From positions 143,482 to 207,481 of the forward strand of contig CAWGQN010000001.1 of assembly GCA_963824885.1 (NCBI GenBank): a DNA stretch of 64,000 nt. The letters are read 5' to 3'. The notes under the pieces are model-generated. The model had not been told where the DNA came from. It worked only from the letters and a program-made list of their open reading frames with translations, and did not search any database. Positions 1-64,000 of this stretch are shown here, piece by piece; positions within the stretch are counted from its first letter, which is position 1, and each line of letters begins with the position of its first letter. This stretch comes from an uncultured Actinomycetota bacterium (GTDB taxonomy: Bacteria; Actinomycetota; Actinomycetes; Actinomycetales; Microbacteriaceae). A program made the position numbers and the translations under genes.

Positions 1-340
1 CGTGAGTGCATCCGGCGAGAACGCCCAACCAAAAAAGGCTGCCGATGGCAGCAAGGAACAGGGCGACCTCCGGGAAGACGATTTCTTTCGTGTCCACCCA
101 CCATCCGAAAGCGTCTCCGAGCCAATGCAGGTAGTAGGCCCACGGCCCACCAATCGGTATGGCCGCTATGACACCCGCCACAAAATAAAGGAGGGCGATG
201 CGGCGGCCGATCTTTTTCCGTGATGAGGGGACGCATAACTGTGGCTTCACGGGAGTGTCCACCGTCGTAGGCTCCTGATGCTTACCGCTCGCTACCCCGA
301 CCACTTGCCCCGGCAACGAGACATCCCCCGAGTCCGTCAT
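1..340 (-). CDS. hypothetical membrane protein (partial; 3' end runs off the window)
   Basis: Minus-strand frame is open from the ATG (revcomp of cat 338-340) to the window edge. It is absent from the ORF track because it has no stop here. The translation MTDSGDVSLPGQ...RKKIGRRIALLYFVAGVIAAIPIGGPWAYYLHWLGDAFGWW...LFLAAIGSLFWLGVLAG contains hydrophobic helices. Its ATG overlaps the upstream ORF stop as ATGA. Confidence 0.45.
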   Translation of the reverse strand, partial: MTDSGDVSLPGQVVGVASGKHQEPTTVDTPVKPQLCVPSSRKKIGRRIALLYFVAGVIAAIPIGGPWAYYLHWLGDAFGWWVDTKEIVFPEVALFLAAIGSLFWLGVLAGCTH

Positions 341-564
341 ATTCCAGAGCTTAGCGACATGCTCGAATGGCCGTCCAGGCCGGGATGCTGGTGGGGGCGT
401 CGAGTGATGCGCAGGCGGAGATAAGCGGTTGAAGAAGCAGATTGAGGAAACCTCGCGGGCATTTCGGCGCGAACTTTTTCGTTGAGCCACACCATCTCGT
501 CGGGGTGCCGTCCGCTGAGCAGCGGGAAAGAGATTTCGTAAATCGTCGTTGTCGGGGTGTACAC
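337..564 (-). CDS. hypothetical small protein (about 75 aa, GTG start assumed)
   Basis: This is the ORF 337..642 trimmed to the first GTG after the ABC ATPase stop. Its stop overlaps the next start as ATGA, which suggests translational coupling. No recognisable motif, and the composition is not very protein-like. Confidence 0.25.
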   Translation of the reverse strand: MYTPTTTIYEISFPLLSGRHPDEMVWLNEKVRAEMPARFPQSASSTAYLRLRITRRPHQHPGLDGHSSMSLSSGI

Positions 565-571
565 AGCATGG

Positions 572-1237
572 CTATTCGCGCTGACGAGGTGCGCCACCAA
601 GCGTGATTTCTCGATCACTTCGTCCGGATACGGAGGTGTCATGCGTCACGACAATGACGGATTTACCCGCGTCCGCGAGGGTTTTGGTGAGGCTCAGGAC
701 GTGGTCTCGGTTGGCACTGTCGAGCGAGCCCGTTGGTTCGTCGGCAAGGATTAGGTGGCACGGCTTGAGGATGAGGCGGGCAATCGCGAGACGCTGTTGT
801 TCTCCGCCTGAGAGCTCATACACTTTGCGATTCGCGTCAAGGTCGAGGCCGACGCGTTCCATCGCGCGTGTCCGAGTTTCTCTTTTTTCTTTGCGCGTTC
901 CCGGGGTGTAGGTTTGTGCAATCGTGAGGTTTTCGGTCACGGTTGCGTTGTCGATGAGGGCGTAGTTTTGAAAGAGGTATCCGAGGCGCAACCGCAGGAG
1001 TATGCGTGCTCGGCGGCTGCCCGGTTTGGGGGCGCGGCGGCCAAATAGTGTGATCTGCCCGCTGTCGGGCCGATCCAGCAGGCCAAGCATGTTCAGAACC
1101 GTCGTTTTGCCGCTTCCGCTGGGACCGGTAATGGCGACGATCTCGCCCGCGTGCACCGTGAGACTCAGGTTTGAGACGATTTCGTGGCCGCGGAAGCTTT
1201 TGTGGACGTTTATGAGTTCGCAAACGGTGTCAGACAT
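572..1237 (-). CDS. ABC transporter ATP-binding protein of the lactococcin-972-type cluster
   Basis: Walker A GPSGSGKTT, signature LSGGEQQRLAIAR and Walker B LILADEPTGSLD. The MSDTVCELINV start overlaps the permease stop as TAATG. Confidence 0.9.
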   Translation of the reverse strand: MSDTVCELINVHKSFRGHEIVSNLSLTVHAGEIVAITGPSGSGKTTVLNMLGLLDRPDSGQITLFGRRAPKPGSRRARILLRLRLGYLFQNYALIDNATVTENLTIAQTYTPGTRKEKRETRTRAMERVGLDLDANRKVYELSGGEQQRLAIARLILKPCHLILADEPTGSLDSANRDHVLSLTKTLADAGKSVIVVTHDTSVSGRSDREITLGGAPRQRE

Positions 1238-3465
1238 TAGAGGTCCCCTTTCAGAATGGTGAGAGTGCGCCGTCGTTCGGTGACCCACAGCACTCCAATG
1301 GCGACGACGCCCTGAACGACACCGATGGCGACAGCCGCGGTGAGCGTGGATTGCGGCCCCGTGTCAGTGTAGGAGAACGGCCGGAAACCGATCGAGACCA
1401 GCCCGACACCGAGCACGGCCTGGACCGTCCACACAAGTGCTCCCAGCCTGATGAACTCCCGGTAGCGCCGCCACGGTGACAAGCCAAACAAGCCGCGAAC
1501 GACAATCGTGCGCGAAAACCGCTCAAACGCGATCGTCAACGCTTGCGCGGTGACAATGACGAGCAATACGGCCAGAGCGCCGAGCACGATCATGGTGTTG
1601 CGCAGGCTTTCTTGGAGGTAGCCAATCTCGGAGAGCTGATATTCGTTAATGGTCGCCAAATGGCGCAGGTTGTCGTCAAGATTGAGTCTTGTGAGCAGCG
1701 GATGGAGGGCGGTGATCGTGGCCTGGGAACTCCCTTCGATCAGCGGAACCTTCAGTCCACCGTCGGGGCCACCCGTGACGGCACTGAGTCGGTCATTACC
1801 CAGACTGTTGGCCTGCGTCATGACTTGAACAATGGGATCCTCAACCGAACCACCGGACGAAGCGGCGACCTCGGGATTAAACGCAAAAATTCGCTGGTCC
1901 TGGTCCGTCCAAATGATCCGCACGGGGTGCTCGTGCCGGGTCGCGCTCACGTCGCGATGGAAACGACTCTTCTCGGCGCGGAACCCGCCCTCGCGTCGGG
2001 TTCGGTAATATTCGGTGATCTCGAGTTCTTGGGAGCGGAATTGCTCGGGCACGAGCACGATCCACGAGGATTCACTCTCATCAATCGTGATCGGCTGACC
2101 GTCCGTGCCACGGATCGGGTAGGCATTGAGGTAGGCAAGATTGACCGTCATTGATCGGTAGACGCCGGCCGGCAGATCGTCCTCAAGCATTTTCTCGGAG
2201 TATTGAACGGCGTCCACATACAAGGCCCCCCGGGCGGTGAGTGCGTCGTAGAGTACTGTCGCCTGAGTGACTTCTCGACCCCCCTTGCCGGTCTGCAGGT
2301 CGACCGAGTCGTTCCCGATGTTAACCGGAGTGAAAACACCGTACCCGCTTGTTGAGGTCCACTGTTGCAGTGCTTCGCGTTCCTTGTTGATGACACCCAC
2401 GTTGGACCAGGCGCCCGCAGCGACGACCACGAGAGCCGCCGACGTCACAACCGACAGGGCGATACCGGTTTTAAACAGCGCCCCGGTGTCACGCCGGTTT
2501 TTAAGCGCGTCCGAGACACGCATTCGTGCCACGTAGGGGATCGTCAACAAGCTCGCCGCAGCGAGCAGGCCCACGGCAACCATCTGGCCGAATGTTACCC
2601 GTGCGACGAATCCGGCGTGCGCACCGGGCACAAGGGCCGCAAGAAAAACAAGAGCGACACCCGTAGCAGCGCCGACGATCATGAGCGGGCGACCCGTGAC
2701 TGTCCACCACACTCTCGTCGCACCGTAGCCCAGCAAGCGCATCGCGCCAGCTCTCTTTGCCTCGTATAGCTGTCGATAGATAGCAAGCACCGCGGTGAAC
2801 AGAAGCCCCGCAAAAACCGCGAGGTGCAAGTAAATCGGTGTGGTATTTGTCGAAATATACAACTGTCGATTCGGTGCGTCTAAATCGGAGGCCACGATCA
2901 ACCGCCCCGCAAGGGTCGTGAACGCAGCAGCCGCAGCGTCCTTAAACGCCGCGCACCCGACCGACCCACACTCCGCATGGTATGTTCCCGACGCAGGCAT
3001 TGCATCGAACGCCGCCCGCAATGGGCGGAACGAAAAACGCTCCTCCCCTCCCAAGACACGCACAACACCAACCGCGTGTGGGTCGTTGGTAATGGACGTG
3101 ACCAAAGCATCGCCGTCTTGTGACTCCTCAGCGGTAAGGAATCTTCCAGACGAGAGGGCGGCGCCGTCGAAAACGCGAGTATCCGGCCCGGTCAACAGCA
3201 CATAGTGGGTCACGAACGCGGAGTTGTTCTGATCGACCCCAACCGCCGTCCGGAAAACATTGGTACCGGTAGCTTCGGCTGCGCTTCGGAGCGCAGACAG
3301 CACCGCATCGGGATCTGTTGCGTCGCTCGGAACGGAAAACGCCTGACCTGCATGGGCTACCGCGCCCGCCATCGCCGTGCGCTCATCGTTCATTGCGTCA
3401 ACAAAGTTCACACCAAACATTGCAGCGCATACCGCGATCACGAGTCCAAACAGGACCTGTTTCAC
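1237..3465 (-). CDS. bacteriocin-associated integral membrane protein (FtsX/DUF1430-like permease with large extracytoplasmic domains)
   Basis: About 740 aa with an N-terminal TM (VLFGLVIAVCAAMF), a central 4-TM block and a C-terminal 3-4 TM block, separated by large soluble domains. It sits between the Lcn972-like precursor and the ABC ATPase, as in lactococcin 972 loci. The GTG start at 3465 is chosen by eye and the true start is uncertain (the ORF extends to 3582). Confidence 0.8.
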   Translation of the reverse strand: MKQVLFGLVIAVCAAMFGVNFVDAMNDERTAMAGAVAHAGQAFSVPSDATDPDAVLSALRSAAEATGTNVFRTAVGVDQNNSAFVTHYVLLTGPDTRVFDGAALSSGRFLTAEESQDGDALVTSITNDPHAVGVVRVLGGEERFSFRPLRAAFDAMPASGTYHAECGSVGCAAFKDAAAAAFTTLAGRLIVASDLDAPNRQLYISTNTTPIYLHLAVFAGLLFTAVLAIYRQLYEAKRAGAMRLLGYGATRVWWTVTGRPLMIVGAATGVALVFLAALVPGAHAGFVARVTFGQMVAVGLLAAASLLTIPYVARMRVSDALKNRRDTGALFKTGIALSVVTSAALVVVAAGAWSNVGVINKEREALQQWTSTSGYGVFTPVNIGNDSVDLQTGKGGREVTQATVLYDALTARGALYVDAVQYSEKMLEDDLPAGVYRSMTVNLAYLNAYPIRGTDGQPITIDESESSWIVLVPEQFRSQELEITEYYRTRREGGFRAEKSRFHRDVSATRHEHPVRIIWTDQDQRIFAFNPEVAASSGGSVEDPIVQVMTQANSLGNDRLSAVTGGPDGGLKVPLIEGSSQATITALHPLLTRLNLDDNLRHLATINEYQLSEIGYLQESLRNTMIVLGALAVLLVIVTAQALTIAFERFSRTIVVRGLFGLSPWRRYREFIRLGALVWTVQAVLGVGLVSIGFRPFSYTDTGPQSTLTAAVAIGVVQGVVAIGVLWVTERRRTLTILKGDL

Positions 3466-3603
3466 CAGCTCACCACACCCTCGACACTCCGACGTCCCCG
3501 CACGCCGCCGACACGCAAGCGGGTCGGCGGACCCACAAAAAGAACCCGCCGACCCCGACAACCGAGGTGATAACTTCCACACCCCCGGATCGGTTGTTAG
3601 TCC

Positions 3604-3912
3604 TTATTTTGTATTCCACCATTGGGCTGCCTGCTCGCTCGCACCACACTGGAGGTCAACCTTCGCCCAATGAGTGGCCTCGGCAGGGTGCGATCTGGAG
3701 TGCGGGCCACACGTAGCCGCAGCGGAATGGTCCTTGCTTGGGTGATTGTAGTGAGACCAGGTTTTCTTGAACCACGGCGGTTCAAACGCGGTCCCATAAT
3801 TCCACTGGCCGCCACCCACGCTGACGATCGTACTTGCGAGTGCGGGAGCTGCCGCACTGATCGTCAACGCACCGACCAGGACTCCCCCCGCAAGCAGGCG
3901 CTTAACATTCAT
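3604..3912 (-). CDS. lactococcin 972 family bacteriocin precursor
   Basis: Signal peptide MNVKRLLAGGVLVGALTISAAAPALA. The mature part VGGGQWNYG...SHYNHPSKDHSAA...THWAKV matches my recollection of Lcn972 (EGTWQHGYG...SNYHHGSKTHSAT...GVWAKA). A GGAG RBS lies upstream of the ATG at 3912. Confidence 0.85.
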   Translation of the reverse strand: MNVKRLLAGGVLVGALTISAAAPALASTIVSVGGGQWNYGTAFEPPWFKKTWSHYNHPSKDHSAAATCGPHSRSHPAEATHWAKVDLQCGASEQAAQWWNTK

Positions 3913-4151
3913 GAGTGTCTCCATTCTTCTTACCGGCCAGAGTTGGCCCTTACGAGGCACAACAATGGCACGGCCCTGCATAGGCCCACAAGACTTCAAC
4001 AGAAGAATTCACCCCTACGCGAGTTACAGTTTGGTTCTACTGAGGTTTCGGTGGGTCGAGCGCGACACCGGTGGCCGTCGCAACAGCCGAGGAAGGTGCG
4101 TCCCATGGAGCCCACGAAACGATTGAGGCGGGGGCGCCACGACCCCGCTGC

Positions 4152-5027
4152 TCACCCAATAAGCTGCCCCACGAAGACGTGCGGAGTGAAGCCCGTGAGG
4201 TCACCGATCCCCTCGCCTTGGCCGACGAGTTTGATGGGAATTCCCGTCTTCTCTTGAACCGCGAGCACAAAGCCGCCCTTCGCCGAACCGTCGAGTTTTG
4301 TCAGCACGAATCCGGTGACCCCAGCGTGTTCGATAAAGGCGTGCGCTTGAGCGAGGCCGTTTTGACCGGTCGTCGCGTCGAGCACGAGCAGAACCTCGGC
4401 AATGGGCGCTTGCTTTTCGATCACCCGGCGAATCTTGGCAAGCTCGTCCATGAGACCGCTCTTGGTCTGAAGTCGCCCAGCTGTATCAATAATCGCAATA
4501 TCGATGTGCTGCGCCGTCGCGCGCTCAATCGTTTGAAACGCAACCGACGCGGGATCTTGGCCCTCGTGCTCGGGTCGCACAATGTGAGCGCCCGCCCGTT
4601 CCGCCCACGTCGCGAGCTGCTCAACCGCGGCGGCTCGAAACGTGTCAGCAGCGCCGACGACGACCGAGCGGCCGTGAGCGCGCAGAAAATGCGCAAACTT
4701 TCCAATCGTGGTTGTTTTTCCCACCCCGTTGACACCGACAATCAGAACGACCGCGGGTCGCTCGGTGAGTCGAAGCGTTGGGTCGAGTCGTGCAAAGCGT
4801 TCTTCGAGGGTCTCGCGAAGCATTCGATCGAGGTCACGAGGATCAGTCGTGCGAAACCGCGCAACCTTGGCTCGAAGATCCGCGATGATCGCGTCACTCG
4901 TGTCGGGTCCAAAGTCAGCCCCAATGAGAGCGTCTTCCAGGTTGTCCCACGTTTCGGCATCGATCATTTGCTGCTGGAAAACCCCTCGCAGCGCGCTCGC
5001 AAGTGACCACGATGTTCGTTCCGCCAT
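4152..5027 (-). CDS. ftsY: signal recognition particle receptor FtsY
   Basis: SRP GTPase NG domain motifs GVNGVGKTTTIGK, DTAGRLQ and TKLDGSAKGG. Confidence 0.95.
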   Translation of the reverse strand: MAERTSWSLASALRGVFQQQMIDAETWDNLEDALIGADFGPDTSDAIIADLRAKVARFRTTDPRDLDRMLRETLEERFARLDPTLRLTERPAVVLIVGVNGVGKTTTIGKFAHFLRAHGRSVVVGAADTFRAAAVEQLATWAERAGAHIVRPEHEGQDPASVAFQTIERATAQHIDIAIIDTAGRLQTKSGLMDELAKIRRVIEKQAPIAEVLLVLDATTGQNGLAQAHAFIEHAGVTGFVLTKLDGSAKGGFVLAVQEKTGIPIKLVGQGEGIGDLTGFTPHVFVGQLIG

Positions 5028-5051
5028 GCGACAAGAGTAGTGCCGACGGGT

Positions 5052-8000
5052 TTACCCCGCTGCCACGGCCCGAGCGGGGACGTCAACGCGCTGGCCCACG
5101 ACCGCCGACACGCCGTCGGCGCGCATTGACACCCCGTACAGTGCATCGGCAATTTCCATCGTTCGTTTTTGGTGCGTAATGACAATGAGTTGCGACGATT
5201 CCCGTAAATTCTCGAAAATAGCGAGCAAACGCCCGAGATTAGCGTCGTCGAGCGTGGCTTCGGCCTCGTCCATCACGTAAAAGGGGCTCGGTCTCGCCTT
5301 GAAAATGGAGATGAGAAGCGCGACCGCCGCGAGAGACCGTTCGCCGCCCGAGAGCAAAGACAAGCGCTCGATCCGCTTCCCCGCGGGTTTCGCGACGACC
5401 TCAATGCCCGTGGCACCGAGGTCGCTCGGGTCTGTCAAGTGGATGCTGCCGGTTCCGCCGGGAAACAAAATGGGAAAAACGCGCGCAAATTCCGCTTTCG
5501 TATCGTCAAACGCGCTCACAAAGATCGCCTGCATCTTGTGGTCAATGTCATCTATGAGAGTCAACAAGTCGCGACGCGTAGTACTGAGGTCGGCCAATTG
5601 CTCGGTCAAAAACGCGTGGCGCTGCTCGAGCGCGTCGAACTCTTCGAGCGCGAGCGGGTTGACCTGACCGAGATGCGCGAGCGTCGCTTCCGCGCGCTCG
5701 AGCCGTTCTTGCTGCCGAGCGCGCTCAAAGGGAATCCCCGGCGCGTTCTTGTCGCTATCGGACTCGTCGGCGTGATCGGGGGCGACAAGGGTGTGCGGCC
5801 CATACTCGTCGATGAGCACTTTTTCGTCGAGACCAAGATCGCTCTTAACTCGCTCGAGGAGCCCCTTGAGCGCGAGCTTCTTTTCGTAACACCGTAATTC
5901 GCGCTCGTGCAGGCTCGCGGTTATCTCACGGTGGCGCTCACGTAATTCGCCCTCGTCGTGTCGAACCGCCGAGAGTTCTCTTTCGTGGTTTGACCGCTCG
6001 GCCTCGACACGAGAAACCTCGAGGCGCGCGTGCGTGACCGACCGGTCGACCGACGCAAGCACGGCGGGAAGGCTCTGTGCGACGGCCGTCGCGGCGGCTA
6101 TTTGCCGTCGACGAATTGCGTGAACGCGCGCGGCGCGTGTGGCCGCGGCTCGCTCGCGGTCACACTGTTTCTCCAGTGACACTACGCGGGCACGCTCGGT
6201 GCGATGCCGTTCTTTTGCCGCCTCAAGCCGGAGGCGAACCTCGACCTCGCGTTCTCGAGCGGCCTCGAATTCGGCGAGCGGCACGTCGCGAGGGTCCGCG
6301 GCGAGAGTCGGTCGAGGAATCGACTGCGCCGCGTCCCGCTCGTGTTGGGCACCGTTCACCGCGGCTTCGGCCTCGACGACCCTCGCGCGCGTTGCCGACA
6401 GGGTCGCGTCGAGACGCTCGAAGTCGGCCACCGCCTCATCACACCGATTCGCAAGGCGACGCGTCGCCTCAACGTGCGCGGCGCGGCGCGCATCACCCTC
6501 GCGCACTTCGGTGACGGCCGCCCGCAATTGCTCCCTCGCGACCTCGAGGAGGCCGCGCTTTTCGGCGAGCGCAATAGTTTCTTGCTCGATGCGAGCGCAC
6601 GAGTCGTTGTGACGCGTGAGCGCCTCGTCACGCTCCCCCGCGAGTTCCAATCGGTTTGGCTTCGCGCGCGAGCCGCTTCGCACAACAACCCGGCTGATCA
6701 CATCGCCGCTTTTGGTGATGAGTGTCGCGGTGGCCCGGTCGGATTCGCTCATTGCGGCCCACGCGGTGCGCGCGGTCGCGATGTCGTCGGCGACGTGCGT
6801 GGACGCCAAAAGTGAGAGGACGCCGTCGGGTGCGGTCACGAGCGACGTGGCCCGAACGAGGCCGGGAAAATGAGGCTCGTCGCGAGATTTCACCGCAACG
6901 GCGCTCGCGACCACAATGTCGACCGCACCTAATTTGTGCCGCGCGGCATGATCGAGCGCCGCCGAAGCGTTCTCGTGCGACATGGCGAGGATTGCGTCGG
7001 CGAGGGGCCCGAGAGCCACGGCAATCGCCGTTTCATATCCCGTTTTCACGCGGGTCGTGTCGGCAACCACGCCCGTGACGCCCGCGAGATGCGCGTCCAG
7101 CATCGTGGACGATCCGCCCGATTCGTCAATCAATCGAGCCAAGGCATTCACCTTCGCGCCGAGCGCATCGCGTTCGCGTTCGCTCGCGTGCACACGATCA
7201 CGCGCTCGCTCGACCTCCGCCTCGGCGTGTCGGGCGTGCGTGTCAGCGAGCTGGTAGGCGTCGCTCGCGCGTGCCCCAAGAACATCGACATCATCGGGAG
7301 CAGAGTACGACTGGGCAGCGATGTTGGCGGCGTCGCTCCGCTCACGCGCGGCAGCCACCGCGCTCGCGTCGCGCTCGGCTTCTTCGCGCAGTGCCGTCAG
7401 ACGGTGAGTTGCGCCCTCAAGGCGCGCACTCAGAGCCGCGATGTCGTGATCGTAACGAGACGCGAGAGTGGTCTGGTTGGCAATCTCTGTGTCAATAGCC
7501 TTCAGACGATTGCGCGCCTCATCGCGCGCGTTCTGTGCGCCGCGCCACTCTCTCTCACCCTCGTCGCACAACTCGCGCGTTCTGGCGACCTCGCGATTGG
7601 CCCCATCGAGATTCTCGCGCGTCGCCGTCGAACCGCTCGGCTGCGCATCCGCCTGATTGCCGAGAAACGCGACGCTCTGATTGACGAGCGTGAACAGTGA
7701 CCGGAACCGCTCGTGCGCGTTTTCAAGGCGGAGGCTCGTGCGCCGAGCCGCGTCGACCGCATCCGTGCTGTGCGCCTCTTCGAGCCGAGCAATCGTCGTC
7801 CGGGCGCGCTCGAGCTGGTCCTCGAGTTCCCCCGATTCCGTGCGCTCGGCGTTCTCAGCGAGGGTGTGCGCGTCGAGAGCTCGGCGCGCCGTGACAATCT
7901 CGTCGGCGAGCAACCGCGCTCGGGCGTCTCGAACGATCGCCGCAATCGTTTGTGCTTCTTTCGCGGCTTCGGCCTGGCGCCCGAGAGGCGTGAGTTGGCG

Positions 8001-8597
8001 CCGCACCTCGGCCAAAAGATCGCTCAATCGAGCGAGATTCGCGTGCATCGCGTCAAGCTTTCTCACGGTCTTTTCTTTCCGCTTGCGATGCTTCGCAATT
8101 CCCGCGGCCTCTTCGATAAACCCGCGCCGTTCTTCGCTGCTCGCGTGCAAGACCGTGTCAAGCTGCCCTTGACCGACGATCACGTGCATCTCGCGGCCGA
8201 GTCCCGAATCGCTCAACAGCTCGTGAATATCGAGCAACCGACACGCGTGCGCGTTGATCGCGTACTCACTCGTGCCACTTCTAAACAGCGTGCGCCTGAT
8301 CGCCACCTCGCCGTATTCAATGGGCAAGGCACCGTCGGAATTGTCGATTGTCAGCGTCACTTCTGCGCGACCCAGCGGACCTCGTGTTGACGTTCCCGCA
8401 AAAATAACGTCGTCCATTGTGCCCCCGCGCAGCGTTTTCACGCCCTGCTCCCCCATGACCCACGCGAGCGCATCGACAACGTTGCTCTTGCCCGACCCGT
8501 TCGGGCCCACCACGCACGTTACGCCCGGTTCGAACGAAAATGTCGTCGGTTGGGCAAACGACTTGAACCCCTTGAGGGTGAGGCTTTTGAGATACAC
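5052..8597 (-). CDS. smc: chromosome segregation protein SMC
   Basis: 1181 aa with N-terminal Walker A GPNGSGKSN, long Ala/Arg/Glu-rich coiled coils, and a C-terminal LSGGERSLAAVALL signature with Walker B FYVMDEAEA. Confidence 0.97.
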   Translation of the reverse strand: MYLKSLTLKGFKSFAQPTTFSFEPGVTCVVGPNGSGKSNVVDALAWVMGEQGVKTLRGGTMDDVIFAGTSTRGPLGRAEVTLTIDNSDGALPIEYGEVAIRRTLFRSGTSEYAINAHACRLLDIHELLSDSGLGREMHVIVGQGQLDTVLHASSEERRGFIEEAAGIAKHRKRKEKTVRKLDAMHANLARLSDLLAEVRRQLTPLGRQAEAAKEAQTIAAIVRDARARLLADEIVTARRALDAHTLAENAERTESGELEDQLERARTTIARLEEAHSTDAVDAARRTSLRLENAHERFRSLFTLVNQSVAFLGNQADAQPSGSTATRENLDGANREVARTRELCDEGEREWRGAQNARDEARNRLKAIDTEIANQTTLASRYDHDIAALSARLEGATHRLTALREEAERDASAVAAARERSDAANIAAQSYSAPDDVDVLGARASDAYQLADTHARHAEAEVERARDRVHASERERDALGAKVNALARLIDESGGSSTMLDAHLAGVTGVVADTTRVKTGYETAIAVALGPLADAILAMSHENASAALDHAARHKLGAVDIVVASAVAVKSRDEPHFPGLVRATSLVTAPDGVLSLLASTHVADDIATARTAWAAMSESDRATATLITKSGDVISRVVVRSGSRAKPNRLELAGERDEALTRHNDSCARIEQETIALAEKRGLLEVAREQLRAAVTEVREGDARRAAHVEATRRLANRCDEAVADFERLDATLSATRARVVEAEAAVNGAQHERDAAQSIPRPTLAADPRDVPLAEFEAAREREVEVRLRLEAAKERHRTERARVVSLEKQCDRERAAATRAARVHAIRRRQIAAATAVAQSLPAVLASVDRSVTHARLEVSRVEAERSNHERELSAVRHDEGELRERHREITASLHERELRCYEKKLALKGLLERVKSDLGLDEKVLIDEYGPHTLVAPDHADESDSDKNAPGIPFERARQQERLERAEATLAHLGQVNPLALEEFDALEQRHAFLTEQLADLSTTRRDLLTLIDDIDHKMQAIFVSAFDDTKAEFARVFPILFPGGTGSIHLTDPSDLGATGIEVVAKPAGKRIERLSLLSGGERSLAAVALLISIFKARPSPFYVMDEAEATLDDANLGRLLAIFENLRESSQLIVITHQKRTMEIADALYGVSMRADGVSAVVGQRVDVPARAVAAG

Positions 8598-8706
8598 GCT
8601 AGTTCCCTCGTTCCCGTGAGCGAGATCTTGTGCCTACGGTACCCGACGCGCGCGAATACCGCGGGCCGGTCGACAAAACGGTCACGAGCGATTCGTGAAT
8701 CGGGCG

Positions 8707-9375
8707 TTAGTCGGCCGCAATTTTTTCCGTGAGCCGTCGCCACGCCTCAAACGCGGCGGCCATTTCGGCATGCCGCTTGCTCGAACCGTCACCCGTCGCG
8801 CTGACCGCGGAACCCACCGTGACGACAGCGTGAAAGACTCGCGCGTGGTCGGGGCCCGAGCTCGTCACCTCGTAGACGGGAACGAGACCGTCGCGCGCGG
8901 CACGCTCTTGAAGGCTGGTTTTTGGGTCCATCGCGACCTCAAAGTGTTCGGGGTTCGTAAACAATGGCGACAGCAACCGCAACACGAGATCGGTCGCGGC
9001 CTCGTGGCCCGCGTCCAAAAATACGGCCCCAATGACCGCTTCAATTGTGTCGGACAGAATCGAGGTTTTGTCTCGACCCCCCGACTGATCTTCGCCGCGA
9101 CCAAGCAAGAGATAATCGCCGAGTCGAATTCTTCTCGCGACTTGAGCCAGAGCCACACTGCTCACGAGGCTTGCCCGCCGTTTTGCGAGCACCCCCTCGG
9201 GAAGATCGGGGTACTCGCGATACAGCATGACCGTGATCGCTTGACCGAGAATCGAATCGCCCAAAAACTCAAGGCGCTCATTGTGCGGAATTCCACCGTT
9301 CTCGTACGCGAACGACCGGTGCGTGAGCGCTTGCTCCAAAAGGGACGGGTCAACGTCGATCCCGAGCGACACCAC
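8707..9375 (-). CDS. rnc: ribonuclease III
   Basis: RNase III signature ERLEFLGDSILG followed by a C-terminal dsRBD. The ORF is trimmed to a GTG (VVSLGIDVD...) downstream of rpmF, so the start is uncertain. Confidence 0.9.
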   Translation of the reverse strand: MVSLGIDVDPSLLEQALTHRSFAYENGGIPHNERLEFLGDSILGQAITVMLYREYPDLPEGVLAKRRASLVSSVALAQVARRIRLGDYLLLGRGEDQSGGRDKTSILSDTIEAVIGAVFLDAGHEAATDLVLRLLSPLFTNPEHFEVAMDPKTSLQERAARDGLVPVYEVTSSGPDHARVFHAVVTVGSAVSATGDGSSKRHAEMAAAFEAWRRLTEKIAAD

Positions 9376-9433
9376 GAGAGATTTCCGGTCCCCGGCGCAA
9401 TTCGGCGGGAGGGCCGACGCGCTCGGCTGCCGA

Positions 9434-9637
9434 CTAGACGTCGGCAACCTTTCGATCTTTGTATTCGAAGAACAGGGGCGTGCCTTGAGAGTCTTCAACG
9501 ACTTTCGCCCGGTGCGGAAGACGATAAGTCGCCTTGCCATTCTCAAGCGTTTTCACGAGCGTGGGAAGCTGAGCTTTCCATTGCGACCGGCGCGCGCGGG
9601 TGTTAGATCGGGACATTTTGCGCTTCGGAACAGCCAT
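9434..9637 (-). CDS. rpmF: 50S ribosomal protein L32
   Basis: [22 protein letters not shown] is the typical L32 N-terminus; 67 aa. Confidence 0.95.
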
Positions 9638-9671
9638 GACACTCTCGCTTTCGTGGAAAATCTAGGGAATC

Positions 9672-10220
9672 TCAGAATGACGCCGGATTGTCGTGATCAC
9701 CGAGATACGACGCCGACTGAAAACCGGTGAGTGCCGACCATCGAGGGTCAACCCGTTCACGCGGCTCACCCTGGGGCGTGTCAGCCAGACGTTCGCCGGT
9801 CTCAGGGTCGAGACCGCGACAGCCCGCGAAACACACCGGTTGAAATGGCAGTGCAAGCACAACCGCATCTCTGATGAGAGGTTCAAGATTCACGTAGTCA
9901 TCGAGAACCTCGTAGTCAGAAGGATACGCGAAAAGCTCGTGGAATTCGACTTCGACGGGAATTTCGATCTCGGCCAAACACCGCCCACACACGCCCGACG
10001 CGGTCGTATCGACGCCGCCGGTAACGAGCAGACCATCGTGAACCGATTCAATCCGCACGGCCACGTTCACGGCCGCGTCCGATTCGACGGCGACGAGTCC
10101 CTCGCCGCGCTTGTGACCCGACACACCGGCGATGCGATGCTCGCGCACCGCTCCCGGACGAAACGCCATGTCGCGCACGTCCACGCTGTACGGAGTCGCG
10201 GTGAATGAGGGCACCGCCAA
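9672..10220 (-). CDS. DUF177 (YceD-like) protein
   Basis: Conserved position immediately upstream of rpmF, acidic composition and a CGRC motif typical of YceD-family proteins. Confidence 0.8.
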   Translation of the reverse strand: MAVPSFTATPYSVDVRDMAFRPGAVREHRIAGVSGHKRGEGLVAVESDAAVNVAVRIESVHDGLLVTGGVDTTASGVCGRCLAEIEIPVEVEFHELFAYPSDYEVLDDYVNLEPLIRDAVVLALPFQPVCFAGCRGLDPETGERLADTPQGEPRERVDPRWSALTGFQSASYLGDHDNPASF

Positions 10221-10291
10221 ATTCTACGCCGTCGAGTCGAAAGTCTCTTGTGCCGCGTCGCGACCATCGACCGACCCCGCGTCGGTGCGAC

Positions 10292-10774
10292 TCACGTGCG
10301 CGTCAAGAACTCTGCGACAGCGCGGGGAACGTAGGGAGTTATATCACCGCCGAGCGCCGACACCTGCTGAACGAGCGCACTCGAAACGTGCGAGTGGGAC
10401 GGATCCGGCAACATCAATACTGTCTCAATACCCGCAAGATCGCGGTTAACCACCGCCATCGGTGTTTCGTAGGCGATATCGACCGAGGATCGTACGCCCT
10501 TCACGAGCACGGTAGCGCCGACATCGGTGCAATAGTCCACCAAAAGCCCGACGCTCCACGATGCCACCACGATTGTGCCGCTGAGTGCCGCGTCGGCGAT
10601 TGAGCGCTCAAGAAGCATTGCGCGCTGCGCGACGGGCAAGAGCGGAGTCTTGTCAGGGTTGTGAACGACGAGCACGTGAACTTCGTCGAATATCTTTGCT
10701 GATCGCCCAATAACATCGAGGTGGCCGAGCGTCACGGGGTCGAACGACCCGGGAACAACGGCGATCCTTCGCAT
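10292..10774 (-). CDS. coaD: phosphopantetheine adenylyltransferase
   Basis: [22 protein letters not shown] is the nucleotidyltransferase motif. The ORF is trimmed to this Met. Confidence 0.93.
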
Positions 10775-10826
10775 GAAACCAACAGTACCCGCACCCCACT
10801 CGGCCCACGACGGAATTCGCACATTC

Positions 10827-13055
10827 TCACGTCTTGCCGAGCGACGCACGCTCGTCGGTGTCGAGGCGCCGCGAGATCGCATGAGCGAGGGCCGGATGGT
10901 TCGTCAGGTGCGGATCGTCGTCTAAAACGCGCGCCGCGAGGTGTCGTGCTTCCTCAATGAGGTCTCCGTCCGTCGCGACGCGAAGGAGACGAAGCGAAGA
11001 AACGCCTCCCGATTGGGCGTTTCCCAAAACGTCGCCCTCGCGACGCAATTCAAGATCCTTTTGCGCGAGCGCGAATCCGTCGAGGGTTGATGCGACCGAC
11101 TCGACGCGCTCTCGAGCGACGGTTCCGTGCGCCGCCGTGGTCACAAACAACGCGAGGCCGGGAACCTCGCCGCGACCGATCCGGCCGCGCAACTGGTGAA
11201 GCTGAGAGACCCCAAAGCGGTCGGCGTCGAGCACGACCATGATGGACGCGTTGGGAACGTCGACACCGACCTCAATGACCGTCGTCGCAATGAGCACATC
11301 GATTGCACCCGCGACGAAGTCGCGCATCACCCGATCTTTTTGTTCGCTCGTCAAGCGACCGTGCACGGTTTCGATGCGGGTGTTTTTAAAAAGTGAGTGA
11401 GCGCTGAGCATGGCGTGCGTGTCCGCAACCGTGGTAAGCGGATTGCCGACGGGTGTCGACGCCCCCGGGGTGCCGCCCGTCAGCTCGGAACCCGCGGCGC
11501 TCGAATCCCGCTCGTCGCCGTCAGAATCCTCCTCGGTCGCCGAGTCAATCGCGGGGCACACGACGAACGCTTGTCGCCCCGCGGCCACCTCTTCGGACAC
11601 TCGTTGCCACACGCGTGCGCGCCACCCCGGACGCTCGGCGAGCGGAACCACGTGACTCGCGACTTCGCGCCTCCCCGCGGGGAGTTCCGAAATCGTCGAC
11701 ACGTCGAGATCACCGAACACCGTCATCGCAACGGTTCGCGGGATTGGCGTCGCAGTGAGAACGAGAACGTGGGGAGGCGTGGCGCCCTTGCGTCGAAGCG
11801 CTTCTCGCTGATCGACACCGAAGCGGTGTTGCTCATCGATCACCGCGAGCCCAAGATCAAAAAAAGTGACAGCTTCGCCGAGCAATGCGTGCGTGCCAAT
11901 GACGATGCGCGCTTGACCCGATACGACACGGAGGAGGGCTTTGCGGCGCTCGGGAACCGACATGTGACCCGTGAGAAGTTGCGGCATGAGAGCCGCCGCG
12001 AGGTCTGGACCGAGCGCGGCGACAATCGATCTCGCGTGCTGCGCCGCGAGAACCTCGGTCGGAGCGAGAAACGCCGATTGTCCCCCCGAGTCGGCGACGG
12101 CCACCATCGCTCGAAGGGCGACATAGGTTTTACCCGATCCCACTTCGCCGTGGACCAAACGGTTCATGGGTGCACGCTGTGCAAGGTCCGCCGAGATTTC
12201 GCGTCCGACACGATTCTGGTCATTCGTTAGTGAAAACGGCAGCGCGTCGTCAAATCGGTCGAGAAAACCGCCCGGCGTGGATTCGCGCGCGACCGAGCGT
12301 CGAGTCTTCGCTTCGCGACGGCGTTCGAGCAGCGCCGCCTGAAGAACGAATGCCTCGTGAAATCGCAGCGTGTCTCGCGCGTGCTTCCAGTCGGAATCCG
12401 TCGTTGGCCGGTGAACGCACTCATACGCGCGTGCGGCGCTCATGAGGTGACGATCCCGTGCGAGCCACGCCGGAACGGGGTCGTCAACGTCGCCCACGCC
12501 GTCAAGAACGAGTGCCACCGAGCGCTGCACTTGCCAACTCGCGACCGTTGCCGTCGCCGCGTAGACCGGAATCGGATGCTCGGCCCACGCGCGAATGGTC
12601 TTGTCGCTCGGCGATTCGCCGTCGCCGTCGCCGTCGCCGTCAACGGCATCAAAGAGTTCGTAGTCGGGATGCGCAAGCTGAATCCGCCCCCGATAGTGCG
12701 ATATCTTGCCCGCGAACATCCCGCGAACGCCGGGTTTCAGCGCTTCTGCGCGCCACGCTTGATTGAAGAACGTGAGGCCGAGATTTCCCCTCCCGTCAGA
12801 GATTCGCACCTCGAGAATAGAGCCTCGCTTCGCTCGCATGGGCCGCTCTCGCACGTCGAGAACCTCGGCGACAATCGTCACATTTTCATCGACCGGGAGG
12901 CGCGTCAGATCGGTCAGCTCGCCCCTGTGCGCGTATCGGCGAGGCACGTGGTTGAGCACGTCATCGACCGTGCGATGCCCGAACGCCTTCGCGAGCGCCG
13001 CCGAGGTTCGTCCCCCGAGCACCGCGGTGAGCGGGGTATCGAGCGCGGTCGTCAT
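10827..13055 (-). CDS. recG: ATP-dependent DNA helicase RecG
   Basis: Wedge domain followed by helicase motifs [19 protein letters not shown] and TATPIPRT. The start could be 13055 or 13097. Confidence 0.93.
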
Positions 13056-13114
13056 GCTCAGATCATAAGCGGACACCGCCCTGCGCCCGAACGCCACCGG
13101 CTAGTATCGAGTCG

Positions 13115-13690
13115 GTGACACGAATCATTGCGGGATTCGCCGGCTCGCTCCCGTTGCGAGTACCGCGGTCGGGAACTCGCCCCACAAGTGACCGGGTGCG
13201 CGAGGCTATTTTCTCGGGCCTTGATGCTCGCGGATTGATCGCGGGGTCCCGAGTGCTCGATCTCTTTGCCGGATCGGGCGCTCTCGGTCTCGAAGCCGCG
13301 AGTCGCGGAGCGACAACCGTGACTCTCGTTGAAAAAAATTCGTCGTCGGCATCGATTGCCCGTCACAACGCGCACACCGTTGTTTCCGCGGCCGCTCGTC
13401 AGCCGCCCACGATCGCCGTGCGCGCTCAAACCGCTCAGGCGTTTTTGGCGGCGCCATCAGACGGATTCGATCTCGTCTTTGTCGACCCACCGTACTCGTA
13501 CGATACCGACGACCTCGAAAGAGATCTTCACGCGCTCGTCGCGCACCTTTCTCGCGCTTCCCTCGTCGTGGTCGAGCGAAGCGCGCGCTCCCCCGAACCG
13601 CGATGGCCGCACGCCGTGGTGAGGGAACGAGTAAAGAAGTACGGCGACACGGCCATTTTCACGGCATCGCTCGATTCCACTAACCTCTAA
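13115..13690 (+). CDS. rsmD: 16S rRNA (guanine966-N2)-methyltransferase RsmD-like
   Basis: MTRIIAG...LRVP...TRPTSDRVREAIFS...DLFAGSGALGLEAASRG...DPPY motifs. Confidence 0.85.
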   Translation: MTRIIAGFAGSLPLRVPRSGTRPTSDRVREAIFSGLDARGLIAGSRVLDLFAGSGALGLEAASRGATTVTLVEKNSSSASIARHNAHTVVSAAARQPPTIAVRAQTAQAFLAAPSDGFDLVFVDPPYSYDTDDLERDLHALVAHLSRASLVVVERSARSPEPRWPHAVVRERVKKYGDTAIFTASLDSTNL

Positions 13691-14691
13691 CCGAATCGGC
13701 CCGTCCAACTCGAATACGGCTCCCACCCGTCACCGTGATCGTAGGGTTCGCCATCAACCGTGACACCCGAGCCCGCACGCACGACTCCCGTCGCACGGAA
13801 TCCGACCGGGAGGGTGCACTCGGCCGGAAACGTTGCCAAGAGCGCGTGATCTTCACCGCCGCGCAACGCAAGGTCTGTGTCGATTCCGCCCGACGCACCG
13901 TCGACGAGTGCGGAGTCGAAATCAATTGCCACGCGACTCGCCTTCGCGAGCCGCCCGGCATCCCGCACGAAACCGTCACTCACGTCGAGCATCGCGGTCG
14001 CTCCCGCGCGCGCGGCGACAACTCCGTTCGAGATGGGCGGGAACGGAGCCAATTGCGGTTCGGTCAGCGACGGGTATTCCCGGCGAAGCCGTGCGCACAC
14101 GCCCGCGTCGGCGTGTCCCTCGTCGTTGACCCCGCGCTCAAAAAGGAACGCGAGTGCTCGAGCCGCGTGGCCAATCGCGCCCGAGACAGCAACGATGTCC
14201 CCCTCGTGAGCGCCCGATCGTGTTATTGCCGTCGCGCCGTCAAGATCGCCAAACGCCGTGACAGCAATCGTCAGCACGGAAGAAACCGATAGATCGCCGC
14301 CGACTACGCCGCAACCCGGCGCGAGGGCGGCGCACGAGTCTCTCAATCCGTCGGCAATGCCCTCGAGGGTCGATATCGGAGTGGACGCGGGAGCTGCGAG
14401 GGCCACAACGAGGGCCGTCGGTCGTGCTCCCATCGCCGCAATATCGGCCAAATTTGACGCCGCCGACTTCCACCCGAGGTCGTGTGGCGTTGACCACGCG
14501 AGCCAAAAATCGGGACCGTGAATCATTGTGTCCGTCGTGACCACGAATCTCCCGTCGGGTGCCGAGACAATCGCGGCGTCATCACCCGGCCCGAGAATGG
14601 ACCAATTCGATTTCGGGAGCCTCGGAAAAATTCGCGCGAGTGTTTCGTCTTCGCCGAGCTCGCGCACCGTCGTTTCGCACGCACGTTCCAT
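13687..14691 (-). CDS. thiL: thiamine-monophosphate kinase
   Basis: AIR-synthase-like fold with LGEDETLARIFPRL...GPGDDAAIV...TTDTMIHGPDF. The ORF is trimmed to MERACETT, because the longer N-terminal extension overlaps the opposite-strand gene. Confidence 0.9.
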   Translation of the reverse strand: MERACETTVRELGEDETLARIFPRLPKSNWSILGPGDDAAIVSAPDGRFVVTTDTMIHGPDFWLAWSTPHDLGWKSAASNLADIAAMGARPTALVVALAAPASTPISTLEGIADGLRDSCAALAPGCGVVGGDLSVSSVLTIAVTAFGDLDGATAITRSGAHEGDIVAVSGAIGHAARALAFLFERGVNDEGHADAGVCARLRREYPSLTEPQLAPFPPISNGVVAARAGATAMLDVSDGFVRDAGRLAKASRVAIDFDSALVDGASGGIDTDLALRGGEDHALLATFPAECTLPVGFRATGVVRAGSGVTVDGEPYDHGDGWEPYSSWTGRFG

Positions 14692-14715
14692 GCCTTCAAC
14701 GGTAGCCTGATTACG

Positions 14716-15186
14716 ATGATGCGCCGCGTGCTTCCGACCCCCGTGGGAGTGTGCGTCGTTGTCGCCCTGACCGCGTGCGCACCGACCGTTCATCTCGAGC
14801 CGGCGCCCGACGCCACGAACGTCGCGTGCGCGGACATTATGGTGCGCCTTCCCGAGCGGGTTGCTGACCAGCCGCGGCGCGCGACCGACGCGCAAGCGAG
14901 CGCCGCGTGGGGCAATCCGGCAGCCGTCCTCGCGCGATGCGGAGTTCCGATCCCCGGCCCGAGCACTCTGCCGTGTGTGAGCATCAATGGAATTGATTGG
15001 ATCGAAAACGATTCCGCACGTCCGCTGATTCGATACGTGACGTTTGGCAGAAACCCCGCGACCGAGATCGCGGTCGATTCTGCACTCGTGTCGGGTACCA
15101 GTGCGCTGGTTGACCTCGCGGCGGCCGTTGATCGCGCGACACAAACGTCCCGGTGCACGTCGGTGTCGGACAGCGAAACTCGTTAG
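14716..15186 (+). CDS. DUF3515-like lipoprotein
   Basis: The MMRRVLPTPVGVCVVVALTAC lipobox-type signal is seen directly. The DUF3515 assignment is from my recollection of the conserved actinobacterial gene between thiL and gpsA and is unverified. Confidence 0.6.
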   Translation: MMRRVLPTPVGVCVVVALTACAPTVHLEPAPDATNVACADIMVRLPERVADQPRRATDAQASAAWGNPAAVLARCGVPIPGPSTLPCVSINGIDWIENDSARPLIRYVTFGRNPATEIAVDSALVSGTSALVDLAAAVDRATQTSRCTSVSDSETR

Positions 15187-16313
15187 CGTATTTTCGCGCC
15201 GACAACGCGACGGAAGAACCTCGTGACCATGTTCCCTCGAGCGGGGCGATTGAGAGCGCGTGAGTCGCGCCGTGCGTTTTCCCCGCGCGGCGCACCAGAC
15301 TCGGTGGTCACGTGCGGAGCAATGTCAATGGGATCGAGTGTCCCGGCCAACACGCGGCTCACTTGGCTGGTAATCGGCATGTCGACCCCGCGAGTGCGAG
15401 CAAGAGTCAAGATCGGCTCGATTGACGCGAGTCCCTCGGCGGTTTGGCTCATGGTCGCGACGACGTCAGTGTAGCTATACCCCTGCCCGAGCAACCGTCC
15501 CGCGGTGTTATTTCGGGAGAGGGGCGACTGGCACGTTGCGATGAGGTCGCCAAGGCCCGCGAGCCCCGCTAAAGTGTCGGGCTGTGCACCGAAGGACACC
15601 GCGAAATCGGTCATTTCTGCCAAGCCTCTCGTGATCATCGCGGCCTTGGTGTTTTCTCCGTATCCGACACCGTCGACGATTCCGATCGCGACCGCCATCA
15701 GGTTTTTGAGCACTCCCCCGAACTCGGTCCCGACGACGTCGGTGTTCACATACGAACGAAAGTACGAGTTCGTGGCGACGCGAGCGACGGATTCAGCCGT
15801 CTCGATGCTCGCCGACGAGACGACCGCGGCCGTCGGCTGTTCCTTGGCTATTTCAAGAGCGATGTTGGGCCCAGAAATGACCGCAATTCGGTGTGCGTCG
15901 ATTCCGAGCGCGTGCGAAATAACCTCGCTCATTCGAAGGCCGGTTCCCTCTTCTACCCCCTTCATGAGACTCACGACGACCGCGTCGGGCGCGAGGAGCG
16001 GAGCGATAGCGGAAAGGTTCGTTCTCAGCGTCTGACTGGGAACCGAAACGAAGACCAGTCGAGCGTGCGCGAGAACGTCGTTGAGACGGTCCGTCGCGCG
16101 AAGCGTCCGCGGAAGATTGATGCCCGGAAGATAACTGCTGTTGCGTTTTGCCTCGCTTATTTCGCGCGCAACTTCGGCGCGACGCGCCCACACGACAACG
16201 GGAGACCCGCCATCCGCGAGAACCTTGGCGAAAGTCGTTCCCCAACTTCCGGCCCCAATAACGGCGAGTGGTCGCGAGTGTGTCGTGTCAGGATTCAAGG
16301 CGTCCCGTCTCAT
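15183..16313 (-). CDS. gpsA: NAD(P)H-dependent glycerol-3-phosphate dehydrogenase
   Basis: AVIGAGSWGTTFAKVLA Rossmann motif and the GxKNxxAxxxG region (GGVLKNLMAVAIGI). Start uncertain. Confidence 0.92.
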   Translation of the reverse strand: MRRDALNPDTTHSRPLAVIGAGSWGTTFAKVLADGGSPVVVWARRAEVAREISEAKRNSSYLPGINLPRTLRATDRLNDVLAHARLVFVSVPSQTLRTNLSAIAPLLAPDAVVVSLMKGVEEGTGLRMSEVISHALGIDAHRIAVISGPNIALEIAKEQPTAAVVSSASIETAESVARVATNSYFRSYVNTDVVGTEFGGVLKNLMAVAIGIVDGVGYGENTKAAMITRGLAEMTDFAVSFGAQPDTLAGLAGLGDLIATCQSPLSRNNTAGRLLGQGYSYTDVVATMSQTAEGLASIEPILTLARTRGVDMPITSQVSRVLAGTLDPIDIAPHVTTESGAPRGENARRDSRALNRPARGNMVTRFFRRVVGAKIR

Positions 16314-17025
16314 TCTGGTTGTGGTGCGATGGATTCCATCGCTCGCGAGGCGCACTCTCGCCGCGAAGGTCTTCGAGGAGGCGCGTTATGCGCTCCATCA
16401 CGAGGGCGGTTGCCTCGTTGAGGACCGCGGTATCGAGATGTCGACCTCGAAACTCCGACAGGTCGACCGGTTCGCCAATCGCGACTCGAATGGGATGCCG
16501 GGGAAAAAGACTAATCTTCTTCGCGTAGCGGGCCATGACGCGCTGCGCGCCCCAATGAGCGACCGGGATGATGGGAATGTTGTGCTCGAGAGCCATGCGA
16601 GTAGCGCCCGTCTTTCCGCGCATTGGCCACAGGTCGGGGTCTCGAGTGAGCGAACCCTCCGGGTAGATGACGACGATCTGCCCGTTGTCCACGAGGCGCT
16701 GGGCTGCCTTGAGCGGCTGTTTTCCCCGTTCGCGAGGCTCGCGCTCGACGGGAATCTGACCGGATCGTCGCAAAAGCCATCCCACGACGGGTACGCGAAA
16801 AAGACGATCCTTCGCAAGAAAACGCGGTTCTCGACCGAGCTTCCAGAGCACGGTTCCCACAATGATGGGGTCGATCTCGCTGTGATGATTGGGCGCAATA
16901 ATGCACGACCCCACCGCGGGAAGATTCGAGGCACCGGTGATCGTATATCGGGTTCCCACGGCCATGATGGGCCGAACGAGCGAAGAAAGCACCCAAAAAA
17001 TCGACGGCCTGTTGCGTTCTGACAC
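16288..17025 (-). CDS. 1-acyl-sn-glycerol-3-phosphate acyltransferase family protein
   Basis: HX4D acyltransferase motif (APNHHSEIDP) and the PEGSLTRD block. Confidence 0.88.
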   Translation of the reverse strand: MSERNRPSIFWVLSSLVRPIMAVGTRYTITGASNLPAVGSCIIAPNHHSEIDPIIVGTVLWKLGREPRFLAKDRLFRVPVVGWLLRRSGQIPVEREPRERGKQPLKAAQRLVDNGQIVVIYPEGSLTRDPDLWPMRGKTGATRMALEHNIPIIPVAHWGAQRVMARYAKKISLFPRHPIRVAIGEPVDLSEFRGRHLDTAVLNEATALVMERITRLLEDLRGESAPRERWNPSHHNQNETGRLES

Positions 17026-17029
17026 CCGC

Positions 17030-18427
17030 CTAGTTTCCCTCGAGAACGAAATCCGCTCCCAGCAAGCGCAGCTTGTTAATGAAGTTTTCGTACCCGCGGC
17101 TAATAATTCCCACGTTGCTCACGGTCGAGGTTCCGGTTGCCGTCAGGGCCGCAATGAGGTGGCTGAACCCTCCCCGCAAATCGGGTACCTCGATGTCGGC
17201 TCCGCGCAACTGGATGGGTCCAGAAATGACCGCGGAGTGACTGAAATTTCGCTGCCCGAACCGGCACGGCATGCCCGTGAGGCACTCCTTATGAATTTGA
17301 ATCGTTGCCCCCATCTCGACGAGCGCGTCGACGAATCCAAACCGTTTCTCGTAGACGGTCTCGTGAACGATCGACACGCCGTTTGCCTTGGTGAGAGCGA
17401 CGACGAGCGGTTGCTGCCAATCGGTCATGAATCCCGGGTGTACATCGGTTTCGATAATGACCGATTTGAGTTGTCCGCCGGGGTGAAAAAACCGAATTCC
17501 CTCGTCGTGAATCTCGAACGCGCCACCCACCTTGCGGTAGACATTGAGAAAAGTCGTCATCTCTTGCTGGAGAGCGCCACCAACAAATATGTCGCCCTCT
17601 GTCGCAAGCGCCGCGGCTGCCCAGCTCGCGGCCTCGCTGCGGTCAAAAAGCGCGCGATGCGTGTAGCCGTGCAAATCGTCAACACCCTCGATCCGAATAA
17701 CTCGGTCGGTGTCAACCGAAATAATCGCACCCATTTTTTGCAAAATATTGATGAGATCCATGATCTCCGGTTCAATCGCGGCGCCTTTAAGTTCGGTGAT
17801 CCCTTCGGCTCGAACAGCGGTCAACAACACTTGCTCGGTCGCGCCGACGCTCGGATACGGCAATTGGACCTTCGCCCCTTTCAACCCGTTCGGAGCTGAA
17901 ATGCGGATTCCACTGGGTTCTTTGTCAACGATTGCTCCGAAATTACGAAGCACCTCAAGATGGAAGTCAATCGGGCGATCACCAATTCGGCAGCCACCGA
18001 GGTCGGGAATGAACGCTTCGCCAAGCCGGTGCAAAAGTGGACCGCAAAACAGAATGGGAATTCGCGACGATCCCGCGTGCGCGTCGATTTCCGCGAAATG
18101 GGCCGTTTCGACCGAACTCGGATCGAGAACGATGTCGCCCTCTCCGGGCCCATCGGTCACCGTCACACCGTGCACCTCGAGAAGGCCTCGAACGACTCGA
18201 ACATCGCTAATGTCGGGGACATCGTGAAGAAGGCTCGGCGTTTCACCGAGAATCGCGGCAACCATTGCCTTGGTGACGAGGTTCTTCGCGCCTTTAAGCT
18301 CAATGCGACCAACGAGCGGCCGCCCACCATTGATCGTGATGCGATCGGCCGTCACTGCGGCGCGCTCGTCGGCGTTTTGGGCAGATTTGCTGACTTCAAT
18401 GAGGGTATCCACGGAGTTTGTGCTCAC
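17030..18427 (-). CDS. murA: UDP-N-acetylglucosamine 1-carboxyvinyltransferase
   Basis: EPSP/MurA fold with GAKNLVTKAMVAAIL and an LGGCRIGDRPID loop containing the catalytic Cys; 465 aa. Confidence 0.95.
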   Translation of the reverse strand: MSTNSVDTLIEVSKSAQNADERAAVTADRITINGGRPLVGRIELKGAKNLVTKAMVAAILGETPSLLHDVPDISDVRVVRGLLEVHGVTVTDGPGEGDIVLDPSSVETAHFAEIDAHAGSSRIPILFCGPLLHRLGEAFIPDLGGCRIGDRPIDFHLEVLRNFGAIVDKEPSGIRISAPNGLKGAKVQLPYPSVGATEQVLLTAVRAEGITELKGAAIEPEIMDLINILQKMGAIISVDTDRVIRIEGVDDLHGYTHRALFDRSEAASWAAAALATEGDIFVGGALQQEMTTFLNVYRKVGGAFEIHDEGIRFFHPGGQLKSVIIETDVHPGFMTDWQQPLVVALTKANGVSIVHETVYEKRFGFVDALVEMGATIQIHKECLTGMPCRFGQRNFSHSAVISGPIQLRGADIEVPDLRGGFSHLIAALTATGTSTVSNVGIISRGYENFINKLRLLGADFVLEGN

Positions 18428-18433
18428 AATTGC

Positions 18434-19030
18434 CTATTTGACTTGAGTCGTTGTCGGTCGCCACGATTCTCGACGAGCCTCGAACGCGGAGATTTGCGCG
18501 GTATTGCGCAGTGTCAGGTCGATGTCGTCGAGACCTTCCAGTAGGCGCCATCTAGTGTAATCGTCAATTTCGAAATTCACCGTCAACCCCTCCAGACTCG
18601 CGGTAGTAGTAACAAGATCAACGGTGATTTCTATTCCCGGTTGCGCATCGATCACGGCCCACAGATCTTTCAGGTCTGCCTCGGAGACTTGTGCCGCAAC
18701 GAGTCCTTGTTTGCCCGCGTTGCCGCGAAAAATATCGGCAAATCGCGGACTCAGTACCGCGCGAAAGCCATAGTCACGCAAGGCCCACACCGCGTGTTCG
18801 CGCGACGATCCCGTTCCAAAATCGTTGCCCGTGACGAGGACCGAAGCGGACCGAAAATCTGCTCGATTGAGGACAAAGTCCGGATCGTGTCGCCAGTTCG
18901 CAAAGAGCGCGTCTTCGAATCCCGTCCGCGCAATTGACTTCAAATACGCGGCGGGGATGATCTGATCGGTGTCGACATTCGACCGTTTGAGCGGTGCCGC
19001 AATCCCTCGGATGATTGATACTTTTTCCAC
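18434..19030 (-). CDS. leuD: 3-isopropylmalate dehydratase small subunit
   Basis: [15 protein letters not shown]-type motif ([22 protein letters not shown]), adjacent to leuC. Confidence 0.95.
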
Positions 19031-20490
19031 TAGACGACACTCCCCTCGGTTCGGGTTTCGTCATGAAGATCCCACGGACTCGACAGGGTTCCGCGAATTG
19101 CCGTTGCGGCGGCCACGAGAGGCGAAACGAGGTGGGTACGACCGCCCTTTCCCTGCCGACCCTCGAAGTTGCGGTTGCTCGTCGACGCACAGCGTTCTCC
19201 GGGCGCAAGCTGATCGGGATTCATGCCGAGACACATCGAACACCCAGCAAATCGCCATTCGGCCCCAAAATCCGTGAAAATTTCGTCGAGTCCCTCGGAC
19301 TCCGCCTCGATTCTCACGCGTGCGGATCCGGGTACTACCATGACCCGCACGTGGTCGGCTTTTCGCTTTCCTTTAATGATCTCCGCGAACGCGCGCAAGT
19401 CTTCTATTCGACTATTGGTGCACGATCCCATGAACACCGCATCGACGCGAACATCTTTCATGCGCGTGCCCGCCGAGAGATTCATGTAGTCGAGTGCTCG
19501 CTCGGCCGCCGCGCGATCGGTCGGGTGATCAAAGCTTTCGGGGTCGGGTACTGACCCCGAAAGCGACACGCCTTGGCTCGGGTTCGTTCCCCACGTCACA
19601 AAGGGTTCGAGCTTACTGGCATCAATGACGACCTCGGAATCAAACACCGCGTCGTCGTCGGAGGGCAGCGTCTTCCAATACGCGAGCGCGTCGGCCCAAT
19701 CACTGCCCCGCGGCGCATGGGGACGACCCTCGAGGTAGGCTATCGTCGTGTCGTCAGGCGCGATGAGCCCCGCTCGAGCTCCCGCTTCGATGGACATGTT
19801 GCAGACCGTCATGCGGCCCGCCATCGACAGCGCGCGAATCGCGGATCCTCGATATTCAATGACGTATCCCTGACCACCGCCCGTCCCGATTTGTGCGATG
19901 AGCGCGAGGACAATGTCTTTCGCGGTCACTCCGTCGCGTAGTTCACCATCGACCGTGACCGCCATTGTTTTGAATGGCGCGGCCGCTAGCGTTTGTGTCG
20001 CGAGAACGTGTTCGACCTCGCTCGTGCCAATCCCGAACGCAATTGCACCGAAAGCGCCGTGCGTCGAGGTGTGCGAGTCGCCACACACGACGGTGATCCC
20101 GGGCATTGTGAGGCCCAATTGAGGTCCAACAACGTGCACGATGCCCTGCTCAATGTCGCCAAGCGGGTGCGAGCGAATTCCAAATTGTGCCGTGTTGGAT
20201 CTCAAGGCGTCGAGTTGAGCGCGACTCGTGAGATCGGCGATCGGCTGGTCAATATCGATCGTGGGAGTATTGTGGTCTTCGGTCGCAATCGACAGGTCGG
20301 GTCGGCGCACGGAACGACCTGTCACCCGCAAGCCCTCGAATGCTTGAGGACTCGTCACTTCGTGCACGAGATGAAGATCAATATAGATCAGGTCGGGGGC
20401 GCCACGTTCGCCCGGAACGACGACGTGATCGTTCCAGATTTTTTCCGCGAGTGTTAGCGGTTGCCGACTCGTCTCTCTACCGCGATTCAT
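19030..20490 (-). CDS. leuC: 3-isopropylmalate dehydratase large subunit
   Basis: Aconitase-family Fe-S motifs [26 protein letters not shown] and [13 protein letters not shown]. Confidence 0.96.
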
Positions 20491-21311
20491 GTGTTTCTTT
20501 CCGAAAAAAGGGTATCATTAGCGGCCCGGACAACGACGACGGTCACGTTGTCTCGGCCTCCCGCGGCGAGCGCGGCGTCGACAAGCGCGTCGGCAACGTG
20601 CTCAACCTCGTCGGTGCCGCGCAAAATGTGAGCAATCGCCGCATCGTCGAGTTCTTTCGTGAGGCCGTCCGAGCACATAATGAACGTTCGGGCGGTCCCG
20701 AGTGGCACGAGCCACACATCTGGCCTCACCCACTCCGCCGCTCCAATGGCGCGCGTAATCACGTTGCGGTCGGGGTGGACCTCGGCCTCGTGCGGGCTAA
20801 TGACGCCCGCTTCGACGAGTTCTTGCACCGCCGAGTGGTCAACGGTTATTTGGCTGAGTTCGGTGCCGTCCCACTCGTAGACGCGCGAGTCCCCAATGTT
20901 GAAGACCATCCACTCGTGACTCTCGCCGACACTACTCGTGGAATCGTGCGAGACACTCGCGCTCGTCGCCACGAGAGCCACTCCCGTCACGGTGGTTCCC
21001 GAGAGCGCGGGCCCGGAATCCGCATTCTCCGACAGAGCGCGCACGTCGTCATTTGCCCGACTGAGAGCCGAATTGACCGCATCGACCGTTGTTGGCTCTC
21101 CAACCGAAAAATCCCTCGAAAATACTCGAGCGACCGCTTGGCTCGCAGCATCTCCGCGTGCGTGCCCTCCCATGCCGTCTGCGACAAGAAACACGGGAGG
21201 GATCGCGACCAGGCTGTCTTCGTTGACGCGACGGACTTTGCCCACATCGGTGTGAAAACCGACAGAAAGCTGCAGCGTCCGTGCGGGCAACTCAATCGCG
21301 AACTGGGGCAT
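20487..21311 (-). CDS. PP2C-family serine/threonine phosphatase
   Basis: NEDS...[15 protein letters not shown]...CSDGL...[11 protein letters not shown] motifs. Confidence 0.85.
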
Positions 21312-21314
21312 TTC

Positions 21315-22343
21315 TCATCCTTCGCGCCGAGGCGGAAACGCGGCGGGCGGTGTCGTGGAAACCCCCCGCTTGCGATCCGCTCTCATCTTGATCAGACTCG
21401 CGACGGTTGCAACCGTCATGGTCACCATAATGACAGTCAACGAGGTCAAAGTGTCGATATCGGGAATCGAATCGACGTGGCGGCCACCGTTAATAAAAGG
21501 CAATTCATTGAGGTGAAGGGCGTGCATAACGAGTTTCACGCCAATGAACGCGAGGACAACGGCGATTCCGAACCGGAGGTATGTCAGGCTATCGAGAAGT
21601 CCTCCAAGCAAAAAATACAATTGGCGCAATCCCATCAGCGCGAAAACGTTCGCAGTGAAAACGATGAAGGGACTCTCGGTGATTCCGAAAATTGCCGGAA
21701 TCGAATCGAGCGCAAACAACATGTCTGCCGAGCCAAGCGCCGCAAAGACAATGAGCATTGGGGTGAAATACGTGCGACCGTTCGAGATCGTTCGAATCTT
21801 CATGCCGTCGAATTCGGATGAAATTCGACAACGATTGCGAATGAATCGAATGAAGCGGCTGTCGTTTTGTGCGTGCGCGCCAGGATCCGTGACCACTTGA
21901 TGCAACGCCGTGACGACGAGAAACACACCGAAAAGGTAGAAAATCCAGCTGAAGTGTGCGATCAGTTGGGCACCGAGGATGATGAAGATACCGCGCAACA
22001 CGAGGGCAATAATGATGCCGACCATTAACACGCGCTGTTGGAACAGCGACGGAACCGCAAACCTCGACATAATCACCACGAATACGAAAAGGTTGTCGAC
22101 ACTGAGGCTATATTCGGTGATCCACCCGGCCACGAATTGACCCGCGTAATCGGCGTTCGAGAAGACGAAAACGAGGATTCCAAACACGAGGGCGAGTGCA
22201 ACGTAAAACCCCGCCCAGACCGCGGATTCCCGCGTCGAGGGAACATGCGGGCGCTTGACTACCACGAGCAAATCGACAATGAGTACGAGCGCCAAGACCG
22301 CGCACGATACGACCTCAAACCAGAATGGCGTGACGAGGGCCAT
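21315..22343 (-). CDS. TerC-family integral membrane protein
   Basis: Multi-pass membrane protein with TEYSLSVDNLFVF and FALDSIPAIFG repeats typical of TerC/Alx. Confidence 0.9.
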   Translation of the reverse strand: MALVTPFWFEVVSCAVLALVLIVDLLVVVKRPHVPSTRESAVWAGFYVALALVFGILVFVFSNADYAGQFVAGWITEYSLSVDNLFVFVVIMSRFAVPSLFQQRVLMVGIIIALVLRGIFIILGAQLIAHFSWIFYLFGVFLVVTALHQVVTDPGAHAQNDSRFIRFIRNRCRISSEFDGMKIRTISNGRTYFTPMLIVFAALGSADMLFALDSIPAIFGITESPFIVFTANVFALMGLRQLYFLLGGLLDSLTYLRFGIAVVLAFIGVKLVMHALHLNELPFINGGRHVDSIPDIDTLTSLTVIMVTMTVATVASLIKMRADRKRGVSTTPPAAFPPRREG

Positions 22344-22510
22344 GGCGGCCTTTCTTGCGGGGGTGCGAGTGGCGCACCTCTCGGAACTCCAATAGGACTC
22401 GGTAGCCGCTAATCATATCCGATGAGCAACGGCAACCTCGCTCGACGATCACGGCCCGCGGTGGTTGACACGGCGACCGTTTCTCGCGACGCAACTCGAG
22501 GTCAGACAAA

Positions 22511-22556
22511 GAAAGCTGGGCGACCCAACCGCGTACGGCGGGGCGCCCAGCTTTAT
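22511..22556 (-). terminator. stem-loop downstream of the first adhesin gene
   Basis: agctgggcg (22514-22522) pairs with cgcccagct (22544-22552). On the minus strand the stem is followed by TTTCTTTG. It lies 12 nt after the stop of the 22568 gene. Confidence 0.6.
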
Positions 22557-22567
22557 CGTGTGAGTCA

Positions 22568-23914
22568 TTAGACCCGTCGTCGTCGAGCCCTCACGATCAA
22601 AATAAAACCGACCGCAGAAACGAGGGCGGCTATCGCAACGATTCCGAATATTTCCGCACCGGTCGATGCCAAGATATTCTGCGGGTCCGGGTTGGCCGGT
22701 ACCGATTGCGGCGTCGTTGTCGGTGGCACTTGCGGTGCCGCGGAAGGAGTTGGCGTTGGAGCAGGGCTCGGTGGGTTCTCCTCGGGTGTTGACGGGTTGG
22801 GGGTGTCCTTGTGCGATGGTGGGACCGGGGTTTCCTTTTCAGGGACGTCGGTACCCACCCCCGTGCCTCCGGTCGTGTTTTCGATTTCTCGCTTCACTTT
22901 TTTCTCTTGTTGATCGCCGGGAGTCGAATACGTAAACGTGTTCTCGTAGTCGATTCGAGGCTGCGATTCGGTGATCGTTGCGTTAATTGACGCGGTAATT
23001 GATTCGTAGGCGTCAATACTCTTCGGAACCTCGAACGTCACCTTTGTCTTGTCGCACGAAGCAACTTTTACCCTCCCGTCCGGCATCGCCGGGTCGTAAC
23101 CGGCGCCCAAATTCTTTTGATAATAGTGATAACTGGCGCTTGCGCAATCAAAGGCCATCCCACTGCCGCCGGGCAACTCGTCGGTGATGACGATCGGACC
23201 GGGTTGCTCGGTGTCCGTCACGGGAAGAGCCAGGCTCCACTCAATCGCCCGTTTCGAATCGGTTTCTCCCTCTTTTTTCGGCGACGCCCAGTACCCCCAT
23301 TTCATTGCGGGCCGGGTCTTATTGGGGGTGGATGGCTCCGATTGAGACGGCCCGCTCGAAGGATTACTATCTCCAATCGGCACCACGTGCCCATTGATAC
23401 TCTTCGTGACTTGTTTCTTCTCGTCGAGCGGTTGTTCCTCGACGCGACGAACAGAGAAATATCCGTCGCCGTGAACGTTCAGCGGATGGTCGGTCACGTA
23501 ATCGGTCAGAGTGAATGTTGCGGTCTTGTCATGCCACGTGCCCGTTGCAATTGCGCGACCGCCGCCGCCCTTTGGCGCCCCCGCGACTTGTTCTTTCAAG
23601 GTAATCGGAACGATGTCGGCGCTTTCCAGACCGTCCGGAAGAACGAGGGTAAACGTGTCGCCCGGTTGAGAGTGATCGGGAACCGCCCACGTGAATTTCA
23701 GTTCCGTCACCGAACCGTTGGGGCCCATTGCCGTCGTGGCTGGGAAACTCGTGATTGCCCCGTCGATTGTTGCCGCCGTGGCGGATTGAGGGCGAACGAT
23801 TGCGCCCGCCGATGCTAGAGAGACGGCTCCCACCGAAAGCGCCGCCATCAACGCCATCGACCGTTTCAAATGATCGGGACGTCGATTGTTTTTGCCCACG
23901 CCACTGTCGCGCAT
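22568..23914 (-). CDS. LAxTG-anchored MSCRAMM/collagen-binding-like surface adhesin (B1)
   Basis: RBS GAAGGAG before the MRDSG start and a signal peptide ...ALMAALSVGAVSLASAGA. The N-terminal Ig-like adhesin region has FTWAVPDHSQPGDTFTLVLP, followed by a Cna-A-like IEWSLALPV...ITDELP block and a Pro/Thr-rich stalk. The C-terminus is LASTG, then a hydrophobic helix and RARRRRV. Confidence 0.85.
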   Translation of the reverse strand: MRDSGVGKNNRRPDHLKRSMALMAALSVGAVSLASAGAIVRPQSATAATIDGAITSFPATTAMGPNGSVTELKFTWAVPDHSQPGDTFTLVLPDGLESADIVPITLKEQVAGAPKGGGGRAIATGTWHDKTATFTLTDYVTDHPLNVHGDGYFSVRRVEEQPLDEKKQVTKSINGHVVPIGDSNPSSGPSQSEPSTPNKTRPAMKWGYWASPKKEGETDSKRAIEWSLALPVTDTEQPGPIVITDELPGGSGMAFDCASASYHYYQKNLGAGYDPAMPDGRVKVASCDKTKVTFEVPKSIDAYESITASINATITESQPRIDYENTFTYSTPGDQQEKKVKREIENTTGGTGVGTDVPEKETPVPPSHKDTPNPSTPEENPPSPAPTPTPSAAPQVPPTTTPQSVPANPDPQNILASTGAEIFGIVAIAALVSAVGFILIVRARRRRV

Positions 23915-24082
23915 TGTGCTCCTTCTCATTCTGACTACCGTGTTCATCGAACGTGAACATCGTTCCGGTCGGATAGAGAAAGAGTCATCGCGGTCGTGAC
24001 GCAATAGGGCTTGTTTTCACCCTGTGCCGGTTAAAGAATCGCCCTCGAGGACCACAGTGTGACGCGCTTTAGAGGGTAAATA

Positions 24083-24122
24083 GGCCGGGCGGCACCATCA
24101 TCCCGAATGGTGCCGCCCGGCC
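24083..24122 (-). terminator. perfect 16-bp stem hairpin downstream of adhesin B2
   Basis: ggccgggcggcaccat / atggtgccgcccggcc with an 8-nt loop catcccga, 16 nt after the B2 stop. The same hairpin sequence recurs at 29871 and partly at 31035. Confidence 0.65.
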
Positions 24123-24137
24123 TCCAGCAGGAGCGCG

Positions 24138-25244
24138 TTAGACGCGGCGCCTGCGGGCCATGACCACCAGAATCAATCCGGCGGCAGCAACGAGTGCCGC
24201 GAGCCCAATGATGCCAATTACCTCAGCCCCGGTTGGTGCGAGCGCGGGAGTGGGAGGCTCGGCACTCGGAACGCCTGCGGGAACGTCGGCGGGAACGTCC
24301 GCGGGAACGACCGACGGGGTGTCGGACGACGCGGGAGTCGTTGTCTCTGGCGTCGTCGTAGCCGGCTGCTCGGGTGCGGCAGGTGGCGCGGTCGCGACCG
24401 TCGTCGGAACACGAGGAGCTTCCGGCGTCGGAGGCGCCACGGGAGTGGGCGTTGACTCAGACGGTGGCACGGGAACCGGTGTCGGTTCCGGGCACGGCTT
24501 CGCAACCGGGACGGGTACTGGTTCCGGGCACGGCTTCGCAACCGGGACCGGAGCGGGCTCGGGACGCGGCTCCGTCACGACGGGAACCGGTGCTGGTTCC
24601 GGGCACGGTTTCGCAACCGGGACGGGTGCTGGTTCCGGGCACGGCTTCGCAACCGGGGCCGGAGCGGGCTTCGGGCACGGAAAGGCCGGCCGAATCGGCG
24701 TCAGGCCCGCTCCTGAGAGTGGCGAGCCATACGTGTGCGTGCTCTCAATGAGAACCGGTGAATTTCCCGCGGTGAACTGATTCGGCGTGTACGTGACCTG
24801 CGAACCGCTATCGGTTCCTTCGCTCACGCGACACGTGGACCCGGTGGGAACACGCGTGGCTCCCGAGCCACCCGGAACGACCGGGACTCGGAGGACGCCG
24901 CCCGGCAATTCCGGGGTACACGACAATCGTGCGACGTAGCCGACGGGAAGAGTATCTGACGCCGTGCCGACAATCTGATCGCGGAATTCCACGGGCGCAA
25001 AGCTGGGACTCGACGAATCGTTGGTGACGACCGGCTTTTCGCCATTCGTGGCCGTCGACGAATTGGCTGAATGTGCGCTTGTCGCCGAATCCGCCGTCGT
25101 CTCAGCGGATGCCGACTGAACGGTTGCGAAAGCACCAATCGCTACGATTGACAAAGAGCCAATCGCAAGCGCCGCCTTCGGCATGACGGACCGTCTCGAA
25201 CGGTTGGGATTTCGATCGGTTTTTTCCACGCCGAATTTGCGCAT
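24138..25244 (-). CDS. LAxTG-anchored surface protein with one two-Cys domain and a Cys/Pro-rich repeat stalk (B2)
   Basis: RBS GGAGGA and a signal peptide ending SASA. One domain is LSCTPELPGG...GSTCRVSEG, followed by five KPCPEPAPVPVA-type repeats. The C-terminus is LAPTG, then a TM helix and ARRRRV. Confidence 0.85.
   Translation of the reverse strand: MRKFGVEKTDRNPNRSRRSVMPKAALAIGSLSIVAIGAFATVQSASAETTADSATSAHSANSSTATNGEKPVVTNDSSSPSFAPVEFRDQIVGTASDTLPVGYVARLSCTPELPGGVLRVPVVPGGSGATRVPTGSTCRVSEGTDSGSQVTYTPNQFTAGNSPVLIESTHTYGSPLSGAGLTPIRPAFPCPKPAPAPVAKPCPEPAPVPVAKPCPEPAPVPVVTEPRPEPAPVPVAKPCPEPVPVPVAKPCPEPTPVPVPPSESTPTPVAPPTPEAPRVPTTVATAPPAAPEQPATTTPETTTPASSDTPSVVPADVPADVPAGVPSAEPPTPALAPTGAEVIGIIGLAALVAAAGLILVVMARRRRV
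24484..24690. repeat. tandem 36-bp (12-codon) in-frame repeats
   Basis: The unit ggttccgggcacggcttcgcaaccgggacgggtact is repeated at 24484, 24520, 24595 and 24631, with diverged units between and after them. On the minus strand they encode KPCPEPAPVPVA. Confidence 0.9.
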
Positions 25245-25457
25245 GGGTATCCTCCACGGGTAGGGGGGTTAACGTGCTCAGGGATTTAAGCGACGTTCGG
25301 GTGATAACGAGGACGATTGTGCCAATCAATGACGCAAATGCAATGAGAACCTACCGGTGGCCTTTCGTGCCGACGAGCGCGCGAATACACCCGCGCAGAG
25401 AGCTCTCGTCCGCGCGTGGTCGCGGCGTGCCGGGACGTGACACGCGCCTCGTTCCCT

Positions 25458-25485
25458 GCGAATCCGGCGCAAAGGCCGGATTCGC
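25458..25485 (-). terminator. 11-bp stem hairpin downstream of the giant repeat gene
   Basis: gcgaatccggc / gccggattcgc with loop gcaaag, about 140 nt after the B3 stop. There is no clear U-tract, so terminator function is uncertain. Confidence 0.35.
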
Positions 25486-25624
25486 GGCACCAATTTCTGC
25501 TCGAGGCTCGAGACAGCGTGACCAAAGACACGCTTTGCATGAGCGCAAAATAATTGAAATAGGTCCCAGTTAATTTCACCCTCAAGTGGAGGATTTTTTC
25601 ACCCTCTACGCGTGATTGTTCATC

Positions 25625-28600
25625 CTAACGGGCCACGGTGGTGATGACTTTCACGCTCGTTTCCGGCAAGAAAACGAAGCTCTGGCTCGGCTCATACGAG
25701 ACGCTTGCCCCAGCCGGTGGGTTGAGCGCTTGAAGCGTGCACGTCGAACCGAGCGAAAAGAAGCCCGTGCTCAGCGCCGCGGAATTTGGCCCAAGCGCCA
25801 GTGTTTCCGACGCTACTGGACCACCGCTCGGCGCGGTGCACGTGAGACTCACGAGGGAGCTCGTTGACGGCGGCAACGGCGGCATCCCCTCGACCACGAC
25901 ATTGGTGACAAATATTTTTCGCGGCGCGTAGTAGTTCGCCACCGCTACGGTCACGGGAGAATCGCCCGCAAGAAACGTCGCGGGACTATACGAGACCGTA
26001 GCGTTTGGCGGCGGAGTCGATTCCACGACACCGCACATTGACCCACTCGTAACCTGTTGCACAACGGGCGTTCCATCGGCTGGCAACTCCACGGGGTAGG
26101 TCACTGCGGGACCGCCAGCTCCCGGCGTGCACGTCACCATCACCACGTAACCGCTTGGCGCTGGTTCGGGGGGAAATCCTTGGACAGCGGTGTGCAATTT
26201 TACCGGCGTTGTCGGAATCACCGTTGGATACGTGTTCACAATGGTCACGTGTGCGCACTGCGGACCGACCGTAAACGTCGCACCGGGTTCATACGTCACC
26301 GTCGCACCCGCGGGCGTCGGTTCATTGACGGTGCACGACGACCCCACCGCAATCCCGAGCGTCGAGACGACCGTCCCGTCCGCGGGAAGCGTCAACACCA
26401 CCGGATCAGTCGGCGTCCCCCCGGGAGGAGTACACGTCAACGTCGCACCATACGAATCAGGAACCGGAACCGGCGGCGTTCCCACGACAGACTTATGAAC
26501 ATTCACACTCACCGTCGACGGAACAAACGAGTTGAAAACCGTAACATGAGTGCCCTGCGGGCCCGCGACAAACGTCGCACCGGGATCATACGTGACCATC
26601 GCACCCGATGGCGGGTTCGGCTCGTCAATCGTGCACGACGACCCCACCGCAATCCCGAGCGTCGAGACCAAGGAACCATCAGCCGGAAGCGTCAACGCAA
26701 CTGGACCAGTCGGCGTCCCCCCGGGAGGAGTACACGTTAACGTCGCACCATACGAATCAGGAACCGGAACCGGCGGCGTTCCCACGACAGACTTATGAAC
26801 ATTCACACTCACCGTGGGCGTAACAAACGTGTTCACAATCGTTACATTCGCACCCTGCGGACCCGCGACAAACGTCGCACCGGGTTCATACGTCACCGTC
26901 GCACCCGCGGGCGGCATCGGTTCATCAACGATACAGAACGACCCCACCGCAATCCCCGGCGTCGAGACCACGGAACCATCAGCCGGAAGAGTCACGACGA
27001 CCGGTTTACCGGGAACACCCACCGGAGGAGTACACGTCAACGTCGCACCATACGATTCAGGAATCGGAACCGGCGGCGTCCCGACGACCGACTTATGGAG
27101 AGTCGCAGAAACCGTCGTGGGCGCATAAGAGTTCAGAATCGTCGCGTTCGCACCCTGTGGACCCACCGTAAACGTCGCACCGGGTTGATACGTGACGGTC
27201 GCACCCGCAGGCGGCATGGGTTCCTCAACGGTGCACGATGACCCCACCGCAATCCCCGGCGTCGAGACCACGGAACCATCAGCCGGAAGAGTCAACGCTA
27301 CCGGCTGACCAGGAACACCGAGCGGAGGAGTACACGTCAACGTCGCACCATACGATTCAGGAACCGGAACCGGCGGCGTCCCGTTAATCGCTTTATTAAT
27401 ATTCACGCTCACTGTCGGCGGCCCAAAGGTATTCGTTACCGTCACTATCGCACCGTGCGGACCAACGGTGAAGGTCGCGGAAGGGGCATACGTCACCGTC
27501 GCACCCGCGGGCGGAGAAGGCTCGTCAACCGTGCACGACGACCCCACGACAATCCCGGGTGTCGAGACGACAGTCCCATCCACCGGAAGACTCACCACCA
27601 CGGACTCGCCCGGAGTCCCACCGGGAGGAGTACACGTCACCGTCACCGCAAACGAATCGGGTACCGGAGTCGGGGGCATCCCCACGACCGCTTTGTGCGT
27701 GCCGACCGTCGCCGTCGCCGGCGCAAACGTATTCACAACCGTCACATCCGCACCCTGCGGACCCGCAACAAAAGTCGCACCGGGCTCATACGTCACGGTC
27801 GCACCCGCCGGAGGGTTCGGCTCGTCAATCGTGCACGACGACCCCACCGCAATTCCCGGCGTCGACACAACGGTCCCGTCCGCCGGAAGACTCACCACCA
27901 CCGGCTGACCAGGAATACCCACGGGAGGAGCACACGTCAACGTCACCGCATACGAATCAGGAACCGGAGTCGGGGGCGTCCCCACGACCGCCTTGTGACT
28001 GCTCACCGTGACTGTCGCGGGTCCAAAGTAGTTCTTGACAATCACATCGATTCCGTTCGTGCCCACGACAAAAGTCGCCCCGGGATCGAACGTCACAATT
28101 GCACCCGCCGGAGGGTTCGGCTCGTCAATCGTGCACGACGACCCCACGGCAATCCCCGCGGTTGACACGACTGTTCCATCTGCGGGAAGAGCCACCATGA
28201 CCGGGTCACTCGGAGTCCCGCCGGGAGGAGTACACGTCACGGTCGCCGCATACGAATCGGGTACCGGTGTCGGGGGTGTGCCCTCGACGGTTTTGTGCAT
28301 GCCTATCGTCGCCGTTGCCGGCGGAAAGGTATTTACTATCGTCACATCTGCGCCCTGCGGACCCGCATCAAAAGTCGCACCGGGCTCATACGTGACCGTC
28401 GCACCCGCCGGAGGAGAAGACTCCTCTATTGTGCACGACGAACCCACCTCAATCGAGGGCGTCGACACGACGGTCCCATCGGCCGGAAGCACGACTATCA
28501 CCGGCTCAGTCGGAATACCGATCGGAGGAGTACACGTCAACGTCGCCGCATACGAATCGGGTGCGGGAGTCGGGGGTGTCCCCACGACGGCCTTGTGGAT

Positions 28601-29740
28601 ACCGACGGTGACCGTGTCAGGTCCGAAGGAGTTGACGACCGTCGCGTCCGCACCCTGCGGTCCTACCGTAAACGTCGCACCGGGTTCATACGTCACGGTC
28701 GCGCCAACCGGAGGAGCAGGCTCGTCGAGCGTGCACGACGACCCCACCGCAATTCCCGGCGTCGAAACCACGGAACCATCCGCGGGAAGCGTCACGGCAA
28801 CGGGATCACCCGGAATCCCACCGGGGGGCGTACACGTCACAGTCGCAGCGTATGACTGAGGCGCTGGAACCGAAGGACTACCGACAATCGCTTTATGGAT
28901 ATTCACGCTCACCGTCGCCGGAACGAACGTATTCGTTACCGTGACAATGACGCCGTGCGGACCGACCGTAAAGGTTGCCCCAGGGGCATACGTCACGGTC
29001 GCATCGGCGGGAGGAGAGGGTTCGTCGGCGGTACACGACGACCCCACCGCAATTCCCTGCGTCGAGACCACGGAACCATCCGCGGGAAGAGTCAGGGCAA
29101 CGGGGTCACCTGGAACCCCACCCGGAGGAGTACACGTTAGCGTCGCACCGTACATTTCGGGCATGGGAACGGTCGGCGTTCCCACGACGACCTTATGCAC
29201 TCCCACGCTCACGGTCGTGACCACGACAATCGTCAACGAAACATCGCCGTTGATCAGATACGTTGTTGTCCCATTGGCGACGGGGTCATTGAGCGTGACG
29301 CCAAAAAAACCGGTCCCCGTGATATTGAGCGGTTGTGTCGTTACAAAGCTTGTCAACGTGCACGTCGCGGTTTGGCCAACCCACGCACAATTCGCCATCG
29401 CCGAGCCGTCGGCTGCCAAGAGATCGAACGCCTCTCCCCCGGTCGACGTCAGCTCGGTCGGCAGCGCGATGGTGAACGTGTCGCCCTCCGGAGTGTTATC
29501 CGGAACGCCCCACACAAAGTCGAGCTTGAAAGAGCTGCCGTTCGTCACCGATGGCGCCGTCGTGGACACGCTTGTGATTGCACCGGGTACGTCCGCCGCC
29601 CTCGCCGCGTGCGTTGGCACGAGTGCACCAATCGAGACAAGCGACAGTGTTGTCAACAACAACGCCGAAAGCGATGAAAGCCACCGCCTCATCCAGCCTT
29701 TTTCGACGGAAACGATCACATTACCGGCGGCGTTTTCCAT
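25625..29740 (-). CDS. giant secreted repeat protein (B3): adhesin-type N-domain plus 12 tandem two-Cys ~100-aa domains, with no C-terminal anchor
   Basis: Uninterrupted frame of 1371 codons from MENAAG (RBS GAGGGGGGA). The signal peptide is MRRWLSSLSALLLTTLSLVSIGALVPTHAARA. The N-domain FVWGVPDNTPEGDTFTIALP is homologous to B1. It is followed by 12 units of ...SYxATLTCTPPxGxPGxPVxxxLPADGxVVSTPGIAVGSSCTxxEPxPPAGATVTYEPGATF.... The protein ends ...VKVITTVAR with no LAxTG motif or TM helix. Confidence 0.9.
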   Translation of the reverse strand: MENAAGNVIVSVEKGWMRRWLSSLSALLLTTLSLVSIGALVPTHAARAADVPGAITSVSTTAPSVTNGSSFKLDFVWGVPDNTPEGDTFTIALPTELTSTGGEAFDLLAADGSAMANCAWVGQTATCTLTSFVTTQPLNITGTGFFGVTLNDPVANGTTTYLINGDVSLTIVVVTTVSVGVHKVVVGTPTVPMPEMYGATLTCTPPGGVPGDPVALTLPADGSVVSTQGIAVGSSCTADEPSPPADATVTYAPGATFTVGPHGVIVTVTNTFVPATVSVNIHKAIVGSPSVPAPQSYAATVTCTPPGGIPGDPVAVTLPADGSVVSTPGIAVGSSCTLDEPAPPVGATVTYEPGATFTVGPQGADATVVNSFGPDTVTVGIHKAVVGTPPTPAPDSYAATLTCTPPIGIPTEPVIVVLPADGTVVSTPSIEVGSSCTIEESSPPAGATVTYEPGATFDAGPQGADVTIVNTFPPATATIGMHKTVEGTPPTPVPDSYAATVTCTPPGGTPSDPVMVALPADGTVVSTAGIAVGSSCTIDEPNPPAGAIVTFDPGATFVVGTNGIDVIVKNYFGPATVTVSSHKAVVGTPPTPVPDSYAVTLTCAPPVGIPGQPVVVSLPADGTVVSTPGIAVGSSCTIDEPNPPAGATVTYEPGATFVAGPQGADVTVVNTFAPATATVGTHKAVVGMPPTPVPDSFAVTVTCTPPGGTPGESVVVSLPVDGTVVSTPGIVVGSSCTVDEPSPPAGATVTYAPSATFTVGPHGAIVTVTNTFGPPTVSVNINKAINGTPPVPVPESYGATLTCTPPLGVPGQPVALTLPADGSVVSTPGIAVGSSCTVEEPMPPAGATVTYQPGATFTVGPQGANATILNSYAPTTVSATLHKSVVGTPPVPIPESYGATLTCTPPVGVPGKPVVVTLPADGSVVSTPGIAVGSFCIVDEPMPPAGATVTYEPGATFVAGPQGANVTIVNTFVTPTVSVNVHKSVVGTPPVPVPDSYGATLTCTPPGGTPTGPVALTLPADGSLVSTLGIAVGSSCTIDEPNPPSGAMVTYDPGATFVAGPQGTHVTVFNSFVPSTVSVNVHKSVVGTPPVPVPDSYGATLTCTPPGGTPTDPVVLTLPADGTVVSTLGIAVGSSCTVNEPTPAGATVTYEPGATFTVGPQCAHVTIVNTYPTVIPTTPVKLHTAVQGFPPEPAPSGYVVMVTCTPGAGGPAVTYPVELPADGTPVVQQVTSGSMCGVVESTPPPNATVSYSPATFLAGDSPVTVAVANYYAPRKIFVTNVVVEGMPPLPPSTSSLVSLTCTAPSGGPVASETLALGPNSAALSTGFFSLGSTCTLQALNPPAGASVSYEPSQSFVFLPETSVKVITTVAR
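25628..29218. repeat. about 300-bp tandem coding repeats (12 units, the central ones nearly identical)
   Basis: Identical strings recur at exact 300-bp spacing. For example, accccaccgcaatcccgagcgtcgagac occurs at 26341 and 26641, and accccaccgcaatccccggcgtcgagaccacggaaccatcagccggaagagtca at 26941 and 27241. Confidence 0.9.
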
Positions 29741-29870
29741 TGTGTCCCCCCTCAGGACGAGGCCCTCGTACACACGTTGGACGCGGTACCTCAATCGAGA
29801 GACGACCAAACAACCAAATCGTGACGCCACGACGCAAAGAAGAATTTTACGAGCGGAGCGCTGCGCGTGA

Positions 29871-29912
29871 AAACCGGGCGGCACCATAATCCCGAATGGT
29901 GCCGCCCGGTTT
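29871..29912 (-). terminator. intrinsic terminator hairpin downstream of adhesin B4
   Basis: aaaccgggcggcaccat / atggtgccgcccggttt, a 17-bp stem with 8-nt loop aatcccga and flanking A/T tracts (TTTT after the stem on the minus strand). It lies 23 nt after the B4 stop. Confidence 0.75.
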
Positions 29913-29934
29913 GACCTTGTGCGTCAGAAACGAG

Positions 29935-30858
29935 TTATGCGTGGCGCCTTCGTCGCATCAATACGACAACGATTCCTAGGCCAACCGCAAGTGCACCCAA
30001 TGGAATCAATTGGCTGCCCGCATCACCGGACGCTGCTAGTTCAGGGGCCGCGGGAGCCTGCTCTACCGGTGCAGGTGCAGGTGCAGGTGCAGGTGCAGGT
30101 GCAGGTGCAGGTGCAGGTGCAGGCGAGGTATACGTATTTGTCACAACGACAAGCGTGTCTACGCCGAATTGCACGGTAACCGTGGGGCTCGGGGAGTATG
30201 TAACGGCGGCTCCCGCCGGCGGGCTGGTCTCGTTGACCGTGCACGATGAATCACTAAGAATTCCCGGAATCACCGTAGCAGGAGCCCCAGGAATAAGGGG
30301 CGGCACCGGAAAACTGATAGGCGCTTCCCCTGGGAGCGCGCACGACAGTGTCACCGCGTAGTCAGCAGGCGCCGGAGCCGGAGCCGTCCCCACGACAACC
30401 TTTTGTATGCCGATAGTCGTTGGCTCCCTGAAGGTGTTGGTCACAGTAACTTGAAAATCTGTGGTAGCCGTAAAGGTGGGGTGGTCAATAGTGACGGTCG
30501 CTCCCACTGGCGGATTTGGTTCGGTTGCCGTACACGACGACCCATCGACGAACCCGGGCACGGTCACCAATCCCCCTGTGGCCGAAAACACGAATGGAAC
30601 CGGCGTGCCTGGCGCGCCGCCCGGGGGAGTGCACGTCACAAGCACGGTAAAATTCGCCCCCGCAGGAGGTGGGCCGACAACTGTTTTCAACACGCCAATC
30701 GTGACGGGGGCCGCCTGCGCAAAAGCCGACTCGTGAACCCCGAGAATTCCTAACGGAACGAGCAACATGCCGGCGAGCGACAATGCGCCGAGTGACGCCA
30801 GAACTCGCCTCACGCGCGGCGCGGGCAATGCAGATTGGCCTTTACTAGTGTTTCGCAT
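29935..30858 (-). CDS. surface protein (B4) with two two-Cys domains, a (PA)9 stalk and a deviant LAASG sorting signal
   Basis: Start MRNTSKG is preceded by CCTGAGGGGGGAC, and the signal peptide ends AFAQA. The domains read ...TVLVTCTPPGG...GSSCTATEP... and ...AVTLSCALPGE...DSSCTVNETSPPAGAAVTY. The C-terminus has PAPAPAPAPAPAPAPAPAPV, then LAASG, a TM helix and RRRRHA. Confidence 0.85.
   Translation of the reverse strand: MRNTSKGQSALPAPRVRRVLASLGALSLAGMLLVPLGILGVHESAFAQAAPVTIGVLKTVVGPPPAGANFTVLVTCTPPGGAPGTPVPFVFSATGGLVTVPGFVDGSSCTATEPNPPVGATVTIDHPTFTATTDFQVTVTNTFREPTTIGIQKVVVGTAPAPAPADYAVTLSCALPGEAPISFPVPPLIPGAPATVIPGILSDSSCTVNETSPPAGAAVTYSPSPTVTVQFGVDTLVVVTNTYTSPAPAPAPAPAPAPAPAPAPVEQAPAAPELAASGDAGSQLIPLGALAVGLGIVVVLMRRRRHA
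30068..30121. repeat. perfect hexanucleotide microsatellite (GGTGCA)9
   Basis: Nine uninterrupted ggtgca units, in frame, encoding (Pro-Ala)9 on the minus strand. Confidence 0.95.
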
Positions 30859-30911
30859 CGTTCGTCCCCCCTCAGGGCAAAAAGCACTCACAATCATGTG
30901 GGCCACTCATC

Positions 30912-30939
30912 ACTTTAACATGAAAGAGCCAAAAATCAA
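30912..30939 (-). promoter_or_regulatory. candidate housekeeping-type promoter of B4 (TTGATT-N16-TAAAGT)
   Basis: On the minus strand the -35 TTGATT is at 30939-30934 and the -10 TAAAGT at 30917-30912. The same hexamer positions are conserved upstream of B5. Not experimentally supported. Confidence 0.4.
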
Positions 30940-31078
30940 CACATCCTGACACGGCACGGCAAATCGCGCGTTGACCCATTGCGTTGTTCCGTAGATTGTC
31001 AATCTACACGTCGTGGTTATGGTCGGCAACGCACCCCGAATGGTGCCGCCCGGTTTGACCTTGTACTTCACGGGCGCG

Positions 31079-32686
31079 CTATACGCGGCGCCTGCTGGTC
31101 ATGACCAACAGGACGATCCCCGTGCCGAAAAGAAACGCACCGAAAACACTGTGCGACGTGAGCGCATCACCGGCGGAGGCAAGAGCGAGTGCGGCAGGCA
31201 CGGTAGCGGGCCCTTCGAAAATGTTCGTCGCCTCAATTGTGACCGCCTGGTCAATCATGAAGTTCCCCTCGCCCGGATCACTCGTGATGACGACACCGGT
31301 ATCGAATGTGGTGTTCGAAATGATCGATTGGCTCGCGCCGTTGGTCACCGTCTCCGTCGCAAAGCAGTGGGAACCGCCGGGAAGCAAAAGGGGGTTCCCC
31401 GTCGGATCGAGCGCGGTTGCCTTTTCACCCGCACGAACGGTCAAGGTGTGGTGATAGAGCGGCAATCGTATCGTTCCTCCCGACGCTGACTCCGGCACGT
31501 CAATTTCGCACGTCACATCGAACGAGAACGAGGCTCCCTGCACCTCGGGCGAATTCGACTCGGCGCCCGACACGGTCTTTGCGACACTGACTGTGCCGGC
31601 CGAATAGTGATTGACGAAATCAATTTGGTTGCCGGTGCCCGCGATGATCGTCACCGGACCTGAGTTCGTCGGGGGAATACTCGGCCCAACCTCGCCAAAT
31701 AGCGGCGCCTCGAAAGCCGTGCACATGGAACCCACTGGCATTCCGCCGATCGGGTCGGAATGAATGATGGTGTCGACGAGCCCCGTACCTGCGATGCCGA
31801 CCGGGAAGTCCGTGAGCCCTGGAACTGGATCTCCAGTCGGTGACACGCATGTCAGAAAAAAATGAAACGTGTGGTGTGCGAAGGCTTGAGCGCCCAGCCC
31901 CGCGAGAGTCTTGGTGATGGTCATAGTAGAAAATTCATTTGTAACCGTCACGTCGGCGCCATTGGGTCCGACGATGAACGTCGCACTGGGGCTGTACGTC
32001 ACGGTCGCGCCCGCTGGTGGCGTGGTCTCATTGATCGTGCACGACGAACCAACGAAGATTCCCGGAGTTGACACGACGGTTCCGTCCGCAGGAAGTGACA
32101 CTTGGACCGCCGGAAGCGCGGTGCCCCCGGCCGGAGTGCAAATCAGCGTTGCATCGAATGTCGCCGGCACGGGCGATGTCGGTGTGGTGTTGACGAGCGC
32201 TTTTTGGGCCCTCACGGCGACTTGCGCGGGAAAGGTGTTGGTGATGTGCACGACGGCACCGTTCGACCCAACATTGAACGCGACCCCCGCGGTGATCGGA
32301 CTCCCATTCAAGTCGTACGTCACGACCGCACCCGCGGGCGGATTGGTCTCGACGATTGTGCACGATGAGTTAGCGGGGACACCACCCGGCACAAAAAAAA
32401 TCGTGCCGTCAGCGAGGACCGTCACCGATGTTACGGTCGGCGAACCACCGGGAGGAGTACACGTTAGAGTCGCCGTGTAGCTGGTTGGGGCCGGCGAGAG
32501 AGGCGTACCGCTGACTATTTTCTGTACTGCAAACGCAGGCCCCTGCGCAAAAGCCGACTCGTGAACCCCGAGAATTCCTAACGGAACGAGCAACAAGCCG
32601 GCGAGCGACAAGGCGCCGAGTGACGCCAGAAGCCGCCTAACGCGCGCCGCCCGCAAGGCAAATTGGCCTCTATTAGTGATACGCAT
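31079..32686 (-). CDS. surface protein (B5) with four two-Cys domains and a deviant LASAG sorting signal
   Basis: Start MRITNRG is preceded by CCTGAGGGGGGGAC. The signal peptide is near-identical to that of B4. Domains include TATLTCTPPGG...NSSCTIVETNPPAGAVVTY, ATLICTPAGG...GSSCTINETTPPAGATVTY, FFLTCVSP...GSMCTAFE and FDVTCEID...GSHCFATE. The C-terminus is LALASAGD, then a TM helix and SRRRV. Confidence 0.85.
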   Translation of the reverse strand: MRITNRGQFALRAARVRRLLASLGALSLAGLLLVPLGILGVHESAFAQGPAFAVQKIVSGTPLSPAPTSYTATLTCTPPGGSPTVTSVTVLADGTIFFVPGGVPANSSCTIVETNPPAGAVVTYDLNGSPITAGVAFNVGSNGAVVHITNTFPAQVAVRAQKALVNTTPTSPVPATFDATLICTPAGGTALPAVQVSLPADGTVVSTPGIFVGSSCTINETTPPAGATVTYSPSATFIVGPNGADVTVTNEFSTMTITKTLAGLGAQAFAHHTFHFFLTCVSPTGDPVPGLTDFPVGIAGTGLVDTIIHSDPIGGMPVGSMCTAFEAPLFGEVGPSIPPTNSGPVTIIAGTGNQIDFVNHYSAGTVSVAKTVSGAESNSPEVQGASFSFDVTCEIDVPESASGGTIRLPLYHHTLTVRAGEKATALDPTGNPLLLPGGSHCFATETVTNGASQSIISNTTFDTGVVITSDPGEGNFMIDQAVTIEATNIFEGPATVPAALALASAGDALTSHSVFGAFLFGTGIVLLVMTSRRRV

Positions 32687-32740
32687 CGTTCGTCCCCCCC
32701 TCAGGGCAAAAAGCACTCACAATCATGTGGGCCACTCATT

Positions 32741-32768
32741 ACGCTAACATGAACGAGCCAGAAATCAA
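32741..32768 (-). promoter_or_regulatory. candidate promoter of B5 (TTGATT-N16-TAGCGT)
   Basis: Positional homologue of the B4 element within the duplicated 5' block. Confidence 0.4.
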
Positions 32769-32824
32769 CACGTTCTGACACGGCACGACAAATCGTGAGT
32801 TGTCGCCCGCTCGCGCCTCGAAAT

Positions 32825-33667
32825 CTACGAGTCGTCCGCTGCGCGCGGTCCCACGGGTACTCCGCCGACGGAATTGCCGGTCGTTGGGTTCGCCGTCGTG
32901 GCGGCGTCGGAATTGGCCGGACACATCATCAGCCTCGAAAGCTCCGACCCCACGTTATTGGCTTCCACGAGCATGTGCGCGCACCGCTCGCACGATTTCA
33001 GGTGTTTTTCCACGCGCACGACGTCGCGTTTACCGAGTCCGTTTCGAACATACGAACCCAAATACTCGAGGGCCCAGTGACACTCCGTACCGCCCGGTGC
33101 CGACGCGAGGTGCGCTCGAATCCACGCTTGCCTCAACCCCTCGCGCGCCCGATAATTGAGCGCGGCAACCGCGTTCGGTTTGATGCCCAAGAGTGGCGCG
33201 ACCTTTTGCGGAGAGAGACTCTCCACCTCGCTGTACCACAGGGCTTGTTGCCATCGAGTGGGCAACAAGCGAAATGCGCGAATCGCGAACTCTCGATCAA
33301 TCGCAGCAGATCTCGTCTCGTCTGATAAGTGCGGATCGGGAACCTCCTCGATCGCGCCAATCGACGTGTCGTGCTTCGCGCGCGCCCACGCAATGGCCGT
33401 GTTTCTGACGGTCGTGAATAAGTACGGGCGAAATGCGAGCGTCGGACCACCACCATTTCGCATCGAGTGGAAGATTTTCGCAAACGCCTCGGAGACAAGA
33501 TCATCGGAATCAAACGACGTCGTATATGATCGTGCAACCGCGGTCGCGGCGCGCGCGTGACGGTGCCACAGCTCGCCAAATGCGCCACTGTCACCCCCGC
33601 GAGTCAGATCGATTAATTCGGTGTCACTGCGTATCACCGGAGGGCCGGTGGGCGCATCAGGGGCCAT
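32825..33667 (-). CDS. ECF-type sigma-70 family sigma factor with fused C-terminal zinc-finger anti-sigma (ZAS, zf-HC2) domain
   Basis: Region 2 reads DLVSEAFAKIF...RPYLFTTVRNTAIAW and region 4 reads LPTRWQQALWYSEVESLSPQKVAPLLGIKPNAVAALNYRAREGLRQ. These are followed by CHWALEYLG...VEKHLKSCERCAHMLVEA (H-x3-C-x2-C). No TM helix follows. RBS AAGGA. Confidence 0.85.
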   Translation of the reverse strand: MAPDAPTGPPVIRSDTELIDLTRGGDSGAFGELWHRHARAATAVARSYTTSFDSDDLVSEAFAKIFHSMRNGGGPTLAFRPYLFTTVRNTAIAWARAKHDTSIGAIEEVPDPHLSDETRSAAIDREFAIRAFRLLPTRWQQALWYSEVESLSPQKVAPLLGIKPNAVAALNYRAREGLRQAWIRAHLASAPGGTECHWALEYLGSYVRNGLGKRDVVRVEKHLKSCERCAHMLVEANNVGSELSRLMMCPANSDAATTANPTTGNSVGGVPVGPRAADDS

Positions 33668-33800
33668 TTGTGGTGGTTCCTTATTTTGTTAAAGGATCGT
33701 GTCTTCTGCGCGTCATGATGCCAGTTTGCCCACCGTTTGTCGATTGCGCACCGCCCATATTCCCGCGCGTTCCGAACAAAAATTCACCCCCGCACACGGG

Positions 33801-34625
33801 TCACGACCTCAGCGACGCTCCATGAAACACTCGATCCAACAGCGCGAAGAGTGGCGCGTCATACGTTGTCAGCCTGGCGCGCGTACTGACCTCGTTGTGA
33901 ACGCCGTCGCCACCAACCGGACCGGTGTGATTCACGTCGAAGTAACTCTGGACGCCCTCGGCCCAATACTCGCGCATTGCTGACCCGGCGTACGTATTCC
34001 TCCATCGACCAGCGGCGAGCGCCGCATTCCACGCGCTTCGCAGTTCAGGCATGAATGTCGCGTCATCGTATTGCAACGCCATTTCCATGAGCGTGTGGCC
34101 GAACTCGTGAACAAACGCGTTCTCACCGTTCAGGTTGTCCATGAGATTGGCCTCTGTTCCCACCGAAATCGGAAGGCTATCAGTCGCTCCCATTCCGCCC
34201 CAATACCTGTCATCGAGAGAAGTACCAAAAATCGCGTTCACTTCGGGAATATTGCTCATCCGCTCGCCGCGCGCCGTGATGACTACTCGAATATTGTGGC
34301 GGTTCAGCGAGGGAACCGGCCACGACGGATACGTCCATAGCAAGGTTCCCATCTCGTTCTTGGCGCGTATCAACGTCGCGTCGTCAACGCTGCGCGAACC
34401 AAGGACGGGTACGCCCCACGCGTCAATATATTTGCCGTAAAAGTTCGTGTCGAGTCGATATTTATCGGCAATATCCCGCGGTACGCCAGAAACAACGGAC
34501 TGGGCCGAGGTTTCAGACGTCGCGCTCGCGCTTATCGATGCGGGCACCGCAACCAGCGCACTCACCGAAAGAAAAGCTGTCAAGGCGAAAAGAGGTCGTC
34601 GATTTATAGCTGACATAAGAGTCAT
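33801..34625 (-). CDS. Tat-signal secreted zinc metalloprotease (HExxH ... ExxAE), paralog 1
   Basis: INRRPLFAL twin-Arg-like signal ending SASA. FVHEFGHTLME zinc motif, with Y and EYWAEGVQSYF about 40-47 residues downstream. The gluzincin / M34-like family assignment is tentative. Confidence 0.75.
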   Translation of the reverse strand: MTLMSAINRRPLFALTAFLSVSALVAVPASISASATSETSAQSVVSGVPRDIADKYRLDTNFYGKYIDAWGVPVLGSRSVDDATLIRAKNEMGTLLWTYPSWPVPSLNRHNIRVVITARGERMSNIPEVNAIFGTSLDDRYWGGMGATDSLPISVGTEANLMDNLNGENAFVHEFGHTLMEMALQYDDATFMPELRSAWNAALAAGRWRNTYAGSAMREYWAEGVQSYFDVNHTGPVGGDGVHNEVSTRARLTTYDAPLFALLDRVFHGASLRS

Positions 34626-34725
34626 CCAATCAATGCACTAGGTTCTTCGGGTCAACCGTGCAACGAGCACCCCATACTGTCTCACACATTCGAGAAAAAA
34701 GGAATACCCAATCCCCCCAAGAAGG

Positions 34726-35586
34726 TCACGTCCTCAGCGACGCTCCACGAAACACTCGATTAAGAAGCGCGAAGAGTGGCGGATCATACTCTTTCAGTCT
34801 GTCCCGCGTGTAAACGTCGTTATTAATGCCGTTTCCGCCAACCGGGCCGGGCCTACCGACGTTGAAATACGTCTGGACGCCTTCGGCCCAATACTCTTTC
34901 ATGGCCGAACCAGCGTACGTGTTATTCCATCGCCCGGTCGCATTCGCCGAATCCCACGCATTCTGCAATTCAGGAGAGAAGTTCGTATCAATGTGTGACA
35001 ACGACATGTCCATGAGGGTGTGGCCGAATTCGTGGACAAACACGTTCTCGTTGTCATAATTGTCGATAAGGTTCGCCTCTGTACCAACGGAGAGCGGAAC
35101 GCGATCCGTTGCTCCCATTCCACCCCAATACGCCTCGTCAAACGTTCTGCCACCACCCCACCGCGTGCGATCATTGAGAACCGAACCGTACTCGGCGTAT
35201 ACCTCGGGAATGTCGCTCATGTGCTCGCCTCGCGCCGCAAGTACGACTCGAACGTTGCGCCGGCTCAACTCGGGAACCGGCCACCAGGGGTACGTCCACA
35301 AGAGCGTTCCCATTTGAGTCCTGGCCCGCACGAGCGTCGCATCGTCGAGCCTGTTAGAGCCGAGAATGGGCACGCCCCACGCGTTAATGTACTTGCCATA
35401 CCAGTTCGTGTCGAGTCCGTATTTATCGGCAATTTCCTGCGGGACACGCGAAACGGAAGCCTTTTCCGAGAGCGCCGGATTCGCACTCGCGCTGAGCGCG
35501 GGGGGAACTGCGGCCAGAGCACCAACGGCACCTCCCGCGGCCAAGAAAACAAACGAGCGTCGATTCACTGTTGACATGACAGTCAT
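34726..35586 (-). CDS. Tat-signal secreted zinc metalloprotease (HExxH ... ExxAE), paralog 2
   Basis: VNRRSFVFLAAGG twin-Arg signal ending SASA, FVHEFGHTLMDM and KEYWAEGVQTYF. Colinear with paralog 1 over its full length. Confidence 0.75.
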   Translation of the reverse strand: MTVMSTVNRRSFVFLAAGGAVGALAAVPPALSASANPALSEKASVSRVPQEIADKYGLDTNWYGKYINAWGVPILGSNRLDDATLVRARTQMGTLLWTYPWWPVPELSRRNVRVVLAARGEHMSDIPEVYAEYGSVLNDRTRWGGGRTFDEAYWGGMGATDRVPLSVGTEANLIDNYDNENVFVHEFGHTLMDMSLSHIDTNFSPELQNAWDSANATGRWNNTYAGSAMKEYWAEGVQTYFNVGRPGPVGGNGINNDVYTRDRLKEYDPPLFALLNRVFRGASLRT

Positions 35587-35668
35587 CCAATCCGTGCACT
35601 AGGTTCTTCGGGTTAACCGTGCAACAAGCGCCCTTCTCTCACACCGGGGGAAGAAAAGCGGGATGATG

Positions 35669-35741
35669 TGACCCCAGCGGGATTCGAACCCGCGTTACCG
35701 CCGTGAGAGGGCGATGTCCTGGGCCGCTAAACGATGGGGCC
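35669..35741 (-). tRNA. tRNA-Glu (anticodon CUC)
   Basis: GGCCCCATCGTTTAGCGGCCCAGGACATCGCCCTCTCACGGCGGTAACGCGGGTTCGAATCCCGCTGGGGTCA folds as a cloverleaf by hand. The 7-bp acceptor stem has one G-U pair, the anticodon loop is CUCUCAC and the T-loop is TTCGAAT. CCA is not encoded. Confidence 0.92.
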
Positions 35742-35843
35742 GTGCTTGCAGCCCCACGAGTATCCCACGATCATCGGGAACAACCAAACTCGGCCATGCC
35801 GAGGGACCTTGCGCGTCCGCTCGGGCGGGTATTAGCTGACACC

Positions 35844-36482
35844 ATGCGACTAACAAAAATGCAACACGCGACCCTTATCCTCGAGGATTCCGGATCGAAA
35901 CTGATTGTCGACCCCGGAACGTTCTCGGCGCCGCTCGACGACGTCGGTCAAACGGTCGCCGTCGTGTTAACTCACGAACACGTCGATCACTGGACGCCCG
36001 AGCAATTGGGGCGCATTTCGAACGAAAATCCGTCAGTGAGAATTTTCGGACCCGCGGGCGTCGTGTCCGCCGCGGCTGGATTCGACGTGAGTGAGGTAAG
36101 CGACGGCGATACCGTCACCGCGGGACCGTTCTCGCTCAGGTTTTTCGGATCGCAACACGCCCTGATTCACTCGTCAATCCCGGTTGTCGACAATGTTGGT
36201 GTGTTGGTCAATGACGCACTCTATTATCCGGGCGATTCGTTTACGATTCCCTCGGGAGTCGACGTAGACACCCTCGCGGTTCCCTCGGGTGCACCGTGGC
36301 TAAAAATCGGCGATGTGATTGATTTCGTCCTCGCGGTTGGGCCCCGGCGCAGTTTTTCGACCCACGAAATGGTGCTGTCTGCTGCGGGAAAGCACTTGGC
36401 GAATTCCCGAATCGAGTGGGCAACGAAGCAAGGCGGTGGAGAATTTATCTCTCTCGAACCCAACGAAACGCTCGAAATCTAG
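35844..36482 (+). CDS. MBL-fold metallo-hydrolase
   Basis: MRLTKMQHATLILEDSGSKLIVDPG...VVLTHEHVDH motif (HxHxDH); 212 aa. Confidence 0.8.
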   Translation: MRLTKMQHATLILEDSGSKLIVDPGTFSAPLDDVGQTVAVVLTHEHVDHWTPEQLGRISNENPSVRIFGPAGVVSAAAGFDVSEVSDGDTVTAGPFSLRFFGSQHALIHSSIPVVDNVGVLVNDALYYPGDSFTIPSGVDVDTLAVPSGAPWLKIGDVIDFVLAVGPRRSFSTHEMVLSAAGKHLANSRIEWATKQGGGEFISLEPNETLEI

Positions 36483-36496
36483 AAGCGCACGTGTTG

Positions 36497-36568
36497 CTGG
36501 GGTACCTGGACTCGAACCAAGAACAACTGAACCAGAATCAGCCGTGTTGCCAATTACACCATACCCCA
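36497..36568 (-). tRNA. tRNA-Gln (anticodon CUG)
   Basis: TGGGGTATGGTGTAATTGGCAACACGGCTGATTCTGGTTCAGTTGTTCTTGGTTCGAGTCCAGGTACCCCAG has a cloverleaf with anticodon loop UUCUGGU and T-loop TTCGAGT. Confidence 0.92.
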
Positions 36569-36654
36569 CAGATTGCACCGAACAGCAGCACCAACCGCCT
36601 CCAATATCTTACGGTAGGTCACTCGGTGCATTCCCTCGCGGACGTGACGCTCGG

Positions 36655-37566
36655 TCAGAGGCCGATGAGATCACGGTTAATGGTGGCGGCCGCGCGCGCA
36701 CCCGATCCGGCCGCGACAATCATTTGCACGGGCCCCGGGGAAGCCGAATCGCCGGCTGCGTATACTCCGGGAACGGTCGTGCGCCCGTCGGGATCGACCG
36801 TGACAAAGCCCTCGTCGTCGATCCCGATGCCGAGTCCGGCGGCGTAATCACAACTCGTGGACCACGTGGGACGCACAAATCCGCCGCGCCGTGCGACTCG
36901 CTCGCCATCACACAATACGACGGCGGTCATCTCACCGCGCTCTCCCTCAATAGCGGCGACTGTACGGCGCTCGGTGCGAATACCGCGCCGCTCGAGAGCC
37001 GTTTCGGCGTCGACCGAAATTTCGCCGACGCCATTAGTGAATACAATCACGTCCGGACTCCACTGAGAAATCAGCCCGGCCCTTTCGACAAGATCGTCGG
37101 TTTCGCCGATGAGTGCCACGGGCACATCGCTCTTTTCGTATGCATCGCACTCAATACAACTGTGAAGACTCGTTCCGTAGAAAACGCGCACGCCCTCGAT
37201 ATCGGGCAACGTCTCGACAAGACCCGACGCGATCAAAACGGAGCGAGCGTTCACCGTGCGATTTGCCCCGCCGCGATTTTCCGATATCGAGACAGCAAAA
37301 CGGCCCGACTCCGTCGCGGCGATTGTGCTCACTCGCGCCTGCTCATATTGCGCTTCTGGATACCTCGCAAGCTCTGCCCGCCCCACCGCTCGCAATTCGA
37401 GCGGTGAGATGCCGTCGCGAGTCAAGAAACCGTGAGACCGCAACGTTGGGGCGTTCCGAGGGCGGTTGCTGTCGACCACCAGGACGGTTCGTCTCGAGCG
37501 CGCGAGATTAAGGCCCGCGGAAAGCCCGGCGGGACCAGCGCCTATGACAACGACATCAATCGTCAC
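36655..37566 (-). CDS. NAD(P)/FAD-dependent oxidoreductase (thioredoxin-reductase-like)
   Basis: [19 protein letters not shown] dinucleotide-binding motif and C-terminal GVYAAGD. Confidence 0.85.
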
Positions 37567-39086
37567 GATGAGATGTGCTCGGAAAACCGGGTGAGCCGAG
37601 CAATCGTCGACCGCTTGCCAAGAACTTGCAACGATTCGAAAAGCGGAGGTGAAATGCGGCGACCCGACACAGCGACCCGAACGACGCCGAAGGCCACTCG
37701 CGGTTTAAGACCGCGTTCGTGCACAAGGCTCGCCTCCAGCGCGGAACGGATTTGATCGTGCGTCCACTCCTCGATCCCGATGGCGTCGAGCGAGGCGATT
37801 GCCGCGGTCGCGACCTCTCCCGCCCTTTCGTTCAAACCCGCCAGCGCGTCTGCCCGGAACTCGAACTCATCGTCATCGGAAAAAAATGGCGCCACGAGCT
37901 CGGGAACCTCGCCGAGCAACGCGATTCGCTCCTGAACAAGAGGGGCCAACTCAAAAATCGTCGAGCGTTCGGCACGCGTTGGCGGATCGGCCACGATTCC
38001 GTTGGCCACGAGATACGGGATCGTGCGCTGCGCGAAATCCATGACGTCAAGGTTTCGAATATGGTCGCCGTTAATTGATTCGGCCTTGGTCAGATCGAAT
38101 CGCGCCGGGTTGGGATTGACATCGACGACATCAAACGCCGAAACGAGTTCGTCAACGCTGAACACATCGCGATCATGAGTGAGCGACCACCCTAAGAGCG
38201 CCAAATAGTTGACGAGTCCCTCGGGGATGAAACCGCGGTCGCGGTGGACAAAGACGTTGGATTCGGGTTGGCGCTTCGAGAGCTTGGTATTGCCCGCTCC
38301 GAGCACGGTGGGAAGATGCCCAAATCGAGGAACCCACTCGGCAATACCGACGTCAATCAAAGCGTGGTACAGCGCAATTTGTCTCGGAGTACTCGACAGC
38401 AGGTCGTCGCCGCGAAGAACGTGCGTCACACGCATGAGGGCGTCGTCGACGGGATTGACAAGCGTATACAGGGGATCGCCGGACGGGCGAACCACGACGA
38501 AATCGCTCGACGACCCCGATGGAAAGGTAATAGGCCCTCGCACGAGGTCGTCGAAAGATCGCTCTTCGTCGGGCACGCGCAATCGAAGGGCGGGCACGCG
38601 CCCGAGCGCTCGAAACGCGCTGCGCTGCGAATCAGTGAGGTCTCGATCAAAATTGTCATAACCGCGCTTCGGGTCGAGACCCCGCGCCCGATTTCGACTC
38701 TCGATTTCGTCTGCCGTCGAAAAACTCTCATACACGTGACCCGACGCCACGAGCGTGCCGACGACGTCACGGTAAATGTCGCTCCGTTGCGATTGGCGAT
38801 AGGGCGCGTCTGGTCCACCCACCTCAACACCCTCGTCCCAATCGAGGTGGAGCCACCTTAACGCGTCGACGAGCTGTGCGTAGCTTTCGTCGCTATCGCG
38901 AGCCGCATCGGTGTCTTCGATTCGGACGATAAACGTGCCACGGTTGTGCCGCGCATACGCCCAGTTGAACAGCGCCGTGCGGATGAGACCGACGTGCGGG
39001 GTGCCGGTGGGCGACGGGCAAAACCGCACTCGCACGTCGGGGCCGGTCGCCGTCGACACCGGATAAGACGAGACTTCGCGGCTCAT
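37563..39086 (-). CDS. gltX: glutamate--tRNA ligase
   Basis: Class I motifs [19 protein letters not shown] (HIGH-type) and KLSKR (KMSKS-type). Confidence 0.95.
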
Positions 39087-39856
39087 CAGCGTGCCACCAC
39101 CGGATTGACGAGCGTTCCAATGCCGCGAATGTCAATCGCAACCGAGTCTCCGTTGTGAATCGGGCCGATTCCAGACGGCGTACCCGTGAGAATCAGATCG
39201 CCCGGAAGAAGCGTAAAGACTCGTGACGCAAACGCAATGATTTCTGGGATGCCGTGAACCATGTCGCCCGTATTGGCGCTTTGCCGCACGGTTCCGTTCA
39301 CGCGGGTCTCGAGATCAAGGTCGCTCCACGCGAGCTCCGTTTCAATCACGGGGCCGATTGGGCAAAATGTGTCGTACCCTTTTGCGCGCGTCCACTGTCC
39401 CTCGTCGCGTTGGATGTCGCGGGCCGTGACATCGTTGGCAATCGTCAAGCCAAATATCACGTCGGCGACGTCGTCCGCGCGCACGTTGCGAGCGACGCTG
39501 CCAATCACGACCGCGAGCTCGCCCTCGTGATCAACGCGCTCGCTCTCGCGGGGCAAGACGATTTCGTCGCCGGGACCGATGATAGACGTGTTCGGTTTGA
39601 GAAAGAGAATCGGAGATTCTGGGGGGTGCTCTCCCATCTCCGCGGCATGGTCGGAAAAGTTTTTACCGACGCCGATAATCTTCGAGCGCGGAATAACGGG
39701 TGCCAAGAGCTTCACATCGTCGACGGGCACGCGCTCGGCCGTCGAATCGAAACCACCGAAAACCGGATCCCCGTTCACGACAACAAACTCGTCAGACTCT
39801 TCATCGAGAATTCCAAAGGAAATTGTAGTTTCGTGGCGAAACCGGGCAACCTTCAC
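39086..39856 (-). CDS. fumarylacetoacetate hydrolase (FAH) family protein
   Basis: [11 protein letters not shown]...ANDVTARD...[11 protein letters not shown] motifs. The ORF is trimmed to the GTG (VKVARF) that abuts the ilvE stop. Confidence 0.85.
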
Positions 39857-40974
39857 GAGTCGACCCTCATGAGCCAGCCGTGGCGATCCGGTGTGCGCCC
39901 GTATTGAATGTCGGTGAGGTCGCGGCGCAGTGCTAACGTGACGTCTCCCGACGGTGAATTTTCGTCGCCCACGACCCACTCCGTCGAACGCAATTGAGAA
40001 ATCGGCGTGATACCCGCGGCCGTGCCACACGCAAACACCTCGGTAATGTCACCCGAGGCCACACCGTCGCGCCACTCGTCGATGAGAAATGGCCGCTGCT
40101 CAACAGGGAACCCGCGATCACGCGCGAGCTGAATGACCGAATCCTTCGTGATGCCCTCGAGAATGTTCTCGGACGCGGGAGTGACGAGCGCGCCACTCTT
40201 GTAGACAAAGAAGACGTTCATGCCGCCACATTCTTCGACGTAGCGTCCCTCGGCCGCGTCGAGAAACACGACTTGATCGCTCCCGTGCTCGTGCCCGTGC
40301 GATTGAGGCAAGAGTGAGGCGGCATAGTTTCCTCCCGCCTTGACCGACCCCATGCCGCCCTTGCCCGCTCGCGAGAACTCCGTTGATAGCCAAATTGTGA
40401 CGGGCTTCACTCCGTCGGCGAAGTACGGACCCGCGGGGCTCGCAATGACGTAGTAGTCAAATTTTCTCGCCGAGCGCACCCCCAGATACGCCTCGCTCGC
40501 GAAGAGAAACGGTCGAATATAGAGACTCGTTTCTCGAGCGGACGGCACCCAGCTCGCGTCCACGGCAACCAACCGGCGGATCGACTCGATAAAATCGTCA
40601 ATCGCAAGCTCGGGCATTGCCAAGCGGCGCGCCGACAATTGGAACCGCGCTGCGTTTGCTCGGGGCCGGAAGACCCGTATCGAGCCGTCTGCGTGCCGAA
40701 ACGCTTTGAGGCCCTCAAAAATCGTTTGGGCGTAGTGGAACACCGCGGCGGCCGGATCGAGCACGACGGGCCGATACGGCTCTACCGACGCATTGTGCCA
40801 GCCCGCGTCTGTCGTCCACGAGATGCGCACGAGGTGATCGGTAAAGGACGTGCCGAACCCGGGGTTGGCAAGGATCGCTTCTCGCTCACTGTGGTCCCGT
40901 TGAAACGACGACGGGATCACGGTAAATGCGAGCGGGCACGATGATCGCTCGCGCGTCGGTGGTGTCATGCGCAA
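39853..40974 (-). CDS. ilvE: branched-chain amino acid aminotransferase
   Basis: Class IV aminotransferase features: FEGLKAF, the catalytic-Lys region KAGGNYAASL and EECGGMNVFFV. Confidence 0.93.
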   Translation of the reverse strand: MRMTPPTRERSSCPLAFTVIPSSFQRDHSEREAILANPGFGTSFTDHLVRISWTTDAGWHNASVEPYRPVVLDPAAAVFHYAQTIFEGLKAFRHADGSIRVFRPRANAARFQLSARRLAMPELAIDDFIESIRRLVAVDASWVPSARETSLYIRPFLFASEAYLGVRSARKFDYYVIASPAGPYFADGVKPVTIWLSTEFSRAGKGGMGSVKAGGNYAASLLPQSHGHEHGSDQVVFLDAAEGRYVEECGGMNVFFVYKSGALVTPASENILEGITKDSVIQLARDRGFPVEQRPFLIDEWRDGVASGDITEVFACGTAAGITPISQLRSTEWVVGDENSPSGDVTLALRRDLTDIQYGRTPDRHGWLMRVDS

Positions 40975-41022
40975 TTCCTGTCTGGAACAAAACCTGTCTC
41001 CTGGATGGTAACGCTCCGCGCG

Positions 41023-42075
41023 TCACACGTGCGAAATAATCGCGTTGCCAATCTCTCTCGTGGTTCGCGACCCGCGGTCGCCTCTCGTCGCCAGATCGGC
41101 TTTCACGGCACTCGTCACGTGATCGGCCGCATTGCTCATGCCGAGGTGATTGAGAAGGAGCGCGACCGAGAGAATCGCCGCGGTCGGGTCGGCCCGCTGT
41201 TGACCGGCAATATCGGGAGCCGAACCGTGAACGGGCTCGAACATACTGGGAAAAGCACCGTCCGGATTGATATTCGCCGACGCCGCGAGCCCGATTCCCC
41301 CGCAAATCGCGGCGGCCAAATCGGTCACGATGTCGCCGAAAAGATTGTCGGTAACAATGACGTCGAACGCGCTCGGATTCGTCACCATCGCAATTGTTGC
41401 CGCGTCAACGTGAAAATAGTCGACCTCGACGTCGGCGAACTCGCTCGCGACCGCCTCGACTGTCCGGCGCCACAGGCTTCCCGCGAAGGTGAGAACGTTT
41501 GTCTTGTGCACGAGGGTGAGTTTCTTCCTCGGTCGAGCTGCTGCGCGCGCAAATGCGAATCGAACCACGCGTTCAACGCCAAATGCCGTGTTGATCGACA
41601 CCTCGCTCGCGACTTCTGCCGATGTATCGCGGCGCAATATTCCCCCGTTACTGATGTAGGACCCCTCGGTCGCCTCTCGAATAATCACGAAGTCAATCTC
41701 ACCCGGCGCCGCGAGCGGACTCGCGACCGAGGGATACAGCACCGCGGGCCGCACGTTCGCGTACTGGTCAAACGCAAAACGCAAGCGAAGCAACAGGCCG
41801 CGCTCAATGATCCCGTCGGCGAGTCGAGGGTCGCGCGGATCGCCGCCGACCGCCCCGAGCAAAATCGCGTCGTGGGTGCGCAGTGACTCGAGATCGTCGT
41901 CGGGAAGAACGTCGCCCGTCTCCCGGTACCGGTCCGCCCCGAGGGAAAAATGGGTCATCGCAACGCGCGTGTCGTTCGCACGCGTGACCGCCTCGAGAAC
42001 CGCGAGCGCTTGATCGACGACCTCGGGACCGATTCCATCACCGGGAATGACTGCGAGATTAATCTGTCGCGACAC
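41023..42075 (-). CDS. leuB: 3-isopropylmalate dehydrogenase
   Basis: [12 protein letters not shown] and the [12 protein letters not shown] signature. Confidence 0.95.
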
Positions 42076-42087
42076 GCTGTACTCCGT

Positions 42088-43689
42088 TTAACTGTCAGAA
42101 ATATCAATCGCGCTGACGACATCCGCGCGAATTGCGGTTCGCAGCGACTCGAGCAACTCCCCCGACGCGGGTGAATCAATCGTGAGCACGGTCAGCGCCT
42201 TGCCCCCGGCTTCGTGCCGAGCGACTTGCATGCCGGCAATGTTAATATCGGCCTCGCCAAACTTCTGACCGTATACGGCAACAATCCCGGGACGATCCTC
42301 GTACACCAAAACGACGAGGTGACTCGCGAAGGGCACTTCGAGGTCATAACCGTTAATTCCGACGATCTTTTCGATCCCACTCGAGCCGGTGAGCGTTCCC
42401 GCAACGGAAATTTGCCGGCCATTTGCGAGTGACCCGCGAAGGGTGACGACACTTCGATGGTCTTCAGAAACGCGGTCAACGACGAGACGCACGTCAACGT
42501 CGCGCTGTTCGGCGACGAGTGGAGCGTTGACGTACGAGACCGTGTCGGTAACCACGTGAGCAAAGACCCCTTTGAGTGCGGCGAGCTTGAGAACGCTCAC
42601 GTCGAATTCGGCCAGCTCGCCCCGAACCTCGATGTCAAGACTCGTCAACGGACCGTCCGCGAGACCAGAAAAAACGCGACCAAGCTTCTCGGCGAGCGGA
42701 ATCGCCGGTCGAACCGACGAATCGATTATTCCGCCAGCGACGTTGACGGCGTCGGGAACCACTTCGCCCGCAAGCGCGAGTCGAACAGACCGGGCAACAG
42801 CAACACCGGCCTTTTCTTGCGCTTCGACGGTCGAGGCACCGAGGTGCGGAGTAACGATCACGTTGTCACAATCAAAGAACGGCATGTGCGCGCTCGGCTC
42901 GGTCTCGAATACGTCAATCCCCGCGCCCGCAATCGTGCCATTGCGAAGCGCGCGGTCGAGCGCGTCCTCATCGATGAGACCGCCTCGAGCGACATTAATG
43001 ACGACTGCGGAGTTCTTCATCGTCGCGAATGCGGCATCGCCAATGAGGCCCACGGTTTCAGGAGTCTTGGGCACGTGGATCGTAATGAAGTCGCTGCGCC
43101 GCAAGAGATCGTCGAACGTCACGCATTCGACACCGAGTTGAGACGCGCGCGCGGCCGTAACATACGGATCGAACGTGATAATTGCGACGTCAAACGGGTG
43201 AAGACGGGCCGCGACAAGCTGGCCAATTCGTCCGAAACCGACAATGCCGACGGTCTTGCCGTGGATTTCGGTGCCGGTAAACGCGGAGCGCCGCCACTCG
43301 CCCGCCTTGAGCGACGCGGTTGCGCGAGGAATATGCCGGGCAAGACTGAGCATGTGTCCTATTGTCAGCTCGGCGGCCGAGATGACATTCGACGTGGGCG
43401 CGTTCACGACCATGACTCCGGCCACGGTGGCCGCCTTGATGTCGACGTTGTCGAGGCCAACGCCCGCACGAGCGATAACCCGAAGTCGTGTGGCCGCGGC
43501 GATCACCTCGGCATCGATCCGCGTGGCAGACCGAATCAAGACCGCATCGACATCGGCGATCGCGGCCAGGAGTGCCGCCCTGTCGGTGCCATCGACCGCG
43601 CGAATCGTGAAGTCGGGGCCGAGTGCCTCGACGGTCGCCGGCGAGAGTTCTTCGGCAACGAGAACGACCGGTTTGTGCACGGGGTACAC
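42088..43689 (-). CDS. serA: D-3-phosphoglycerate dehydrogenase (long form with ASB/ACT domains)
   Basis: GIVGFGRIGQLVA NAD motif, 533 aa and a C-terminal ACT-like domain. Confidence 0.94.
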   Translation of the reverse strand: MYPVHKPVVLVAEELSPATVEALGPDFTIRAVDGTDRAALLAAIADVDAVLIRSATRIDAEVIAAATRLRVIARAGVGLDNVDIKAATVAGVMVVNAPTSNVISAAELTIGHMLSLARHIPRATASLKAGEWRRSAFTGTEIHGKTVGIVGFGRIGQLVAARLHPFDVAIITFDPYVTAARASQLGVECVTFDDLLRRSDFITIHVPKTPETVGLIGDAAFATMKNSAVVINVARGGLIDEDALDRALRNGTIAGAGIDVFETEPSAHMPFFDCDNVIVTPHLGASTVEAQEKAGVAVARSVRLALAGEVVPDAVNVAGGIIDSSVRPAIPLAEKLGRVFSGLADGPLTSLDIEVRGELAEFDVSVLKLAALKGVFAHVVTDTVSYVNAPLVAEQRDVDVRLVVDRVSEDHRSVVTLRGSLANGRQISVAGTLTGSSGIEKIVGINGYDLEVPFASHLVVLVYEDRPGIVAVYGQKFGEADINIAGMQVARHEAGGKALTVLTIDSPASGELLESLRTAIRADVVSAIDISDS

Positions 43690-43815
43690 CCTTCAAATTG
43701 GGGCGGTGAGGGGGGAGGTGACCCGCGACACGAGTGCGCGGGCACCTCAACTTTAGTCGAGTTCGGCGAAGCGTCTCACCGGTCTCACGCGGCACGGGTG
43801 CCGAAACAGCGGCCG

Positions 43816-44916
<1,101 letters not shown>

Positions 44917-45426
44917 CTAGGCCTTGAGGGCACGCTCGGAAACTGATCGTGGACCGCGACCCAGAGCAAGAAGGCCCGATTGGGCCAACTCGCGAATCCC
45001 AAAGGGTTCGAGAACTTGCAAGAAGGCGCGCGTCTTTTCAGAATCACCCGTGATCTCAATGATGAGGGCTTCAGACGACACATCGACCACCTTGGCACGA
45101 AAAAGCGCGGCCACCTCAAGAATGTGGGATCGGGTCGCGTTGTCGGCTCGCACCTTAACGAGCAGGTGTTCGCGGTGAACCGTGTGACGCGAGTCAAGTT
45201 CGACGACCTTAATAACGTTTATGAGCTTGTTGAGCTGTTTTGTCACTTGCTCGAGAGGCAGCTTGTCGACGTCGACAACAATCGTCATGCGCGACAGATC
45301 CGCAATTTCGCTACCTCCCACCGCGAGCGACTCAATGTTAAAGCCGCGCCGAGCAAAAAGCCCCGCCACGCGGGTCAACAGGCCGGGCTTGTCTTCAACG
45401 AGGAGACTCAGAATATGCGTTGTCAT
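44917..45426 (-). CDS. ilvN: acetolactate synthase small subunit
   Basis: HILSLLVEDKPGLLTRVAGLFARRGFNIESL ACT domain, positioned between ilvB and ilvC. Confidence 0.94.
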   Translation of the reverse strand: MTTHILSLLVEDKPGLLTRVAGLFARRGFNIESLAVGGSEIADLSRMTIVVDVDKLPLEQVTKQLNKLINVIKVVELDSRHTVHREHLLVKVRADNATRSHILEVAALFRAKVVDVSSEALIIEITGDSEKTRAFLQVLEPFGIRELAQSGLLALGRGPRSVSERALKA

Positions 45427-45429
45427 AAC

Positions 45430-47274
45430 TCACTCCCCTTCCCATTCGGGCACGTGATCAAGCGCGTGTTGCACGGCACTGTTACTGAGGCCCTGGGGGA
45501 CCATCGGCCACACCATCGAATCGCGACTCACGACAAAGTCGATGACGACGGGTCGATCATTCGTCTCGAGCGCTCGACGGATCGCAGCGTCGACGTCCTC
45601 GAGTTGTGTGACTCGAATACCGAGGGCACCGTAGGCTTCTGCAAGCGTGACAAAATCGGGAATCATTTGGGTTTCATGCCCCGTATTGAGACTCGTAAAC
45701 GAGTGCCTGCCCTCGTAGAAAAGGGTCTGCCACTGGCGAACCATTCCCAACGACGAATTGTTAATGATCGCGACCTTAATCGGGATGTTGTTGATAGTGC
45801 ACGTCGCGAGCTCTTGATTCGTCATTTGAAAACTCCCGTCGCCGTCAATCGCCCACACGACTCGGTCCGGTTCGGCAACCTTCGCTCCCATCGCGGCGGG
45901 GACCGCATAACCCATCGTGCCGGCACCGCCCGAGTTCAGCCAGGAATTGGGGCGCTCATAGCGGATGAACTGCGCGGCCCACATTTGATGTTGGCCGACG
46001 CCCGACGTAAATATTCCCTCGGGACCGGTGAGCGAACCAATTCGCGAAATGACCTCTTGCGGAGCCATGAGCCCGTCGGTCGTCGGCGAATAACCCAGCG
46101 GAAACTTCTTTTTCAACCCGTGCAAATACGTCCACCACTCGGCCACGTCAAGCGGCGCTCGGTTCGTGAGCGCGCAAAACGCATCCGTGAGTCCGAGTAG
46201 TGCTTCTTTCGCATCCGCGACAATCGGAACGTCGGCCGCGCGAATCTTCGAAATTTCCGCGGGATCGATGTCGACGTGCACGATTGTGGCGTTGGGTGCG
46301 AAATGAGCGACCTTGCCCGTGACTCGGTCGTCGAATCGAGCACCAAGCGCGACAATGAGATCGGACTCTTGCAAGCTCAGCACTGCGGGAACCGAGCCGT
46401 GCATGCCCGGCATCCCGAGGTGCAGCGGATGAGAGTCGGGAAATGCTCCGCGTGCCATGAGCGTCGTGACAACCGGAGCACCAACCGCCTCGGCGAAGAC
46501 CGCCAGTTCAGCCGACGCTCGCGCCCGAATTACACCACCCCCGACGTAGAGGACGGGTTTCGACGAACCCGCGAGAAGGCGCGCCGCTGCGAGAATCTTC
46601 GCGTTGTTCGCTTTCGCGACGGGACGATAGCCCGGGAGGTTTAGTGTCGTTGGCCACACAAACGGCGCAGAATCCTGTTGCGCGTCTTTCGTGACATCGA
46701 CCAAGACCGGACCCGGACGCCCGGTCGACGCAATGTGGTGAGCGGCCGCGAGCGTCATGGGCACATCGTCCGGCTTCGTCACGAGGATAGAGTGCTTCGT
46801 GATCGGCATGGTTATCCCGACAATGTCAGCCTCTTGAAACGCATCGGTCCCCATGAGAGTCGAAAACACTTGGCCGGTGATGACAACAATTGGCACCGAG
46901 TCCATGTAGGCATCCGCAATTGCGGTCACGAGATTGGTCGCGCCGGGACCCGACGTCGCAATCGCAACGCCCACACGCCCGCTCGCCGCGGCGTATCCCT
47001 CTGCCGCGTGCCCCGCACCCTGTTCATGACGCACGAGAACGTGGCGTATCGTCTTCGACGCCATGAGTTCGTCATAGAAGGGAATGATCGCGCCGCCCGG
47101 GAGTCCAAAAACGTCGGTCACTCCGAGAATTTCGAGCGACCGGAGAATCGCTCCCGATCCCGTCAGAACGTCGCCGGAACCCGATTCAGTCGTCGCACCC
47201 GATTCGGCGTGCGGCGGGCGGCGCCGCACGGGCGCGCGCTGCGCGTTTGCGGCGGAAGAGGATTCGCTGGGCAT
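45430..47274 (-). CDS. ilvB: acetolactate synthase large subunit
   Basis: ThDP enzyme motifs, including [17 protein letters not shown] and the GDGSFQM region. The ORF is trimmed to MPSESSS. Confidence 0.94.
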
Positions 47275-47336
47275 GGAGCTGGTCCCTTCGAGTGAGACTG
47301 GTGATTGAGGTCGATTGTCTCGCAAAGCACGTCGCG

Positions 47337-49031
47337 CTATCCCGTGATTGCACCCTCGGCGGCAGACCGAACGAGCGTGACGTATTTTGCGAGAACACCG
47401 CGCGTGTAGCGCGGTGGGGGCGGAACCCACTGCACGCGGCGAGTTGACAGCGTGGCCTCATCGACGAGTAAATCGATCACTCGAGCCGCGATGTCGACTC
47501 GAATACGATCACCGTCGCGTACGAGCCCAATGGGTCCCCCATCAACCGCCTCCGGTGCAATGTGGCCGATGCACAAGCCGGTTGTTCCGCCTGAGAATCG
47601 CCCGTCGGTCAACAGTAGTACATCGCGCCCCAATCCCGCGCCTTTAATTGCGGCGGTAATCGCGAGCATTTCGCGCATACCGGGGCCACCCTTCGGACCC
47701 TCGAAACGGATAATGACCGCATCGCCGGGTGCGATCACGCCGGCCGTCAACGCGTCCATCGCGGCTCGTTCGCCCTCGAATACGCGCGCGGGTCCTTCAA
47801 AACCGTCGGCATCGAATCCCGCGGTTTTGACGACCGCACCCTCGGGTGCCAACGATCCCGTCACGATTGTCAGACCGCCCGTTGGGTGAATGGGGTCGTC
47901 AAGGCGACGAATGACCACGCCGTCGAGAGGTTCAATCGTCATGTCGGCGAAGTTTTGAGCGACTGTTTTGCCCGTGACGGTCAGGGCGTCACCGTCGATC
48001 AAACCCTCGTCCAAGAGTGCCTTCATGACGGTCGGGACGCCGCCGTGCCGGTCGACGTCGTTCATGACGAATTTCCCAAACGGCTTGAGGTCCCCAATGT
48101 GCGGGACGCGATCACCAATGCGATTGAAATCCGCGAGAGTCAGATCAACCTCTGCCTCGCGCGCGATTGCGAGCAAATGGAGCACGACGTTCGTCGAACC
48201 ACCGAGCGCCATCGCGACCGCAATAGCGTTCTCAAACGCCGACTTCGTCAAAATATCTCTCGTGGTGATGCCCCCGTTCAAGAGCGCGACGACGGCCTCT
48301 CCGCTTCGATGCGCGAAATAATCGCGGCGGCGATCAGCAGACGGCGGCGCCGCGGATCCCGGCAAACTCATTCCCAGCGCCTCGGCGACGCTCGCCATGG
48401 TGTTGGCGGTAAACATGCCCCCGCACGCACCCTCGCCCGGAGCAAAAGCGCACTCAATTCGCTTCGCGTCGCTCTCGCTCAAGCGACCCGATTTGACGGC
48501 ACCAACGGCCTCAAACGAGTCAATGATCGTGATGTCTTTTTCCGTCCCGTCGCTCAGCGTGACCCAGCCCGGAGCAATCGACCCGGCATAAAGAAAAATC
48601 GACGCGAGATCGAGACGCGCGGCCGCCATAAGCATCCCGGGAAGGCTCTTATCGCACCCCGCGAGGAGCACAGACCCGTCAAGCCGTTCGGCTTGCATGA
48701 CCGTCTCGACCGAGTCGGCAATCACCTCACGCGACACGAGAGAAAAATGCATTCCCTCGTGACCCATCGAGATTCCATCGGAAACCGAAATCGTGCCAAA
48801 TTGCAACGGATAACCGCCGCCCGAAAATACTCCCTCTTTCGACGCGCGCGCGAGACGATCAAGCGAGAGATTGCACGGGGTGATCTCGTTCCACGAGCTC
48901 GCGATTCCAATTTGAGGTTTGTCCCAATCGGCGTCGCCCATCCCCACGGCACGAAGCATTCCGCGCGACGTCGTCGCTTCGATCCCGTCGGTGACAACGC
49001 GACTGCGCGGTTTTGAGTCAATTCCCGGCAT
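47337..49031 (-). CDS. ilvD: dihydroxy-acid dehydratase
   Basis: [23 protein letters not shown] and TDGRFSGGT motifs. The ORF is trimmed to [11 protein letters not shown]. Confidence 0.95.
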
Positions 49032-49066
49032 GAAAGCGAGTTTAGTCGCGACGTATGCGGAGTGTT

Positions 49067-49864
49067 TCACACGCGAAGGTCGGCAAGCACGTGCAACGCG
49101 CTTGCGACGAGCTCCGGCGTCGCAACTCGATACGTCGCGTTCGTCGCTCCCGGACCGCACTTCAACGACAAATCGCCGGGCCCGAGCACTGAAAATGCGT
49201 CTTCATCGGTCACGTCATCGCCGGCAAACAGGACGGCGGTCGCTCCCGTCAATTGGCGCAACCGCTTGATCGCGGTTCCCTTGGTTGTTCCGCGCACCGA
49301 AAATTCGACCACGTGTTTGCCGGACCGAATCGTGAGATCGGGAACCGCGGCGACCGCTTCTGCGCGTGATCGCGACGCCGCTTCGGTCGCGTGCTCGCTC
49401 GTAGCGACTCGCGTGTGAAGAGCAAAACCGACCGGCTTCACCTCGAGACGGACGCCCGCGTACTCGTTTGCGATGCGATCAAGCGCCGATCGAAGGGTCT
49501 CGAGCTTTGATTGCTCGTGGGCATCGAGCACGAGTCCCGTCTGACCGTCGTGATGAAACTCGACGCCGTGCGATCCAACGAGGAGCACCGCATCGGGAGC
49601 TTCCGAGACCGATGCGAGATTCGCAATCCCACGTCCCGAAACGAGCGCGACCGTCGTGAGGGGCGAATCGACAAGGCGCTTGATCGCGCTCACCGCCGAC
49701 GGGATCGGCCTCGCATCGAGCGGATCGTCCACTTCGCGCGCGAGCGTGCCATCGAAATCGAGCGCAACGAGGAGCGCGTCTGTCGCGGCAATACGTCTGA
49801 TCGCGGTTCGCAACGTCGCGCCCAGGCCCTCATCGTCGCGCTCGGTCACATCGACGTCTGTCAT
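49067..49864 (-). CDS. otsB: trehalose-phosphatase
   Basis: HAD motifs [11 protein letters not shown] and [11 protein letters not shown]; overlaps the stop of otsA. Confidence 0.88.
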
Positions 49865-51453
49865 GACGCACCAGCGACGGGATTATCGAATTCGTCGCCC
49901 GCACCTCGGCGCGCGGGATGGACACCCGACCCTTCGCCAAGAACCGAGCTTTGCACGAGGGTATCGAGAAATAGCGCTGACCACTTGGCAACATCGTTGT
50001 CAAACACTCGCTTCCGAAGGAGCCGCATTCGGCGGGATCGCTCGCGTTTCGGCATGGTAATTGCTCGCATCATTGCGTTTTTGAGGCCGGCAATGTCGTG
50101 CGGATTCACGAGCAACGCGTGACGGAGTTCGTCGGCCGCTCCAGCAAACTCGCTCAACACGAGCACGCCATTGTCGTCAAATCGCGTTGCAACGTATTCT
50201 TTCGCGACGAGATTCATCCCGTCTCGCAGTGCCGTCACCAACATCACGTCCGCGGCCAAGCACAGGGCGACCAACTCTTCGCGCGGGTAGCGATGGTGCA
50301 AATAACTGATTGCCGTGTGGCTAATCGACCCGTATTCACCGTTAATGCGCCCGACCGTCAATTCAATTTCGTCACGAAGCTGGCGGTACGCTTCGACGCG
50401 CTCGCGACTGGGACTCGCGACTTGAACGAGAGTCACGTCTTCGACCGCGAGCGAACCCTCGGCGAGCAACTCGCCGTACGCTTCAAGGCGATGACCAATA
50501 CCCTTTGTGTAGTCGAGGCGGTCGACACCCAGCATGATCGTTTCAGGATTGCCCAAGTCGTCGCGAATTTGCCGCGCTCGCGCTTGAACGCTCGGTTGTC
50601 GTGCGAGCTGATCGTAACTCAGAGAGTCAATTGAGATGGGAAATGCGCGCGCAATGACCGTTCGCACTATTTTGCCTCGACGCGACGTCGAAATGCGACT
50701 GGCCGCATTGTCGGGAGGAATATCGTCGGCGAACGGGACCTCGACGATGGGACCCTTCGTGTCGTATCCCTTGAGCCGCCGAACGGCTCGCGAAAAGTTT
50801 CCCGCGTCGGCGACGCGTTGAAAACCGATCACGTCGGCGCCGAGCAATCCGTCGATGATTTGCTCGCGCCACGGCAGTTGCGAGAAAATTCCGTACGGGG
50901 GGAACGGAATGTGGTCAAAGAAACCGATCACGAGGTCGGGCCGAAGACCCCGCAATATTCGCGGCACCAGTTGGAGCTGGTAATCCTGCACCCAAACAAC
51001 GGCTCCCGGTGCCGCGGTTCGCGCGGCGACGTCGGCGAACCGGCGGTTCACCTCGAGATAGGCTTCCCACCACTCGCGACGATAAATCGGGGGGGAAATG
51101 ACGTCGTGGTAGAGCGGCCACAGTGTTTCGTTGGAGAACCCCTCGTAGTATTCGGTGATTTCTTCCGCGCTGAGCGGGACGGGGATAATCCAAATTCCGT
51201 CGGCGTCGAACGCGGGAGCGTCGTCGTCTGGAACCCCCGTCCACCCGATCCACGCACCGTCGTTCGCTTTCATAACCGGCGCGAGCGCGGTCACGAGCCC
51301 CCCGGGGGACGACCGCCACGTCGCCAAGCGGTCCTCTTCGTCAGAAACTCGATCCACGGGGAGGCGATTCGACACGACGACGAGGCCAAAAGTGCCGTTT
51401 GCCGCACCCGCACGTGTGATGTCGTGGCTGGCGATAATTAGTCCGATCGTCAC
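49861..51453 (-). CDS. otsA: alpha,alpha-trehalose-phosphate synthase (GT20)
   Basis: VVVSNRLPV...GGLVTAL...WVQDYQL...[12 protein letters not shown] motifs. The start is uncertain: a GTG at 51453 was chosen because the full ORF would abut the divergent gene at 51520. Confidence 0.9.
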
Positions 51454-51519
51454 GGAGATGAAGTGCAACCCTCTCGAGTCGAGACTACCAGGAGCGGGGC
51501 CTGAGTAGACTGGGCACAA

Positions 51520-52386
51520 ATGATTCGCATCGGCATGAGCACTTCGTGCGTGTATCCGCTGTCAGCCGAACGGGGGTTTCGTTTTGCGAAACTCGCGGGG
51601 TTTGACGGGGTCGAAGTCATGATCACGCGCGAAGAGACGACTCAAAGTTCGACCGCGCTGCGCGCACTCTCCGCCACATACGACATGCCGATTGTGTCAA
51701 TCCACGCGCCGGTGTTACTCCTCACCCACTTTGTGTGGGGCCGAGACCCCCGAGTGAAACTCGAGCGATCTGCGGCCCTGGCTCGCGACACGGGCGCAAC
51801 GACCGTCGTTGTCCATCCTCCCTTTCGGTGGCAATCCGGCTACGCCGACGAGTTTCTCGACATTGTCCGATCAACGTCGCGCGCGTACGACGTTGAAATT
51901 GCGGTCGAAAACATGTTTCCGTGGAAAATTGGCGGGCGAAGCCTCAAGGCGTATTCGCCCGGTTGGGATCCGAGCGACATGGATTGCGACTCGGCAACGC
52001 TAGATTTTTCTCACGCGGCGCTCAGCGGCGTGAGCGGACTCGACATGGCCCGTCGTCTTGGCGACCGCCTTCGGCACGTTCATTTGTGTGACGGATCGGG
52101 TTCACTCGATGACGACCGCGTGTTCGACGAGCATTTGCTTCCCGGCTACGGGAGCCAACCGGTCGCCGAGACACTCGCTTTCCTGGCTGAGCGAGATTGG
52201 TCGGGTGACGTGATCGCAGAGATCAATACTCGCAAGGCGAAAACCGACGGTGAGCGCCTCAATCTCCTCGTCGAGACACTCAATTTTGCGCGCGCACACG
52301 CCACTCGACAGAGCCACCCGGAACTCGCGGGGCACTTCAAGCGCGCGCGAAAAGCGTGGGCCGCGCTCGTGCACGGCCATCGCTAA
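51520..52386 (+). CDS. sugar phosphate isomerase/epimerase (xylose-isomerase-like TIM barrel)
   Basis: GFDGVEV...VVHPPF...IAVENM...HVHLCDG pattern typical of AP-endonuclease-2 / TIM-barrel family members. Confidence 0.8.
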   Translation: MIRIGMSTSCVYPLSAERGFRFAKLAGFDGVEVMITREETTQSSTALRALSATYDMPIVSIHAPVLLLTHFVWGRDPRVKLERSAALARDTGATTVVVHPPFRWQSGYADEFLDIVRSTSRAYDVEIAVENMFPWKIGGRSLKAYSPGWDPSDMDCDSATLDFSHAALSGVSGLDMARRLGDRLRHVHLCDGSGSLDDDRVFDEHLLPGYGSQPVAETLAFLAERDWSGDVIAEINTRKAKTDGERLNLLVETLNFARAHATRQSHPELAGHFKRARKAWAALVHGHR

Positions 52387-52486
52387 GGGTTTGTCGCGCG
52401 GTTGCGCCGTGTCCTCACGATCAAATCAATCGCACCGCGAGAGAAAGACGTCGAGCACACGACGAGGTACCGTTGAATGGAATCCA

Positions 52487-52711
52487 ATGAAATGGGGTCC
52501 TGAAATGCGCAAGTACCTGTTTAACAAGCAAATGATCAGCGCGGTTCTCAGTGGCGTGTCGACGCTCAAGATTGCCAAGGCGGGCCCTCGAGACTGGCGG
52601 CTCGGACTCCTCGCCGTCATTTGGGGTTTGGGTGTCGCGGTCACGGTCGGGACAATAGCGATAGAAGCACGAGAAGCGAAAGACGCCGCGGCGCGTGAAG
52701 AAGAAGGCTAG
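52487..52711 (+). CDS. hypothetical small membrane protein
   Basis: 74-aa ORF with one hydrophobic helix (LGLLAVIWGLGVAVTVGTIAI). No motif; convergent with the zwf-like gene. Confidence 0.3.
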   Translation: MKWGPEMRKYLFNKQMISAVLSGVSTLKIAKAGPRDWRLGLLAVIWGLGVAVTVGTIAIEAREAKDAAAREEEG

Positions 52712-54096
52712 TCGCCGATTCGCGCCCACGCGGGCGGACCGGTCGATCCCGCGGGGTAGTCGTCGAGCGAGACTGAATCGGCTGCCCACGCACTCAGCGC
52801 GGGAGCCACGATTCTCCAGCACTGCTCGGCCGCATCGCCGCTCACCGAAAGCGAGGGGTCTGCGTTGAGCACCCCGTCAAGAACCTCGGCATAAGCGAGG
52901 AGTTGGCCCGGACCGAGGTTAACCTCCATTATCGCGCGCTCAAGGCGACGTGGATCGTCCGCGTTGTTGACATTGATCTCGAGCGTCACGTGGTCGGGCG
53001 CGAGAAAAATTCGAAGAACCGTTGGCGTGTTGGCGCCGTGCAACCCGGTTGGTAAGTGGGGTGGATCTTTAAAGGTAATGACAATTTCGCGTCGACGCTG
53101 TCCGAGCGCTTTTCCCGATCTGAGCGTGAAGGGCACGTTCGCCCATCGCCACGTGTTGATTTCGAGCGTGAGTTCGGCGAGTGTTTCGGTGCCGCGAGAC
53201 GGTTTCACGCCGGGTTCGTTCACGTACGCGGGCACCGAGTGCCCGTTCACGGTCCCGGCGGTGTAGCGCGCGCGGCGACTCGCCGAACGAGGACGCCCCT
53301 TCCACACGCGCGTTGCTCGAAGAACGAGGCCCTTCGCATCGTGCATGTCGTGAGAGTCCAGGGTCGATGGCGGCTCCATTGCCACGACCGCCATGACCTC
53401 CAAAAGGTGGTTTTGAATCATGTCGGTCAGCGCACCCGCGCGATCATAGTAATCTGCGCGGCCTTCAAGACTGAGCTCTTCGTCATACACAATGTCGACG
53501 CGCTCAATGTGTTCGCGGCTCCACACGGGCTCAAAGATGCGATTCGCGAACCGAAAGCCCACCAAATTGGCCACCATCGAGCGGCCCAGAAAATGGTCGA
53601 CACGAAATATTTGTCGCTCCGGCACGAGCGAAGCGAGCTGTCGGTTGAGCGCGCGCGCACTGCGCTCATCGGTACCAAACGGTTTCTCGAGCGCGAGAAC
53701 CGTTCCCTTGGGAAGGGTCACGTTTTCAAGAGCCTGACACGCCTTGACGGCGATGGACGGGGGCACGGCAAAGTAGAGCGCGGGTGTTCCCTCACACGCG
53801 CTGATTATTCGCTGCAGGTCGGCGCTGTTCGTGATATCCGCGTCGTGATAGTGGGTTCGCGCAACGACGTCGCGCACCGCGGTTCCCGACGCGTGAACGG
53901 TTGCAAACGCGTCACGCACCGTTGAACGCCACTTTTCGTCCGTCCACGCTTCGACGCTCGAACCGACGAGCGCAAGACGCCGATCAGGCGCAAGCGTGAG
54001 AAGCTGGCCGAGAGCGGGCAACAACAATCGCGAAGAAAGGTCACCGCTAGCTCCAAGAATCACAAGCGTGGAGACCGTGGGCGCCATGGACAACAC
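52708..54096 (-). CDS. glucose-6-phosphate dehydrogenase family protein (atypical active-site motif)
   Basis: N-terminal ILGASGDLSSRLLLPAL. The substrate motif reads RVDHFLGRS rather than the canonical RIDHYLGKE. The downstream FANRIFEPVW...DMIQNHLLEV region is conserved. Confidence 0.85.
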   Translation of the reverse strand: MLSMAPTVSTLVILGASGDLSSRLLLPALGQLLTLAPDRRLALVGSSVEAWTDEKWRSTVRDAFATVHASGTAVRDVVARTHYHDADITNSADLQRIISACEGTPALYFAVPPSIAVKACQALENVTLPKGTVLALEKPFGTDERSARALNRQLASLVPERQIFRVDHFLGRSMVANLVGFRFANRIFEPVWSREHIERVDIVYDEELSLEGRADYYDRAGALTDMIQNHLLEVMAVVAMEPPSTLDSHDMHDAKGLVLRATRVWKGRPRSASRRARYTAGTVNGHSVPAYVNEPGVKPSRGTETLAELTLEINTWRWANVPFTLRSGKALGQRRREIVITFKDPPHLPTGLHGANTPTVLRIFLAPDHVTLEINVNNADDPRRLERAIMEVNLGPGQLLAYAEVLDGVLNADPSLSVSGDAAEQCWRIVAPALSAWAADSVSLDDYPAGSTGPPAWARIGD

Positions 54097-54116
54097 AGTA
54101 GTCGCAAGGAGACGAA

Positions 54117-55913
54117 TTGAGCCTCAACATCGAACACTACGCGCTAATCAGCGACTGCCACACGGCCGCTCTCGTCGGACAAAACGGAAGTATTGACTGG
54201 CTGTGCTTGCCGCGCTACGACTCGGGTAGCATTCTCGGAGCGCTGCTCGGAAATCGAAACCACGGCAGGTGGCTTCTCGCTCCGACGGATCGCGAAGCGA
54301 CGGCCACGCGTCGCTATCGTGACAACACGTTCGTGCTCGTGACCCACTGGGTGTGTCGAGAGGGAGAAGTCGAAGTGACCGACTTCATGCCTCACGGTGA
54401 CCGGCGCGCCGACGTCGCACGACGCGTTCGTGGCATTCGCGGCACCGTGACAATGCGCCAAGACCTGAGAATGAGATTCGCGTACGCGACGGCAATTCCG
54501 TGGGTTCGCAAGGTCAAAGAAGGTGAGGGCGTCGCACTCGTTGCCGTCGCCGGACCCGATGCGCTCATCGTGCGCGGTCCGGAATTGCACGCGAGCAATC
54601 GAAGCCACGCCAACGAATTCGTCGTTTCTGCGGGGCACGTCGTCGACACGGTGATGACGTGGTATCCATCCCATCGAGACAGTCCTCGCGCGATTAATCT
54701 CGACGATCAGCTCGAGACGACGACTGGGTGGTGGAATCGCTGGGCGAAGAACGGCAGTCACGAGGGACCGTATAAGAAGGAGGTCTTGCGATCACTCTTG
54801 GTCTTGAGAGCGCTCACGCACGAAGACACCGGTGGGATTATGGCCGCGGCGACAACCTCGCTGCCAGAGATCCTCGGCGGCCACCGCAATTGGGACTATC
54901 GATACGTGTGGCTTCGCGATGCCTCGTTGACTCTCATGGTGCTTCTCGCTCACGGTTTCGAATCCGAGGCAGAAGCGTGGCGGTCGTGGCTCCTTCGCGC
55001 AATTGCGGGCGACCCGCGCGACGTGCAAATCATGTACGGCCTCGCGGGTGAACGCTATCTTCCCGAACGAGAACTCGCGAGCCTCCCCGGTTACGAGAAC
55101 TCTTCACCCGTGCGGGTGGGCAACGACGCGGCACTTCAGTTTCAGGCCGACGTCATTGGTGAGGTCATGGTCGCGCTTCACGCGGCGCGCGAAGCAGGCA
55201 TTGTCGAGGGGTCGTTTTCGTGGCCGCTCCAGCGCACTCTTGTATCGTTCGTCGCGGAAAACTGGCAGCGACCCGACAGCGGAATTTGGGAGGTTCGAGG
55301 GCCCGCTCGCGCGTTTACTCACTCTCGCGTGATGGTGTGGGCGGCACTCGATCGCGCGATCAAGGGAGTTCGAGATTTTGGTCTTCGAGGCGCGGCCGCC
55401 GATTGGGAAACGCTTCGTGATCGTGTTCGAGAAGAGATCGAAACGCGCGGCTTCAACCACGAGCGAAATTGCTACGTACAATCGTACGATTCGACGGTGG
55501 TCGATGCGGCTCTCCTTCAACTTCCCCAAGTCGGGTTTTGCGAGCCAACGGATCCGCGAATGCTCGGAACGGTCGCGGCCATCGAGAGCGACCTTATGAG
55601 AAAGGGCCTCGTGCTTCGCTACGAGACCGACCCCGAGGTCGACGGGCTACCTCGGGGCGAGAACCCGTTCGTGGCGTGTTCGTTTTGGTTGGTCGAGCAG
55701 TATGCTCGCTCGGGCAGGCTCGACGACGCGCGAGCAATGATGGACCGTCTCGTGTTGCTGTGCAACGACGTTGGTTTGCTTTCGGAAGAATACGATGTTG
55801 AGCGCGAGCGCCAAACGGGAAACGCGCCTCAAGCCCTTTCTCACCTCGCGCTCGTGCGTGCCGCAGACGCAATTACGGCGGCTCTTCTCGCTCAGCGCGA
55901 GACGCGCGTCTAG
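54117..55913 (+). CDS. glycoside hydrolase family 15 protein (glucoamylase/trehalase-like)
   Basis: IEHYALISDCHTAALVGQNGSIDWLCLPRYDS N-terminus and DYRYVWLRDAS and LSEEYD motifs typical of bacterial GH15. Confidence 0.88.
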   Translation: MSLNIEHYALISDCHTAALVGQNGSIDWLCLPRYDSGSILGALLGNRNHGRWLLAPTDREATATRRYRDNTFVLVTHWVCREGEVEVTDFMPHGDRRADVARRVRGIRGTVTMRQDLRMRFAYATAIPWVRKVKEGEGVALVAVAGPDALIVRGPELHASNRSHANEFVVSAGHVVDTVMTWYPSHRDSPRAINLDDQLETTTGWWNRWAKNGSHEGPYKKEVLRSLLVLRALTHEDTGGIMAAATTSLPEILGGHRNWDYRYVWLRDASLTLMVLLAHGFESEAEAWRSWLLRAIAGDPRDVQIMYGLAGERYLPERELASLPGYENSSPVRVGNDAALQFQADVIGEVMVALHAAREAGIVEGSFSWPLQRTLVSFVAENWQRPDSGIWEVRGPARAFTHSRVMVWAALDRAIKGVRDFGLRGAAADWETLRDRVREEIETRGFNHERNCYVQSYDSTVVDAALLQLPQVGFCEPTDPRMLGTVAAIESDLMRKGLVLRYETDPEVDGLPRGENPFVACSFWLVEQYARSGRLDDARAMMDRLVLLCNDVGLLSEEYDVERERQTGNAPQALSHLALVRAADAITAALLAQRETRV

Positions 55914-55923
55914 GCTTGGCGGC

Positions 55924-56652
55924 ATGCCACCGTCCACGCTTTCGAGTCTCAACCCTCACGATTACGATCACACGCACTCGAACGTCTCGGGCGGGTGGCT
56001 GCGCGCCTCGGTGTTTGGTGCGATGGATGGGCTCGTGACCAACATCGCGCTGATCGCTGGAATCGGAGCGGCCGGGGCGAGCGGCCCGACAATCGCCCTC
56101 ACGGGCATCGCGGGTTTGGTCGCCGGGGCCTTCTCCATGGCCCTCGGGGAATACACGTCGGTTCGCACGCAAAACGAGCAGATGGAATCGGAAATCGTTG
56201 TCGAGCGGAGTGCGCTCGCGCGTAATCCCGTGGGCGAACAGCACGAGCTCGTCAACACGTTTACCCGAATGGGCATGTCGGTATCGACCGCTCGCAACGC
56301 CGCCGCTGAAGTGCACAGCAACACGGATACCGCTCTTCGCGTGCATTTGACTCACGAGCTCGGCGTTGACCCCACCGCTCAAGCCGCGCCCCTGGTCGCC
56401 GCGGTGTCATCGTTTGTGGCGTTTTCCATCGGGGCGGCTGTTCCGCTCGTGCCGTTTCTGTTCGGAATTGACGTGTTGTGGATTGGTTTGGCGGTGGGCG
56501 CGGTCGGGCTCATCGGCGCCGGATCTCTTGCCGCGCGATTTACCAACCTGCCGTGGTGGCGCGGCGGCGCGCGACAGTTACTCTTTGGCGCAATCGCGGT
56601 GTCGGCAACGTTCGCGGTCGGGGCGCTTATTGGTGTTGCCGGAGTGCGGTAG
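55924..56652 (+). CDS. VIT1/CCC1-family iron/manganese transporter
   Basis: WLRASVFGAMDGLVTNIALIAG motif, a central acidic helix region and C-terminal TM helices. Confidence 0.85.
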   Translation: MPPSTLSSLNPHDYDHTHSNVSGGWLRASVFGAMDGLVTNIALIAGIGAAGASGPTIALTGIAGLVAGAFSMALGEYTSVRTQNEQMESEIVVERSALARNPVGEQHELVNTFTRMGMSVSTARNAAAEVHSNTDTALRVHLTHELGVDPTAQAAPLVAAVSSFVAFSIGAAVPLVPFLFGIDVLWIGLAVGAVGLIGAGSLAARFTNLPWWRGGARQLLFGAIAVSATFAVGALIGVAGVR

Positions 56653-56701
56653 AAAGGGGCTGTTGTCGGTCTTGTTGCCATCCGAACGAGCATTGGGTTG
56701 G

Positions 56702-57560
56702 ATGTATGTGACGAAATTGGGAGAACCCAATAATTCCTCGCCAATGTCGCTCATCAATCCCGCCCCTTATTCACCGGAGAGAATCGTGCCGTATGTCCTT
56801 CCTTACCAGTGGATAACGCTTGTTATTCTCGCGGTCGTAACGATTTCTCGGGCGCTCGCCCTCTCGCTCACGCGTCGCGGAGACGTGACCGTGTTCAGCG
56901 CGTTTGCGGCTTTTACGGTCGCCGTCATGTTGTCGATCCCCTTTTTTTTACGGCCCTGTGGATCAGGTGTTGGGCGGGTTCAATCTCGCAAACCTCGTCC
57001 TTCGCCTCGTGCTTTTCTTAGGGTTTTTTCTGCTGGGTGTGGCAATCAGCAGCGCCTACGGAAGTCGCGGCGCCGTAAGAGCCATTGCCGGGACGCCCGG
57101 AAAGATCGTCCTCGGGGTCGTTCTCGTTCTTATTCTCGCGATGTTTATTTTGACGATGATCGAGAACCACATAAGTTCGACCGGACTCCGTGACCAGCTT
57201 CAATTCGGAGTGAAGCCGGCACTTGTTTATCACGTGCTTGGGTGGGTGTATCCGGGCTATGTCGCAGCGGTCCTCATTGGACTGATTATCCGGGACTCGG
57301 CGGGCACAAACGGTTTAGATAGAGTCGTGAACCTTCTCCTGATGCTCGCGTTTTTAGGAATTATTCCCTTATCGGTTCTCGAAGCCGTCAAGCTCTATGT
57401 CAACGTCACGCCCCTGAGTGTCGGCCACCTCATTATGCAATATTCCGTTCTCAACATTTTGGGAATCGCTTTTCTCGTTTTGCAGTACATGGGGCGTGAA
57501 CGCACGATTCTCACGAATTCCAATGATGCTGGTGCCGAAACGGTCTCACAAGACAGCTAG
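56702..57560 (+). pseudogene. multi-pass membrane protein gene interrupted by a frameshift at a T8 run
   Basis: The first frame (MYVTKLG...WITLVILAVV...FTVAVMLSIPFF) and the +1 frame (FYGPVDQVLGGFNLANLVLRLVLFLGFFLLGVAI... to the stop at 57560) are both membrane-like. They join seamlessly if the T8 tract at 56942-56949 were T7. Confidence 0.7.
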
Positions 57561-57579
57561 CGTTCGCGGTCGGGGGCGT

Positions 57580-58590
57580 TCATTGCTGTTGCCGGAGCGC
57601 GGGAGAAACGTCGCGGGGTGGGTTTCGGGGGTCTTCCCTGATGATGTGTTGTTCAATGGGGAGGGTCGTGTTGTGCGTGATTGTGCGGACGCCGTGTGAG
57701 GAGTCGCCGCTCGGGGGAACGTGTGTGAGTCCGCGTGCGGTCAACGCTTTCGAGACGGCGAGACCGAAATACACGTTCTGGGCGAGTGACCCGACCACGG
57801 CAACGCTGTCCCCCGACTCGTGCACGCACGCCGCGGTTGTCGCGAGTTGCCGTGCAGCCTCGCTCACAATCGACTGAGCACGCGAATCTCCCGCCGCAGC
57901 GTGTTCGAACACCGTCGTCGCAAACGACGCGAGTTGCCGGATCGGCTCACCCGATTTTCCCTTCCACCGAATCAGCCCGGGCGAGTGCGCCAACATCACC
58001 CGGGACGGACCCACCAAACTCGTGCCCGGACCGCGACCATCCGCAGCGCGCAACGCACACCGCAACCCCTCTTGACCAATCCATCGACCACCCCCCTCAT
58101 CGCCCAACCACAATCCCCACCCGTCCGCACGACGAAACACCCCATCCGTGGTTACGCCAAAAGCGACCGCGCCAACCCCCGCCATCAAAACAACACCGGG
58201 CCGACCATCAAACGCACCCACGTGAGCGGCCACCGCACGATTCACCACAACAACCGGCACCCGCAACCGACGACTCAATCGGCGACCAAGCGACCGCGTC
58301 CACTCACGATCATTCGTCGCACCGAAAACCGACACCCCGACCCCGCTCGCCTGAGTACGAATCACCACCGGAAGCACATCAATCGCACGCTCAACCGCAC
58401 AAAATGCCTCCTGCTCACCACCATCGGACGCACCACAAACCACACCCGGCACGGCCCCCTCAGCAACCACCACCTCCCCCACAAACGCCCGAACCCGACA
58501 CGCCACACGCCCCAACTCCACCACAACAACCCTCAAACCCCCATCACCCAACGACGACGACCCACCAAGAACACGACACCCACTGTTCAT
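57580..58590 (-). CDS. BadF/BadG/BcrA/BcrD-type ATPase (N-acetylglucosamine-kinase-like)
   Basis: The family hallmark ADGWGLWLGDEGGGRWIGQEGLR is present. The N-terminal phosphate-1 motif appears degenerate (LGDGGLRVVVV where GxDGGGTxT is expected). Confidence 0.7.
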   Translation of the reverse strand: MNSGCRVLGGSSSLGDGGLRVVVVELGRVACRVRAFVGEVVVAEGAVPGVVCGASDGGEQEAFCAVERAIDVLPVVIRTQASGVGVSVFGATNDREWTRSLGRRLSRRLRVPVVVVNRAVAAHVGAFDGRPGVVLMAGVGAVAFGVTTDGVFRRADGWGLWLGDEGGGRWIGQEGLRCALRAADGRGPGTSLVGPSRVMLAHSPGLIRWKGKSGEPIRQLASFATTVFEHAAAGDSRAQSIVSEAARQLATTAACVHESGDSVAVVGSLAQNVYFGLAVSKALTARGLTHVPPSGDSSHGVRTITHNTTLPIEQHIIREDPRNPPRDVSPALRQQQ

Positions 58591-58999
58591 AAAACTTCCC
58601 TGTCAATTATTCACGGCCACAAACCCACTACAGACTCATATACCTTAGGCATTTATATACTTTAGATCGAGTGTCGGGTCGGCCTTCCCTAAAAATGACG
58701 GGTCCACCACGGGTGTTGACGAACGGTCGGCGCGGATTATTCGTTGTTGCGTGGTGAACTCAGCTCATGTCGAAGAAGCAGGGTACGACAAAGAAGGGAT
58801 TTCTCTGACCTTCCCCCATCATGTCTAACGGGTTATCCACGACTATCATTCAGATCGGTCACTCCGTCCGGCGGCGATAATGCTCTGCCAAGTTATCTTA
58901 ACGGGCCGAATAGTGCCATATAAAAAATAAGAGCCGTGTATGGACGCCTTAAGGGTTTTGCCCTGGACATAAGGATGCGTGCCCTGGCAACATGGATAG

Positions 59000-59770
59000 A
59001 TGCCTGCCGGAACAAAACCACCTCCAGGGCAATTAACGCGTTTGGTCGGCGCGATCATCAGGTCTCGGATGGTGCGGCAGAACACTACGCTGGTAACGCT
59101 TGCGAAAGCAGTCTCGATCTCTGCGGGCCAGCTTTCCAAGATGCTGCACGGTCGAGCGCATATTGATATTGAGCAGTTCGACACAATCTGCGCACAAATC
59201 GGACTCGACGCAAGGAGCGTGTGGATTGAGGCTAAAAATGAGATTGTCGACGATCATCATAGGAAGACAAACAGCCGAATACTTGGACAGGTCGGCGAGA
59301 GCGAAACCGATTCCAACAACGTTCACTTATATAGGGATCGCATTGACGCATCCGAGAGAGTTCGTCGGCTTCTGCTGCTGGTTCGCGAAGTAGCGGGTGG
59401 CGATTTCAATTCTGCGTATGCGTTGATTGTGTCCGCGCTTGCGGGAGGTACCACGTCACTCAGTCGCGAGGCGTGGGACGACATCCTCGACGGAAGAGAG
59501 AAAGTTGACATAAGCACAATTGCCGCGATTGCCCACGGCCTGGGGGTTACTCGTGACTACCTCTTGTTTGATGACCCCGAGGTAGTTAAGCGGGTCGAGT
59601 CCGAACTCGAGTTCGCTCGCATCGCTGACAAAGCGGGCGTGGCACGAATCTCGGCTCGAGGCCTGCTCTCCTCTGACAGTTTGCGCACGATTACGGAACT
59701 CGTCGCCTCACGGATCGACAAACAACAGCGGGAGACGGAAATAGATGGAAGAAACCCTCCTCCTCGTTGA
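59000..59770 (+). CDS. XRE-family helix-turn-helix transcriptional regulator
   Basis: LVGAIIRSRMVRQNTTLVTLAKAVSISAGQLSKMLHGRAHIDIEQFDTICAQIGLD is a canonical HTH_3 layout. A second HTH-like segment (ISTIAAIAHGLGVTRDYLLF) lies near the C-terminus. Confidence 0.8.
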   Translation: MPAGTKPPPGQLTRLVGAIIRSRMVRQNTTLVTLAKAVSISAGQLSKMLHGRAHIDIEQFDTICAQIGLDARSVWIEAKNEIVDDHHRKTNSRILGQVGESETDSNNVHLYRDRIDASERVRRLLLLVREVAGGDFNSAYALIVSALAGGTTSLSREAWDDILDGREKVDISTIAAIAHGLGVTRDYLLFDDPEVVKRVESELEFARIADKAGVARISARGLLSSDSLRTITELVASRIDKQQRETEIDGRNPPPR

Positions 59771-60230
59771 GAAAGATCGTCGCGTTGCCGACGAATTGGT
59801 GAGCCAGCTTGGGTTGCCGGCAAGTCCCTGCTTTGATGATGTCGTAACCCGCGTGACCGACGTCTACGGAAAACCATTGAGGCTTGAACCAGTCGCTGAT
59901 CGTGACCTGAGCACGCTCACTGGCCTGTGGATAGATACTCACGATGTCGGTTACGTCTTCTTTCGATCTGCGGATCCGATTGTCTACAGGTTGCATTCAA
60001 TCTTTCACGAGTTCGGCCATATTCTTTCGGAGCACGAGAATTGCGAGGCGCTACGCGCCCTCGGCGACGTGAGGCTTGAGGAGTCGAAACGTGGACGTGA
60101 ACTCCGGCGTGCTCGTTCTCGTGAACTCTTTAACGACCCATCGGAACGCATGGCTGAAGTAATTGCCTACGCGCTGTCCCGGCGAGTATTAAACTTGGTA
60201 ACGAATCAGGCAGAGGCAATTTTCGGATGA
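59745..60230 (+). CDS. ImmA/IrrE-family (M78-like) metallopeptidase domain protein
   Basis: HSIFHEFGHILSEHE HExxH motif in a ~160-aa protein. It overlaps the 3' end of the XRE gene by 26 nt, which is the typical regulator/antirepressor-protease pairing. Confidence 0.7.
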   Translation: MEETLLLVEKDRRVADELVSQLGLPASPCFDDVVTRVTDVYGKPLRLEPVADRDLSTLTGLWIDTHDVGYVFFRSADPIVYRLHSIFHEFGHILSEHENCEALRALGDVRLEESKRGRELRRARSRELFNDPSERMAEVIAYALSRRVLNLVTNQAEAIFG

Positions 60231-60254
60231 CGTCGGCCCATTTCTCCTATCGCG

Positions 60255-61409
60255 CTACGCGATGCAGTTACTTTCTCCGTCATTCGCCGTGGTCCGCGCA
60301 AGCCACGAGGCAATCGTGTCGTTGAAGCGCTGATGATCTACGTTGTACTCGCACGCGTGGTCGGCGGCAGGAAACTCGACGAGTTCGACCGTTTCAGCGT
60401 TCACTTGGCGGAATCGGCGTGACAGCCCCAGAGGAATTTCGGTGTCGCCCGCGGAATGGATCACGAGGCACGGCTTGGAAAGGCGCGGGGCTGATACCCA
60501 ATCAAGTGCGTCGAGGTTGAGGGGAACCGGTAAGCCAACAAGCTTGCTGAGAAGAGCGCTTTCCAGCGTGCGTGCGGTGAGGTTCCCCAGCACCGACGGC
60601 AATTGTGCCCGCGCGACACCCGCACAGATGATGCTGCGCCAATCCGTCGCCGGCGCAATAAGGACGAGTCCGGAGATGAGATTTCGGTAGGAGGATCGCT
60701 CGCTTAACAGCAACGCAATCCCCGCGCCCATTGACCAACCAAAGAGAATGATCGATTTCGCGCCATTATGAGCGGCGTAAGCCACCGCAGCCTCAACATC
60801 AGACCACTCGGTTTGCGCAAGGGTAGAAATCCCTTTGGCTGTAGGGGGGCCGTCGCCGTCGCCGCGAAACGAAGGCACCAGCGCGACATGACCCGCCTCT
60901 AAGGCAACCGGAATCGTGCGCAGTGCGGTCACTCGGGAGGTTCGTATCCCGTGAATGTGGATGCTCCAAATCTCGCCGCGAGAACTAGGCGGCTCGAAGA
61001 GCCACGCGGGGGCTGTTCCTCCTGCGATTCCGATGCTGACTTCGCGATGGTTCACCCCGATGTCGTGAGGAGTCGCAAAGACGTGGCCTGTCCAGCGGCC
61101 TTGTCGGGCACCGATGGATTTTCCGATTGTGCGCAGCACCGTTCGCTCAACGGTTCCAGCGTCTTTGTCCAACCGCACGATCCCACCGACACGAATGTGG
61201 GCACCCGTGCGATCAATCCACAACCCGAACTCCCCCGCACGGCTCGTTTTCGCATTGATGTCGAGAATCACGCTGTGCCCAGAAATCGCGTGGATTCGCA
61301 CAAGTTTCGGGTTCCGTTGTCCGACTACCCGGTGTGCGAGAAGTAACCCCGTGATTGGGTACAGTGCCAGGGCACAAAAGCCGGTAAGGAACGTCCGAAT
61401 TCTCATCAT
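60255..61409 (-). CDS. alpha/beta hydrolase with N-terminal membrane anchor
   Basis: N-terminal TM FLTGFCALALYPITGLLLA, nucleophile elbow FGWSMGA, and downstream D and H (AADHACE) candidates. Confidence 0.75.
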   Translation of the reverse strand: MMRIRTFLTGFCALALYPITGLLLAHRVVGQRNPKLVRIHAISGHSVILDINAKTSRAGEFGLWIDRTGAHIRVGGIVRLDKDAGTVERTVLRTIGKSIGARQGRWTGHVFATPHDIGVNHREVSIGIAGGTAPAWLFEPPSSRGEIWSIHIHGIRTSRVTALRTIPVALEAGHVALVPSFRGDGDGPPTAKGISTLAQTEWSDVEAAVAYAAHNGAKSIILFGWSMGAGIALLLSERSSYRNLISGLVLIAPATDWRSIICAGVARAQLPSVLGNLTARTLESALLSKLVGLPVPLNLDALDWVSAPRLSKPCLVIHSAGDTEIPLGLSRRFRQVNAETVELVEFPAADHACEYNVDHQRFNDTIASWLARTTANDGESNCIA

Positions 61410-61455
61410 CGCTGTTCTCCACAGGGGCTGCTGTAGCTTTTGTTGACTTTTTGGT

Positions 61456-62331
61456 TTAGGCCGCCTGGGTGGCGGCTGGTCTTATTGTCTCGTATTCGAT
61501 GGGTGTGAGTTTCCCGAGGGCGCGTTGTCGGCGCCTGCGGTGGTAGGTGGCTTCAATCCACGTGATGATCGCGAGGCGGAGGTCTTCCCGGTTCTGCCAA
61601 CGCCGGGTGTTCAGGACGTTGTTTTGCAGCAGCGAGAAAAACGATTCCATTGCGGCGTTATCAGCGCACGCACCGACCCTTCCCATCGATCCGACGAGCC
61701 CGTTGTTCTTGAGCGTGCGAACAAACGTTTTCGAACGAAATTGGGACCCCCTGTCCGAGTGGACCACTGTTCGTATCGGGTTGCGGCGTTGGATTGCCAT
61801 TCGGACGGCCCGAACAGCTAGTGATGCTTTCATCCGTGTGTCGATGGAGTACCCGACGATCCGGTTGGAGTGAACATCCTTGACCGCGCACAAATACAGT
61901 TTTCCCTCTTGCGTTGGGTGCTCCGTAATGTCGGTCAACCAAAGCTCGTTCGCTGCTGTTGCGGTGAATACTCGCTTGACTTTGTCGTCGTGCACGGGCG
62001 GACCGGGTGTGCGGTTTCTTCCGCGTTTCTTCGCGAACATGCTCCACAGCTTCTGCTGCGAACACAGGCGCCACACGCGCCGTTCCGAGACGGCGAAGCC
62101 CCGTTGGGCGAGTTCGTCAGCAATGAACCGGTAACCGAACATCGGATCATCACGGTGAACATCCACCGCCGCATTGGTCACGTGAGCGTCGTCCCACGCA
62201 CGGTCACTGACAGGGGTGCGCACCCACCGGTAATACCCCTGCTTCGAGAACTTCAAAACCCGACACGTCACCGCCACCGGCACCCTGATTCGGGCACCGG
62301 CAGCGGCAAGCTCTCTCACGAGCGGGTACAT
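61456..62331 (-). CDS. IS3-family transposase OrfB (DDE integrase core)
   Basis: WLTDITEH...VHSDRGSQFRS...ADNAAMESFF DDE motifs. Confidence 0.92.
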   Translation of the reverse strand: MYPLVRELAAAGARIRVPVAVTCRVLKFSKQGYYRWVRTPVSDRAWDDAHVTNAAVDVHRDDPMFGYRFIADELAQRGFAVSERRVWRLCSQQKLWSMFAKKRGRNRTPGPPVHDDKVKRVFTATAANELWLTDITEHPTQEGKLYLCAVKDVHSNRIVGYSIDTRMKASLAVRAVRMAIQRRNPIRTVVHSDRGSQFRSKTFVRTLKNNGLVGSMGRVGACADNAAMESFFSLLQNNVLNTRRWQNREDLRLAIITWIEATYHRRRRQRALGKLTPIEYETIRPAATQAA

Positions 62332-62648
62332 CAGTTTTTTGGTAACCCCGCCTGCGACAAATACGCGGCAGCCCGCCGAAGAACTTCGTTCTCCTGCTCA
62401 AGCAAACGCATCCGCTTCTTCATCTGACGAATCTCGGCAGCGTCAGCATCGGTAATACCCGGACGAACACCGTCCTCGATATCAGCTCGCTTCAACCACG
62501 TCGCTAACGTCGCATCGCAAATTCCGAAATCCTTCGCTACCTGCGACAACGACGCTTCTTTTCTTCGAGCAACCGCAACAACATCGCAACGAAATTCGAT
62601 CGGGTAAGGCTTAGACATGACACACATCTTTCCACCAAGAACCAACAC
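62331..62648 (-). CDS. IS3-family transposase OrfA (HTH)
   Basis: YPIEFRCDVVAVARRKEASLSQVAKDFGICDATLATWLK followed by a leucine-zipper-like MKKRMRLLEQENEVLRRAAAYL. Confidence 0.92.
   Translation of the reverse strand: MLVLGGKMCVMSKPYPIEFRCDVVAVARRKEASLSQVAKDFGICDATLATWLKRADIEDGVRPGITDADAAEIRQMKKRMRLLEQENEVLRRAAAYLSQAGLPKN
62334..62340 (-). other. programmed -1 ribosomal frameshift site (A AAA AAC)
   Basis: The minus strand reads CCAAAAAACTGATG. A -1 slip joins ...GLPKK to LMYPLVRELAAAG of OrfB, as in other IS3 members. Confidence 0.7.
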
Positions 62649-62696
62649 GGCCCTCAGAGATCAACAGTCAACAAAAGCCTCAGCAGCCCCACACGT

Positions 62697-62968
62697 CGGG
62701 CACACGCGGCTCAGATAGACTCGTGAACGTTCTCCTGATGCTCGCGTTTATGGGAATTATTCCGTTGCCGGTACTCCAGGCCCTCAAGCTTTACGTCAAC
62801 GTCACACCTCTGAGCGTCGGCCACCTCATTTTGCAATACTCCGTTCTCAACCTATTGGGAATCGCTTTTCTTCTTTTGCAGTACACGGGGCGTGAAAGCA
62901 AGAAAATTATTGAGTCCAACGACGCTAGTGATGCGGGCGCCGAAACGGTCTCTCGTGGGAGAAGGTAG
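62697..62968 (+). pseudogene. 5'-truncated copy of the 3' end of the membrane-protein gene at 56702-57560
   Basis: ...VNVLLMLAFMGIIPLPVLQALKLYVNVTPLSVGHLILQYSVLNLLGIAFLLLQYTGRE aligns colinearly with the residues encoded at 57297-57560. Only the last ~85 codons are present, and homology starts a few bp from the IS end. Confidence 0.8.
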
Positions 62969-62977
62969 ATAACCCGC

Positions 62978-63466
62978 ATGGGAATCTCCCCATACTTGAG
63001 CGCGCTGCGCGCGCTTGTGGGCCACACAATGCTTCAAATCCCCTTCGTGACCGCGCTCATTCTGAATGATGAGCGCCACGTTTTTCTTGCCCAGCATGCT
63101 CGAGACGGTCTTTGGGGAACCATAGGCGGCGCCCTCGACCCGGAAGAAAATCCAAAAGCGGGTCTCAAACGAGAAGTGTCCGAGGAAACCGGACTCGACA
63201 TCGTCGTGCACGAGGTGCTTAACGTGCACTGCGGCCCGCACACCACGACACAGTATGCGTCGGGCGACATCGCCAACGCGTTGGCCGTCGTTTACCGGTG
63301 CACTCTCGTCAGTGCGGCGCAGCTGCCGCACCTACAAGCCGATGAAATAGCAAAGGTCGCGTGGTTCTGCGCGGGGGACACTTCTGCACTCCCCCTCAAA
63401 CCCTGGATGAATGCGGTTCTTGACGATTACACTGCGCTCATACGAAGCAAAGAACGCGATAGCTAG
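62978..63466 (+). CDS. NUDIX hydrolase
   Basis: Nudix box GGALDPEENPKAGLKREVSEETGL. Confidence 0.9.
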   Translation: MGISPYLSALRALVGHTMLQIPFVTALILNDERHVFLAQHARDGLWGTIGGALDPEENPKAGLKREVSEETGLDIVVHEVLNVHCGPHTTTQYASGDIANALAVVYRCTLVSAAQLPHLQADEIAKVAWFCAGDTSALPLKPWMNAVLDDYTALIRSKERDS

Positions 63467-63577
63467 AGCATTAGGTCAACCGCGTTCCCGGTCGGGGCGC
63501 CCATTGATGATGGCGGAGTGCGGGAGAACCGTCGCGAGGTGGGTTTCACGGGTAACCAAAGCGTGGAGCAGGATAAA

Positions 63578-63602
63578 AGTCAACAATACCGAGAGCAGCC
63601 CC
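63578..63602. repeat. orphan IS3-type terminal inverted-repeat remnant
   Basis: agtcaacaataccgagagcagcccc versus the IS end agtcaacaaaagcctcagcagcccc. Two 9-nt blocks are identical at the same spacing and in the same orientation as the 62690 end. No transposase gene is adjacent. Confidence 0.6.
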
Positions 63603-63760
63603 AAACTCCGGTCGCTGTTGCGTTTAAAACCGACCGAGCGACGTTTAATCCGAACTCTATTGACATCAATTATCCGGTCCGACACATTGGGAAATGTCAC
63701 TCGATGCCTTCGGTCCTCGAGGCAAAAAACGGTGACACTATCGAAAATTGGGAGGTAATC

Positions 63761-64000
63761 ATGAAATTAAATTCAATCGTTGTCGCGACAGTCGCAACAC
63801 TCTCTCTGGTTCTCGCAAGTGCAGGGACCGCAAACGCTAAGAGTCACTCAGGGACTGCGCGTTTTGATAATGGGCACACTATCACGGCAAACATATGGAT
63901 ACAGTCGCTCTCAGACTTCAGCGGTTGCGGAGATTTTTCCTCTTCCGCGGAGATGACAGCATCCCCGAACTGGATTACAAATCGGACAAAATTCTACCAA
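63761..64000 (+). CDS. hypothetical secreted protein (partial; runs off the window)
   Basis: GGAGG RBS at 63751-63755, then an ATG at 63761. Signal peptide MKLNSIVVATVATLSLVLASAGTANA. The frame stays open to the window end. It is not in the ORF track because it has no stop. Noticeably AT-richer than the backbone. Confidence 0.6.
   Translation, partial: MKLNSIVVATVATLSLVLASAGTANAKSHSGTARFDNGHTITANIWIQSLSDFSGCGDFSSSAEMTASPNWITNRTKFYQ

Follow-up and report, generated by a model that had tools for sequence, protein, structure and literature searches.

Lactococcin 972 (Lcn972) is encoded by the lcn972-orf2-orf3 operon on plasmid pBL1 of L. lactis IPLA972, whose structure has been described along with the lipid II mechanism of the peptide (PMC4055356, PMC9964109). 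Lipid II binding and septum inhibition are known for Lcn972 only (PMC9964109, PMC4055356), producer immunity through orf2-orf3 of pBL1 is presumed (PMC4055356) and the peptide is heat-labile (PMC12532748). In Streptococcus pneumoniae, the streptococcin B locus scbABC encodes an Lcn972-like peptide followed by presumed immunity/transport genes, and this peptide depends on Sec and acts in competition within the species (PMC11796350). The roles of the accessory proteins in Lcn972-type loci are experimentally unverified throughout (PMC11796350). A further relative, formosin D (PDB 9HKJ), was deposited as a 'Lactococcin 972 family bacteriocin' and released in December 2025; a literature search on it returned no paper, the term 'formosin' leading to plant diterpenoids only.

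Within the Actinomycetota, Lcn972-related clusters have been predicted in Brevibacterium aurantiacum, Corynebacterium spp., Frigoribacterium and Cellulomonas (PMC5719810, PMC12188740, PMC12823222, PMC12612818). Like the locus described here, these are genome-mining predictions located in islands or variable regions of high-GC hosts. The preliminary description of the locus had called the actinobacterial members essentially uncharacterised, and the papers found do give genome mining only, the loci themselves having been reported previously (PMC5719810, PMC12188740, PMC12823222).

Genomic locus

The window analysed here is a stretch of 64,000 nucleotides from an uncultured bacterium of the Microbacteriaceae (Actinomycetota). 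Its minus strand carries a cassette of three genes encoding a 102-aa precursor, a 742-aa membrane protein and a 221-aa ABC ATPase, which are arranged as one operon with a conserved leader upstream, a conserved hairpin after the peptide gene and an overlap between the permease and ATPase genes. The cassette had been put forward as a complete lactococcin-972-type locus, and every feature named for it is found on the minus strand where it was placed. The order of bacteriocin, membrane protein and ATPase, earlier likened to that of L. lactis, is the order of the classical pBL1 operon and of pneumococcal scbABC (PMC4055356, PMC11796350), and the three families are likewise those of the lcn972 operon (PMC4055356). 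That operon is carried on a plasmid, whereas the present locus is chromosomal with 60% GC. The same three-gene layout recurs in an unrelated genomic context (L021-L024).

The cassette has a housekeeping gene on either side, and its host is an actinobacterium with a small genome. Immediately upstream of the cassette lies ftsY (4152..5027, minus strand; TIGR00064, 308.7 bits), which is preceded by smc. The interval between ftsY and ffh measures 7.36 kb here, whereas the three nearest relatives have 76-911 bp, so the earlier wording that the cassette is inserted after ftsY is fair and is borne out by the comparison. The GC fraction stays at about 0.60 throughout the locus and its flanks. Direct repeats flanking the island do not exceed chance length; the only notable repeat there is a 101-nt inverted leader pair. 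The peptide has no match in the plasmid and phage collections searched, so nothing points to a plasmid or a phage as its vehicle. The neighbours of the locus include no genes for modification enzymes or leader peptidases, and no regulator gene is present at it.

The listing of open reading frames contains a doubtful 75-aa frame (337..564, minus strand) that begins 7 nt past the ATPase stop. Its own stop shares an ATGA with the start codon (ATG at 340) of a three-helix membrane protein of about 154 aa, which continues beyond the window edge and has no family match. The pair has no counterpart in the related contig L009, and the 75-aa frame is a candidate operon member at most.

Bacteriocin precursor

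The precursor gene (3604..3912, minus strand) runs from an ATG at 3912, with a GGAG 7 nt 5' of it, to a stop at 3606-3604. A public gene call uses an upstream ATG that yields a 125-aa precursor; this start was rejected in favour of the 102-aa start because the sequence upstream of the ATG is in another reading frame than the ATG in L021, and because the same stretch recurs before an unrelated gene. Residues 1-26 (3912-3835) comprise MNVKR, a hydrophobic core and APALA followed by Ser, and were assigned as a Sec-type signal peptide by reading the sequence. This segment is conserved in relatives, and the precursor has no double-glycine leader and no modification enzymes nearby. The predicted mature peptide of 76 aa (3834-3607) has a computed mass of about 8.42 kDa and a pI of about 7.9.

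In HMM searches, the three TIGRFAM families that the preliminary description had named prove to be the best matches of the three proteins. The precursor passes TIGR01653 marginally, by less than 1 bit (33.0 bits; cut-off 32.1), and matches PF09683 over the full model 1-62 at 43.3 bits (cut-off 22; E=5.4e-11). A direct phmmer comparison of the peptide with Lcn972 (PDB 2LGN) is weak (E=0.19). A profile of 104 relatives matches residues 2-65 of the 66 in 2LGN at E=5.8e-13, and a profile of the peptide's relatives matches 9HKJ at E=5.5e-7. The AlphaFold2 model is confident, has a mean pLDDT of 85.5, with means of 92-98 for 10-residue blocks over the mature domain, and displays an Lcn972-like seven-strand beta-sandwich. 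When this model is searched against the PDB with Foldseek, the top two structures are 9HKJ and 2LGN, both with probability 1.00 and with TM scores normalised to the target of 0.64 and 0.75, respectively. HMM, profile and fold together place the peptide in the lactococcin 972 family.

A word-index protein search returned nothing besides the peptide itself and a single 73% homologue, so that the family becomes visible only through an exhaustive search of representatives. Such a search, covering 1.84 billion representatives, gave 119 relatives that have GGGxWxYG, WSxYxH, HS(A/S)T, WA and YW blocks in common. Phylum-wide, TIGR01653 is matched in at least 5 of 401 genomes, a lower bound because the match of the present genome was itself missed.

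The peptide resembles Lcn972 in its Sec-type signal, its unmodified beta-sandwich form and its conserved blocks, with just 26% identity over the structural alignment. It differs in length (76 aa versus 66 in Lcn972), in an N-terminus extended by 7 residues, in a longer first loop, in pI (about 7.9 versus about 9.7) and in having two cysteines where Lcn972 has none. Formosin D is the best Foldseek match (E=5e-3; TM 0.54 by query) at 18% identity; its aligned part is free of cysteines, and an insertion follows its HS(A/G)T block.

The two cysteines are Cys68 (TGT, 3711-3709, within ATCGP) and Cys89 (TGT, 3648-3646, within LQCGA). They had been singled out earlier as a departure from Lcn972, and the difference is real, as the alignment contains no Cys in Lcn972 residues 2-65 of 66. 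Paired cysteines are common across the wider family. Among 109 full-length sequences, 12 including this peptide have Cys at both positions 68 and 89, six have one and 91 have neither; an alternative pair at 51/95 occurs in 41 and is mutually exclusive with the 68/89 pair. These patterns offer a simple way to subdivide the family, and a third pattern may exist, to judge from extra cysteines close to positions 61, 76-77 and 102. The genome encodes a VKOR (123.8 bits) and two DsbA-like proteins. A Cys68-Cys89 disulfide is likely, given these proteins and the co-occurrence of the two residues across relatives.

Permease and ATPase

The second gene (1237..3465, minus strand) encodes a 742-aa protein annotated as a bacteriocin-associated integral membrane protein. 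It starts with a GTG at 3465, in agreement with the homologue called in L021, to which the product is 71% identical over its full length, and ends with a stop at 1239-1237. Its only NCBIfam match is TIGR01654 at 178.8 bits and E=1.7e-52, about 10 bits short of the cut-off of 189.35. The alignment makes homology to the TIGR01654 family clear at a score below the curated cut-off. It spans model positions 169-681 and leaves the N-terminal 168 model positions unmatched, and the predicted N-terminal extracellular domain of the present permease is unmatched by the model. A weak match to DUF1430 was also obtained. A hydropathy scan gives eight hydrophobic segments, arranged as one segment, a loop of about 190 aa and three segments, then one segment, a loop of about 270 aa and three segments. 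Sequence searches found no match to any solved structure in the PDB and no match to the FtsX Pfam model at E<=0.01.

The third gene (572..1237, minus strand) encodes the 221-aa ABC ATPase, with an ATG at 1237 and a stop at 574-572. The TAATG overlap noted in the preliminary description as coupling the permease and ATPase genes is present at 1239-1235. The ATPase matches TIGR03608 over the full model 1-206 at 256.2 bits (cut-off 254.85; E=1.8e-76), and its next-best families are FtsE, DarD, MacB, DevA and LolD. At their E-values, the PF09683, TIGR01654 and TIGR03608 matches lie well outside the range of chance.

Among 61 sampled genomes, three including the present one contain the classical TIGR01654-type permease, a single protein of about 740 aa, and the present genome alone combines it with a TIGR01653 match. 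The Brevibacterium clusters instead have two smaller membrane proteins and an ATPase, and the same-family relatives L011 and L013 have membrane proteins of about 210 and about 360 aa with an ATPase that scores 100-111 bits on TIGR03608. The FtsE/MacB/LolD-like ATPase and a permease with large extracellular domains between TM helices recall BceAB/MacB-type (type VII) systems, and protection from a peptide that binds a cell-wall precursor may be their common role. The resemblance is one of architecture only, and the corresponding mechanism is inferred.

Leader and hairpin

The region upstream of the precursor gene (3913..4040, minus strand) is more strongly conserved than the coding sequence in a comparison with the L009 homologue. 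It contains a TAGGGT hexamer resembling a -10 element at about 4012-4007 and a palindrome, GGCCA-ACTC-TGGCC, directly before the ribosome-binding site, and we infer that it acts as a promoter. Exactly two copies of this leader exist in the genome. The second is inverted, 101 nt long and 80% complementary over the arms (G000:C1:140406-140506), and precedes an endolysin-like gene next to ffh. An Rfam search of the leader and the intergenic hairpin gave no match, and RNAalifold applied to three leader copies found covariation too low to claim an RNA structure. Whereas scbABC is under ComE/ComR quorum sensing, the present locus has a duplicated leader sequence and lacks a regulator gene.

Between the precursor and permease genes lies a 14-bp GC-rich hairpin without a U-tract (3521..3555, minus strand), with a folding energy of -26.4 kcal/mol (z=-3.8) that none of 200 shuffles equals. 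L021 has a hairpin of different sequence at the corresponding position (-34.5 kcal/mol, z=-3.9). The hairpin is probably a partial terminator or an mRNA stabiliser.

The endolysin-like gene encodes a 746-aa phage-endolysin-like peptidoglycan hydrolase without a signal peptide, and a gene for a small membrane protein comes after it. The ftsY-ffh island might be a co-regulated two-weapon cell-wall module, in which the leader copies would drive the peptide and the hydrolase for joint deployment and leader recombination would reshuffle the island. The different arrangement in contig L009 suggests such reshuffling; the module as a whole is a speculative proposal that we consider rather unlikely.

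Proposed function and alternatives

The locus is an ordinary member of a known family and is already recognised by annotation pipelines. Its product is quite probably a class IId bacteriocin of the Lcn972 family, exported by Sec and unmodified, which is encoded together with a dedicated two-component ABC system. The precursor would be cut after Ala26 to release the 76-aa peptide, and the producer's VKOR/DsbA-type machinery would oxidise Cys68 and Cys89 to a disulfide outside the cell. By analogy with Lcn972, the peptide would then bind the lipid II of related actinobacteria and block septal wall synthesis, although lipid II binding cannot be assumed because family targets differ widely: the target of Listeria Lmo2776 is Prevotella copri (PMC6854461). 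The hairpin would hold the peptide mRNA in excess over the transporter mRNA. The 742-aa permease, with two extracellular domains, would pair with two copies of the FtsE/MacB-like ATPase, and the complex may protect the producer, through expulsion of the peptide or its removal from lipid II, without being needed for secretion. The cassette itself is probably mobile and accessory and would have entered the ftsY-ffh interval, which is variable.

Selection was estimated from dN/dS ratios. The transporter genes give 0.11-0.23 overall and 0.11-0.14 against the nearest homologue, and by these ratios the transporter is under purifying selection. The mature peptide gives 0.91 against the closest homologue, a value that fits diversifying selection and equally relaxed constraint, and 0.35 against the more distant L021 homologue. 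The peptide evolves faster than its own transporter.

A secreted protein of Lcn972 fold need not kill competitors: its task could be signalling, tuning of wall synthesis in the producer itself, or action on hosts or very distant organisms, with the ABC system used for export or sensing in place of immunity. This accords with the action of Lmo2776 on a Gram-negative gut commensal (PMC6854461), the laterally acquired copies in Trichomonas (PMC12612818) and the fact that what the B and C genes do is unverified for all loci of this kind (PMC11796350). However, all family members tested so far are antibacterial, the peptide keeps all family-conserved blocks and its evolution outpaces that of the transporter, as is typical of bacteriocins, and a non-killing role is judged unlikely.

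The contrast between the ratio of the mature peptide and those of the transporter genes against the nearest homologue would also suit a peptide gene drifting to inactivity beside a transporter retained as an immunity-only 'cheater' against the bacteriocins of neighbours. Immunity-only loci exist in pneumococci (PMC11796350), and in L009 a rearrangement has separated the peptide gene from the transporter genes. Such decay is quite improbable for the present gene, as it shows no damage to reading frame, signal peptide, ribosome-binding site or leader, the seven invariant or near-invariant family residues of the mature peptide and both cysteines are all retained, and the ratio falls to 0.35 against L021. 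That the three genes are unrelated neighbours with chance or compositional family matches, as the marginal TIGR01653 score and the weak phmmer comparison might suggest, is already refuted by the independent Pfam, profile and fold matches, the E-values of the membrane protein and ATPase and the linkage of the same genes in L021-L024.

Implications

Standard pipelines would label the locus already, so the bacteriocin reading of it adds a data point and no new concept. Few unmodified bacteriocins are known to bind lipid II, Lcn972-type peptides among them, and the Lcn972-type peptides studied so far are a handful, all from Firmicutes. An actinobacterial member with a disulfide, if confirmed, would show by what means the fold is stabilised in a setting where exported proteins are routinely oxidised. 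It would also show whether the family targets actinobacterial lipid II.

Gene organization

In the six-frame ORF listing and the sequence, three co-oriented genes follow immediately after smc (8597..5052) and ftsY (5027..4152), all on the minus strand. The first (3912..3604) has GGAG 7 nt ahead of its ATG and encodes a 102-aa peptide precursor (MNVKRLLAGGVLVGALTISAAAPALA/STIVSVGGGQWNYG...LQCGASEQAAQWWNTK) with Cys codons at TGT 3711-3709 and TGT 3648-3646. The second encodes a permease with a best-supported GTG start at 3465 (742 aa), preferred because the product then aligns in full length with a homologue called as 743 aa at locus L021. The third encodes a 221-aa ABC ATPase and starts at ATG 1237, within the TAATG that ends the permease gene. 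The three genes and both cysteines quoted in the preliminary description are therefore all accounted for. In a public gene call the peptide begins 23 codons further upstream (window 3913-3981, minus strand; 125 aa, MQGRAIVV...), but this added stretch is conserved as DNA: it also precedes an unrelated gene, and in L021 its frame differs from that of the start codon.

Family membership of the peptide

The peptide scores 33.0 bits against TIGR01653 (NCBIfam; cut-off 32.1) and 43.3 bits against PF09683 (Pfam; cut-off 22), and a direct phmmer comparison with the lactococcin 972 (Lcn972) structure, PDB 2LGN, is weak (E=0.19). Because the TIGR01653 pass is marginal and the phmmer match weak, independent support was sought. 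Among 1.84 billion representatives, exhaustive searching with phmmer identified 119 relatives sharing the blocks GGGxWxYG, WSxYxH, HS(A/S)T, WA and YW. A profile built from 104 of them matches Lcn972 (2LGN, E=5.8e-13) and 9HKJ (E=5.5e-7), which is Formosin D, deposited under the title 'Lactococcin 972 family bacteriocin'. The AlphaFold2 model computed on the relatives' alignment has seven beta-strands, with pLDDT means of 92-98 for 10-residue blocks of the mature domain. The best two Foldseek matches of this model in the PDB are 9HKJ and 2LGN, the latter with a target-normalised TM of 0.75, an rmsd of 3.2 Å and 26% identity. Judged by these shared blocks, profiles and predicted fold, membership of the lactococcin 972 family is secure.

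Permease and ATPase

NCBIfam returns exactly the three families named in the preliminary description, TIGR01653, TIGR01654 and TIGR03608. The permease matches TIGR01654 over model positions 169-681 (E=1.7e-52; 178.8 bits, below the cut-off of 189.35), and the ATPase reaches 256.2 bits on TIGR03608 (cut-off 254.85), followed by FtsE, DarD, MacB, DevA and LolD. A hydropathy scan predicts eight permease helices, arranged as one helix, a loop of ~190 aa, three helices, one helix, a loop of ~270 aa and three helices. This plan and the affinities of the ATPase correspond to the architecture of MacB/BceAB-like transporters, which handle substrates on the outer side of the membrane. By analogy, the permease and ATPase would confer protection on the producer, either through expulsion of the peptide or through its removal from lipid II. 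The two accessory genes have been termed putative immunity genes (PMC4055356), and the functions of their products are unverified in any Lcn972-type locus (PMC11796350).

The ftsY-ffh island

Beyond the ATPase gene follow a 75-aa ORF, a membrane protein of ~154 aa, opposite-strand genes for 156-aa and 746-aa proteins, and then ffh. The doubtful 75-aa ORF (337-564, minus strand) starts 7 nt past the ATPase stop, and its own stop overlaps (ATGA) the start of the three-helix membrane protein (window 1-340, continuing in the adjoining locus L008 to 11876, minus strand); family searches gave no match for either, and L009, a 2.4-kb metagenome contig, has no counterpart. The plus-strand 746-aa protein (L008 9072-11312; G000:C1:140553-142793) is endolysin-like, with PG_binding_1 and an Rv2525c-like glycoside-hydrolase-like domain, matches to phrog_15213 (E=6e-130) and endolysin PHROGs, and no signal peptide. 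It is followed by the 156-aa single-pass membrane protein (L008 11363-11833; G000:C1:142844-143314, plus strand); the two resemble a stray lysin/holin-like pair with no surrounding prophage.

The interval between ftsY and ffh varies among same-family genomes, with extremes of 48 bp and 12.6 kb. Since it measures 7.36 kb here, as against 76-911 bp in the three closest relatives (whose FtsY is 81-84% identical), the island is an insertion into a variable interval, which bears out the proposed insertion after ftsY. No integrase, tRNA or direct-repeat scars were found at the island, nor any base-composition shift at the locus relative to its flanks.

Homologous cassettes, leader and intergenic hairpin

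L009 carries a peptide homologue (P0002) with 73% identity and derives from a close relative, judging by an ffh-encoded N-terminus with 100% identity over 66 aa. On this contig the peptide gene adjoins ffh and faces, in convergent orientation, the genes for the ATPase (88% identical) and the permease (90% identical), so the island has been rearranged between close relatives. Loci L021-L024 hold a second homologue (P0003, 62% identical) in the same three-gene order within an unrelated neighbourhood, with permease and ATPase 71% and 83% identical to those of the present cassette. In both the L009 and L021 comparisons the peptide is the most diverged component. The mature peptide has dN/dS values of 0.91 (against L009) and 0.35 (against L021), compared with 0.12-0.14 for the ATPase and 0.11-0.23 for the permease, which fits diversifying selection on a weapon or, with only 76 codons, equally relaxed constraint.

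Relative to the closest homologue, the ~120 nt upstream of the precursor ATG are more conserved than the coding region. This leader is present in exactly two copies genome-wide: one upstream of the peptide gene (about window 3934-4034, minus strand) and one inverted, immediately ahead of the endolysin-like gene that neighbours ffh (G000:C1:140406-140506, or locus L015 607-707, plus strand). The inverted arms span 101 nt with 80% complementarity, and direct DNA search between the copies gives 85% identity over 81 nt. In L009, two inward-facing copies (250-450, plus strand; 788-896, minus strand) flank the peptide gene. On the basis of just four known copies, this arrangement tentatively suggests shared regulation of the peptide and endolysin-like genes, as well as recombination between leader copies.

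Between the peptide and permease genes is a 14-bp GC-rich hairpin (3521-3555, minus strand; -26.4 kcal/mol, z=-3.8). L021 has a hairpin of different sequence at the same place (-34.5 kcal/mol, z=-3.9). We read it as a putative partial terminator or stabiliser favouring the peptide mRNA.

Cysteines and a probable disulfide

As the preliminary description held, the two cysteines set the peptide apart from Lcn972, which has none across residues 2-65 of 66 in the profile alignment. Cysteines were counted, in precursor numbering, in 109 full-length sequences (107 relatives, the query and Lcn972) from a family alignment of 118. Both Cys68 and Cys89 occur in 12 sequences, only one in six and neither in 91 (Fisher p=5e-11, uncorrected for relatedness). 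An alternative pair at 51/95, found in 41 of the 109, never accompanies 68/89 in one sequence, making the two mutually exclusive. Cysteines also recur near positions 61, 76-77 and 102 of the family alignment, which may represent a third pattern. Genes for VKOR (123.8 bits) and for two DsbA-like proteins with a thioredoxin fold are present in the genome; actinobacteria usually oxidise their exported proteins with MdbA/VKOR systems of this kind. Given this machinery and the co-occurrence, a Cys68-Cys89 disulfide is likely. From the alignment, the 68/89 pair is a subfamily trait and not unique to the present locus.

Distribution and known counterparts

Of 61 sampled genomes from the family and order, 5 have TIGR01653 matches, the present genome included. 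The phylum-wide count is at least 5 of 401; multi-genome tallies undercount this short family, and this one is a lower bound because it missed the query genome, for which a single-genome run gave E=2.4e-8. A classical TIGR01654-type permease is present in 3 of the 61, the present genome again included, which is also the only one to combine it with a TIGR01653 match. In addition to an Lcn972-like peptide, the four-gene variant at two same-family loci (L011 8042-10801 and L013 7767-10532) encodes a pair of unrecognised membrane proteins, one of about 210 aa and one of about 360 aa, and an ABC ATPase of generic type that reaches only 100-111 bits on TIGR03608; this accessory set is like that of Brevibacterium clusters (PMC5719810). 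The classical three-gene layout is uncommon among relatives of the present locus. Genome mining has yielded Lcn972-type clusters in Brevibacterium, Corynebacterium, Frigoribacterium and Cellulomonas (PMC5719810, PMC12188740, PMC12823222, PMC12612818), and no experimental study of a member from Actinomycetota was found in the literature. Altogether, the analysis confirms the original observation and supports its Lcn972-type interpretation. The cassette belongs to a known family that annotation pipelines can recognise, and it carries the signature of a disulfide-type subfamily.

Follow-up and report, generated by a model that had tools for sequence, protein, structure and literature searches.

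A lineage-specific locus of adhesin-type proteins, a sigma-ZAS fusion, and predicted M34-fold proteases beside tRNA-Glu in an uncultured Microbacteriaceae bacterium

In Streptomyces, the ECF sigma factor BldN drives expression of the chaplins. These small, amyloid-forming surface proteins carry LAxTG signals through which a class E sortase anchors them; BldN has a pro-sequence along with a separate anti-sigma factor, RsbN. In other actinobacterial sigma factors, including ECF48, ECF52 (SCO4117), and ECF53, sigma2 and sigma4 are followed within one polypeptide by zf-HC2 with an H-x3-C-x2-C motif. For ECF52, a transmembrane (TM) helix, a Pro/Ala-rich spacer, and an extracellular domain have been described as well (PMC5826349). 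A link between surface proteins and proteases is known from Firmicutes, where the substrates of Pro-Pro endopeptidases (PPEPs) are sortase-anchored adhesins that are encoded beside the protease and cut at P|P-x-P (PMC8610288). These pairs, PPEP-1/CD2831 and PPEP-2/VMSP, provide an analogue for the locus described here, whose combination of genes an earlier note had not recognized as a described system.

The locus lies in a 64,000-nucleotide stretch of DNA (the window) from an uncultured Microbacteriaceae bacterium, a relative of Leifsonia with which it shares 71% identity in GltX. Eight genes at positions 22568-35586, between terC and tRNA-Glu, were confirmed as open reading frames (ORFs) on the minus strand, as the earlier note had them. 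They encode five surface proteins (p1-p5), one ECF sigma-ZAS protein (p6), and two tandem Tat-signal HEFGH proteins (p7 and p8). The block is bounded by tRNA-Glu(CTC) (35668-35741, minus strand), whose 3' end faces it at a distance of 81 bp from p8, and tRNA-Gln (36496-36568) lies beyond. The backbone listed in the earlier note is also present, running from smc, recG, thiL, gpsA, murA, leuDC, PP2C, and terC through the block and tRNAs to gltX, ilvE, leuB, serA, ilvC, ilvB, and ilvD. We favor, with a probability of roughly 55%, a reading with three components: a set of adhesins that arose in place, a sigma-ZAS switch, and proteases of the M34 fold. Every part is of a known kind, while a working link among adhesins, sigma-ZAS, and proteases is plausible but unproven.

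The surface proteins p1-p5 are best described, from their domains, as a paralogous set of fibrillar adhesin-type proteins, each with a signal peptide. In p1 (22568..24004, minus; likely start MRDSGV at 23914, preceded by GAAGGAG), a Big_8 domain (MSCRAMM-type Ig; Pfam E=1.4e-10) is followed by a second, uncharacterized domain, a Pro-rich stalk that includes NPPSP, and LASTG. The p2 protein (24138..25244, minus) has one two-Cys domain, Cys repeats (about six copies of PVAKPCPEPAPV, in 36-bp units at 24470-24680 with one Cys per unit), a Pro-rich stalk that includes APPTP and EPPTP, and LAPTG. The largest protein, p3 (25625..29740, minus; ORF extending to 29887), has 1371 aa when translated from MENAAG (29740) and combines Big_8 with 12 tandem copies of DUF5979, a CnaB-like isopeptide domain (PMC12617251). 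Pfam detects 11 of these stretches and a custom HMM all 12, each exactly 100 aa, which is reflected in a 300-bp period repeated 9.9 times in the coding DNA (TRF). Repeats 1-10 retain the Lys/Glu/Asn isopeptide positions, and every repeat has two Cys. Two DUF5979 domains, a (PA)9 stalk encoded by (GGTGCA)9, and LAASG make up p4 (29935..30858, minus; ORF to 30906; likely start MRNTSKG), while p5 (31079..32686, minus; ORF to 32716; likely start MRITNRG) has two clear and two divergent DUF5979 domains (four Pfam stretches) and LASAG. When all eight proteins were searched with HMMs, as had been proposed, Pfam domains were recovered in p1 and p3-p6; p2 and p7 had none, p8 had only a sub-threshold match, and p2 was not matched by the custom DUF5979 HMM either.

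Exactly four C-terminal sorting signals occur in the window, all inside the block (p1, p2, p4, and p5). In every case the signal leads into a hydrophobic stretch and an RRRR tail. The idea of four sortase-type proteins is thereby upheld, except that LAASG and LASAG deviate from canonical LAxTG. No sorting signal was found in p3, whose sequence stops at the end of its final domain; the next 380 bp are noncoding and contain no coding remnant. In agreement with the earlier description of an anchorless repeat protein, p3 is predicted to be a secreted member of the set. Sortase is also missing, as claimed, in that the TLxTC motif is absent from all stop-to-stop ORFs of at least 80 aa in the window. 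The presumed user of the sorting signals is a class E sortase whose gene would lie in another part of the genome.

The sigma-ZAS protein p6 (32825..33667, minus) is indeed an ECF sigma factor (sigma2 and sigma4) fused to a ZAS zinc finger, with Sigma70_r2, r4_2, and zf-HC2 domains in Pfam and NCBIfam. Its ZAS ligands are C196 and H222-x3-C226-x2-C229; all 46 aligned homologues keep H222, C226, and C229, and at least 90% of them keep C196. In nearly all relatives of p6, the chain continues beyond sigma-ZAS through a TM helix to an ectodomain, which is Ig-like (Big_13/Big_6) and preceded by a Pro/Ala-rich spacer, an arrangement that agrees with descriptions of ECF48/52/53 (PMC5826349, PMC8999054). 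In contrast, p6 and the two proteins most closely related to it (267-280 aa) end after the ZAS without TM helix, Pro-rich spacer, or ectodomain: p6 reads SRLMMCPANSD where relatives have the TM helix, and its tail (250-280) is disordered. By these features, p6 appears to be a truncated, membrane-less form of the actinobacterial sigma-ZAS-TM-ectodomain architecture, of ECF48/52/53 type by described architecture. The AlphaFold2 (AF2) model of p6 (pLDDT 84.9) superimposes on anti-sigma-bound ECF sigma factors with an rmsd of 9-10 Å versus 18-24 Å on RNA polymerase-bound ones, with a pTM of 0.52 that leaves the domain packing uncertain.

The proteases p7 (33801..34625, minus) and p8 (34726..35586, minus) are paralogues with 63% identity; p8 has a 12-aa insert relative to p7, and p7 is identical to a database protein (P0002). 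In keeping with the Tat-signal HExxH proteases of the earlier note, both pair an N-terminal RR motif (NRRPLFAL in p7, NRRSFVF in p8) with HEFGH; in p8 the active-site residues are HEFGH (185-189), Tyr224, and Glu231 (Y-x6-E). The p8 match to Pfam ATLF falls short of the cutoff (21.1 versus 27.4 bits), although some members of the wider family reach the gathering score, and HEFGH, Tyr, and Glu line up with anthrax lethal factor (LF) when the family profile is used (E=0.008). When PDB was searched by Foldseek with the AF2 model of p8 (pLDDT 86), the best 17 matches were PPEP-3, PPEP-2, and PPEP-1 (E 2e-5 to 2.5e-3; TM-scores of about 0.43 on the query and 0.52-0.64 on the target), followed by LF. 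By sequence, phmmer found no PPEP and the family profile reached PPEP-3 only at E=0.33. Identity to PPEPs is just 12-16%, so PPEP specificity is not transferable to p7 and p8. In our reading, p7 and p8 are Tat-exported zinc endopeptidases from a large branch of the M34 (anthrax LF/Pro-Pro endopeptidase) fold that had gone without annotation. The family comprises 4,797 cluster representatives at 50% identity, has no Pfam model of its own, and is spread across Bacteroidota, Planctomycetota, Verrucomicrobiota, myxobacteria, and actinomycetes. Among 61 multidomain members, fusions involve VHL-beta (6), DPPIV with S9 (4), and cyclophilin (3); fusions to Ricin and dockerin domains occur in the family as well. 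Because VHL-beta, DPP-IV/S9, and cyclophilin are proline-handling modules, we infer that p7 and p8 cut proline-rich sequences.

Comparison with relatives bears on how these parts belong together. In the nearest relatives, sigma-ZAS and a DUF5979 gene are kept at the same tRNA-Glu site, and the order tRNA-Glu, protease, sigma-ZAS, DUF5979 is the same in relatives with 79-81% GltX identity. A metagenome-assembled genome (GCA_023264945.1) has tRNA-Gln, an MBL ORF, tRNA-Glu, one protease, and sigma-ZAS. In a metagenome contig (L090), tRNA-Glu is followed by the remnant of a deleted protease gene, sigma-ZAS, and then a p5 orthologue. Within the lineage, therefore, there are two, one, or no protease copies. 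Outside it, Leifsonia, Agreia, and another Microbacteriaceae contig (L092) have gltX, an oxidoreductase gene, and tRNA-Gln followed by unrelated genes, with neither tRNA-Glu nor homologues of the block at this site, so that the block is accessory at the family level, as had been proposed.

A single transcription unit is not supported. Every gene of the block has its own predicted promoter, and strong terminator-like hairpins follow p2 (24085..24120, minus; CCGGGCGGCACCAT...ATGGTGCCGCCCGG; dG -40.9 kcal/mol, z -6.8) and p4 (29874..29909, minus; then TTTT; dG -35.2 kcal/mol, z -7.7); this element has three copies in the window versus zero expected. An ECF-type promoter-like motif, GTCAC-N16-CGTCT (29800..29825, minus), lies upstream of p3 as its sole match in the window and has an aligned counterpart, GTAAC-N16-CGTCTC, ahead of the DUF5979 gene in L090. 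At the aligned position, the p5 promoter region (32751..32777, minus) has AGAAC-N16-CGTTC, which overlaps a sigma-A-like TTGATT-N16-TAGCGT. The motif is drawn from these three homologous upstream regions, with a degenerate version at p4, and none was found upstream of p1, p2, p6, p7, or p8. The p6 gene itself has a sigma-70-like promoter, TCGACA-N17-TGgCATCAT (33715..33743, minus), which is conserved in L090 and in another relative, L002. In our proposed explanation, the ZAS helices would keep p6 closed and inactive by holding sigma2 and sigma4. Disturbance of the zinc site through thiol oxidation, or degradation of the tail, would free the sigma factor, which would then drive the adjoining DUF5979 genes from AAC-N16-CGT(C/T) promoters. 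We regard such control of adhesins by p6 as plausible, with the odds about even.

An argument can be made that the genes are incidental neighbors, with three unrelated units sitting together in a variable stretch downstream of tRNA genes. The adhesins would then use housekeeping promoters, sigma-ZAS would have its targets elsewhere, and the proteases would degrade exogenous Pro/Hyp-rich proteins, such as plant extensins or collagen-like material, for nutrition or host interaction. The region past gltX/tRNA-Gln is completely different among Microbacteriaceae, the genes of the block are separated by their own promoters and terminators, and sigma-A-like hexamers are found upstream of p4, p5, and p6. 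The protease family is widespread without adhesin neighbors, and its Ricin, VHL-beta, dockerin, and DPP-IV fusions suggest extracellular substrates. Nevertheless, the adjacency of sigma-ZAS and DUF5979 genes has been kept in L090, with about 78% sigma identity, despite divergence of the adhesin to 33-41%. Furthermore, two organisms have the ECF-type motif at the aligned place ahead of DUF5979 genes, and the sigma-ZAS family is repeatedly joined to Ig-like surface domains by fusion or adjacency. We consider it rather unlikely that the three units are neighbors by chance.

Alternatively, the block could be one full module, in which sigma-ZAS governs the adhesins and p7 and p8 cut the Pro-rich stalks of LAxTG adhesins, thereby releasing the cell. 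If so, the PPEP-1/CD2831 pair of C. difficile and the PPEP-2/VMSP pair of P. alvei would have an actinobacterial equivalent here. The nearest solved folds of p8 and the proline-handling fusions of its family are in line with this possibility, as are NPPSP in p1 and APPTP and EPPTP in p2 near the sorting motif and the protease-sigma-adhesin adjacency retained in two organisms of the lineage. Yet P-P-x-P is found in the stalks of p1 and p2 only and not in the linkers of p4 and p5. In 80 protease loci from other organisms, no DUF5979/Big_8 or sigma-ZAS gene adjoins the protease, and in 79 other sigma-ZAS loci no protease gene is a neighbor; for the proteases, the self-contained module that had been suggested does not pass the co-occurrence check proposed with it. 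Adjacency of sigma-ZAS to LAxTG adhesins with Big_8, DUF5979, or SdrD_B does recur, but in only 4 of the 79. In addition, L090 lost its protease while retaining sigma-ZAS and the adhesin. The protease genes have an element of their own, a conserved palindromic promoter/operator-like sequence, TTGCACGGTTGACCCGAAGAACCTAGTGCA, directly upstream of p7 (34634..34663, minus), with a second copy upstream of p8 (35595..35624, minus) and others upstream of the L002 protease and before the L090 remnant. This element is not significantly stable as RNA and is not common to the adhesin genes, and a search for the c-di-GMP riboswitch of the kind that regulates PPEP-1 found none. The PPEP-like release of adjoining adhesins through their Pro-rich stalks is thus doubtful, and adhesin shedding is an attractive analogy without co-occurrence support; p7 and p8 may instead act on exogenous Pro/Hyp-rich proteins. 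The full module we regard as unlikely. That the protease genes are dispensable in the lineage and elsewhere unlinked to adhesins or sigma-ZAS also counts against our three-component reading.

With respect to origin, a mobile genomic island integrated at tRNA-Glu would account for a block that abuts the 3' end of this gene and is missing from other genera. Of the earlier idea of an island, the accessory nature stands; insertion as a mobile element is not supported. There is no integrase or other mobility gene in the block, where the eight ORFs fill the space (largest gap 380 bp) and leave no room for one; no att-like or direct repeat of the tRNA-Glu 3' end was found; and GC content (0.54-0.67 versus about 0.60 outside) shows no step. 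Since other genera carry only tRNA-Gln here, tRNA-Glu itself belongs to the lineage-specific segment, whose order is retained in relatives. We regard integration as very improbable. Local duplication is indicated by the p4 and p5 promoter and signal-peptide regions, which are 91% identical at the 5' end, by a sorting-signal-plus-terminator module present three times, and by the similarity of p7 and p8. We conclude from these comparisons that the block is probably a lineage-specific cell-envelope locus that grew in place by tandem duplication. A sortase-assembled pilus with DUF5979 proteins as pilins is scarcely credible: CnaB-like isopeptide domains with sorting signals are typical of Gram-positive pilins (PMC12617251), but the window encodes no class C or other sortase, p3 has no sorting signal, and a Big_8 head on a long stalk of identical repeats is the layout of a fibrillar adhesin rather than of a pilin with two to four domains.

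Each component of the locus can be compared with a known system. Like fibrillar adhesins and MSCRAMM-like proteins, the p1-p5 set includes Big_8 heads, stalks of tandem near-identical CnaB-like domains with K/E/N, and sortase signals, whereas the anchorless largest member and the conserved Cys pair per stalk domain set the block apart. As with BldN and the chaplins, an ECF sigma factor is linked to LAxTG surface proteins, but here these are CnaB-stalk adhesins and the anti-sigma domain is fused. The p6 protein shares its single-polypeptide layout with ECF48, ECF52, and ECF53, although its relatives have Ig-like ectodomains versus the carbohydrate-binding module of SCO4117. It resembles SigR-RsrA and SigH-RshA, which are redox switches with soluble ZAS proteins, in having a cytoplasmic C...H-x3-C-x2-C ZAS without membrane segment; unlike them it unites sigma factor and ZAS in one chain, and its redox sensitivity is not predictable from sequence. 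The catalytic domain of anthrax LF (ATLF, PF07737) aligns with the protease family at HEFGH, Tyr, and Glu, and several members pass the gathering score; p7 and p8 differ in lacking toxin accessory domains, with p8 below the ATLF cutoff and p7 unmatched. Compared with PPEPs, p7 and p8 are about 50-90 residues longer, have a Tat rather than a Sec signal, come without the riboswitch of PPEP-1, and are separated from the candidate substrate gene by a sigma gene; their family extends over many phyla, while reports of PPEPs are confined to Clostridiales and Bacillales (PMC8610288). Still, PPEP-1 (Zmp1, C. difficile), PPEP-2 (P. alvei), and PPEP-3 (G. thermodenitrificans), all of MEROPS M34, are likewise small secreted single-domain zinc endopeptidases with HExxH and Tyr-x6-Glu, the best structural match of the p8 model, and their genes also lie near those of sortase-anchored adhesins with Pro-rich linkers. 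The predicted fold of p7 and p8 matches that of the C. difficile enzymes that release the bacterium's own adhesins.

The eight genes p1 to p8 (22568-35586) are co-oriented, as the earlier note had observed, all of them on the minus strand, and Pfam searches recovered the backbone that it had outlined: smc, recG, thiL, gpsA, murA, leuD, leuC, a PP2C phosphatase gene, and terC (21315-22343), the last backbone gene before the block. At the other end, tRNA-Glu (35668-35741) adjoins the block and is followed by an MBL-fold ORF on the plus strand (35703-36482; Lactamase_B_3, E = 3.9e-10), tRNA-Gln (36496-36568), and, beyond it, an FAD oxidoreductase gene, gltX, an Rv2993c-like gene, ilvE, leuB, serA, ilvC, ilvB, and ilvD (again by Pfam). 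As drawn, the start of the MBL-fold ORF overlaps tRNA-Glu; the same gene also lies between both tRNAs in two relatives (loci L002 and L090). The note had interpreted the block as a self-contained module of a regulator, displayed proteins, and possible shedding enzymes. That interpretation survives in part: functional coupling between the sigma factor and the adhesins is plausible, whereas the coupling of the proteases is unproven.

The window is actinobacterial DNA with a GC content of approximately 60%. Its GltX is at best 71 to 72% identical to that of named Microbacteriaceae (Leifsonia) and 79 to 81% identical to that of two uncultured relatives, which points to an undescribed lineage of Microbacteriaceae. 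Database proteins with 100% identity (P0080, equal to p6; P0002, equal to p7; and P0200) come from the window's own organism, and the locus that contains P0002 and P0080 (L001) was therefore left out as an independent relative. Elsewhere in the window, an ORF of 781 aa (1237-3582, minus strand), several segments of which are hydrophobic, had no Pfam match at E ≤ 1e-5. The 1-kb bin 58001-59000 has an unusually strong strand asymmetry (GC skew -0.32, AT skew +0.29), and the minus-strand 336-aa ORF in that bin (57580-58590) resembles ordinary protein sequence.

A tRNA-integrated mobile island can be dismissed: the block lacks an integrase and any spare ORF, the 3' end of the tRNA is not repeated, and the flat GC profile shows no step. 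In Leifsonia aquatica, Agreia sp. Leaf335, and another Microbacteriaceae contig, gltX, the oxidoreductase gene, and tRNA-Gln are followed by unrelated and mutually different genes, so that the site can be regarded as a variable region at the level of the family. Neither tRNA-Glu nor a homolog of any island protein is present there, in keeping with the accessory status proposed earlier. Within the window's own lineage, the content of the block is stable. Several duplicated parts suggest that the block grew where it stands: over ~260 nt, p4 and p5 share 91% identity in their promoter and signal-peptide regions, three copies exist of a module that joins a sorting signal to a terminator hairpin, and p7 and p8 are tandem copies with 63% identity. 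The hairpins after p2 (dG -40.9 kcal/mol, z = -6.8) and p4 (dG -35.2 kcal/mol, z = -7.7, then TTTT) resemble intrinsic terminators of high strength, and thus the block consists of several transcription units and not one operon.

Across the whole window, C-terminal sorting signals occur in exactly four proteins, and all of them are encoded in the block. LAxTG is the motif of class E sortases. Among the four proteins that had been called sortase type, p1 (LASTG) and p2 (LAPTG) match this motif at the C terminus, with a hydrophobic segment and a basic tail, while p4 (LAASG) and p5 (LASAG) are variants of it. The 1371-aa surface protein p3 has no sorting anchor and nothing coding 3' of it; a frameshifted anchor is ruled out by the 380 bp downstream, which are the non-coding, AT-richer promoter DNA of p2. 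At their N termini, p1 and p3 each have a Big_8 (MSCRAMM-type Ig) domain, and Pfam matches to DUF5979 (PF19407) were found in p3 (E = 3e-111), p5 (3e-42), and p4 (7e-22). In a 2025 survey, DUF5979 was listed among the CnaB-like domains that have an intramolecular isopeptide bond and a triad of Lys/Glu/Asn (PMC12617251). In this triad, the Lys belongs to the first strand and the Asn to the last. Twelve repeats stand in tandem in p3, each exactly 100 aa long and with a period of 300 bp in the DNA; the pattern HK...(D/E)EP...VxN is retained in repeats 1 to 10 and gone from repeats 11 and 12, and every repeat has two Cys. From the Pfam matches and these triad positions in p3, we assign the domains of p3, p4, and p5 to the CnaB-like type, with predicted isopeptide bonds. 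The two-Cys domain of p2 is alike by eye, but p2 was rejected as a DUF5979 protein for want of a Pfam or repeat-HMM match. The layout of head domain, isopeptide-bonded stalk, Pro-rich linker, and wall anchor is, judged from sequence, that of fibrillar adhesins.

The stalk genes also contain in-frame repeats. In p4, (GGTGCA)9.3 at 30068-30123 encodes (PA)9, and in p2, approximately six 36-bp units at 24470-24680 encode PVAKPCPEPAPV, with one Cys per unit. Such repeats are candidates for length variation and inter-chain disulfides. In addition, p3, p4, and p5 have a G6/G7 run (CCTGAGGGGGG(G)AC) where the ribosome would bind on the minus-strand transcript, ~10 to 20 nt upstream of their start codons (29740, 30858, and 32686). 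The paralogs are one G apart in this run, a difference that could reflect slippage, allowing variable expression.

The regulator, p6, is an ECF sigma factor fused to a ZAS domain. Pfam detected Sigma70_r2 and Sigma70_r4_2 as its only sigma domains, the TIGR02937 score of 59.3 bits exceeded the cutoff (42.9), and Foldseek returned ECF sigma factors. Its zf-HC2 match (Pfam, E = 1.5e-9) contains the ligand set of ZAS anti-sigma domains, C...H-x3-C-x2-C; in an alignment of 46 p6 homologs, H222, C226, and C229 show no variation, and at least 90% of the sequences have C196. Sigma-ZAS homologs are widespread in Actinomycetota. At 79 metagenomic loci with a sigma-ZAS protein 45 to 62% identical to p6, nearly all of the ORFs are 500 to 1236 aa long, and these relatives are laid out as sigma, ZAS, TM helix, low-complexity spacer, and Ig-like Big_13/Big_6 domains. 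The same sigma-ZAS-TM-ectodomain architecture is found in ECF48, ECF52, and ECF53, for which activation is thought to be by proteolysis (PMC5826349, PMC8999054), and a literature search on the ECF group of p6 returned nothing beyond these three. Along with its two nearest relatives (267 aa, 78 to 80% identity), p6 ends just past the ZAS domain, with decay of what was once the TM segment. In an AF2 model of p6 (pLDDT 84.9, pTM 0.52), sigma2, sigma4, and three helices of the ZAS domain are predicted with confidence, and the model superposes at an rmsd of 9 to 10 Å on anti-sigma-bound ECF sigma factors versus 18 to 24 Å on RNAP-bound ones, which hints at a closed, auto-inhibited state. Fission of a sigma-ZAS-TM-ectodomain ancestor into p6 and p5 is contradicted by the ectodomains of the relatives, which are Big_13/Big_6 and not DUF5979. 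Many sigma-ZAS homologs in databases are annotated as partial and lie at contig ends (e.g., in Agromyces allii and at locus L086), probably because repetitive or low-complexity C-terminal extensions, or repetitive neighbors, break short-read assemblies.

Several observations bear on control of the neighboring genes by p6. At L090 (JGI 3300027379, Ga0209842_1002794), the sigma-ZAS gene (78% identity) is followed by that of a DUF5979 protein colinear with p5 (33 to 41% identity). Upstream of p3 lies GTCAC-N16-CGTCT, the sole such site in the window, which aligns with two further sites, GTAAC-N16-CGTCTC ahead of the L090 DUF5979 gene and AGAAC-N16-CGTTC ahead of p5. ECF promoters usually bear the signature AAC...CGT. 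Furthermore, in 4 of the 79 related sigma-ZAS loci, an LAxTG protein with Big_8, DUF5979, SdrD_B, or SpaA-type domains adjoins the sigma-ZAS gene. The p4 copy of the motif is degenerate, and no copy was found for p1, p2, p6, p7, or p8; sigma-A-like hexamers are also present for p4, p5, and p6, and scans of the window with GGAAC/GAAC...CGT(C) gave matches scattered through coding DNA. One ECF promoter shared by all eight genes can be discarded, given that AAC-N16-CGT is at aligned positions only upstream of p3 and p5 (and at L090). For the DUF5979 genes themselves, we judge the odds of control by p6 to be about even.

Neither Pfam nor NCBIfam has a family for the tandem Tat-signal HEFGH proteins p7 and p8. 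With ATLF, p8 scored 21.1 bits against a gathering threshold of 27.4 and p7 had no match; 6 of 61 multidomain family members exceeded the threshold, and in one member that was checked (P0320) the ATLF match (41 bits) falls inside the homologous domain. Across 30 family sequences, H185, E186, H189, Y224, and E231 are invariant, which gives the HExxH plus Y-x6-E arrangement of M34 proteases. The corresponding residues are Y178/E185 in the Pro-Pro endopeptidase PPEP-1 and Y728/E735 in anthrax lethal factor, with whose HEFGH, Y728, and E735 the family profile aligned HEFGH, Tyr224, and Glu231 (E = 0.008). When the AF2 model of p8, built from the 30-sequence alignment (pLDDT 86), was searched against the PDB with Foldseek, the best 17 matches were all PPEP-3, PPEP-2, and PPEP-1 (E from 2e-5 to 2.5e-3, probability 1.00, TM-score 0.52 to 0.64 on the target), with lethal factor next, which places the model in the M34 catalytic-domain fold. 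At the level of sequence, a phmmer search of the PDB with the protease returned no match, PPEPs included, and the family profile reached E = 0.33 with PPEP-3, where van Leeuwen et al. defined PPEP homology by BLAST E < 1e-25.

The family is large: when sequences are clustered at 50% identity, 4,797 cluster representatives match at E ≤ 1e-3, of which 2,900 reach E ≤ 1e-10. Among the matches listed, its members come from Actinomycetota, Bacteroidota, Planctomycetota, Verrucomicrobiota, and myxobacteria. The named members that we encountered are annotated as hypothetical, and actinobacterial members carry RR signal peptides. In the 61 multidomain members, the commonest fusion partners are VHL-beta (6), the DPP-IV N-domain with S9 peptidase (4), and cyclophilin (3). 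All of these handle proline or hydroxyproline, which argues, by way of the relatives, for a proline-directed activity of the family. The fusion partners seen in the family (P0343, P0346, P0394, P0324, and others) are DPP-IV/S9, VHL-beta, cyclophilin, Ricin, and dockerin; some family proteins have two to four tandem domain copies, and one metazoan-type member has TSP1, Ig, ShK, and zona pellucida domains. Residues 141 to 152 of p8 (34726-35586) form a 12-residue insertion, TRWGGGRTFDEA, that is predicted to be disordered (pLDDT < 50) and is missing from p7 and from 28 of 28 other aligned family members.

Immediately upstream of p7 and p8 is a 30-nt palindrome, TTGCACGGTT(A/G)ACCCGAAGAACCTAGTGCA (TGCAC...GTGCA; 34634-34663 and 35595-35624, minus strand), which is conserved in relatives (~1435-1465 in L002) and missing from the adhesin genes. 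An RNA leader or riboswitch was rejected because the palindrome is no stabler than shuffled sequences (z = -0.4 and -1.3); an Rfam scan of the window returned two tRNAs only. We read the element as a promoter/operator, TTGCAC-N17-TAGTGC beside the ATG, possibly a promoter that yields leaderless mRNA and is overlapped by an operator.

Whether the proteases belong with the adhesins can be judged against PPEP-1 and PPEP-2; these cleave sortase-anchored adhesins in P-P-x-P, between the first two prolines, and their substrate genes are adjacent (PMC8610288). Stalk motifs of the form P-P-x-P (NPPSP, APPTP, EPPTP) occur in p1 and p2, with none in p4 and p5. Outside the lineage, the co-occurrence expected of a self-contained module that includes the proteases fails. 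Across 80 protease loci of other organisms, no gene for a DUF5979, Big_8, or related sigma-ZAS protein neighbors the protease (L045 has a weak, generic sigma-factor match only), a clear LPxTG-type protein was found in the flanks of just one of the 80, 7 kb away, and there is no protease neighbor at any of the 79 other sigma-ZAS loci. Within the lineage, the protease has two copies in the window, one in MAG GCA_023264945.1 (in the order tRNA-Gln, MBL-fold gene, tRNA-Glu, protease, sigma-ZAS), and none at L090; the adjacency is retained in one relative and gone in another. At 914-1252 of L090, the upstream element is directly joined to the last ~24 protease codons, which read 'LKEQDPLLFALFDRVFRGSALK' / …LKEQDPLLFALFDRVFRGSALKLR. 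This remnant is a deletion scar, left by loss of the protease while the sigma-ZAS and DUF5979 genes were kept. We consider it unlikely that p7 and p8 shed the adhesins.

Taken together, the parts of the block are of known kinds (CnaB-stalk adhesins, an ECF-ZAS fusion, and an M34-fold protease), each in variant form. A mechanism that unites them would have three elements. The HEFGH proteins would be a large, cross-phylum, so far unnamed proline-directed branch of the M34 fold; p7 and p8 would have been recruited in this lineage as release ("shedding") proteases for the neighboring LAxTG-anchored adhesins with Pro-rich stalks; and the membrane-less sigma-ZAS protein would be a cytoplasmic switch, gated by redox state or proteolysis, for adhesin expression. 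Jointly, they would amount to a PPEP-1/CD2831-like adhesion/release switch that arose independently in Actinomycetota, a reading to which we assign a probability of roughly 0.15. If p7 and p8 do cleave proline-rich stalks, they would offer a first functional handle on several thousand uncharacterized proteins, from Bacteroidota to Planctomycetota, for which Pfam and NCBIfam have no separate family. The VHL-beta, DPP-IV, and cyclophilin fusions lead to a testable prediction of specificity. If the neighbors are incidental, the locus would be an ordinary, fast-evolving adhesin array.

Comparison with known systems helps to place each part. A sortase-dependent pilus cluster has a pilus-specific (class C) sortase gene inside the cluster, whereas the sortase motif TLxTC is absent from all ORFs in the window, the block included, in line with the earlier claim that no sortase is encoded there. 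ECF52 (sigma-ZAS-TM-Pro-rich-CBM) has in common with p6 the fused zf-HC2/ZAS domain with H-x3-C-x2-C. In contrast to ECF52, which has a TM helix after the ZAS domain, p6 has the tail 'SRLMMCPANSDAATTANPTTG...', predicted to be disordered (pLDDT < 50 at 250-269), at a position where its relatives read 'LALVLLPLAAG...'. In addition, ECF52 continues into a Pro-rich spacer and a carbohydrate-binding ectodomain, whereas p6 stops at residue 280 and its longer relatives carry Big_13/Big_6 instead of the CBM. The ECF48/52/53 fusions are poorly understood; the truncated p6 is a naturally occurring minimal form of them and could reveal if auto-inhibition needs no more than the fused ZAS domain. Finally, by analogy, the combination as a whole has a described counterpart in the PPEP systems, although there the adhesin substrate is encoded next to the protease and here the sortase-type adhesins are 1 to 12 kb away, with the sigma gene between. 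Should p7 and p8 indeed cleave proline-rich stalks, the PPEP concept of freeing the cell's own sortase-anchored adhesins by means of a secreted protease (PMC8610288) would be extended from two Firmicutes orders to Actinomycetota.

Follow-up and report, generated by a model that had tools for sequence, protein, structure and literature searches.

A giant DUF5979 stalk protein of an uncultured Microbacteriaceae bacterium that lacks a sorting signal, possibly through secondary loss of its cell-wall anchor

Introduction

MSCRAMM adhesins with stalks of CnaB "B-repeats", such as Cna, SdrC/D/E and ClfA of Staphylococcus aureus and Ace of Enterococcus faecalis, possess a signal peptide, N-terminal Ig-like (Big_8 / DEv-IgG-type) domains, a tandem CnaB-like stalk and an LPXTG/LAxTG sorting signal, and they use an N2-N3 (or N1-N2) domain pair for the dock-lock-latch or collagen-hug mechanism. 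Secreted, truncated sortase substrates also exist: the premature-stop variants of InlA in Listeria monocytogenes and FnBPA/B of S. aureus Newman are members of wall-anchored families that have lost the sorting signal and are exported but released. Their truncation results from a point nonsense mutation or a frameshift, and the dead tail is still visible downstream.

The giant adhesin of Mobiluncus mulieris also contains repetitive Ig-like domains of ca. 100 aa with a Lys-Asn isopeptide bond and a disulfide, which for its domain 47I (PDB 5U5O/5U6F) were verified by mass spectrometry (PMC10619420). It comprises 51 domains and is anchored through LPXTG; ester-bond domains alternate with the repetitive ones, and its tip carries a thioester. 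The family DUF5979 has been catalogued among the CnaB-like isopeptide domains, its triad being Lys/Glu/Asn (PMC12617251), and multi-repeat DUF5979 surface proteins of Actinomycetota (P0002, P0008, P0009, and P0021) end in an LAxTG/LPxTG-like motif, a transmembrane (TM) helix and an Arg tail.

Here we describe a gene for a giant protein in a 64-kb stretch of DNA (the window) from an uncultured Microbacteriaceae bacterium. The protein shares the signal peptide, an Ig-like domain of similar structure and the tandem CnaB-like stalk with the MSCRAMMs, but it has only one Ig-like A-domain, its stalk units belong to the DUF5979 subtype of actinobacteria, with one more, predicted disulfide, and it has no sorting signal. 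Its units resemble the domains of the M. mulieris adhesin and have the same Cys pair and TNTF-type last strand as the actinobacterial multi-repeat proteins, but the alternating ester-bond domains and thioester tip of the former and the anchored end of both are missing.

Results

Gene, leader and N-terminal region

The gene (25625..29740, minus strand; stop at 25625-25627) is an intact reading frame of 1371 aa with no frameshift or internal stop over 4.1 kb. An identical database protein (P0001), likewise of 1371 aa, comes from a 292-kb contig. Three nt upstream of the ATG (29740) lies CCTGAGGGGGGAC (29744..29756, minus strand), a leader with ribosome-binding site (RBS) that recurs as an exact copy ahead of B4 (30864-30876) and with 2 mismatches ahead of B5 (32693-32705), so that the leader thought to be common to these three genes is exactly so for B4 and nearly so for B5. 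The RBS is strong and is conserved, together with the promoter-like upstream region, in the syntenic relative discussed below.

By inspection and a hydropathy peak at aa 21-25, aa 1-47 (29600..29740, minus strand) form a Sec-type signal peptide, reading MRRWLSSLSALLLTTLSLVSIGALVPTHAARA↓AD, with a basic n-region, a 21-aa hydrophobic core and a predicted cleavage site A-R-A↓A. The AxA↓A site is kept in the neighbouring paralogue B1 and in the database protein P0065. There is no lipobox Cys, nor any other Cys, in aa 1-47, and apart from β-strand runs the signal peptide is the sole TM-like hydrophobic segment of the protein.

The following domain (29213..29599, minus strand) is an MSCRAMM-type Ig-like domain (Pfam Big_8, PF17961, E=2.1e-9). 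It shares 38% identity with the B1 N-domain and carries Cys118 and Cys127 as a lineage-specific pair. Its AF2 model (pLDDT 81) matches with Foldseek the Ig domains of SdrC, ClfA, Cna, Cnm, Ace, FnBPA, and UafA (TMq 0.6-0.73). MSCRAMMs are defined by two adjacent DEv-IgG subdomains that together make up the ligand-binding A-region; here one Ig-like domain of ca. 125 aa (aa 48-176) precedes unit 1. We presume it to be the ligand-binding tip. The MSCRAMM-type identity of this domain had been overlooked in the original prediction.

The 12-unit stalk

Pfam assigns 11 stretches of the protein to DUF5979 (PF19407), with E=1.9e-111 and a score of 366 bits where 25 are required, and the family named in the original prediction was therefore the right one. 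Unit 12 falls under the per-stretch threshold, yet can be aligned with the other units. Units 1-10 (26219..29212, minus strand) follow an exact 300-nt period, a spacing that holds for ten copies, and each contains a Cys pair (TCTPP ... SSCT) and a K...E...N triad (HK / (D/E)E(P) / VxN(T/S)F), which corresponds to the Lys on the first strand, catalytic Glu and Asn on the last strand that serve as the triad criterion (PMC12617251). The Cys pair is invariant in 12 of the 12 units, at 203/236 + 100k through 1103/1136 and then at 1204/1236 and 1301/1334. The total of 27 Cys is odd. The extra, unpaired Cys1162 (GPQCAH; codon at 26255..26257, minus strand) lies in unit 10 where other units have Gly. 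The Cys map and the open reading frame thus agree with the single ORF, signal peptide and 12 two-Cys units that had been predicted, including the additional Cys in unit 10.

The last two units differ from the rest. Unit 11 (25922..26218, minus strand), at most 45% identical to other units, retains the Cys pair, Glu and Asn, with the Lys shifted by two residues (VKLHT). Unit 12 (25628..25921, minus strand) is the most diverged (at most 38% identity) and has kept the Cys pair but lost the Lys, Glu, and Asn. Their degeneration is old, not recent. In an AF2 model of units 10-12 (pLDDT 85.8; ca. 90 for unit 10) all three, including the diverged unit 11, are folded as 8-strand β-domains. Unit 12 is a complete domain with strands over E199-E293 of the model (pLDDT 59-90), and the ORF ends 2 residues past its last strand (…VKVITTVAR*). 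Foldseek matches the unit model to isopeptide-bearing CnaB domains from pilins and adhesins, among them PitA, T-antigens, SpaC, Cna B-repeats and 5U6F, with E down to 4e-14, and PF19407 is placed in clan Transthyretin (CL0287); the models thus indicate that the DUF5979 units have a CnaB-like fold. A profile of the units aligns with 47I (5U5O) in such a way that the Cys pair and the Lys coincide, although the sequence similarity is marginal (E=0.057). The CnaB-type nature of the units and the triad beside the Cys pair had escaped the first reading of the sequence.

The central units had been held to be nearly identical at the DNA level, which the sequences contradict. DNA identity between units is 57-82% in fixed register and at most 88% in the best register, tandem repeat analysis (TRF) over the array gives 74% matches, and the longest stretch identical between two units measures 74 bp, all others being ≤55 bp. 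With dS of 0.36-1.7 and dN/dS of 0.15-0.45 between units, the array is old, diverged, under purifying selection and assemblable. This level of divergence leaves the associated claims of copy-number instability and easy mis-assembly unsupported.

Missing anchor and neighbouring paralogues

In the giant protein the LAxTG motif, the TM helix and the Arg tail are all absent, and a sorting signal was detected neither in the three frames past the stop nor hidden within the last 680 nt of the gene. An LPETS near the C-terminus is followed by 10 residues and no helix. The three-frame search and hydropathy hence agree with the original prediction that no sorting signal or membrane anchor follows the 12th domain. 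Inspection and hydropathy reveal the N-terminal Sec signal peptide of a (class E, LAxTG) sortase substrate without its C-terminal sorting signal, and for want of that signal the protein also differs from sortase-assembled pilins, which in addition have a pilin-motif Lys and a dedicated pilus sortase nearby. No wall-binding module (LysM, SLH, GW, choline-binding etc.) was found with Pfam or NCBIfam, and no TLxTC sortase signature occurs in ORFs >150 aa within the window. In an HMMER search covering 1.84 billion representatives, at least 46 of the 63 detectable homologues end in an L[PA]xTG-like motif, a TM helix and a basic tail; the others are mostly obvious fragments. The nearest homologue (P0002) is 37-47% identical, and its genomic context is unrelated.

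The four neighbours, in contrast, do possess the LAxTG-like motif, TM helix and Arg-rich tail attributed to them, and all have a signal peptide. B4 (29935..30858, minus strand) has 2 DUF5979 units and a (PA)n stalk and ends in LAASG, TM helix and RRRRHA; B5 (31079..32686, minus strand) has 4 DUF5979-type units and ends in LASAG, TM helix and RRRV. B2 (24138..25244, minus strand), the next gene immediately downstream of the giant gene, has one degenerate DUF5979-like unit, a stalk of PCPEPAPVPVAK repeats with 5 Cys within PCPEP repeats, and LAPTG, TM helix and RRRRV. B1 (maximal ORF 22568..24004, minus strand) combines a Big_8 Ig domain paralogous to that of the giant protein with a further A-region, a Pro-rich stalk, and LASTG, TM helix and RRRRV. 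A tail-stop module and a strong terminator hairpin are common to B2, B4 and B5 and missing from the giant gene. This hairpin lies past B4, upstream of the giant gene (29874..29909, minus strand; -38 to -42 kcal/mol, z=-6.5), past B2 (24085-24120) and, degenerate, past B5 (31018-31053), and is absent past the giant gene. The locus is a lineage-specific island beside tRNA-Glu that is missing from the syntenic L015.

Downstream of the stop and the syntenic relative

At 20 nt past the stop the first of two AGGGTGAA motifs begins, with a spacing of 23 nt between them (25575..25605, minus strand). The pair marks the start of a conserved block upstream of B2, and only 3 such motifs exist in the 64 kb. 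The only hairpin downstream of the giant gene (25455..25487, minus strand; ca. 140 nt past the stop), with an 11-13 bp stem of GCGAATCCGGC/GCCGGATTCGC, is weaker than the paralogue terminators (-28 kcal/mol for a 61-nt stretch, z=-2.8). A putative remnant of a hairpin flank past the stop is statistically not significant.

Three independent metagenome contigs from a syntenic relative (L082-L084) carry a promoter, signal peptide and N-domain like those of the giant gene, the part that can be aligned being 65% identical in aa. Past the N-domain, the latter half of a B5-type domain continues in another frame, and after it come LALAG, TM helix and RRRHA, a hairpin of the paralogue terminator type, a stretch of ca. 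130 nt, then the AGGGTGAA pair and finally a B2-like gene. The giant-like copy has clearly been destroyed by an internal deletion and a frameshift. In L082 the motif pair has the same spacing and a similar distance (ca. 320-330 nt) to the B2-like gene downstream; the 25455..25487 hairpin is not kept. What locus and relative suggest about a secondary loss had been overlooked in the original prediction.

Discussion

It follows from established sortase biology that the giant protein cannot be a sortase substrate: with no LAxTG motif, hydrophobic helix or basic tail it cannot be fixed covalently to peptidoglycan. Once its signal peptide is cleaved, the membrane would no longer hold it and it would pass to the wall or the medium, and the best reading is that it is released or only loosely retained at the cell.

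The explanation we somewhat favor is that of a Sec-exported, MSCRAMM-like fibrillar stalk adhesin which sortase cannot attach, most likely after a 3' deletion. Locus and syntenic relative point to secondary loss of a module of anchor plus terminator. Such a deletion would have taken the terminal linker or domain, the sorting signal, the stop and the terminator hairpin, and would have left the end of the ORF 20 nt before the upstream block of B2. Unlike the InlA and FnBPA/B variants, the giant gene has no tail remnant and its end coincides with a domain boundary. The database homologues examined included no true orthologue whose 3' end is intact, and the ancestral state is consequently inferred, not observed; we give loss of the anchor an even chance or slightly better. 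The remnant in L082 can alternatively be read as a deletion across two adjacent genes, from the N-terminus of the giant-like gene to a downstream B5-like gene, in which case it is uninformative on the ancestral tail of the giant gene.

The neat end at a domain boundary, the intact 4.1-kb frame and the good RBS agree just as well with a functional protein that is anchorless by nature. Such a protein would be exported and then either kept at the surface without sortase or released as a bridging or matrix adhesin; retention could be through non-covalent docking of the degenerate, cross-link-free unit 12 on a wall-anchored partner, or through a disulfide between Cys1162 and the Cys-rich stalk of the adjacent, anchored B2. 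Purifying selection on the units, the odd Cys total, the position of B2 with its five stalk Cys immediately downstream, the hairpin ca. 140 nt past the stop and the two-gene reading of L082 are all in line with this explanation. We nevertheless consider it rather unlikely. Almost every complete homologue is anchored, no other genome among the homologues examined showed a conserved anchorless end, and no known wall-binding module was recognized (Pfam, NCBIfam). Moreover, Cys1162 represents a single Gly-to-Cys difference in one unit only, and the retention of B2 in the relative whose giant-like gene is destroyed indicates that B2 is independent of the giant gene.

That same destroyed copy, at the same position on three contigs, indicates that the gene is dispensable in this lineage. 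It could suggest that the giant gene is itself a decaying, pseudogene-like remnant that lost its anchor, is no longer useful or expressed, and has an intact frame because the event was recent, a reading with which the lineage-specific island and the degenerate units 11 and 12 would be compatible. However, 4.1 kb without frameshift or internal stop, the RBS and promoter-like region conserved with L082, and the old rather than recent degeneration of units 11 and 12 make this quite improbable. Less probable still is an artefact of assembly or sequencing, in which the repeat number would be wrong or the true gene would run on into a sorting signal. Short-read assemblers typically struggle with tandem arrays such as this one of 3 kb with a 300-nt period, but all units are distinct (≤88% identity, longest shared word 74 bp), the reading frame is perfect over every unit junction, the stop sits in the unique unit 12 outside the array, the sequence beyond it is unique and runs collinear to the block ahead of the B2-like gene in an independent relative, and an identical copy is present in the database from a 292-kb contig.

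Once its signal peptide is removed, the protein consists of a single Ig-like domain at the tip and 12 CnaB-type (DUF5979) domains of ca. 100 aa each that form a rod. Judging from conserved residues and fold, one disulfide would staple each stalk domain, and units 1-10, perhaps also 11, would form a spontaneous Lys-Asn isopeptide bond, with the conserved Glu as catalyst. This double stapling would render the stalk resistant to protease and force. The giant gene is an unusual variant within the well-known class of surface adhesins, and its truncated product may either be useful, as a soluble or matrix adhesin, or be heading to decay.

The Giant Gene and Its Leader

The gene for the giant protein (25625-29740, minus strand) is an uninterrupted open reading frame of 1371 codons plus a TAG stop, and an identical 1371-aa protein (P0001) is present in the public database as a singleton on a 292-kb contig. 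Its ATG lies 3 nt downstream of CCTGAGGGGGGAC, which recurs as an exact copy before the surface-protein gene B4 (30864-30876) and, differing at two positions, before B5 (32693-32705); the common leader of the original prediction thus holds strictly for B4 and only approximately for B5. This 13-nt RBS leader is all that the giant gene shares with the 5′ regions of B4 and B5, which are 91% identical to each other (30714-30973 vs. 32542-32802) over ~100 nt of upstream sequence and near-identical signal peptides. Such similarity indicates a probable recent duplication or gene conversion of this 5′ module. Long plus-strand open reading frames run antisense to the repeat array (within 26057-29870, e.g., 28035-28859 and 28941-29870); these seem to be artefacts of repeat composition and were not counted as genes.

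The protein starts with a basic n-region that leads into a hydrophobic core of 21 residues and an A-R-A/A site, as judged from sequence and hydropathy. The core is the sole transmembrane-like stretch of the protein which, since its N-terminal signal region has no cysteine, is not a lipoprotein.

Domain Architecture and Fold

Pfam places a Big_8 domain (PF17961) at residues 65-156 and DUF5979 (PF19407) in 11 stretches (E = 1.9e-111), which bears out the family that had been suggested for the two-cysteine repeats and proposed for an HMM search. A survey of intramolecular isopeptide bonds (PMC12617251) counts DUF5979 among the CnaB-like domains and gives it a Lys/Glu/Asn triad. Aligning all units of the locus reveals that the cysteine pair is invariant and that units 1-10 carry the triad, with HK on strand one, (D/E)-E-P behind the second cysteine and VxN(T/S)F on the final strand. 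The triad lysine is shifted by two residues in unit 11, and Lys, Glu and Asn are all lost in unit 12.

Structure prediction, which had been suggested for one unit and for the N-domain, yielded CnaB-type folds for units 10-12 and an MSCRAMM-type Ig fold for the N-domain. The AlphaFold2 model of units 10-12 (mean pLDDT 85.8) consists of three 8-strand β-domains, with unit 12 complete through its last strand, and a Foldseek comparison with the PDB matched it to CnaB-type domains of Gram-positive pilins and adhesins; the matches of stalk units include PitA, T-antigens, SpaC, Cna B-repeats and the Mobiluncus mulieris adhesin 5U6F. At the sequence level, the whole protein had no match in the PDB, and the unit profile had marginal matches only; the profile aligns marginally to 5U5O, with the cysteine pair and the lysine in register. 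Both the isopeptide and the disulfide of the 5U5O domain have been verified by MS (PMC10619420). For the N-domain, the model (pLDDT 81) could be superposed on individual Ig domains of SdrC, ClfA, Cna, Cnm, Ace, FnBPA and UafA (Foldseek, TMq 0.6-0.73), and the N-domain is 38% identical to that of B1. The architecture is a signal peptide, one MSCRAMM-type Ig tip, a 12-unit stalk, and nothing further. We infer that the stalk is cross-linked by isopeptide and disulfide bonds, the formation of these bonds being itself predicted.

The Repeat Array

The cysteines of the giant protein comprise 118/127 in the N-domain, pairs at steps of 100 residues from 203/236 to 1103/1136, the pairs 1204/1236 and 1301/1334, and an extra cysteine at 1162. 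This map agrees with the 12 units of two cysteines each, and with the additional cysteine in unit 10, that were described at the outset. The start-to-start spacing is exactly 300 nt in 10 of the 12 units, as had also been noted for the central units; the near-identity then ascribed to these units at the DNA level was not recovered. Matches in the array amount to 74% (TRF), two units compared in register are 57-82% identical as DNA and, whatever the register, never more than 88%, the longest exact word common to two units measures 74 bp, and dS between units is 0.36-1.7, with dN/dS of 0.15-0.45 (Nei-Gojobori). The 300-nt array is old, and each unit has been maintained by purifying selection and is distinct enough for placement by ordinary assemblers. 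The identity values, the 74-bp word and the dS range contradict the earlier view of an array that is easily mis-assembled. Among the tandem repeats of the locus, only the (GGTGCA)9 tract of B4 is made of truly identical copies; a perfect (GGTGCA)x9.3 repeat at 30068-30123, it encodes a (PA)n stalk and is a more plausible site of slippage and length variation than the 300-nt array.

Absence of a Cell Wall Anchor

The protein ends in …SVKVITTVAR, directly followed by the stop codon. The four neighboring surface proteins, all encoded on the minus strand, terminate in LASAG (B5, 31079-32686), LAASG (B4, 29935-30858), LAPTG (B2, 24138-25244) or LASTG (B1, 22568-24004), followed by a helix and RRRR(V/HA), which upholds the predicted arrangement of four anchored neighbors beside one protein that stops after its twelfth domain. 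A tail hidden by a frameshift or by read-through was rejected, as there is no LAxTG-like motif, hydrophobic helix or Arg tail downstream of the stop or in any alternative frame. Also rejected as a sorting motif was an ‘LPETS’ near the C-terminus, which is without Gly, helix and basic tail and aligns with the ‘GPQGA’ loop of other units. B2 was also considered as a severed tail of the giant gene and rejected, its domain being no close copy of unit 11 or 12.

A HMMER search of 1.84 billion representative proteins gave 63 relatives, all at most 47% identical, at least 46 of which carry, at the C-terminus, an L[PA]xTG-like motif with a helix and a basic tail behind it; most of the remaining relatives break off within a domain or are frameshifted. 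An anchorless end is, therefore, not the norm among DUF5979 relatives. The nearest relative (P0002) is anchored, and it was rejected as an orthologue because its genomic context is unrelated housekeeping DNA. None of the protein, HMMER, genome or metagenome searches delivered an orthologue with the 3′ end: exact look-ups of the protein among contigs gave no match, a word-indexed search returned the protein itself and two distant proteins only, a scan of genome contigs with the protein gave no orthologue, metagenome scans gave nothing beyond the contig already known, and a search with the C-terminal two units, the query of which contained a possibly harmful stop codon, gave no match.

The Genomic Island

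LeuC of the window is at most 81% identical to that of Microbacteriaceae (Gryllotalpicola, Terrimesophilobacter, Microbacterium, and others) and the genome, with a GC content of ~60%, is not among 185,579 species representatives, which together point to a poorly sampled lineage of this family. In a syntenic region of an uncultured Microbacteriaceae genome, PP2C-TerC-leuC is conserved with the window, and the interval from TerC to the MBL-fold hydrolase holds three small genes only and no DUF5979 genes. Since the block is missing from this interval, ~22.4-35.65 kb of the window represents a lineage-specific island; as the surface-protein/sigma/peptidase block also abuts tRNA-Glu (35668-35741), at its 3′ side, it behaves as a genomic island. 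A tRNA-Gln is located at 36496-36568. No integrase was seen at the island, no sortase signature within the 64-kb window, and no Rfam family matched at the locus.

Besides five surface-protein genes, the island comprises a gene for an ECF sigma factor with a fused zf-HC2 domain and two for secreted HEFGH proteins. The sigma factor (regions 2 and 4) and the zf-HC2 anti-sigma-type zinc finger form one ORF (32825-33667, minus strand) directly upstream of the five surface-protein genes and are a candidate for a dedicated island regulator. The two secreted proteins are paralogous, with an HEFGH zinc-peptidase motif (33801-34625 and 34726-35586, both minus strand), and one of them matches the anthrax lethal factor domain (PF07737), though only weakly and below threshold. 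In B2, 36-nt repeats at 24470-24680 encode PCPEPAPVPVAK about six times, giving a Pro-rich stalk with five cysteines; reminiscent of an immunoglobulin hinge, it suggests possible inter-chain disulfides, either in a homodimer or with a partner. The single DUF5979-like unit of B2 is without the isopeptide Lys and Asn.

Downstream Elements and a Metagenomic Relative

B2, B4 and B5 have a tail-plus-stop segment in common, which is followed by a 36-nt hairpin (CCGGGCGGCACCAT…ATGGTGCCGCCCGG) with a 17-18-bp perfect stem (-38 to -42 kcal/mol, z about -6.5), at 24085-24120 after B2, at 29874-29909 after B4 and, in degenerate form, at 31018-31053 after B5. This hairpin is a reused terminator that travels with the anchor-tail module of the paralogues. 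The giant gene is without both elements; a weaker hairpin lies ~140 nt downstream of its stop. A pair of AGGGTGAA octamers (25575-25582 and 25598-25605, minus strand), 23 nt apart and upstream of B2, begins 20 nt past this stop; the octamer occurs only once more in the 64 kb, upstream of B1 (24016-24023, minus strand), and the pair may act as an operator or promoter element.

A search with the N-domain led to a 122-aa ORF (P0065) on three independent metagenome contigs that are collinear with the window. One after another, they carry the tail of an anchored gene upstream, a homologous promoter/RBS region, and a giant-like signal peptide and N-domain up to an ‘ANC’ motif; then, with the frame changed, the latter half of a B5-type terminal domain (which is 56% identical to residues 436-544 of B5), LALAG, a helix and RRRHA; and, finally, the same terminator hairpin (916-951 of contig L082), a spacer of ~130 nt, the AGGGTGAA pair at the same spacing (about 1093-1125 of L082) and, ~320 nt further, a B2-like gene. 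The giant-like gene (198-892 of L082, also in L083 and L084) is, therefore, a frameshifted remnant consisting of an N-domain fragment, half a terminal domain and an anchor, and it implies that the locus undergoes large deletions between paralogous surface-protein genes. Compared to this relative, the window misses terminal domain, anchor, stop, hairpin and 130 nt between unit 12 and the block upstream of B2. The 25 nt after the stop of the giant gene were rejected as the flanks of an excised hairpin (GAACAA/TCACGCG), since their local alignments to hairpin-deleted B4, B2 and L082 are no better than those of shuffles (p = 0.33-0.42).

Origin of the Anchorless End

There is good support for the structural identity of the giant protein and for its lack of a sorting signal. 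Established sortase biology then implies that transpeptidation of the protein to lipid II or peptidoglycan is impossible; with nothing to tether it after signal-peptide cleavage, the protein should be released or weakly held. The simplest reading of the two loci would be that a deletion clipped the 3′ end of the giant gene in the window lineage and that a separate, independent internal deletion affected the giant-like gene of the relative. The remnant could, alternatively, have arisen by one deletion across the giant-like gene and a following B5-like gene, in which case it would not give the ancestral tail of the giant gene. Taken in its entirety, the interpretation as a stalk adhesin that sortase cannot attach, that would be released or weakly held and that lost its anchor secondarily seems to us somewhat probable.

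A functional protein that is natively anchorless and is retained either by docking or through a disulfide between Cys1162 and B2 would fit the unpaired cysteine and the five cysteines of the B2 stalk; however, B2 persists in the relative, where the giant-like gene is destroyed, and no known wall-binding module was found in the giant protein, so that we regard this as possible but doubtful. The specific version in which B2 serves as an anchored short base, with a hinge-like PCPEP Cys stalk, of a two-component fibre and holds a natively anchorless 12-domain shaft, through an intermolecular disulfide of Cys1162 or docking of the cross-link-free unit 12, is quite improbable. That the gene is a silent, decaying remnant is unlikely, and an assembly artefact is very improbable, given the divergence of the units and the fact that the unique sequence downstream is collinear with that of an independent relative.

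Implications

The giant protein belongs to the DUF5979/CnaB-like family and would work like MSCRAMM/Cna-type stalk adhesins, although it has one Ig-like A-domain and not the usual pair, and it lacks the sorting signal that defines sortase substrates. Its phenotype is most closely paralleled by anchored adhesins that occur naturally as truncated, secreted variants (InlA, Newman FnBPs). Only if the docking or disulfide hypothesis were true would it represent a new mechanistic class, and a two-component fibre would mean that a stalk adhesin is mounted on the Gram-positive wall with sortase bypassed for the shaft itself. Protein engineers, too, may find the well-behaved 100-aa units of interest, given their disulfide and probable isopeptide.

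If it is made, the protein would be a natural CnaB-type stalk adhesin, presumably fully cross-linked, that is uncoupled from sortase anchoring, with four anchored paralogues beside it as built-in controls in an essentially unsampled lineage. The protein serves well as a natural experiment but is not very surprising. The locus could show what an anchorless stalk adhesin does, i.e., whether it acts as a soluble competitor or a matrix component or is junk, and how surface-protein islands turn over through deletion and recombination between paralogues.

Follow-up and report, generated by a model that had tools for sequence, protein, structure and literature searches.

How might an ECF sigma factor that carries its own zinc-binding anti-sigma (ZAS) domain be held off and released once the membrane part found in its relatives has been lost, and which gene would it transcribe? 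This question is raised by one gene in a 64,000-nucleotide stretch of DNA (the window). In the fused groups ECF48, ECF52 and ECF53, the ZAS domain is accompanied by one or two transmembrane (TM) helices, and activation by proteolysis has been proposed. SCO4117 from Streptomyces coelicolor is the only member of this type to have been studied: truncation of its extension activates the factor, and its overproduction for DNA-binding studies failed. The inhibition and activation of these fused factors are still only a model. A natural, soluble member of 280 residues with a constrained ZAS cap would therefore be a tractable protein in which to ask whether inhibition occurs in cis, whether zinc is bound and what triggers release.

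The sigma–ZAS fusion gene (32825–33667, minus strand) was identified from the list of open reading frames together with Pfam and NCBIfam matches. Its 280 codons run from an ATG, preceded by an AAGGA ribosome-binding site, to a TAG stop. Sigma domain 2 spans residues 15–101 (33365–33625, minus strand): PF04542 (Sigma70_r2) matches residues 33–98 with 35.5 bits against a cut-off of 24, and the helices of residues 15–101 are modelled by AF2 at pLDDT >90. Sigma domain 4 spans residues 116–189 (33101–33322, minus strand) and includes the −35 recognition helix ...NYRAREGLRQAW. Here PF08281 (Sigma70_r4_2) matches residues 130–176 with 21.7 bits, slightly under its cut-off of 25.7, while the NCBIfam model for ECF sigma factors, TIGR02937, covers residues 29–181 with 59.3 bits against a cut-off of 42.9; R173–R179 are invariant among 109 homologues. 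Only about 14 residues link the two domains, and domains 1 and 3 are absent; by domain content, the protein is an ECF (group 4) sigma-70 factor. The full-length AF2 model is compact (pTM 0.54), and its best Foldseek matches are ECF sigma chains, with an rmsd of 10–12 Å to those from anti-sigma complexes versus 22–25 Å to RNAP-bound sigma. An identical protein is encoded in Logan contig L003.

About five residues after sigma domain 4 begins the ZAS domain, which comprises helices I–III and residues 195–238 (32954–33085, minus strand) according to PF13490, a profile match and AF2/Foldseek. The zf-HC2 family (PF13490) matches residues 196–230 with 38.2 bits against a cut-off of 22.2 (E = 1.5e-9), a region that takes in CHWALEYLG (residues 196–204) and HLKSCERC (residues 222–229), the two stretches which the first-pass annotation had taken for a ZAS signature. 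The candidate zinc ligands are C196 and, 26 residues downstream, H222-x3-C226-x2-C229; the 109 homologues show no variation at H222, C226 or C229 and at least 90% conservation at C196. A sequence profile of the domain matched RslA (1.7e-6), ChrR (0.01), RsiW (0.025) and DdvA (0.07), with RsrA absent from the matches. The isolated domain was modelled by AF2 at pLDDT 86.5, and all of the 15 best PDB fold matches of this model are anti-sigma domains, the best being RslA in complex with SigL sigma4 (rmsd 1.5 Å over 49 columns, 31% identity); ChrR superposes at 1.2 Å. Helices I–III, predicted at pLDDT 93–95, superpose on RslA, ChrR, RskA, RsiW and DdvA. Helix IV of the classical anti-sigma fold is missing from the AF2 model, where only a six-residue helix (243–248) precedes the tail. 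The Pfam and NCBIfam matches of the protein are far beyond chance, and the earlier claim that an ECF sigma factor and a ZAS domain are joined in one chain is upheld by the profile and fold matches. In comparison with the homologous contig L001, pN is 0.15 and pS 0.82 for the ZAS segment, and pN/pS is 0.087/0.63 for sigma domain 2. Judged by substitution patterns, purifying selection acts strongly on the ZAS segment and on all four candidate ligands.

The same annotation had described the two parts as normally separate proteins. The fusion is real, but it is also common, since the parent family comprises 2,348 clusters at E ≤ 1e-30; the fusion itself is already known, and the unusual point is that the membrane part has been lost. 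Nearly all of the best 150 cluster representatives are 385–1,193 residues long. Each of the 69 complete genomic homologues that were examined has at least one hydrophobic segment and 223–1,208 residues after the CxxC, a distance that is 51 residues in the window protein. The retrieved homologues are all from Actinomycetota (Microbacteriaceae, Nocardioides, Cellulomonas, Saccharopolyspora and others) and all carry the fusion; the closest genomic relative, from Compostimonas suwonensis, is 59% identical. In other Microbacteriaceae, long-form genes are seen in a nagA-linked context. These long tails agree with the kinship to actinobacterial fused groups proposed at first reading, and by sequence the 280-residue protein is related to the ECF48/52/53-type groups with their TM helix and extracytoplasmic tail. 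The short form is rare but conserved, in at least two further lineages: two metagenomic orthologues (P0002 and P0003), 78–80% identical to the window protein, are complete genes internal to their contigs with the stop codon at the homologous position. The short-form orthologues come from JGI samples 3300067032, 3300027379 and 3300009817.

What remains after the ZAS domain is a tail of 42 residues (239–280; 32828–32953, minus strand), which was examined through AF2, hydropathy and alignments to the long forms. It consists of the short helix already mentioned, followed by a disordered, non-hydrophobic stretch, with pLDDT <50 for residues 252–272 and disorder predicted over residues 252–280. The maximum Kyte–Doolittle mean over 19 residues is 0.68 for the whole protein and 0.41 past residue 230, compared with 1.8–2.9 for the TM segments of homologues; thus, hydropathy detected no TM helix past residue 230, as the first reading had held. 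In alignments, the tail falls where the first hydrophobic segment of the long-form homologues begins, and P250 is conserved. Its constraint is relaxed (pN 0.35 versus pS 0.65 against L001), and its sequence and length differ among the three short-form orthologues. Because the gene ends soon after ZAS helix III, the product would be a soluble single chain; the locus illustrates how an extracytoplasmic signalling protein may become a cytoplasmic one by simple truncation.

Several known systems resemble the window protein in part. With SCO4117/ECF52, and with ECF48 and ECF53, it shares the build of an actinobacterial ECF sigma factor whose sigma4 runs straight into a zf-HC2/ZAS domain; the extension is believed to keep that family inactive, and the homologues of the window protein share the layout of sigma, ZAS, TM and long tail. 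Unlike these factors, the window protein has no TM helix, proline-rich region or carbohydrate-binding tail, so that it could neither sense the outside nor be released by intramembrane proteolysis. By profile and by fold, its closest solved ZAS relative is RslA from the SigL–RslA pair of Mycobacterium tuberculosis (PDB 3HUG), with which it shares the HxxxCxxC zinc site and whose helices I–III bind sigma4. RslA, however, is a separate, membrane-anchored protein, whereas the window ZAS domain is soluble and tied to sigma4 by the short loop. A soluble ZAS domain is also found in RsrA (SigR–RsrA, Streptomyces) and RshA (SigH–RshA, Mycobacterium). In RsrA the ligands are Cys-His-Cys-Cys with 26 residues from the first Cys to the His, and the C196–H222 spacing of the window protein is equal to this. 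Nevertheless, these pairs each consist of two polypeptides and serve thiol-homeostasis regulons, in contrast to the apparent adhesin target described below; a review describes regulation of soluble redox-sensing ZAS pairs through a conformational change on oxidation.

Outside this circle, IutY from Pseudomonas putida (ECF243) also combines an ECF sigma factor and an anti-sigma domain in one polypeptide, and removal of its extension leads to constitutive activity. It differs in being proteobacterial and in having, rather than a ZAS domain, a membrane-spanning anti-sigma part of the FecR type, which Prc and RseP process. CorE and CorE2 (ECF238) are soluble ECF sigma factors in which a Cys-containing C-terminal extension tunes activity in the cytoplasm; unlike the window protein, the CorE extension is a cysteine-rich activating segment of about 20 residues with no anti-sigma fold. 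Fused members of ECF270 are likewise soluble with a fused extension, and the group is served by soluble ZAS anti-sigma factors, but it is found in other phyla, and those of its members that are fused have been catalogued and not characterised. The likeness to CorE and ECF270 is one of architecture.

The gene that the factor serves was sought through the promoter motif of the family, GCGTCAT-N17-GTCTC. The position weight matrix (PWM) was built only from the upstream regions of long-form genes of other genera, and the sites used for building score 15.3–27.1. This motif concentrates around sigma genes (93 matches in 643 kb); for the extra copies beside long-form genes, the ORF lists show no consistent gene and Rfam no known RNA. 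Over both strands of the window, the top match is the ECF-type promoter candidate GTGGCGTCAC-N17-GTCTC (29799–29830, minus strand; PWM 20.6), a score reached anywhere in only three of 300 dinucleotide shuffles of the window. Read as 29830–29799, it follows a terminator and precedes the ATG of an adhesin gene by about 58 nt, in the correct orientation. It is homologous to positions 2093–2124 of L001, and in both L001 and L002 the orthologous copy lies between the sigma stop and a DUF5979 gene. The second-ranked match (43007–42976, score 15.8) is non-significant, as 90 of 300 shuffles reach that score.

The adhesin gene (25625–29740, minus strand) encodes a large DUF5979/Big_8 surface protein of 1,420 residues, in which Pfam recognizes 11 DUF5979 repeats and Big_8. 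Its translation probably begins at the ATG at 29740, with a ribosome-binding site GAGGGGGGACACA and a signal peptide; the listed start, 29887, falls inside a hairpin read from the sequence as an intrinsic terminator, CCGGGCGGCACCAT...ATGGTGCCGCCCGG followed by TTTT (29869–29912, minus strand). This terminator sits between the adhesin promoter and a gene of 323 codons (29935–30858, minus strand), whose product, judged by Pfam and its C-terminus, is a second small protein of the DUF5979 kind that carries an (AP)n repeat and an LAASG sorting signal. Directly 3′ of the sigma gene lies the 545-codon gene of another DUF5979 surface protein (Pfam; 31079–32686, minus strand; likely start, the ATG at 32686) with a LASAG-type sorting signal, which is 41% identical to the product of the gene that follows sigma in L001. 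Both smaller genes have upstream regions with homology to the adhesin promoter; the motif has diverged before the 545-codon gene (PWM −1.1) and scores a non-significant 8.2 before the 323-codon gene. A further promoter candidate upstream of the 545-codon gene, GAAC-N16-CGTT, was dropped, as it is not conserved before the paralogous 323-codon gene and unrelated to the family motif. Going by the motif and its conserved placement, the sigma–ZAS protein probably controls the neighbouring adhesin gene. The family motif before this gene offers an immediately testable pair of sigma factor and promoter, and suggests, for at least one lineage, what this large and uncharacterised family controls.

The sigma gene itself is preceded by a sigma70-like promoter candidate found by a consensus scan, TCGACA-17 nt-TG-CATCAT (33715–33743, minus strand), in a region that is near-identical in L001 and L002 despite saturated synonymous sites in the gene. 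A degenerate copy of the family motif, CATCAT-N17-ATCCT (33693–33724, minus strand), scores 4.7 (9.1 in L001) and overlaps the −10 element of this promoter. From these upstream regions, the sigma gene appears to have traded positive autoregulation for a promoter of the housekeeping type.

Our best explanation of the whole, held tentatively, is that the protein is a truncated, cytoplasmic descendant of the ECF48/52/53 type which is inhibited in cis by its ZAS domain and has the adhesin gene as its target. The gene ends about 20 residues past ZAS helix III, leaving a soluble protein of sigma2, sigma4 and a three-helix ZAS cap. This cap may bind sigma4 in cis and hold the factor off, as helices I–III of RslA do on sigma4 of SigL. 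Since no extracytoplasmic input is possible, release would have to be a cytoplasmic event, of which the likeliest may be that the Cys3His zinc site is oxidised or lost; alternatively, degradation might start at the disordered tail and mimic the site-2 cleavage product of the long forms. Indirect hints of such self-inhibition and sensing come from the intact, constrained ligands, the RslA-like fold and the compact full-length model. The freed sigma factor would then transcribe the large adhesin gene from GGCGTCAC-N17-GTCTC. A more specific version seems possible but doubtful: a soluble single-chain switch in which a truncated one-component sigma factor has its zinc cap freed by thiol oxidation or zinc loss, places the adhesin under intracellular redox or metal control and is itself expressed from a promoter rewired to the housekeeping type. 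The ZAS motif is no predictor of redox sensitivity, ChrR and RslA being unlike RsrA in this respect, and the apparent target, an adhesin gene rather than a thiol-stress regulon, would speak against the redox reading.

With the classical fourth helix absent, inhibition by the ZAS domain could be weak. Carried further, this leads to an unlikely alternative in which the truncated domain no longer inhibits and the sigma factor is constitutively active; the zinc domain would be kept for the stability of sigma4 or of the fold, and activity would be set by the sigma70-like promoter. Such a reading would account for the missing helix IV and TM segment and for the weak constraint on the tail, and the degenerate state of the autoregulatory motif under the conserved TCGACA-17-CATCAT promoter would suit a factor controlled mainly by transcription. 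It is harder to reconcile with the strong purifying selection on the ZAS segment and its four candidate ligands. In addition, about 60 residues of RslA, the closest solved relative, suffice for binding sigma4 of SigL, and soluble anti-sigma fragments in systems controlled by regulated intramembrane proteolysis (RIP), such as those of RseA and RsiW, remain inhibitory until they are degraded.

Another alternative, which we consider rather improbable, is that the short protein is the genetic counterpart of the site-2-cleaved intermediate of the long forms and that Clp/Lon-type proteases, working inwards from the disordered tail, strip off the ZAS domain. Removal by cytoplasmic proteases would make activity follow protease availability or adaptor signals, not redox state. 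The end of the gene does correspond to a point within the first hydrophobic segment of long-form proteins, residues 252–280 are predicted to be disordered, and proteolysis is the activation route proposed for ECF48/52/53. Against this, the three C-terminal ends (..AADDS, ..GGDA and ..GGDV) are unlike known Clp degrons and no degron is recognisable, the tail is variable among the three orthologues, and the neighbourhood of the sigma gene holds no conserved protease gene.

That a recent frameshift, nonsense mutation or sequencing error cut the TM helix and tail off an ordinary long form is highly improbable, for although the more distant homologues are all long and the identical Logan copy may share a sample with the genome, two further complete orthologues have the same short form and stop position, the difference from L001 is a 39-nt in-frame insertion with the stop at the same position, dN/dS of the whole gene is about 0.09, only about 140 nt separate the sigma stop from the next gene, tblastn with 60+ long-form tails found nothing above noise in the window, and read-through past the TAG adds just 19 non-hydrophobic residues before a TGA. 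The frameshift or pseudogene origin raised as a refutation by the first-pass annotation was rejected on these grounds.

That annotation had also placed the gene at the head of the adhesin genes and behind a pair of proteases. Within the window this is so: DUF5979/Big_8 surface-protein genes (Pfam) lie downstream, and two paralogous HExxH genes (33801–34625 and 34726–35586) lie directly upstream. The link to the proteases is not conserved; the HExxH genes are absent from L001, where only a remnant gene is present, and their products would be secreted, which also sets them apart from the cytoplasmic proteases considered above. No sequence relative of the HExxH proteins was found in the PDB, and their Pfam matches (ATLF, M90) are weak. 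The GC content of the window is about 60%, and hairpins comparable to the terminator before the adhesin promoter occur behind two other genes of the cluster.

The gene at 32825-33667 on the reverse strand (ATG start after AAGGA, TAG stop) encodes a protein of 280 amino acids in which an ECF sigma factor is fused to a zinc-binding anti-sigma (ZAS) domain, as the first-pass annotation had claimed. In Pfam, Sigma70_r2 matches residues 33-98 over its cut-off, Sigma70_r4_2 matches residues 130-176 but, at 21.7 bits, stays under its cut-off of 25.7, and zf-HC2 matches residues 196-230 (38.2 against 22.2 bits); the NCBIfam ECF sigma model TIGR02937 covers residues 29-181 (59.3 against 42.9 bits). The strings quoted in that annotation, CHWALEYLG and HLKSCERC, were located at residues 196-204 and 222-229. 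The tail after the CxxC motif comprises 51 residues, and the claimed lack of a transmembrane (TM) segment also stood, no hydrophobic segment being detected past residue 230 (Kyte-Doolittle mean of 19-residue windows at most 0.41). That the HxxxCxxC region is not a ZAS fold is contradicted by profile matches, fold matches and conserved ligands. A profile of the C-terminal segment, built from 37 family members and run against the PDB sequence set, finds RslA (3HUG_B; E = 1.7e-6), ChrR (0.01), RsiW (0.025) and DdvA (0.07), all zinc-type anti-sigma domains. The AF2 model of the isolated ZAS segment has three helices (pLDDT 86.5), and its best 15 fold matches in the PDB are exclusively anti-sigma domains; it superposes on RslA with an r.m.s.d. 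of 1.5 Å (49 columns, 31% identity) and on ChrR with one of 1.2 Å, and RskA, RsiW and DdvA rank next. Among 109 homologues, H222, C226 and C229 are invariant, and C196 is kept in at least 90%, sometimes being replaced by His. As a caveat, the classical anti-sigma domain has a fourth helix, whereas AF2 predicts only a six-residue helix (243-248) and then a disordered tail here.

The view that sigma and ZAS domains are normally separate proteins understates how frequent their fusion is. The fusion itself is common and already catalogued: related sequences run to thousands (12,625 clusters at E ≤ 1e-3; 2,348 at E ≤ 1e-30), and their layout matches that of ECF48, ECF52 and ECF53. The relatives all belong to Actinomycetota, including Microbacteriaceae, Nocardioides, Cellulomonas and Saccharopolyspora. 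We retrieved 80 genomic loci and read each sigma gene to its stop; 69 genes are complete and eleven run off the contig. All 69 complete genes are long forms, which continue for 223-1,208 residues after CxxC, with a moderately hydrophobic segment ~10-35 residues past the motif and/or a stronger one further on (Kyte-Doolittle 1.8-2.9). Many short 'partial' database entries of the family are genes cut at contig ends. This layout agrees with the published description of the actinobacterial groups ECF48, ECF52 and ECF53, which have a zinc finger, one or two TM helices and an extension of up to ~400 residues; activation by proteolysis has been proposed for them, and SCO4117 is their sole studied member. 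The comparison in the first-pass annotation with ECF52-like fused groups that have TM helices and a long tail is supported as to layout, which extends to ECF48 and ECF53. The protein studied here is homologous to these fusions, but lacks two of the features that define them, namely a TM helix and an extension outside the cell membrane. Among known ECF sigma factors, CorE/ECF238 and some fused ECF270 members are soluble and carry a regulatory C-terminal extension. The ECF literature examined describes no TM-less protein derived from the actinobacterial sigma-ZAS-TM family, and three sequences represent this derivative in the databases searched.

Besides the window protein, these are P0002 and P0003, both from JGI metagenomes, of 267 amino acids and with 80% and 78% identity to it; their genes are complete and internal to their contigs. 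At the DNA level, a homologous TAG ends the gene in the window and in the related metagenomic contigs L001 and L002, and the tail differs from theirs by an indel of 39 nt that keeps the frame. Comparison of the window and L001 genes gives an overall dN/dS of ~0.09; the ZAS segment is under strong constraint (pN 0.15, pS 0.82) and the last 27 aligned codons are relaxed (pN 0.35, pS 0.65). As for a frameshift that might have removed a TM tail, tblastn with long-form tails detected no remnant near the gene, and only ~140 nt separate its stop from the true start of the next gene. The orthologues, homologous stop, in-frame indel and ZAS constraint thus indicate that the short form is a derived, inherited and selected architecture, and together with the missing tail remnant they all but rule out a pseudogene. 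Truncation is the parsimonious direction of change, since all outgroups are long. In alignments the short-form tail falls on the start of the first hydrophobic segment seen in long forms, and Pro250 is conserved between them.

At the level of sequence, the architecture, the ZAS constraint and the promoter link are established for this protein. Mechanistically, the three-helix ZAS domain would cap sigma4 in cis. In support of this, RslA, the closest solved relative of the domain, was crystallised as a ~60-residue fragment bound to SigL sigma4, and in the AF2 model the long sigma4 helix (164-189) is followed by ZAS helix I (195-207) after a loop of only ~5 residues. The full-length model (pTM 0.54) superposes on sigma from anti-sigma complexes with an r.m.s.d. 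of 10-12 Å and on RNAP-bound sigma with one of 22-25 Å, and its nearness to the former lends the cap slight support. Functionally, the protein would be comparable to a SigR-RsrA or SigL-RslA pair joined covalently. Since it has no membrane or external part, its input would have to be cytoplasmic. We rank first a thiol/zinc switch at the ZAS domain, whose Cys-His-Cys-Cys ligand set and 26-residue spacing match those of RsrA. The factor could instead be activated by proteolysis that starts at the disordered tail, the protein resembling a site-2-cleaved intermediate; we rank this second. In third place is a constitutively active sigma factor with a non-inhibitory ZAS domain. The protein is chiefly of value as a tractable, soluble representative of a large uncharacterised family, and it comes with a candidate promoter.

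In a search for the cognate promoter, the upstream regions of long-form genes were aligned. The dyad GCGT(C/G)AT(G/A)-N16-GTCTC occurs upstream of at least 35 of 77 long-form genes, 43-128 nt 5' of the start codon. A position weight matrix (PWM) was built from 29 dyad sites, none from the window or L001; its 93 matches of at least 17 bits in 643 kb lie nearly all upstream of sigma genes or directly past their stop codons, as would be expected of a cognate ECF promoter. The best match on either strand of the window (20.6 bits) is the candidate ECF promoter GTGGCGTCAC-N17-GTCTC at 29830-29799 on the reverse strand. It lies just past a strong terminator hairpin (29912-29869) and 58 nt 5' of ATG 29740, where the ribosome-binding site is GAGGGGGGACACA; this ATG is plausibly the true start of the 1,420-aa DUF5979/Big_8 adhesin. 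Three of 300 dinucleotide shuffles reached this score anywhere in the 128 kb of strand searched, a figure that ignores the placement of the site, in correct orientation, in one of the few promoter-competent gaps of the sigma gene's cluster. In L001 and L002, the best-scoring site of the contig (TTGGCGTAAC-N17-GTCTC, 14.3 bits) is located past the sigma stop and before the DUF5979 gene. By alignment, the four DUF5979 upstream regions are all homologous, the motif being intact in two and diverged upstream of the 545-aa and 323-aa paralogues. Because the top match precedes the adhesin gene, has a counterpart in L001 and L002 and lies in homologous upstream regions, we infer that the sigma factor would drive at least the large adhesin gene.

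Upstream of the sigma gene itself, the position homologous to the family motif reads CATCAT-N17-ATCCT (PWM 4.7; 9.1 in L001), and a sigma70-like promoter, TCGACA-17-TG-CATCAT, overlaps this degenerate copy. Because ~90 nt of this region are near-identical between the window and L001 despite saturated synonymous sites in the gene, and hold the sigma70-like promoter, it appears that the short-form lineage swapped ECF autoregulation for a housekeeping-type promoter. Extra copies of the motif occur beside long-form sigma genes (loci L005-L084; for example L007 3833 and L030 3801 on the reverse strand, L043 5570 and L058 5625 on the forward strand). Some face the other way and lie 40-140 nt upstream of the copy that faces the sigma gene; others are on the same strand directly past the sigma stop codon. 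For several there is no protein-coding gene that they could drive, their neighbours being nagA in the same direction or convergent sdhB/sdhA. Over the 150 nt past such copies the sequence is hairpin-rich with recurring GGGGGAGG strings, and gave no Rfam match. These copies could be promoters for a small RNA or small ORF that depends on the sigma factor.

The order tRNA-Gln, Lactamase_B_3 (opposite strand), tRNA-Glu, HExxH (a pair in the window, a remnant in L001), sigma-ZAS, DUF5979 surface-protein gene is common to the window and L001. In both, the sigma-adhesin cluster is immediately preceded by the Lactamase_B_3 gene and its flanking tRNAs, tRNA-Glu(CTC) at 35668-35741 and tRNA-Gln(CTG) at 36496-36568 on the reverse strand of the window; the two tRNAs of L001 are at 13-87 and 840-913. 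ORF 35703-36482 overlaps the tRNA at its listed start, and its true start is probably the methionine of MRLTK... near 35844. The first-pass annotation placed the sigma gene at the head of the adhesin genes and downstream of a protease pair; this order stands in the window, but the pair is gone from L001. Two HExxH genes are present in the window, and in L001 a mere 3'-end remnant of one (~1040-1100, translating to ...LFDRVFRGSALK; window counterpart LLDRVFHGASLRS at 33801-33850) lies between tRNA-Glu and the sigma gene. The protease genes were thus lost in the L001 lineage and are dispensable to the sigma-adhesin unit. Both HExxH genes are preceded by a near-identical ~40-nt element, TTGCACGGTT(G/A)ACCCGAAGAACCTAGTGCA, reaching the listed ATG (34626-34668 and 35587-35630, reverse strand); TTGCAC-17-TAGTGC in this element is a possible promoter, whose use would yield mRNAs with no leader or almost none, and the element also contains an imperfect inverted repeat. 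In L001 a diverged copy persists at ~975-1010. Long-form genes lie in other contexts, for example with nagA upstream in Agromyces and Microbacterium. Since the cluster adjoins a tRNA gene and its context is unlike that of long-form genes, it could represent an island or else a duplicate that has moved. The long-form gene of Microbacterium and Agromyces has a conserved housekeeping neighbourhood (glyA/folD, nagA), with a ZMP/ZTP riboswitch ~3 kb upstream (~400-970, reverse strand, in L013, L014, L015, L020, L024, L032, L035, L039, L040 and L042).

Among the surface-protein genes, the mechanically listed starts 29887, 32716 and 30906 lie too far 5'. Translation probably begins at ATGs 29740, 32686 and 30858, each with a G-rich ribosome-binding site (GAGGGGGGAC...) before it and a signal peptide after it. 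The same terminator hairpin (CCGGGCGGCACCATTCGGGAT-ATGGTGCCGCCCGG) follows three of these genes (29869-29912, ~24060-24105 and ~31040-31070, reverse strand; one copy partial), which indicates that the genes were duplicated along with their 3' flanks. The C-terminal sorting signals of the surface proteins (22568-32716, reverse strand) differ: LASTG in the 478-aa protein and LAPTG in the 368-aa protein are of the LAxTG type, and the two small DUF5979 proteins carry LASAG and LAASG. No sorting signal or anchor was detected at the C-terminus of the 1,420-aa protein, and Pfam detected no sortase domain among the ten ORFs of 20487-36482. In the 323-aa DUF5979 protein, a simple tandem repeat at ~30040-30100 encodes an (Ala-Pro)x10 run and, in the other frames, (VQ)n or (TC)n; repeat length may vary at this site.
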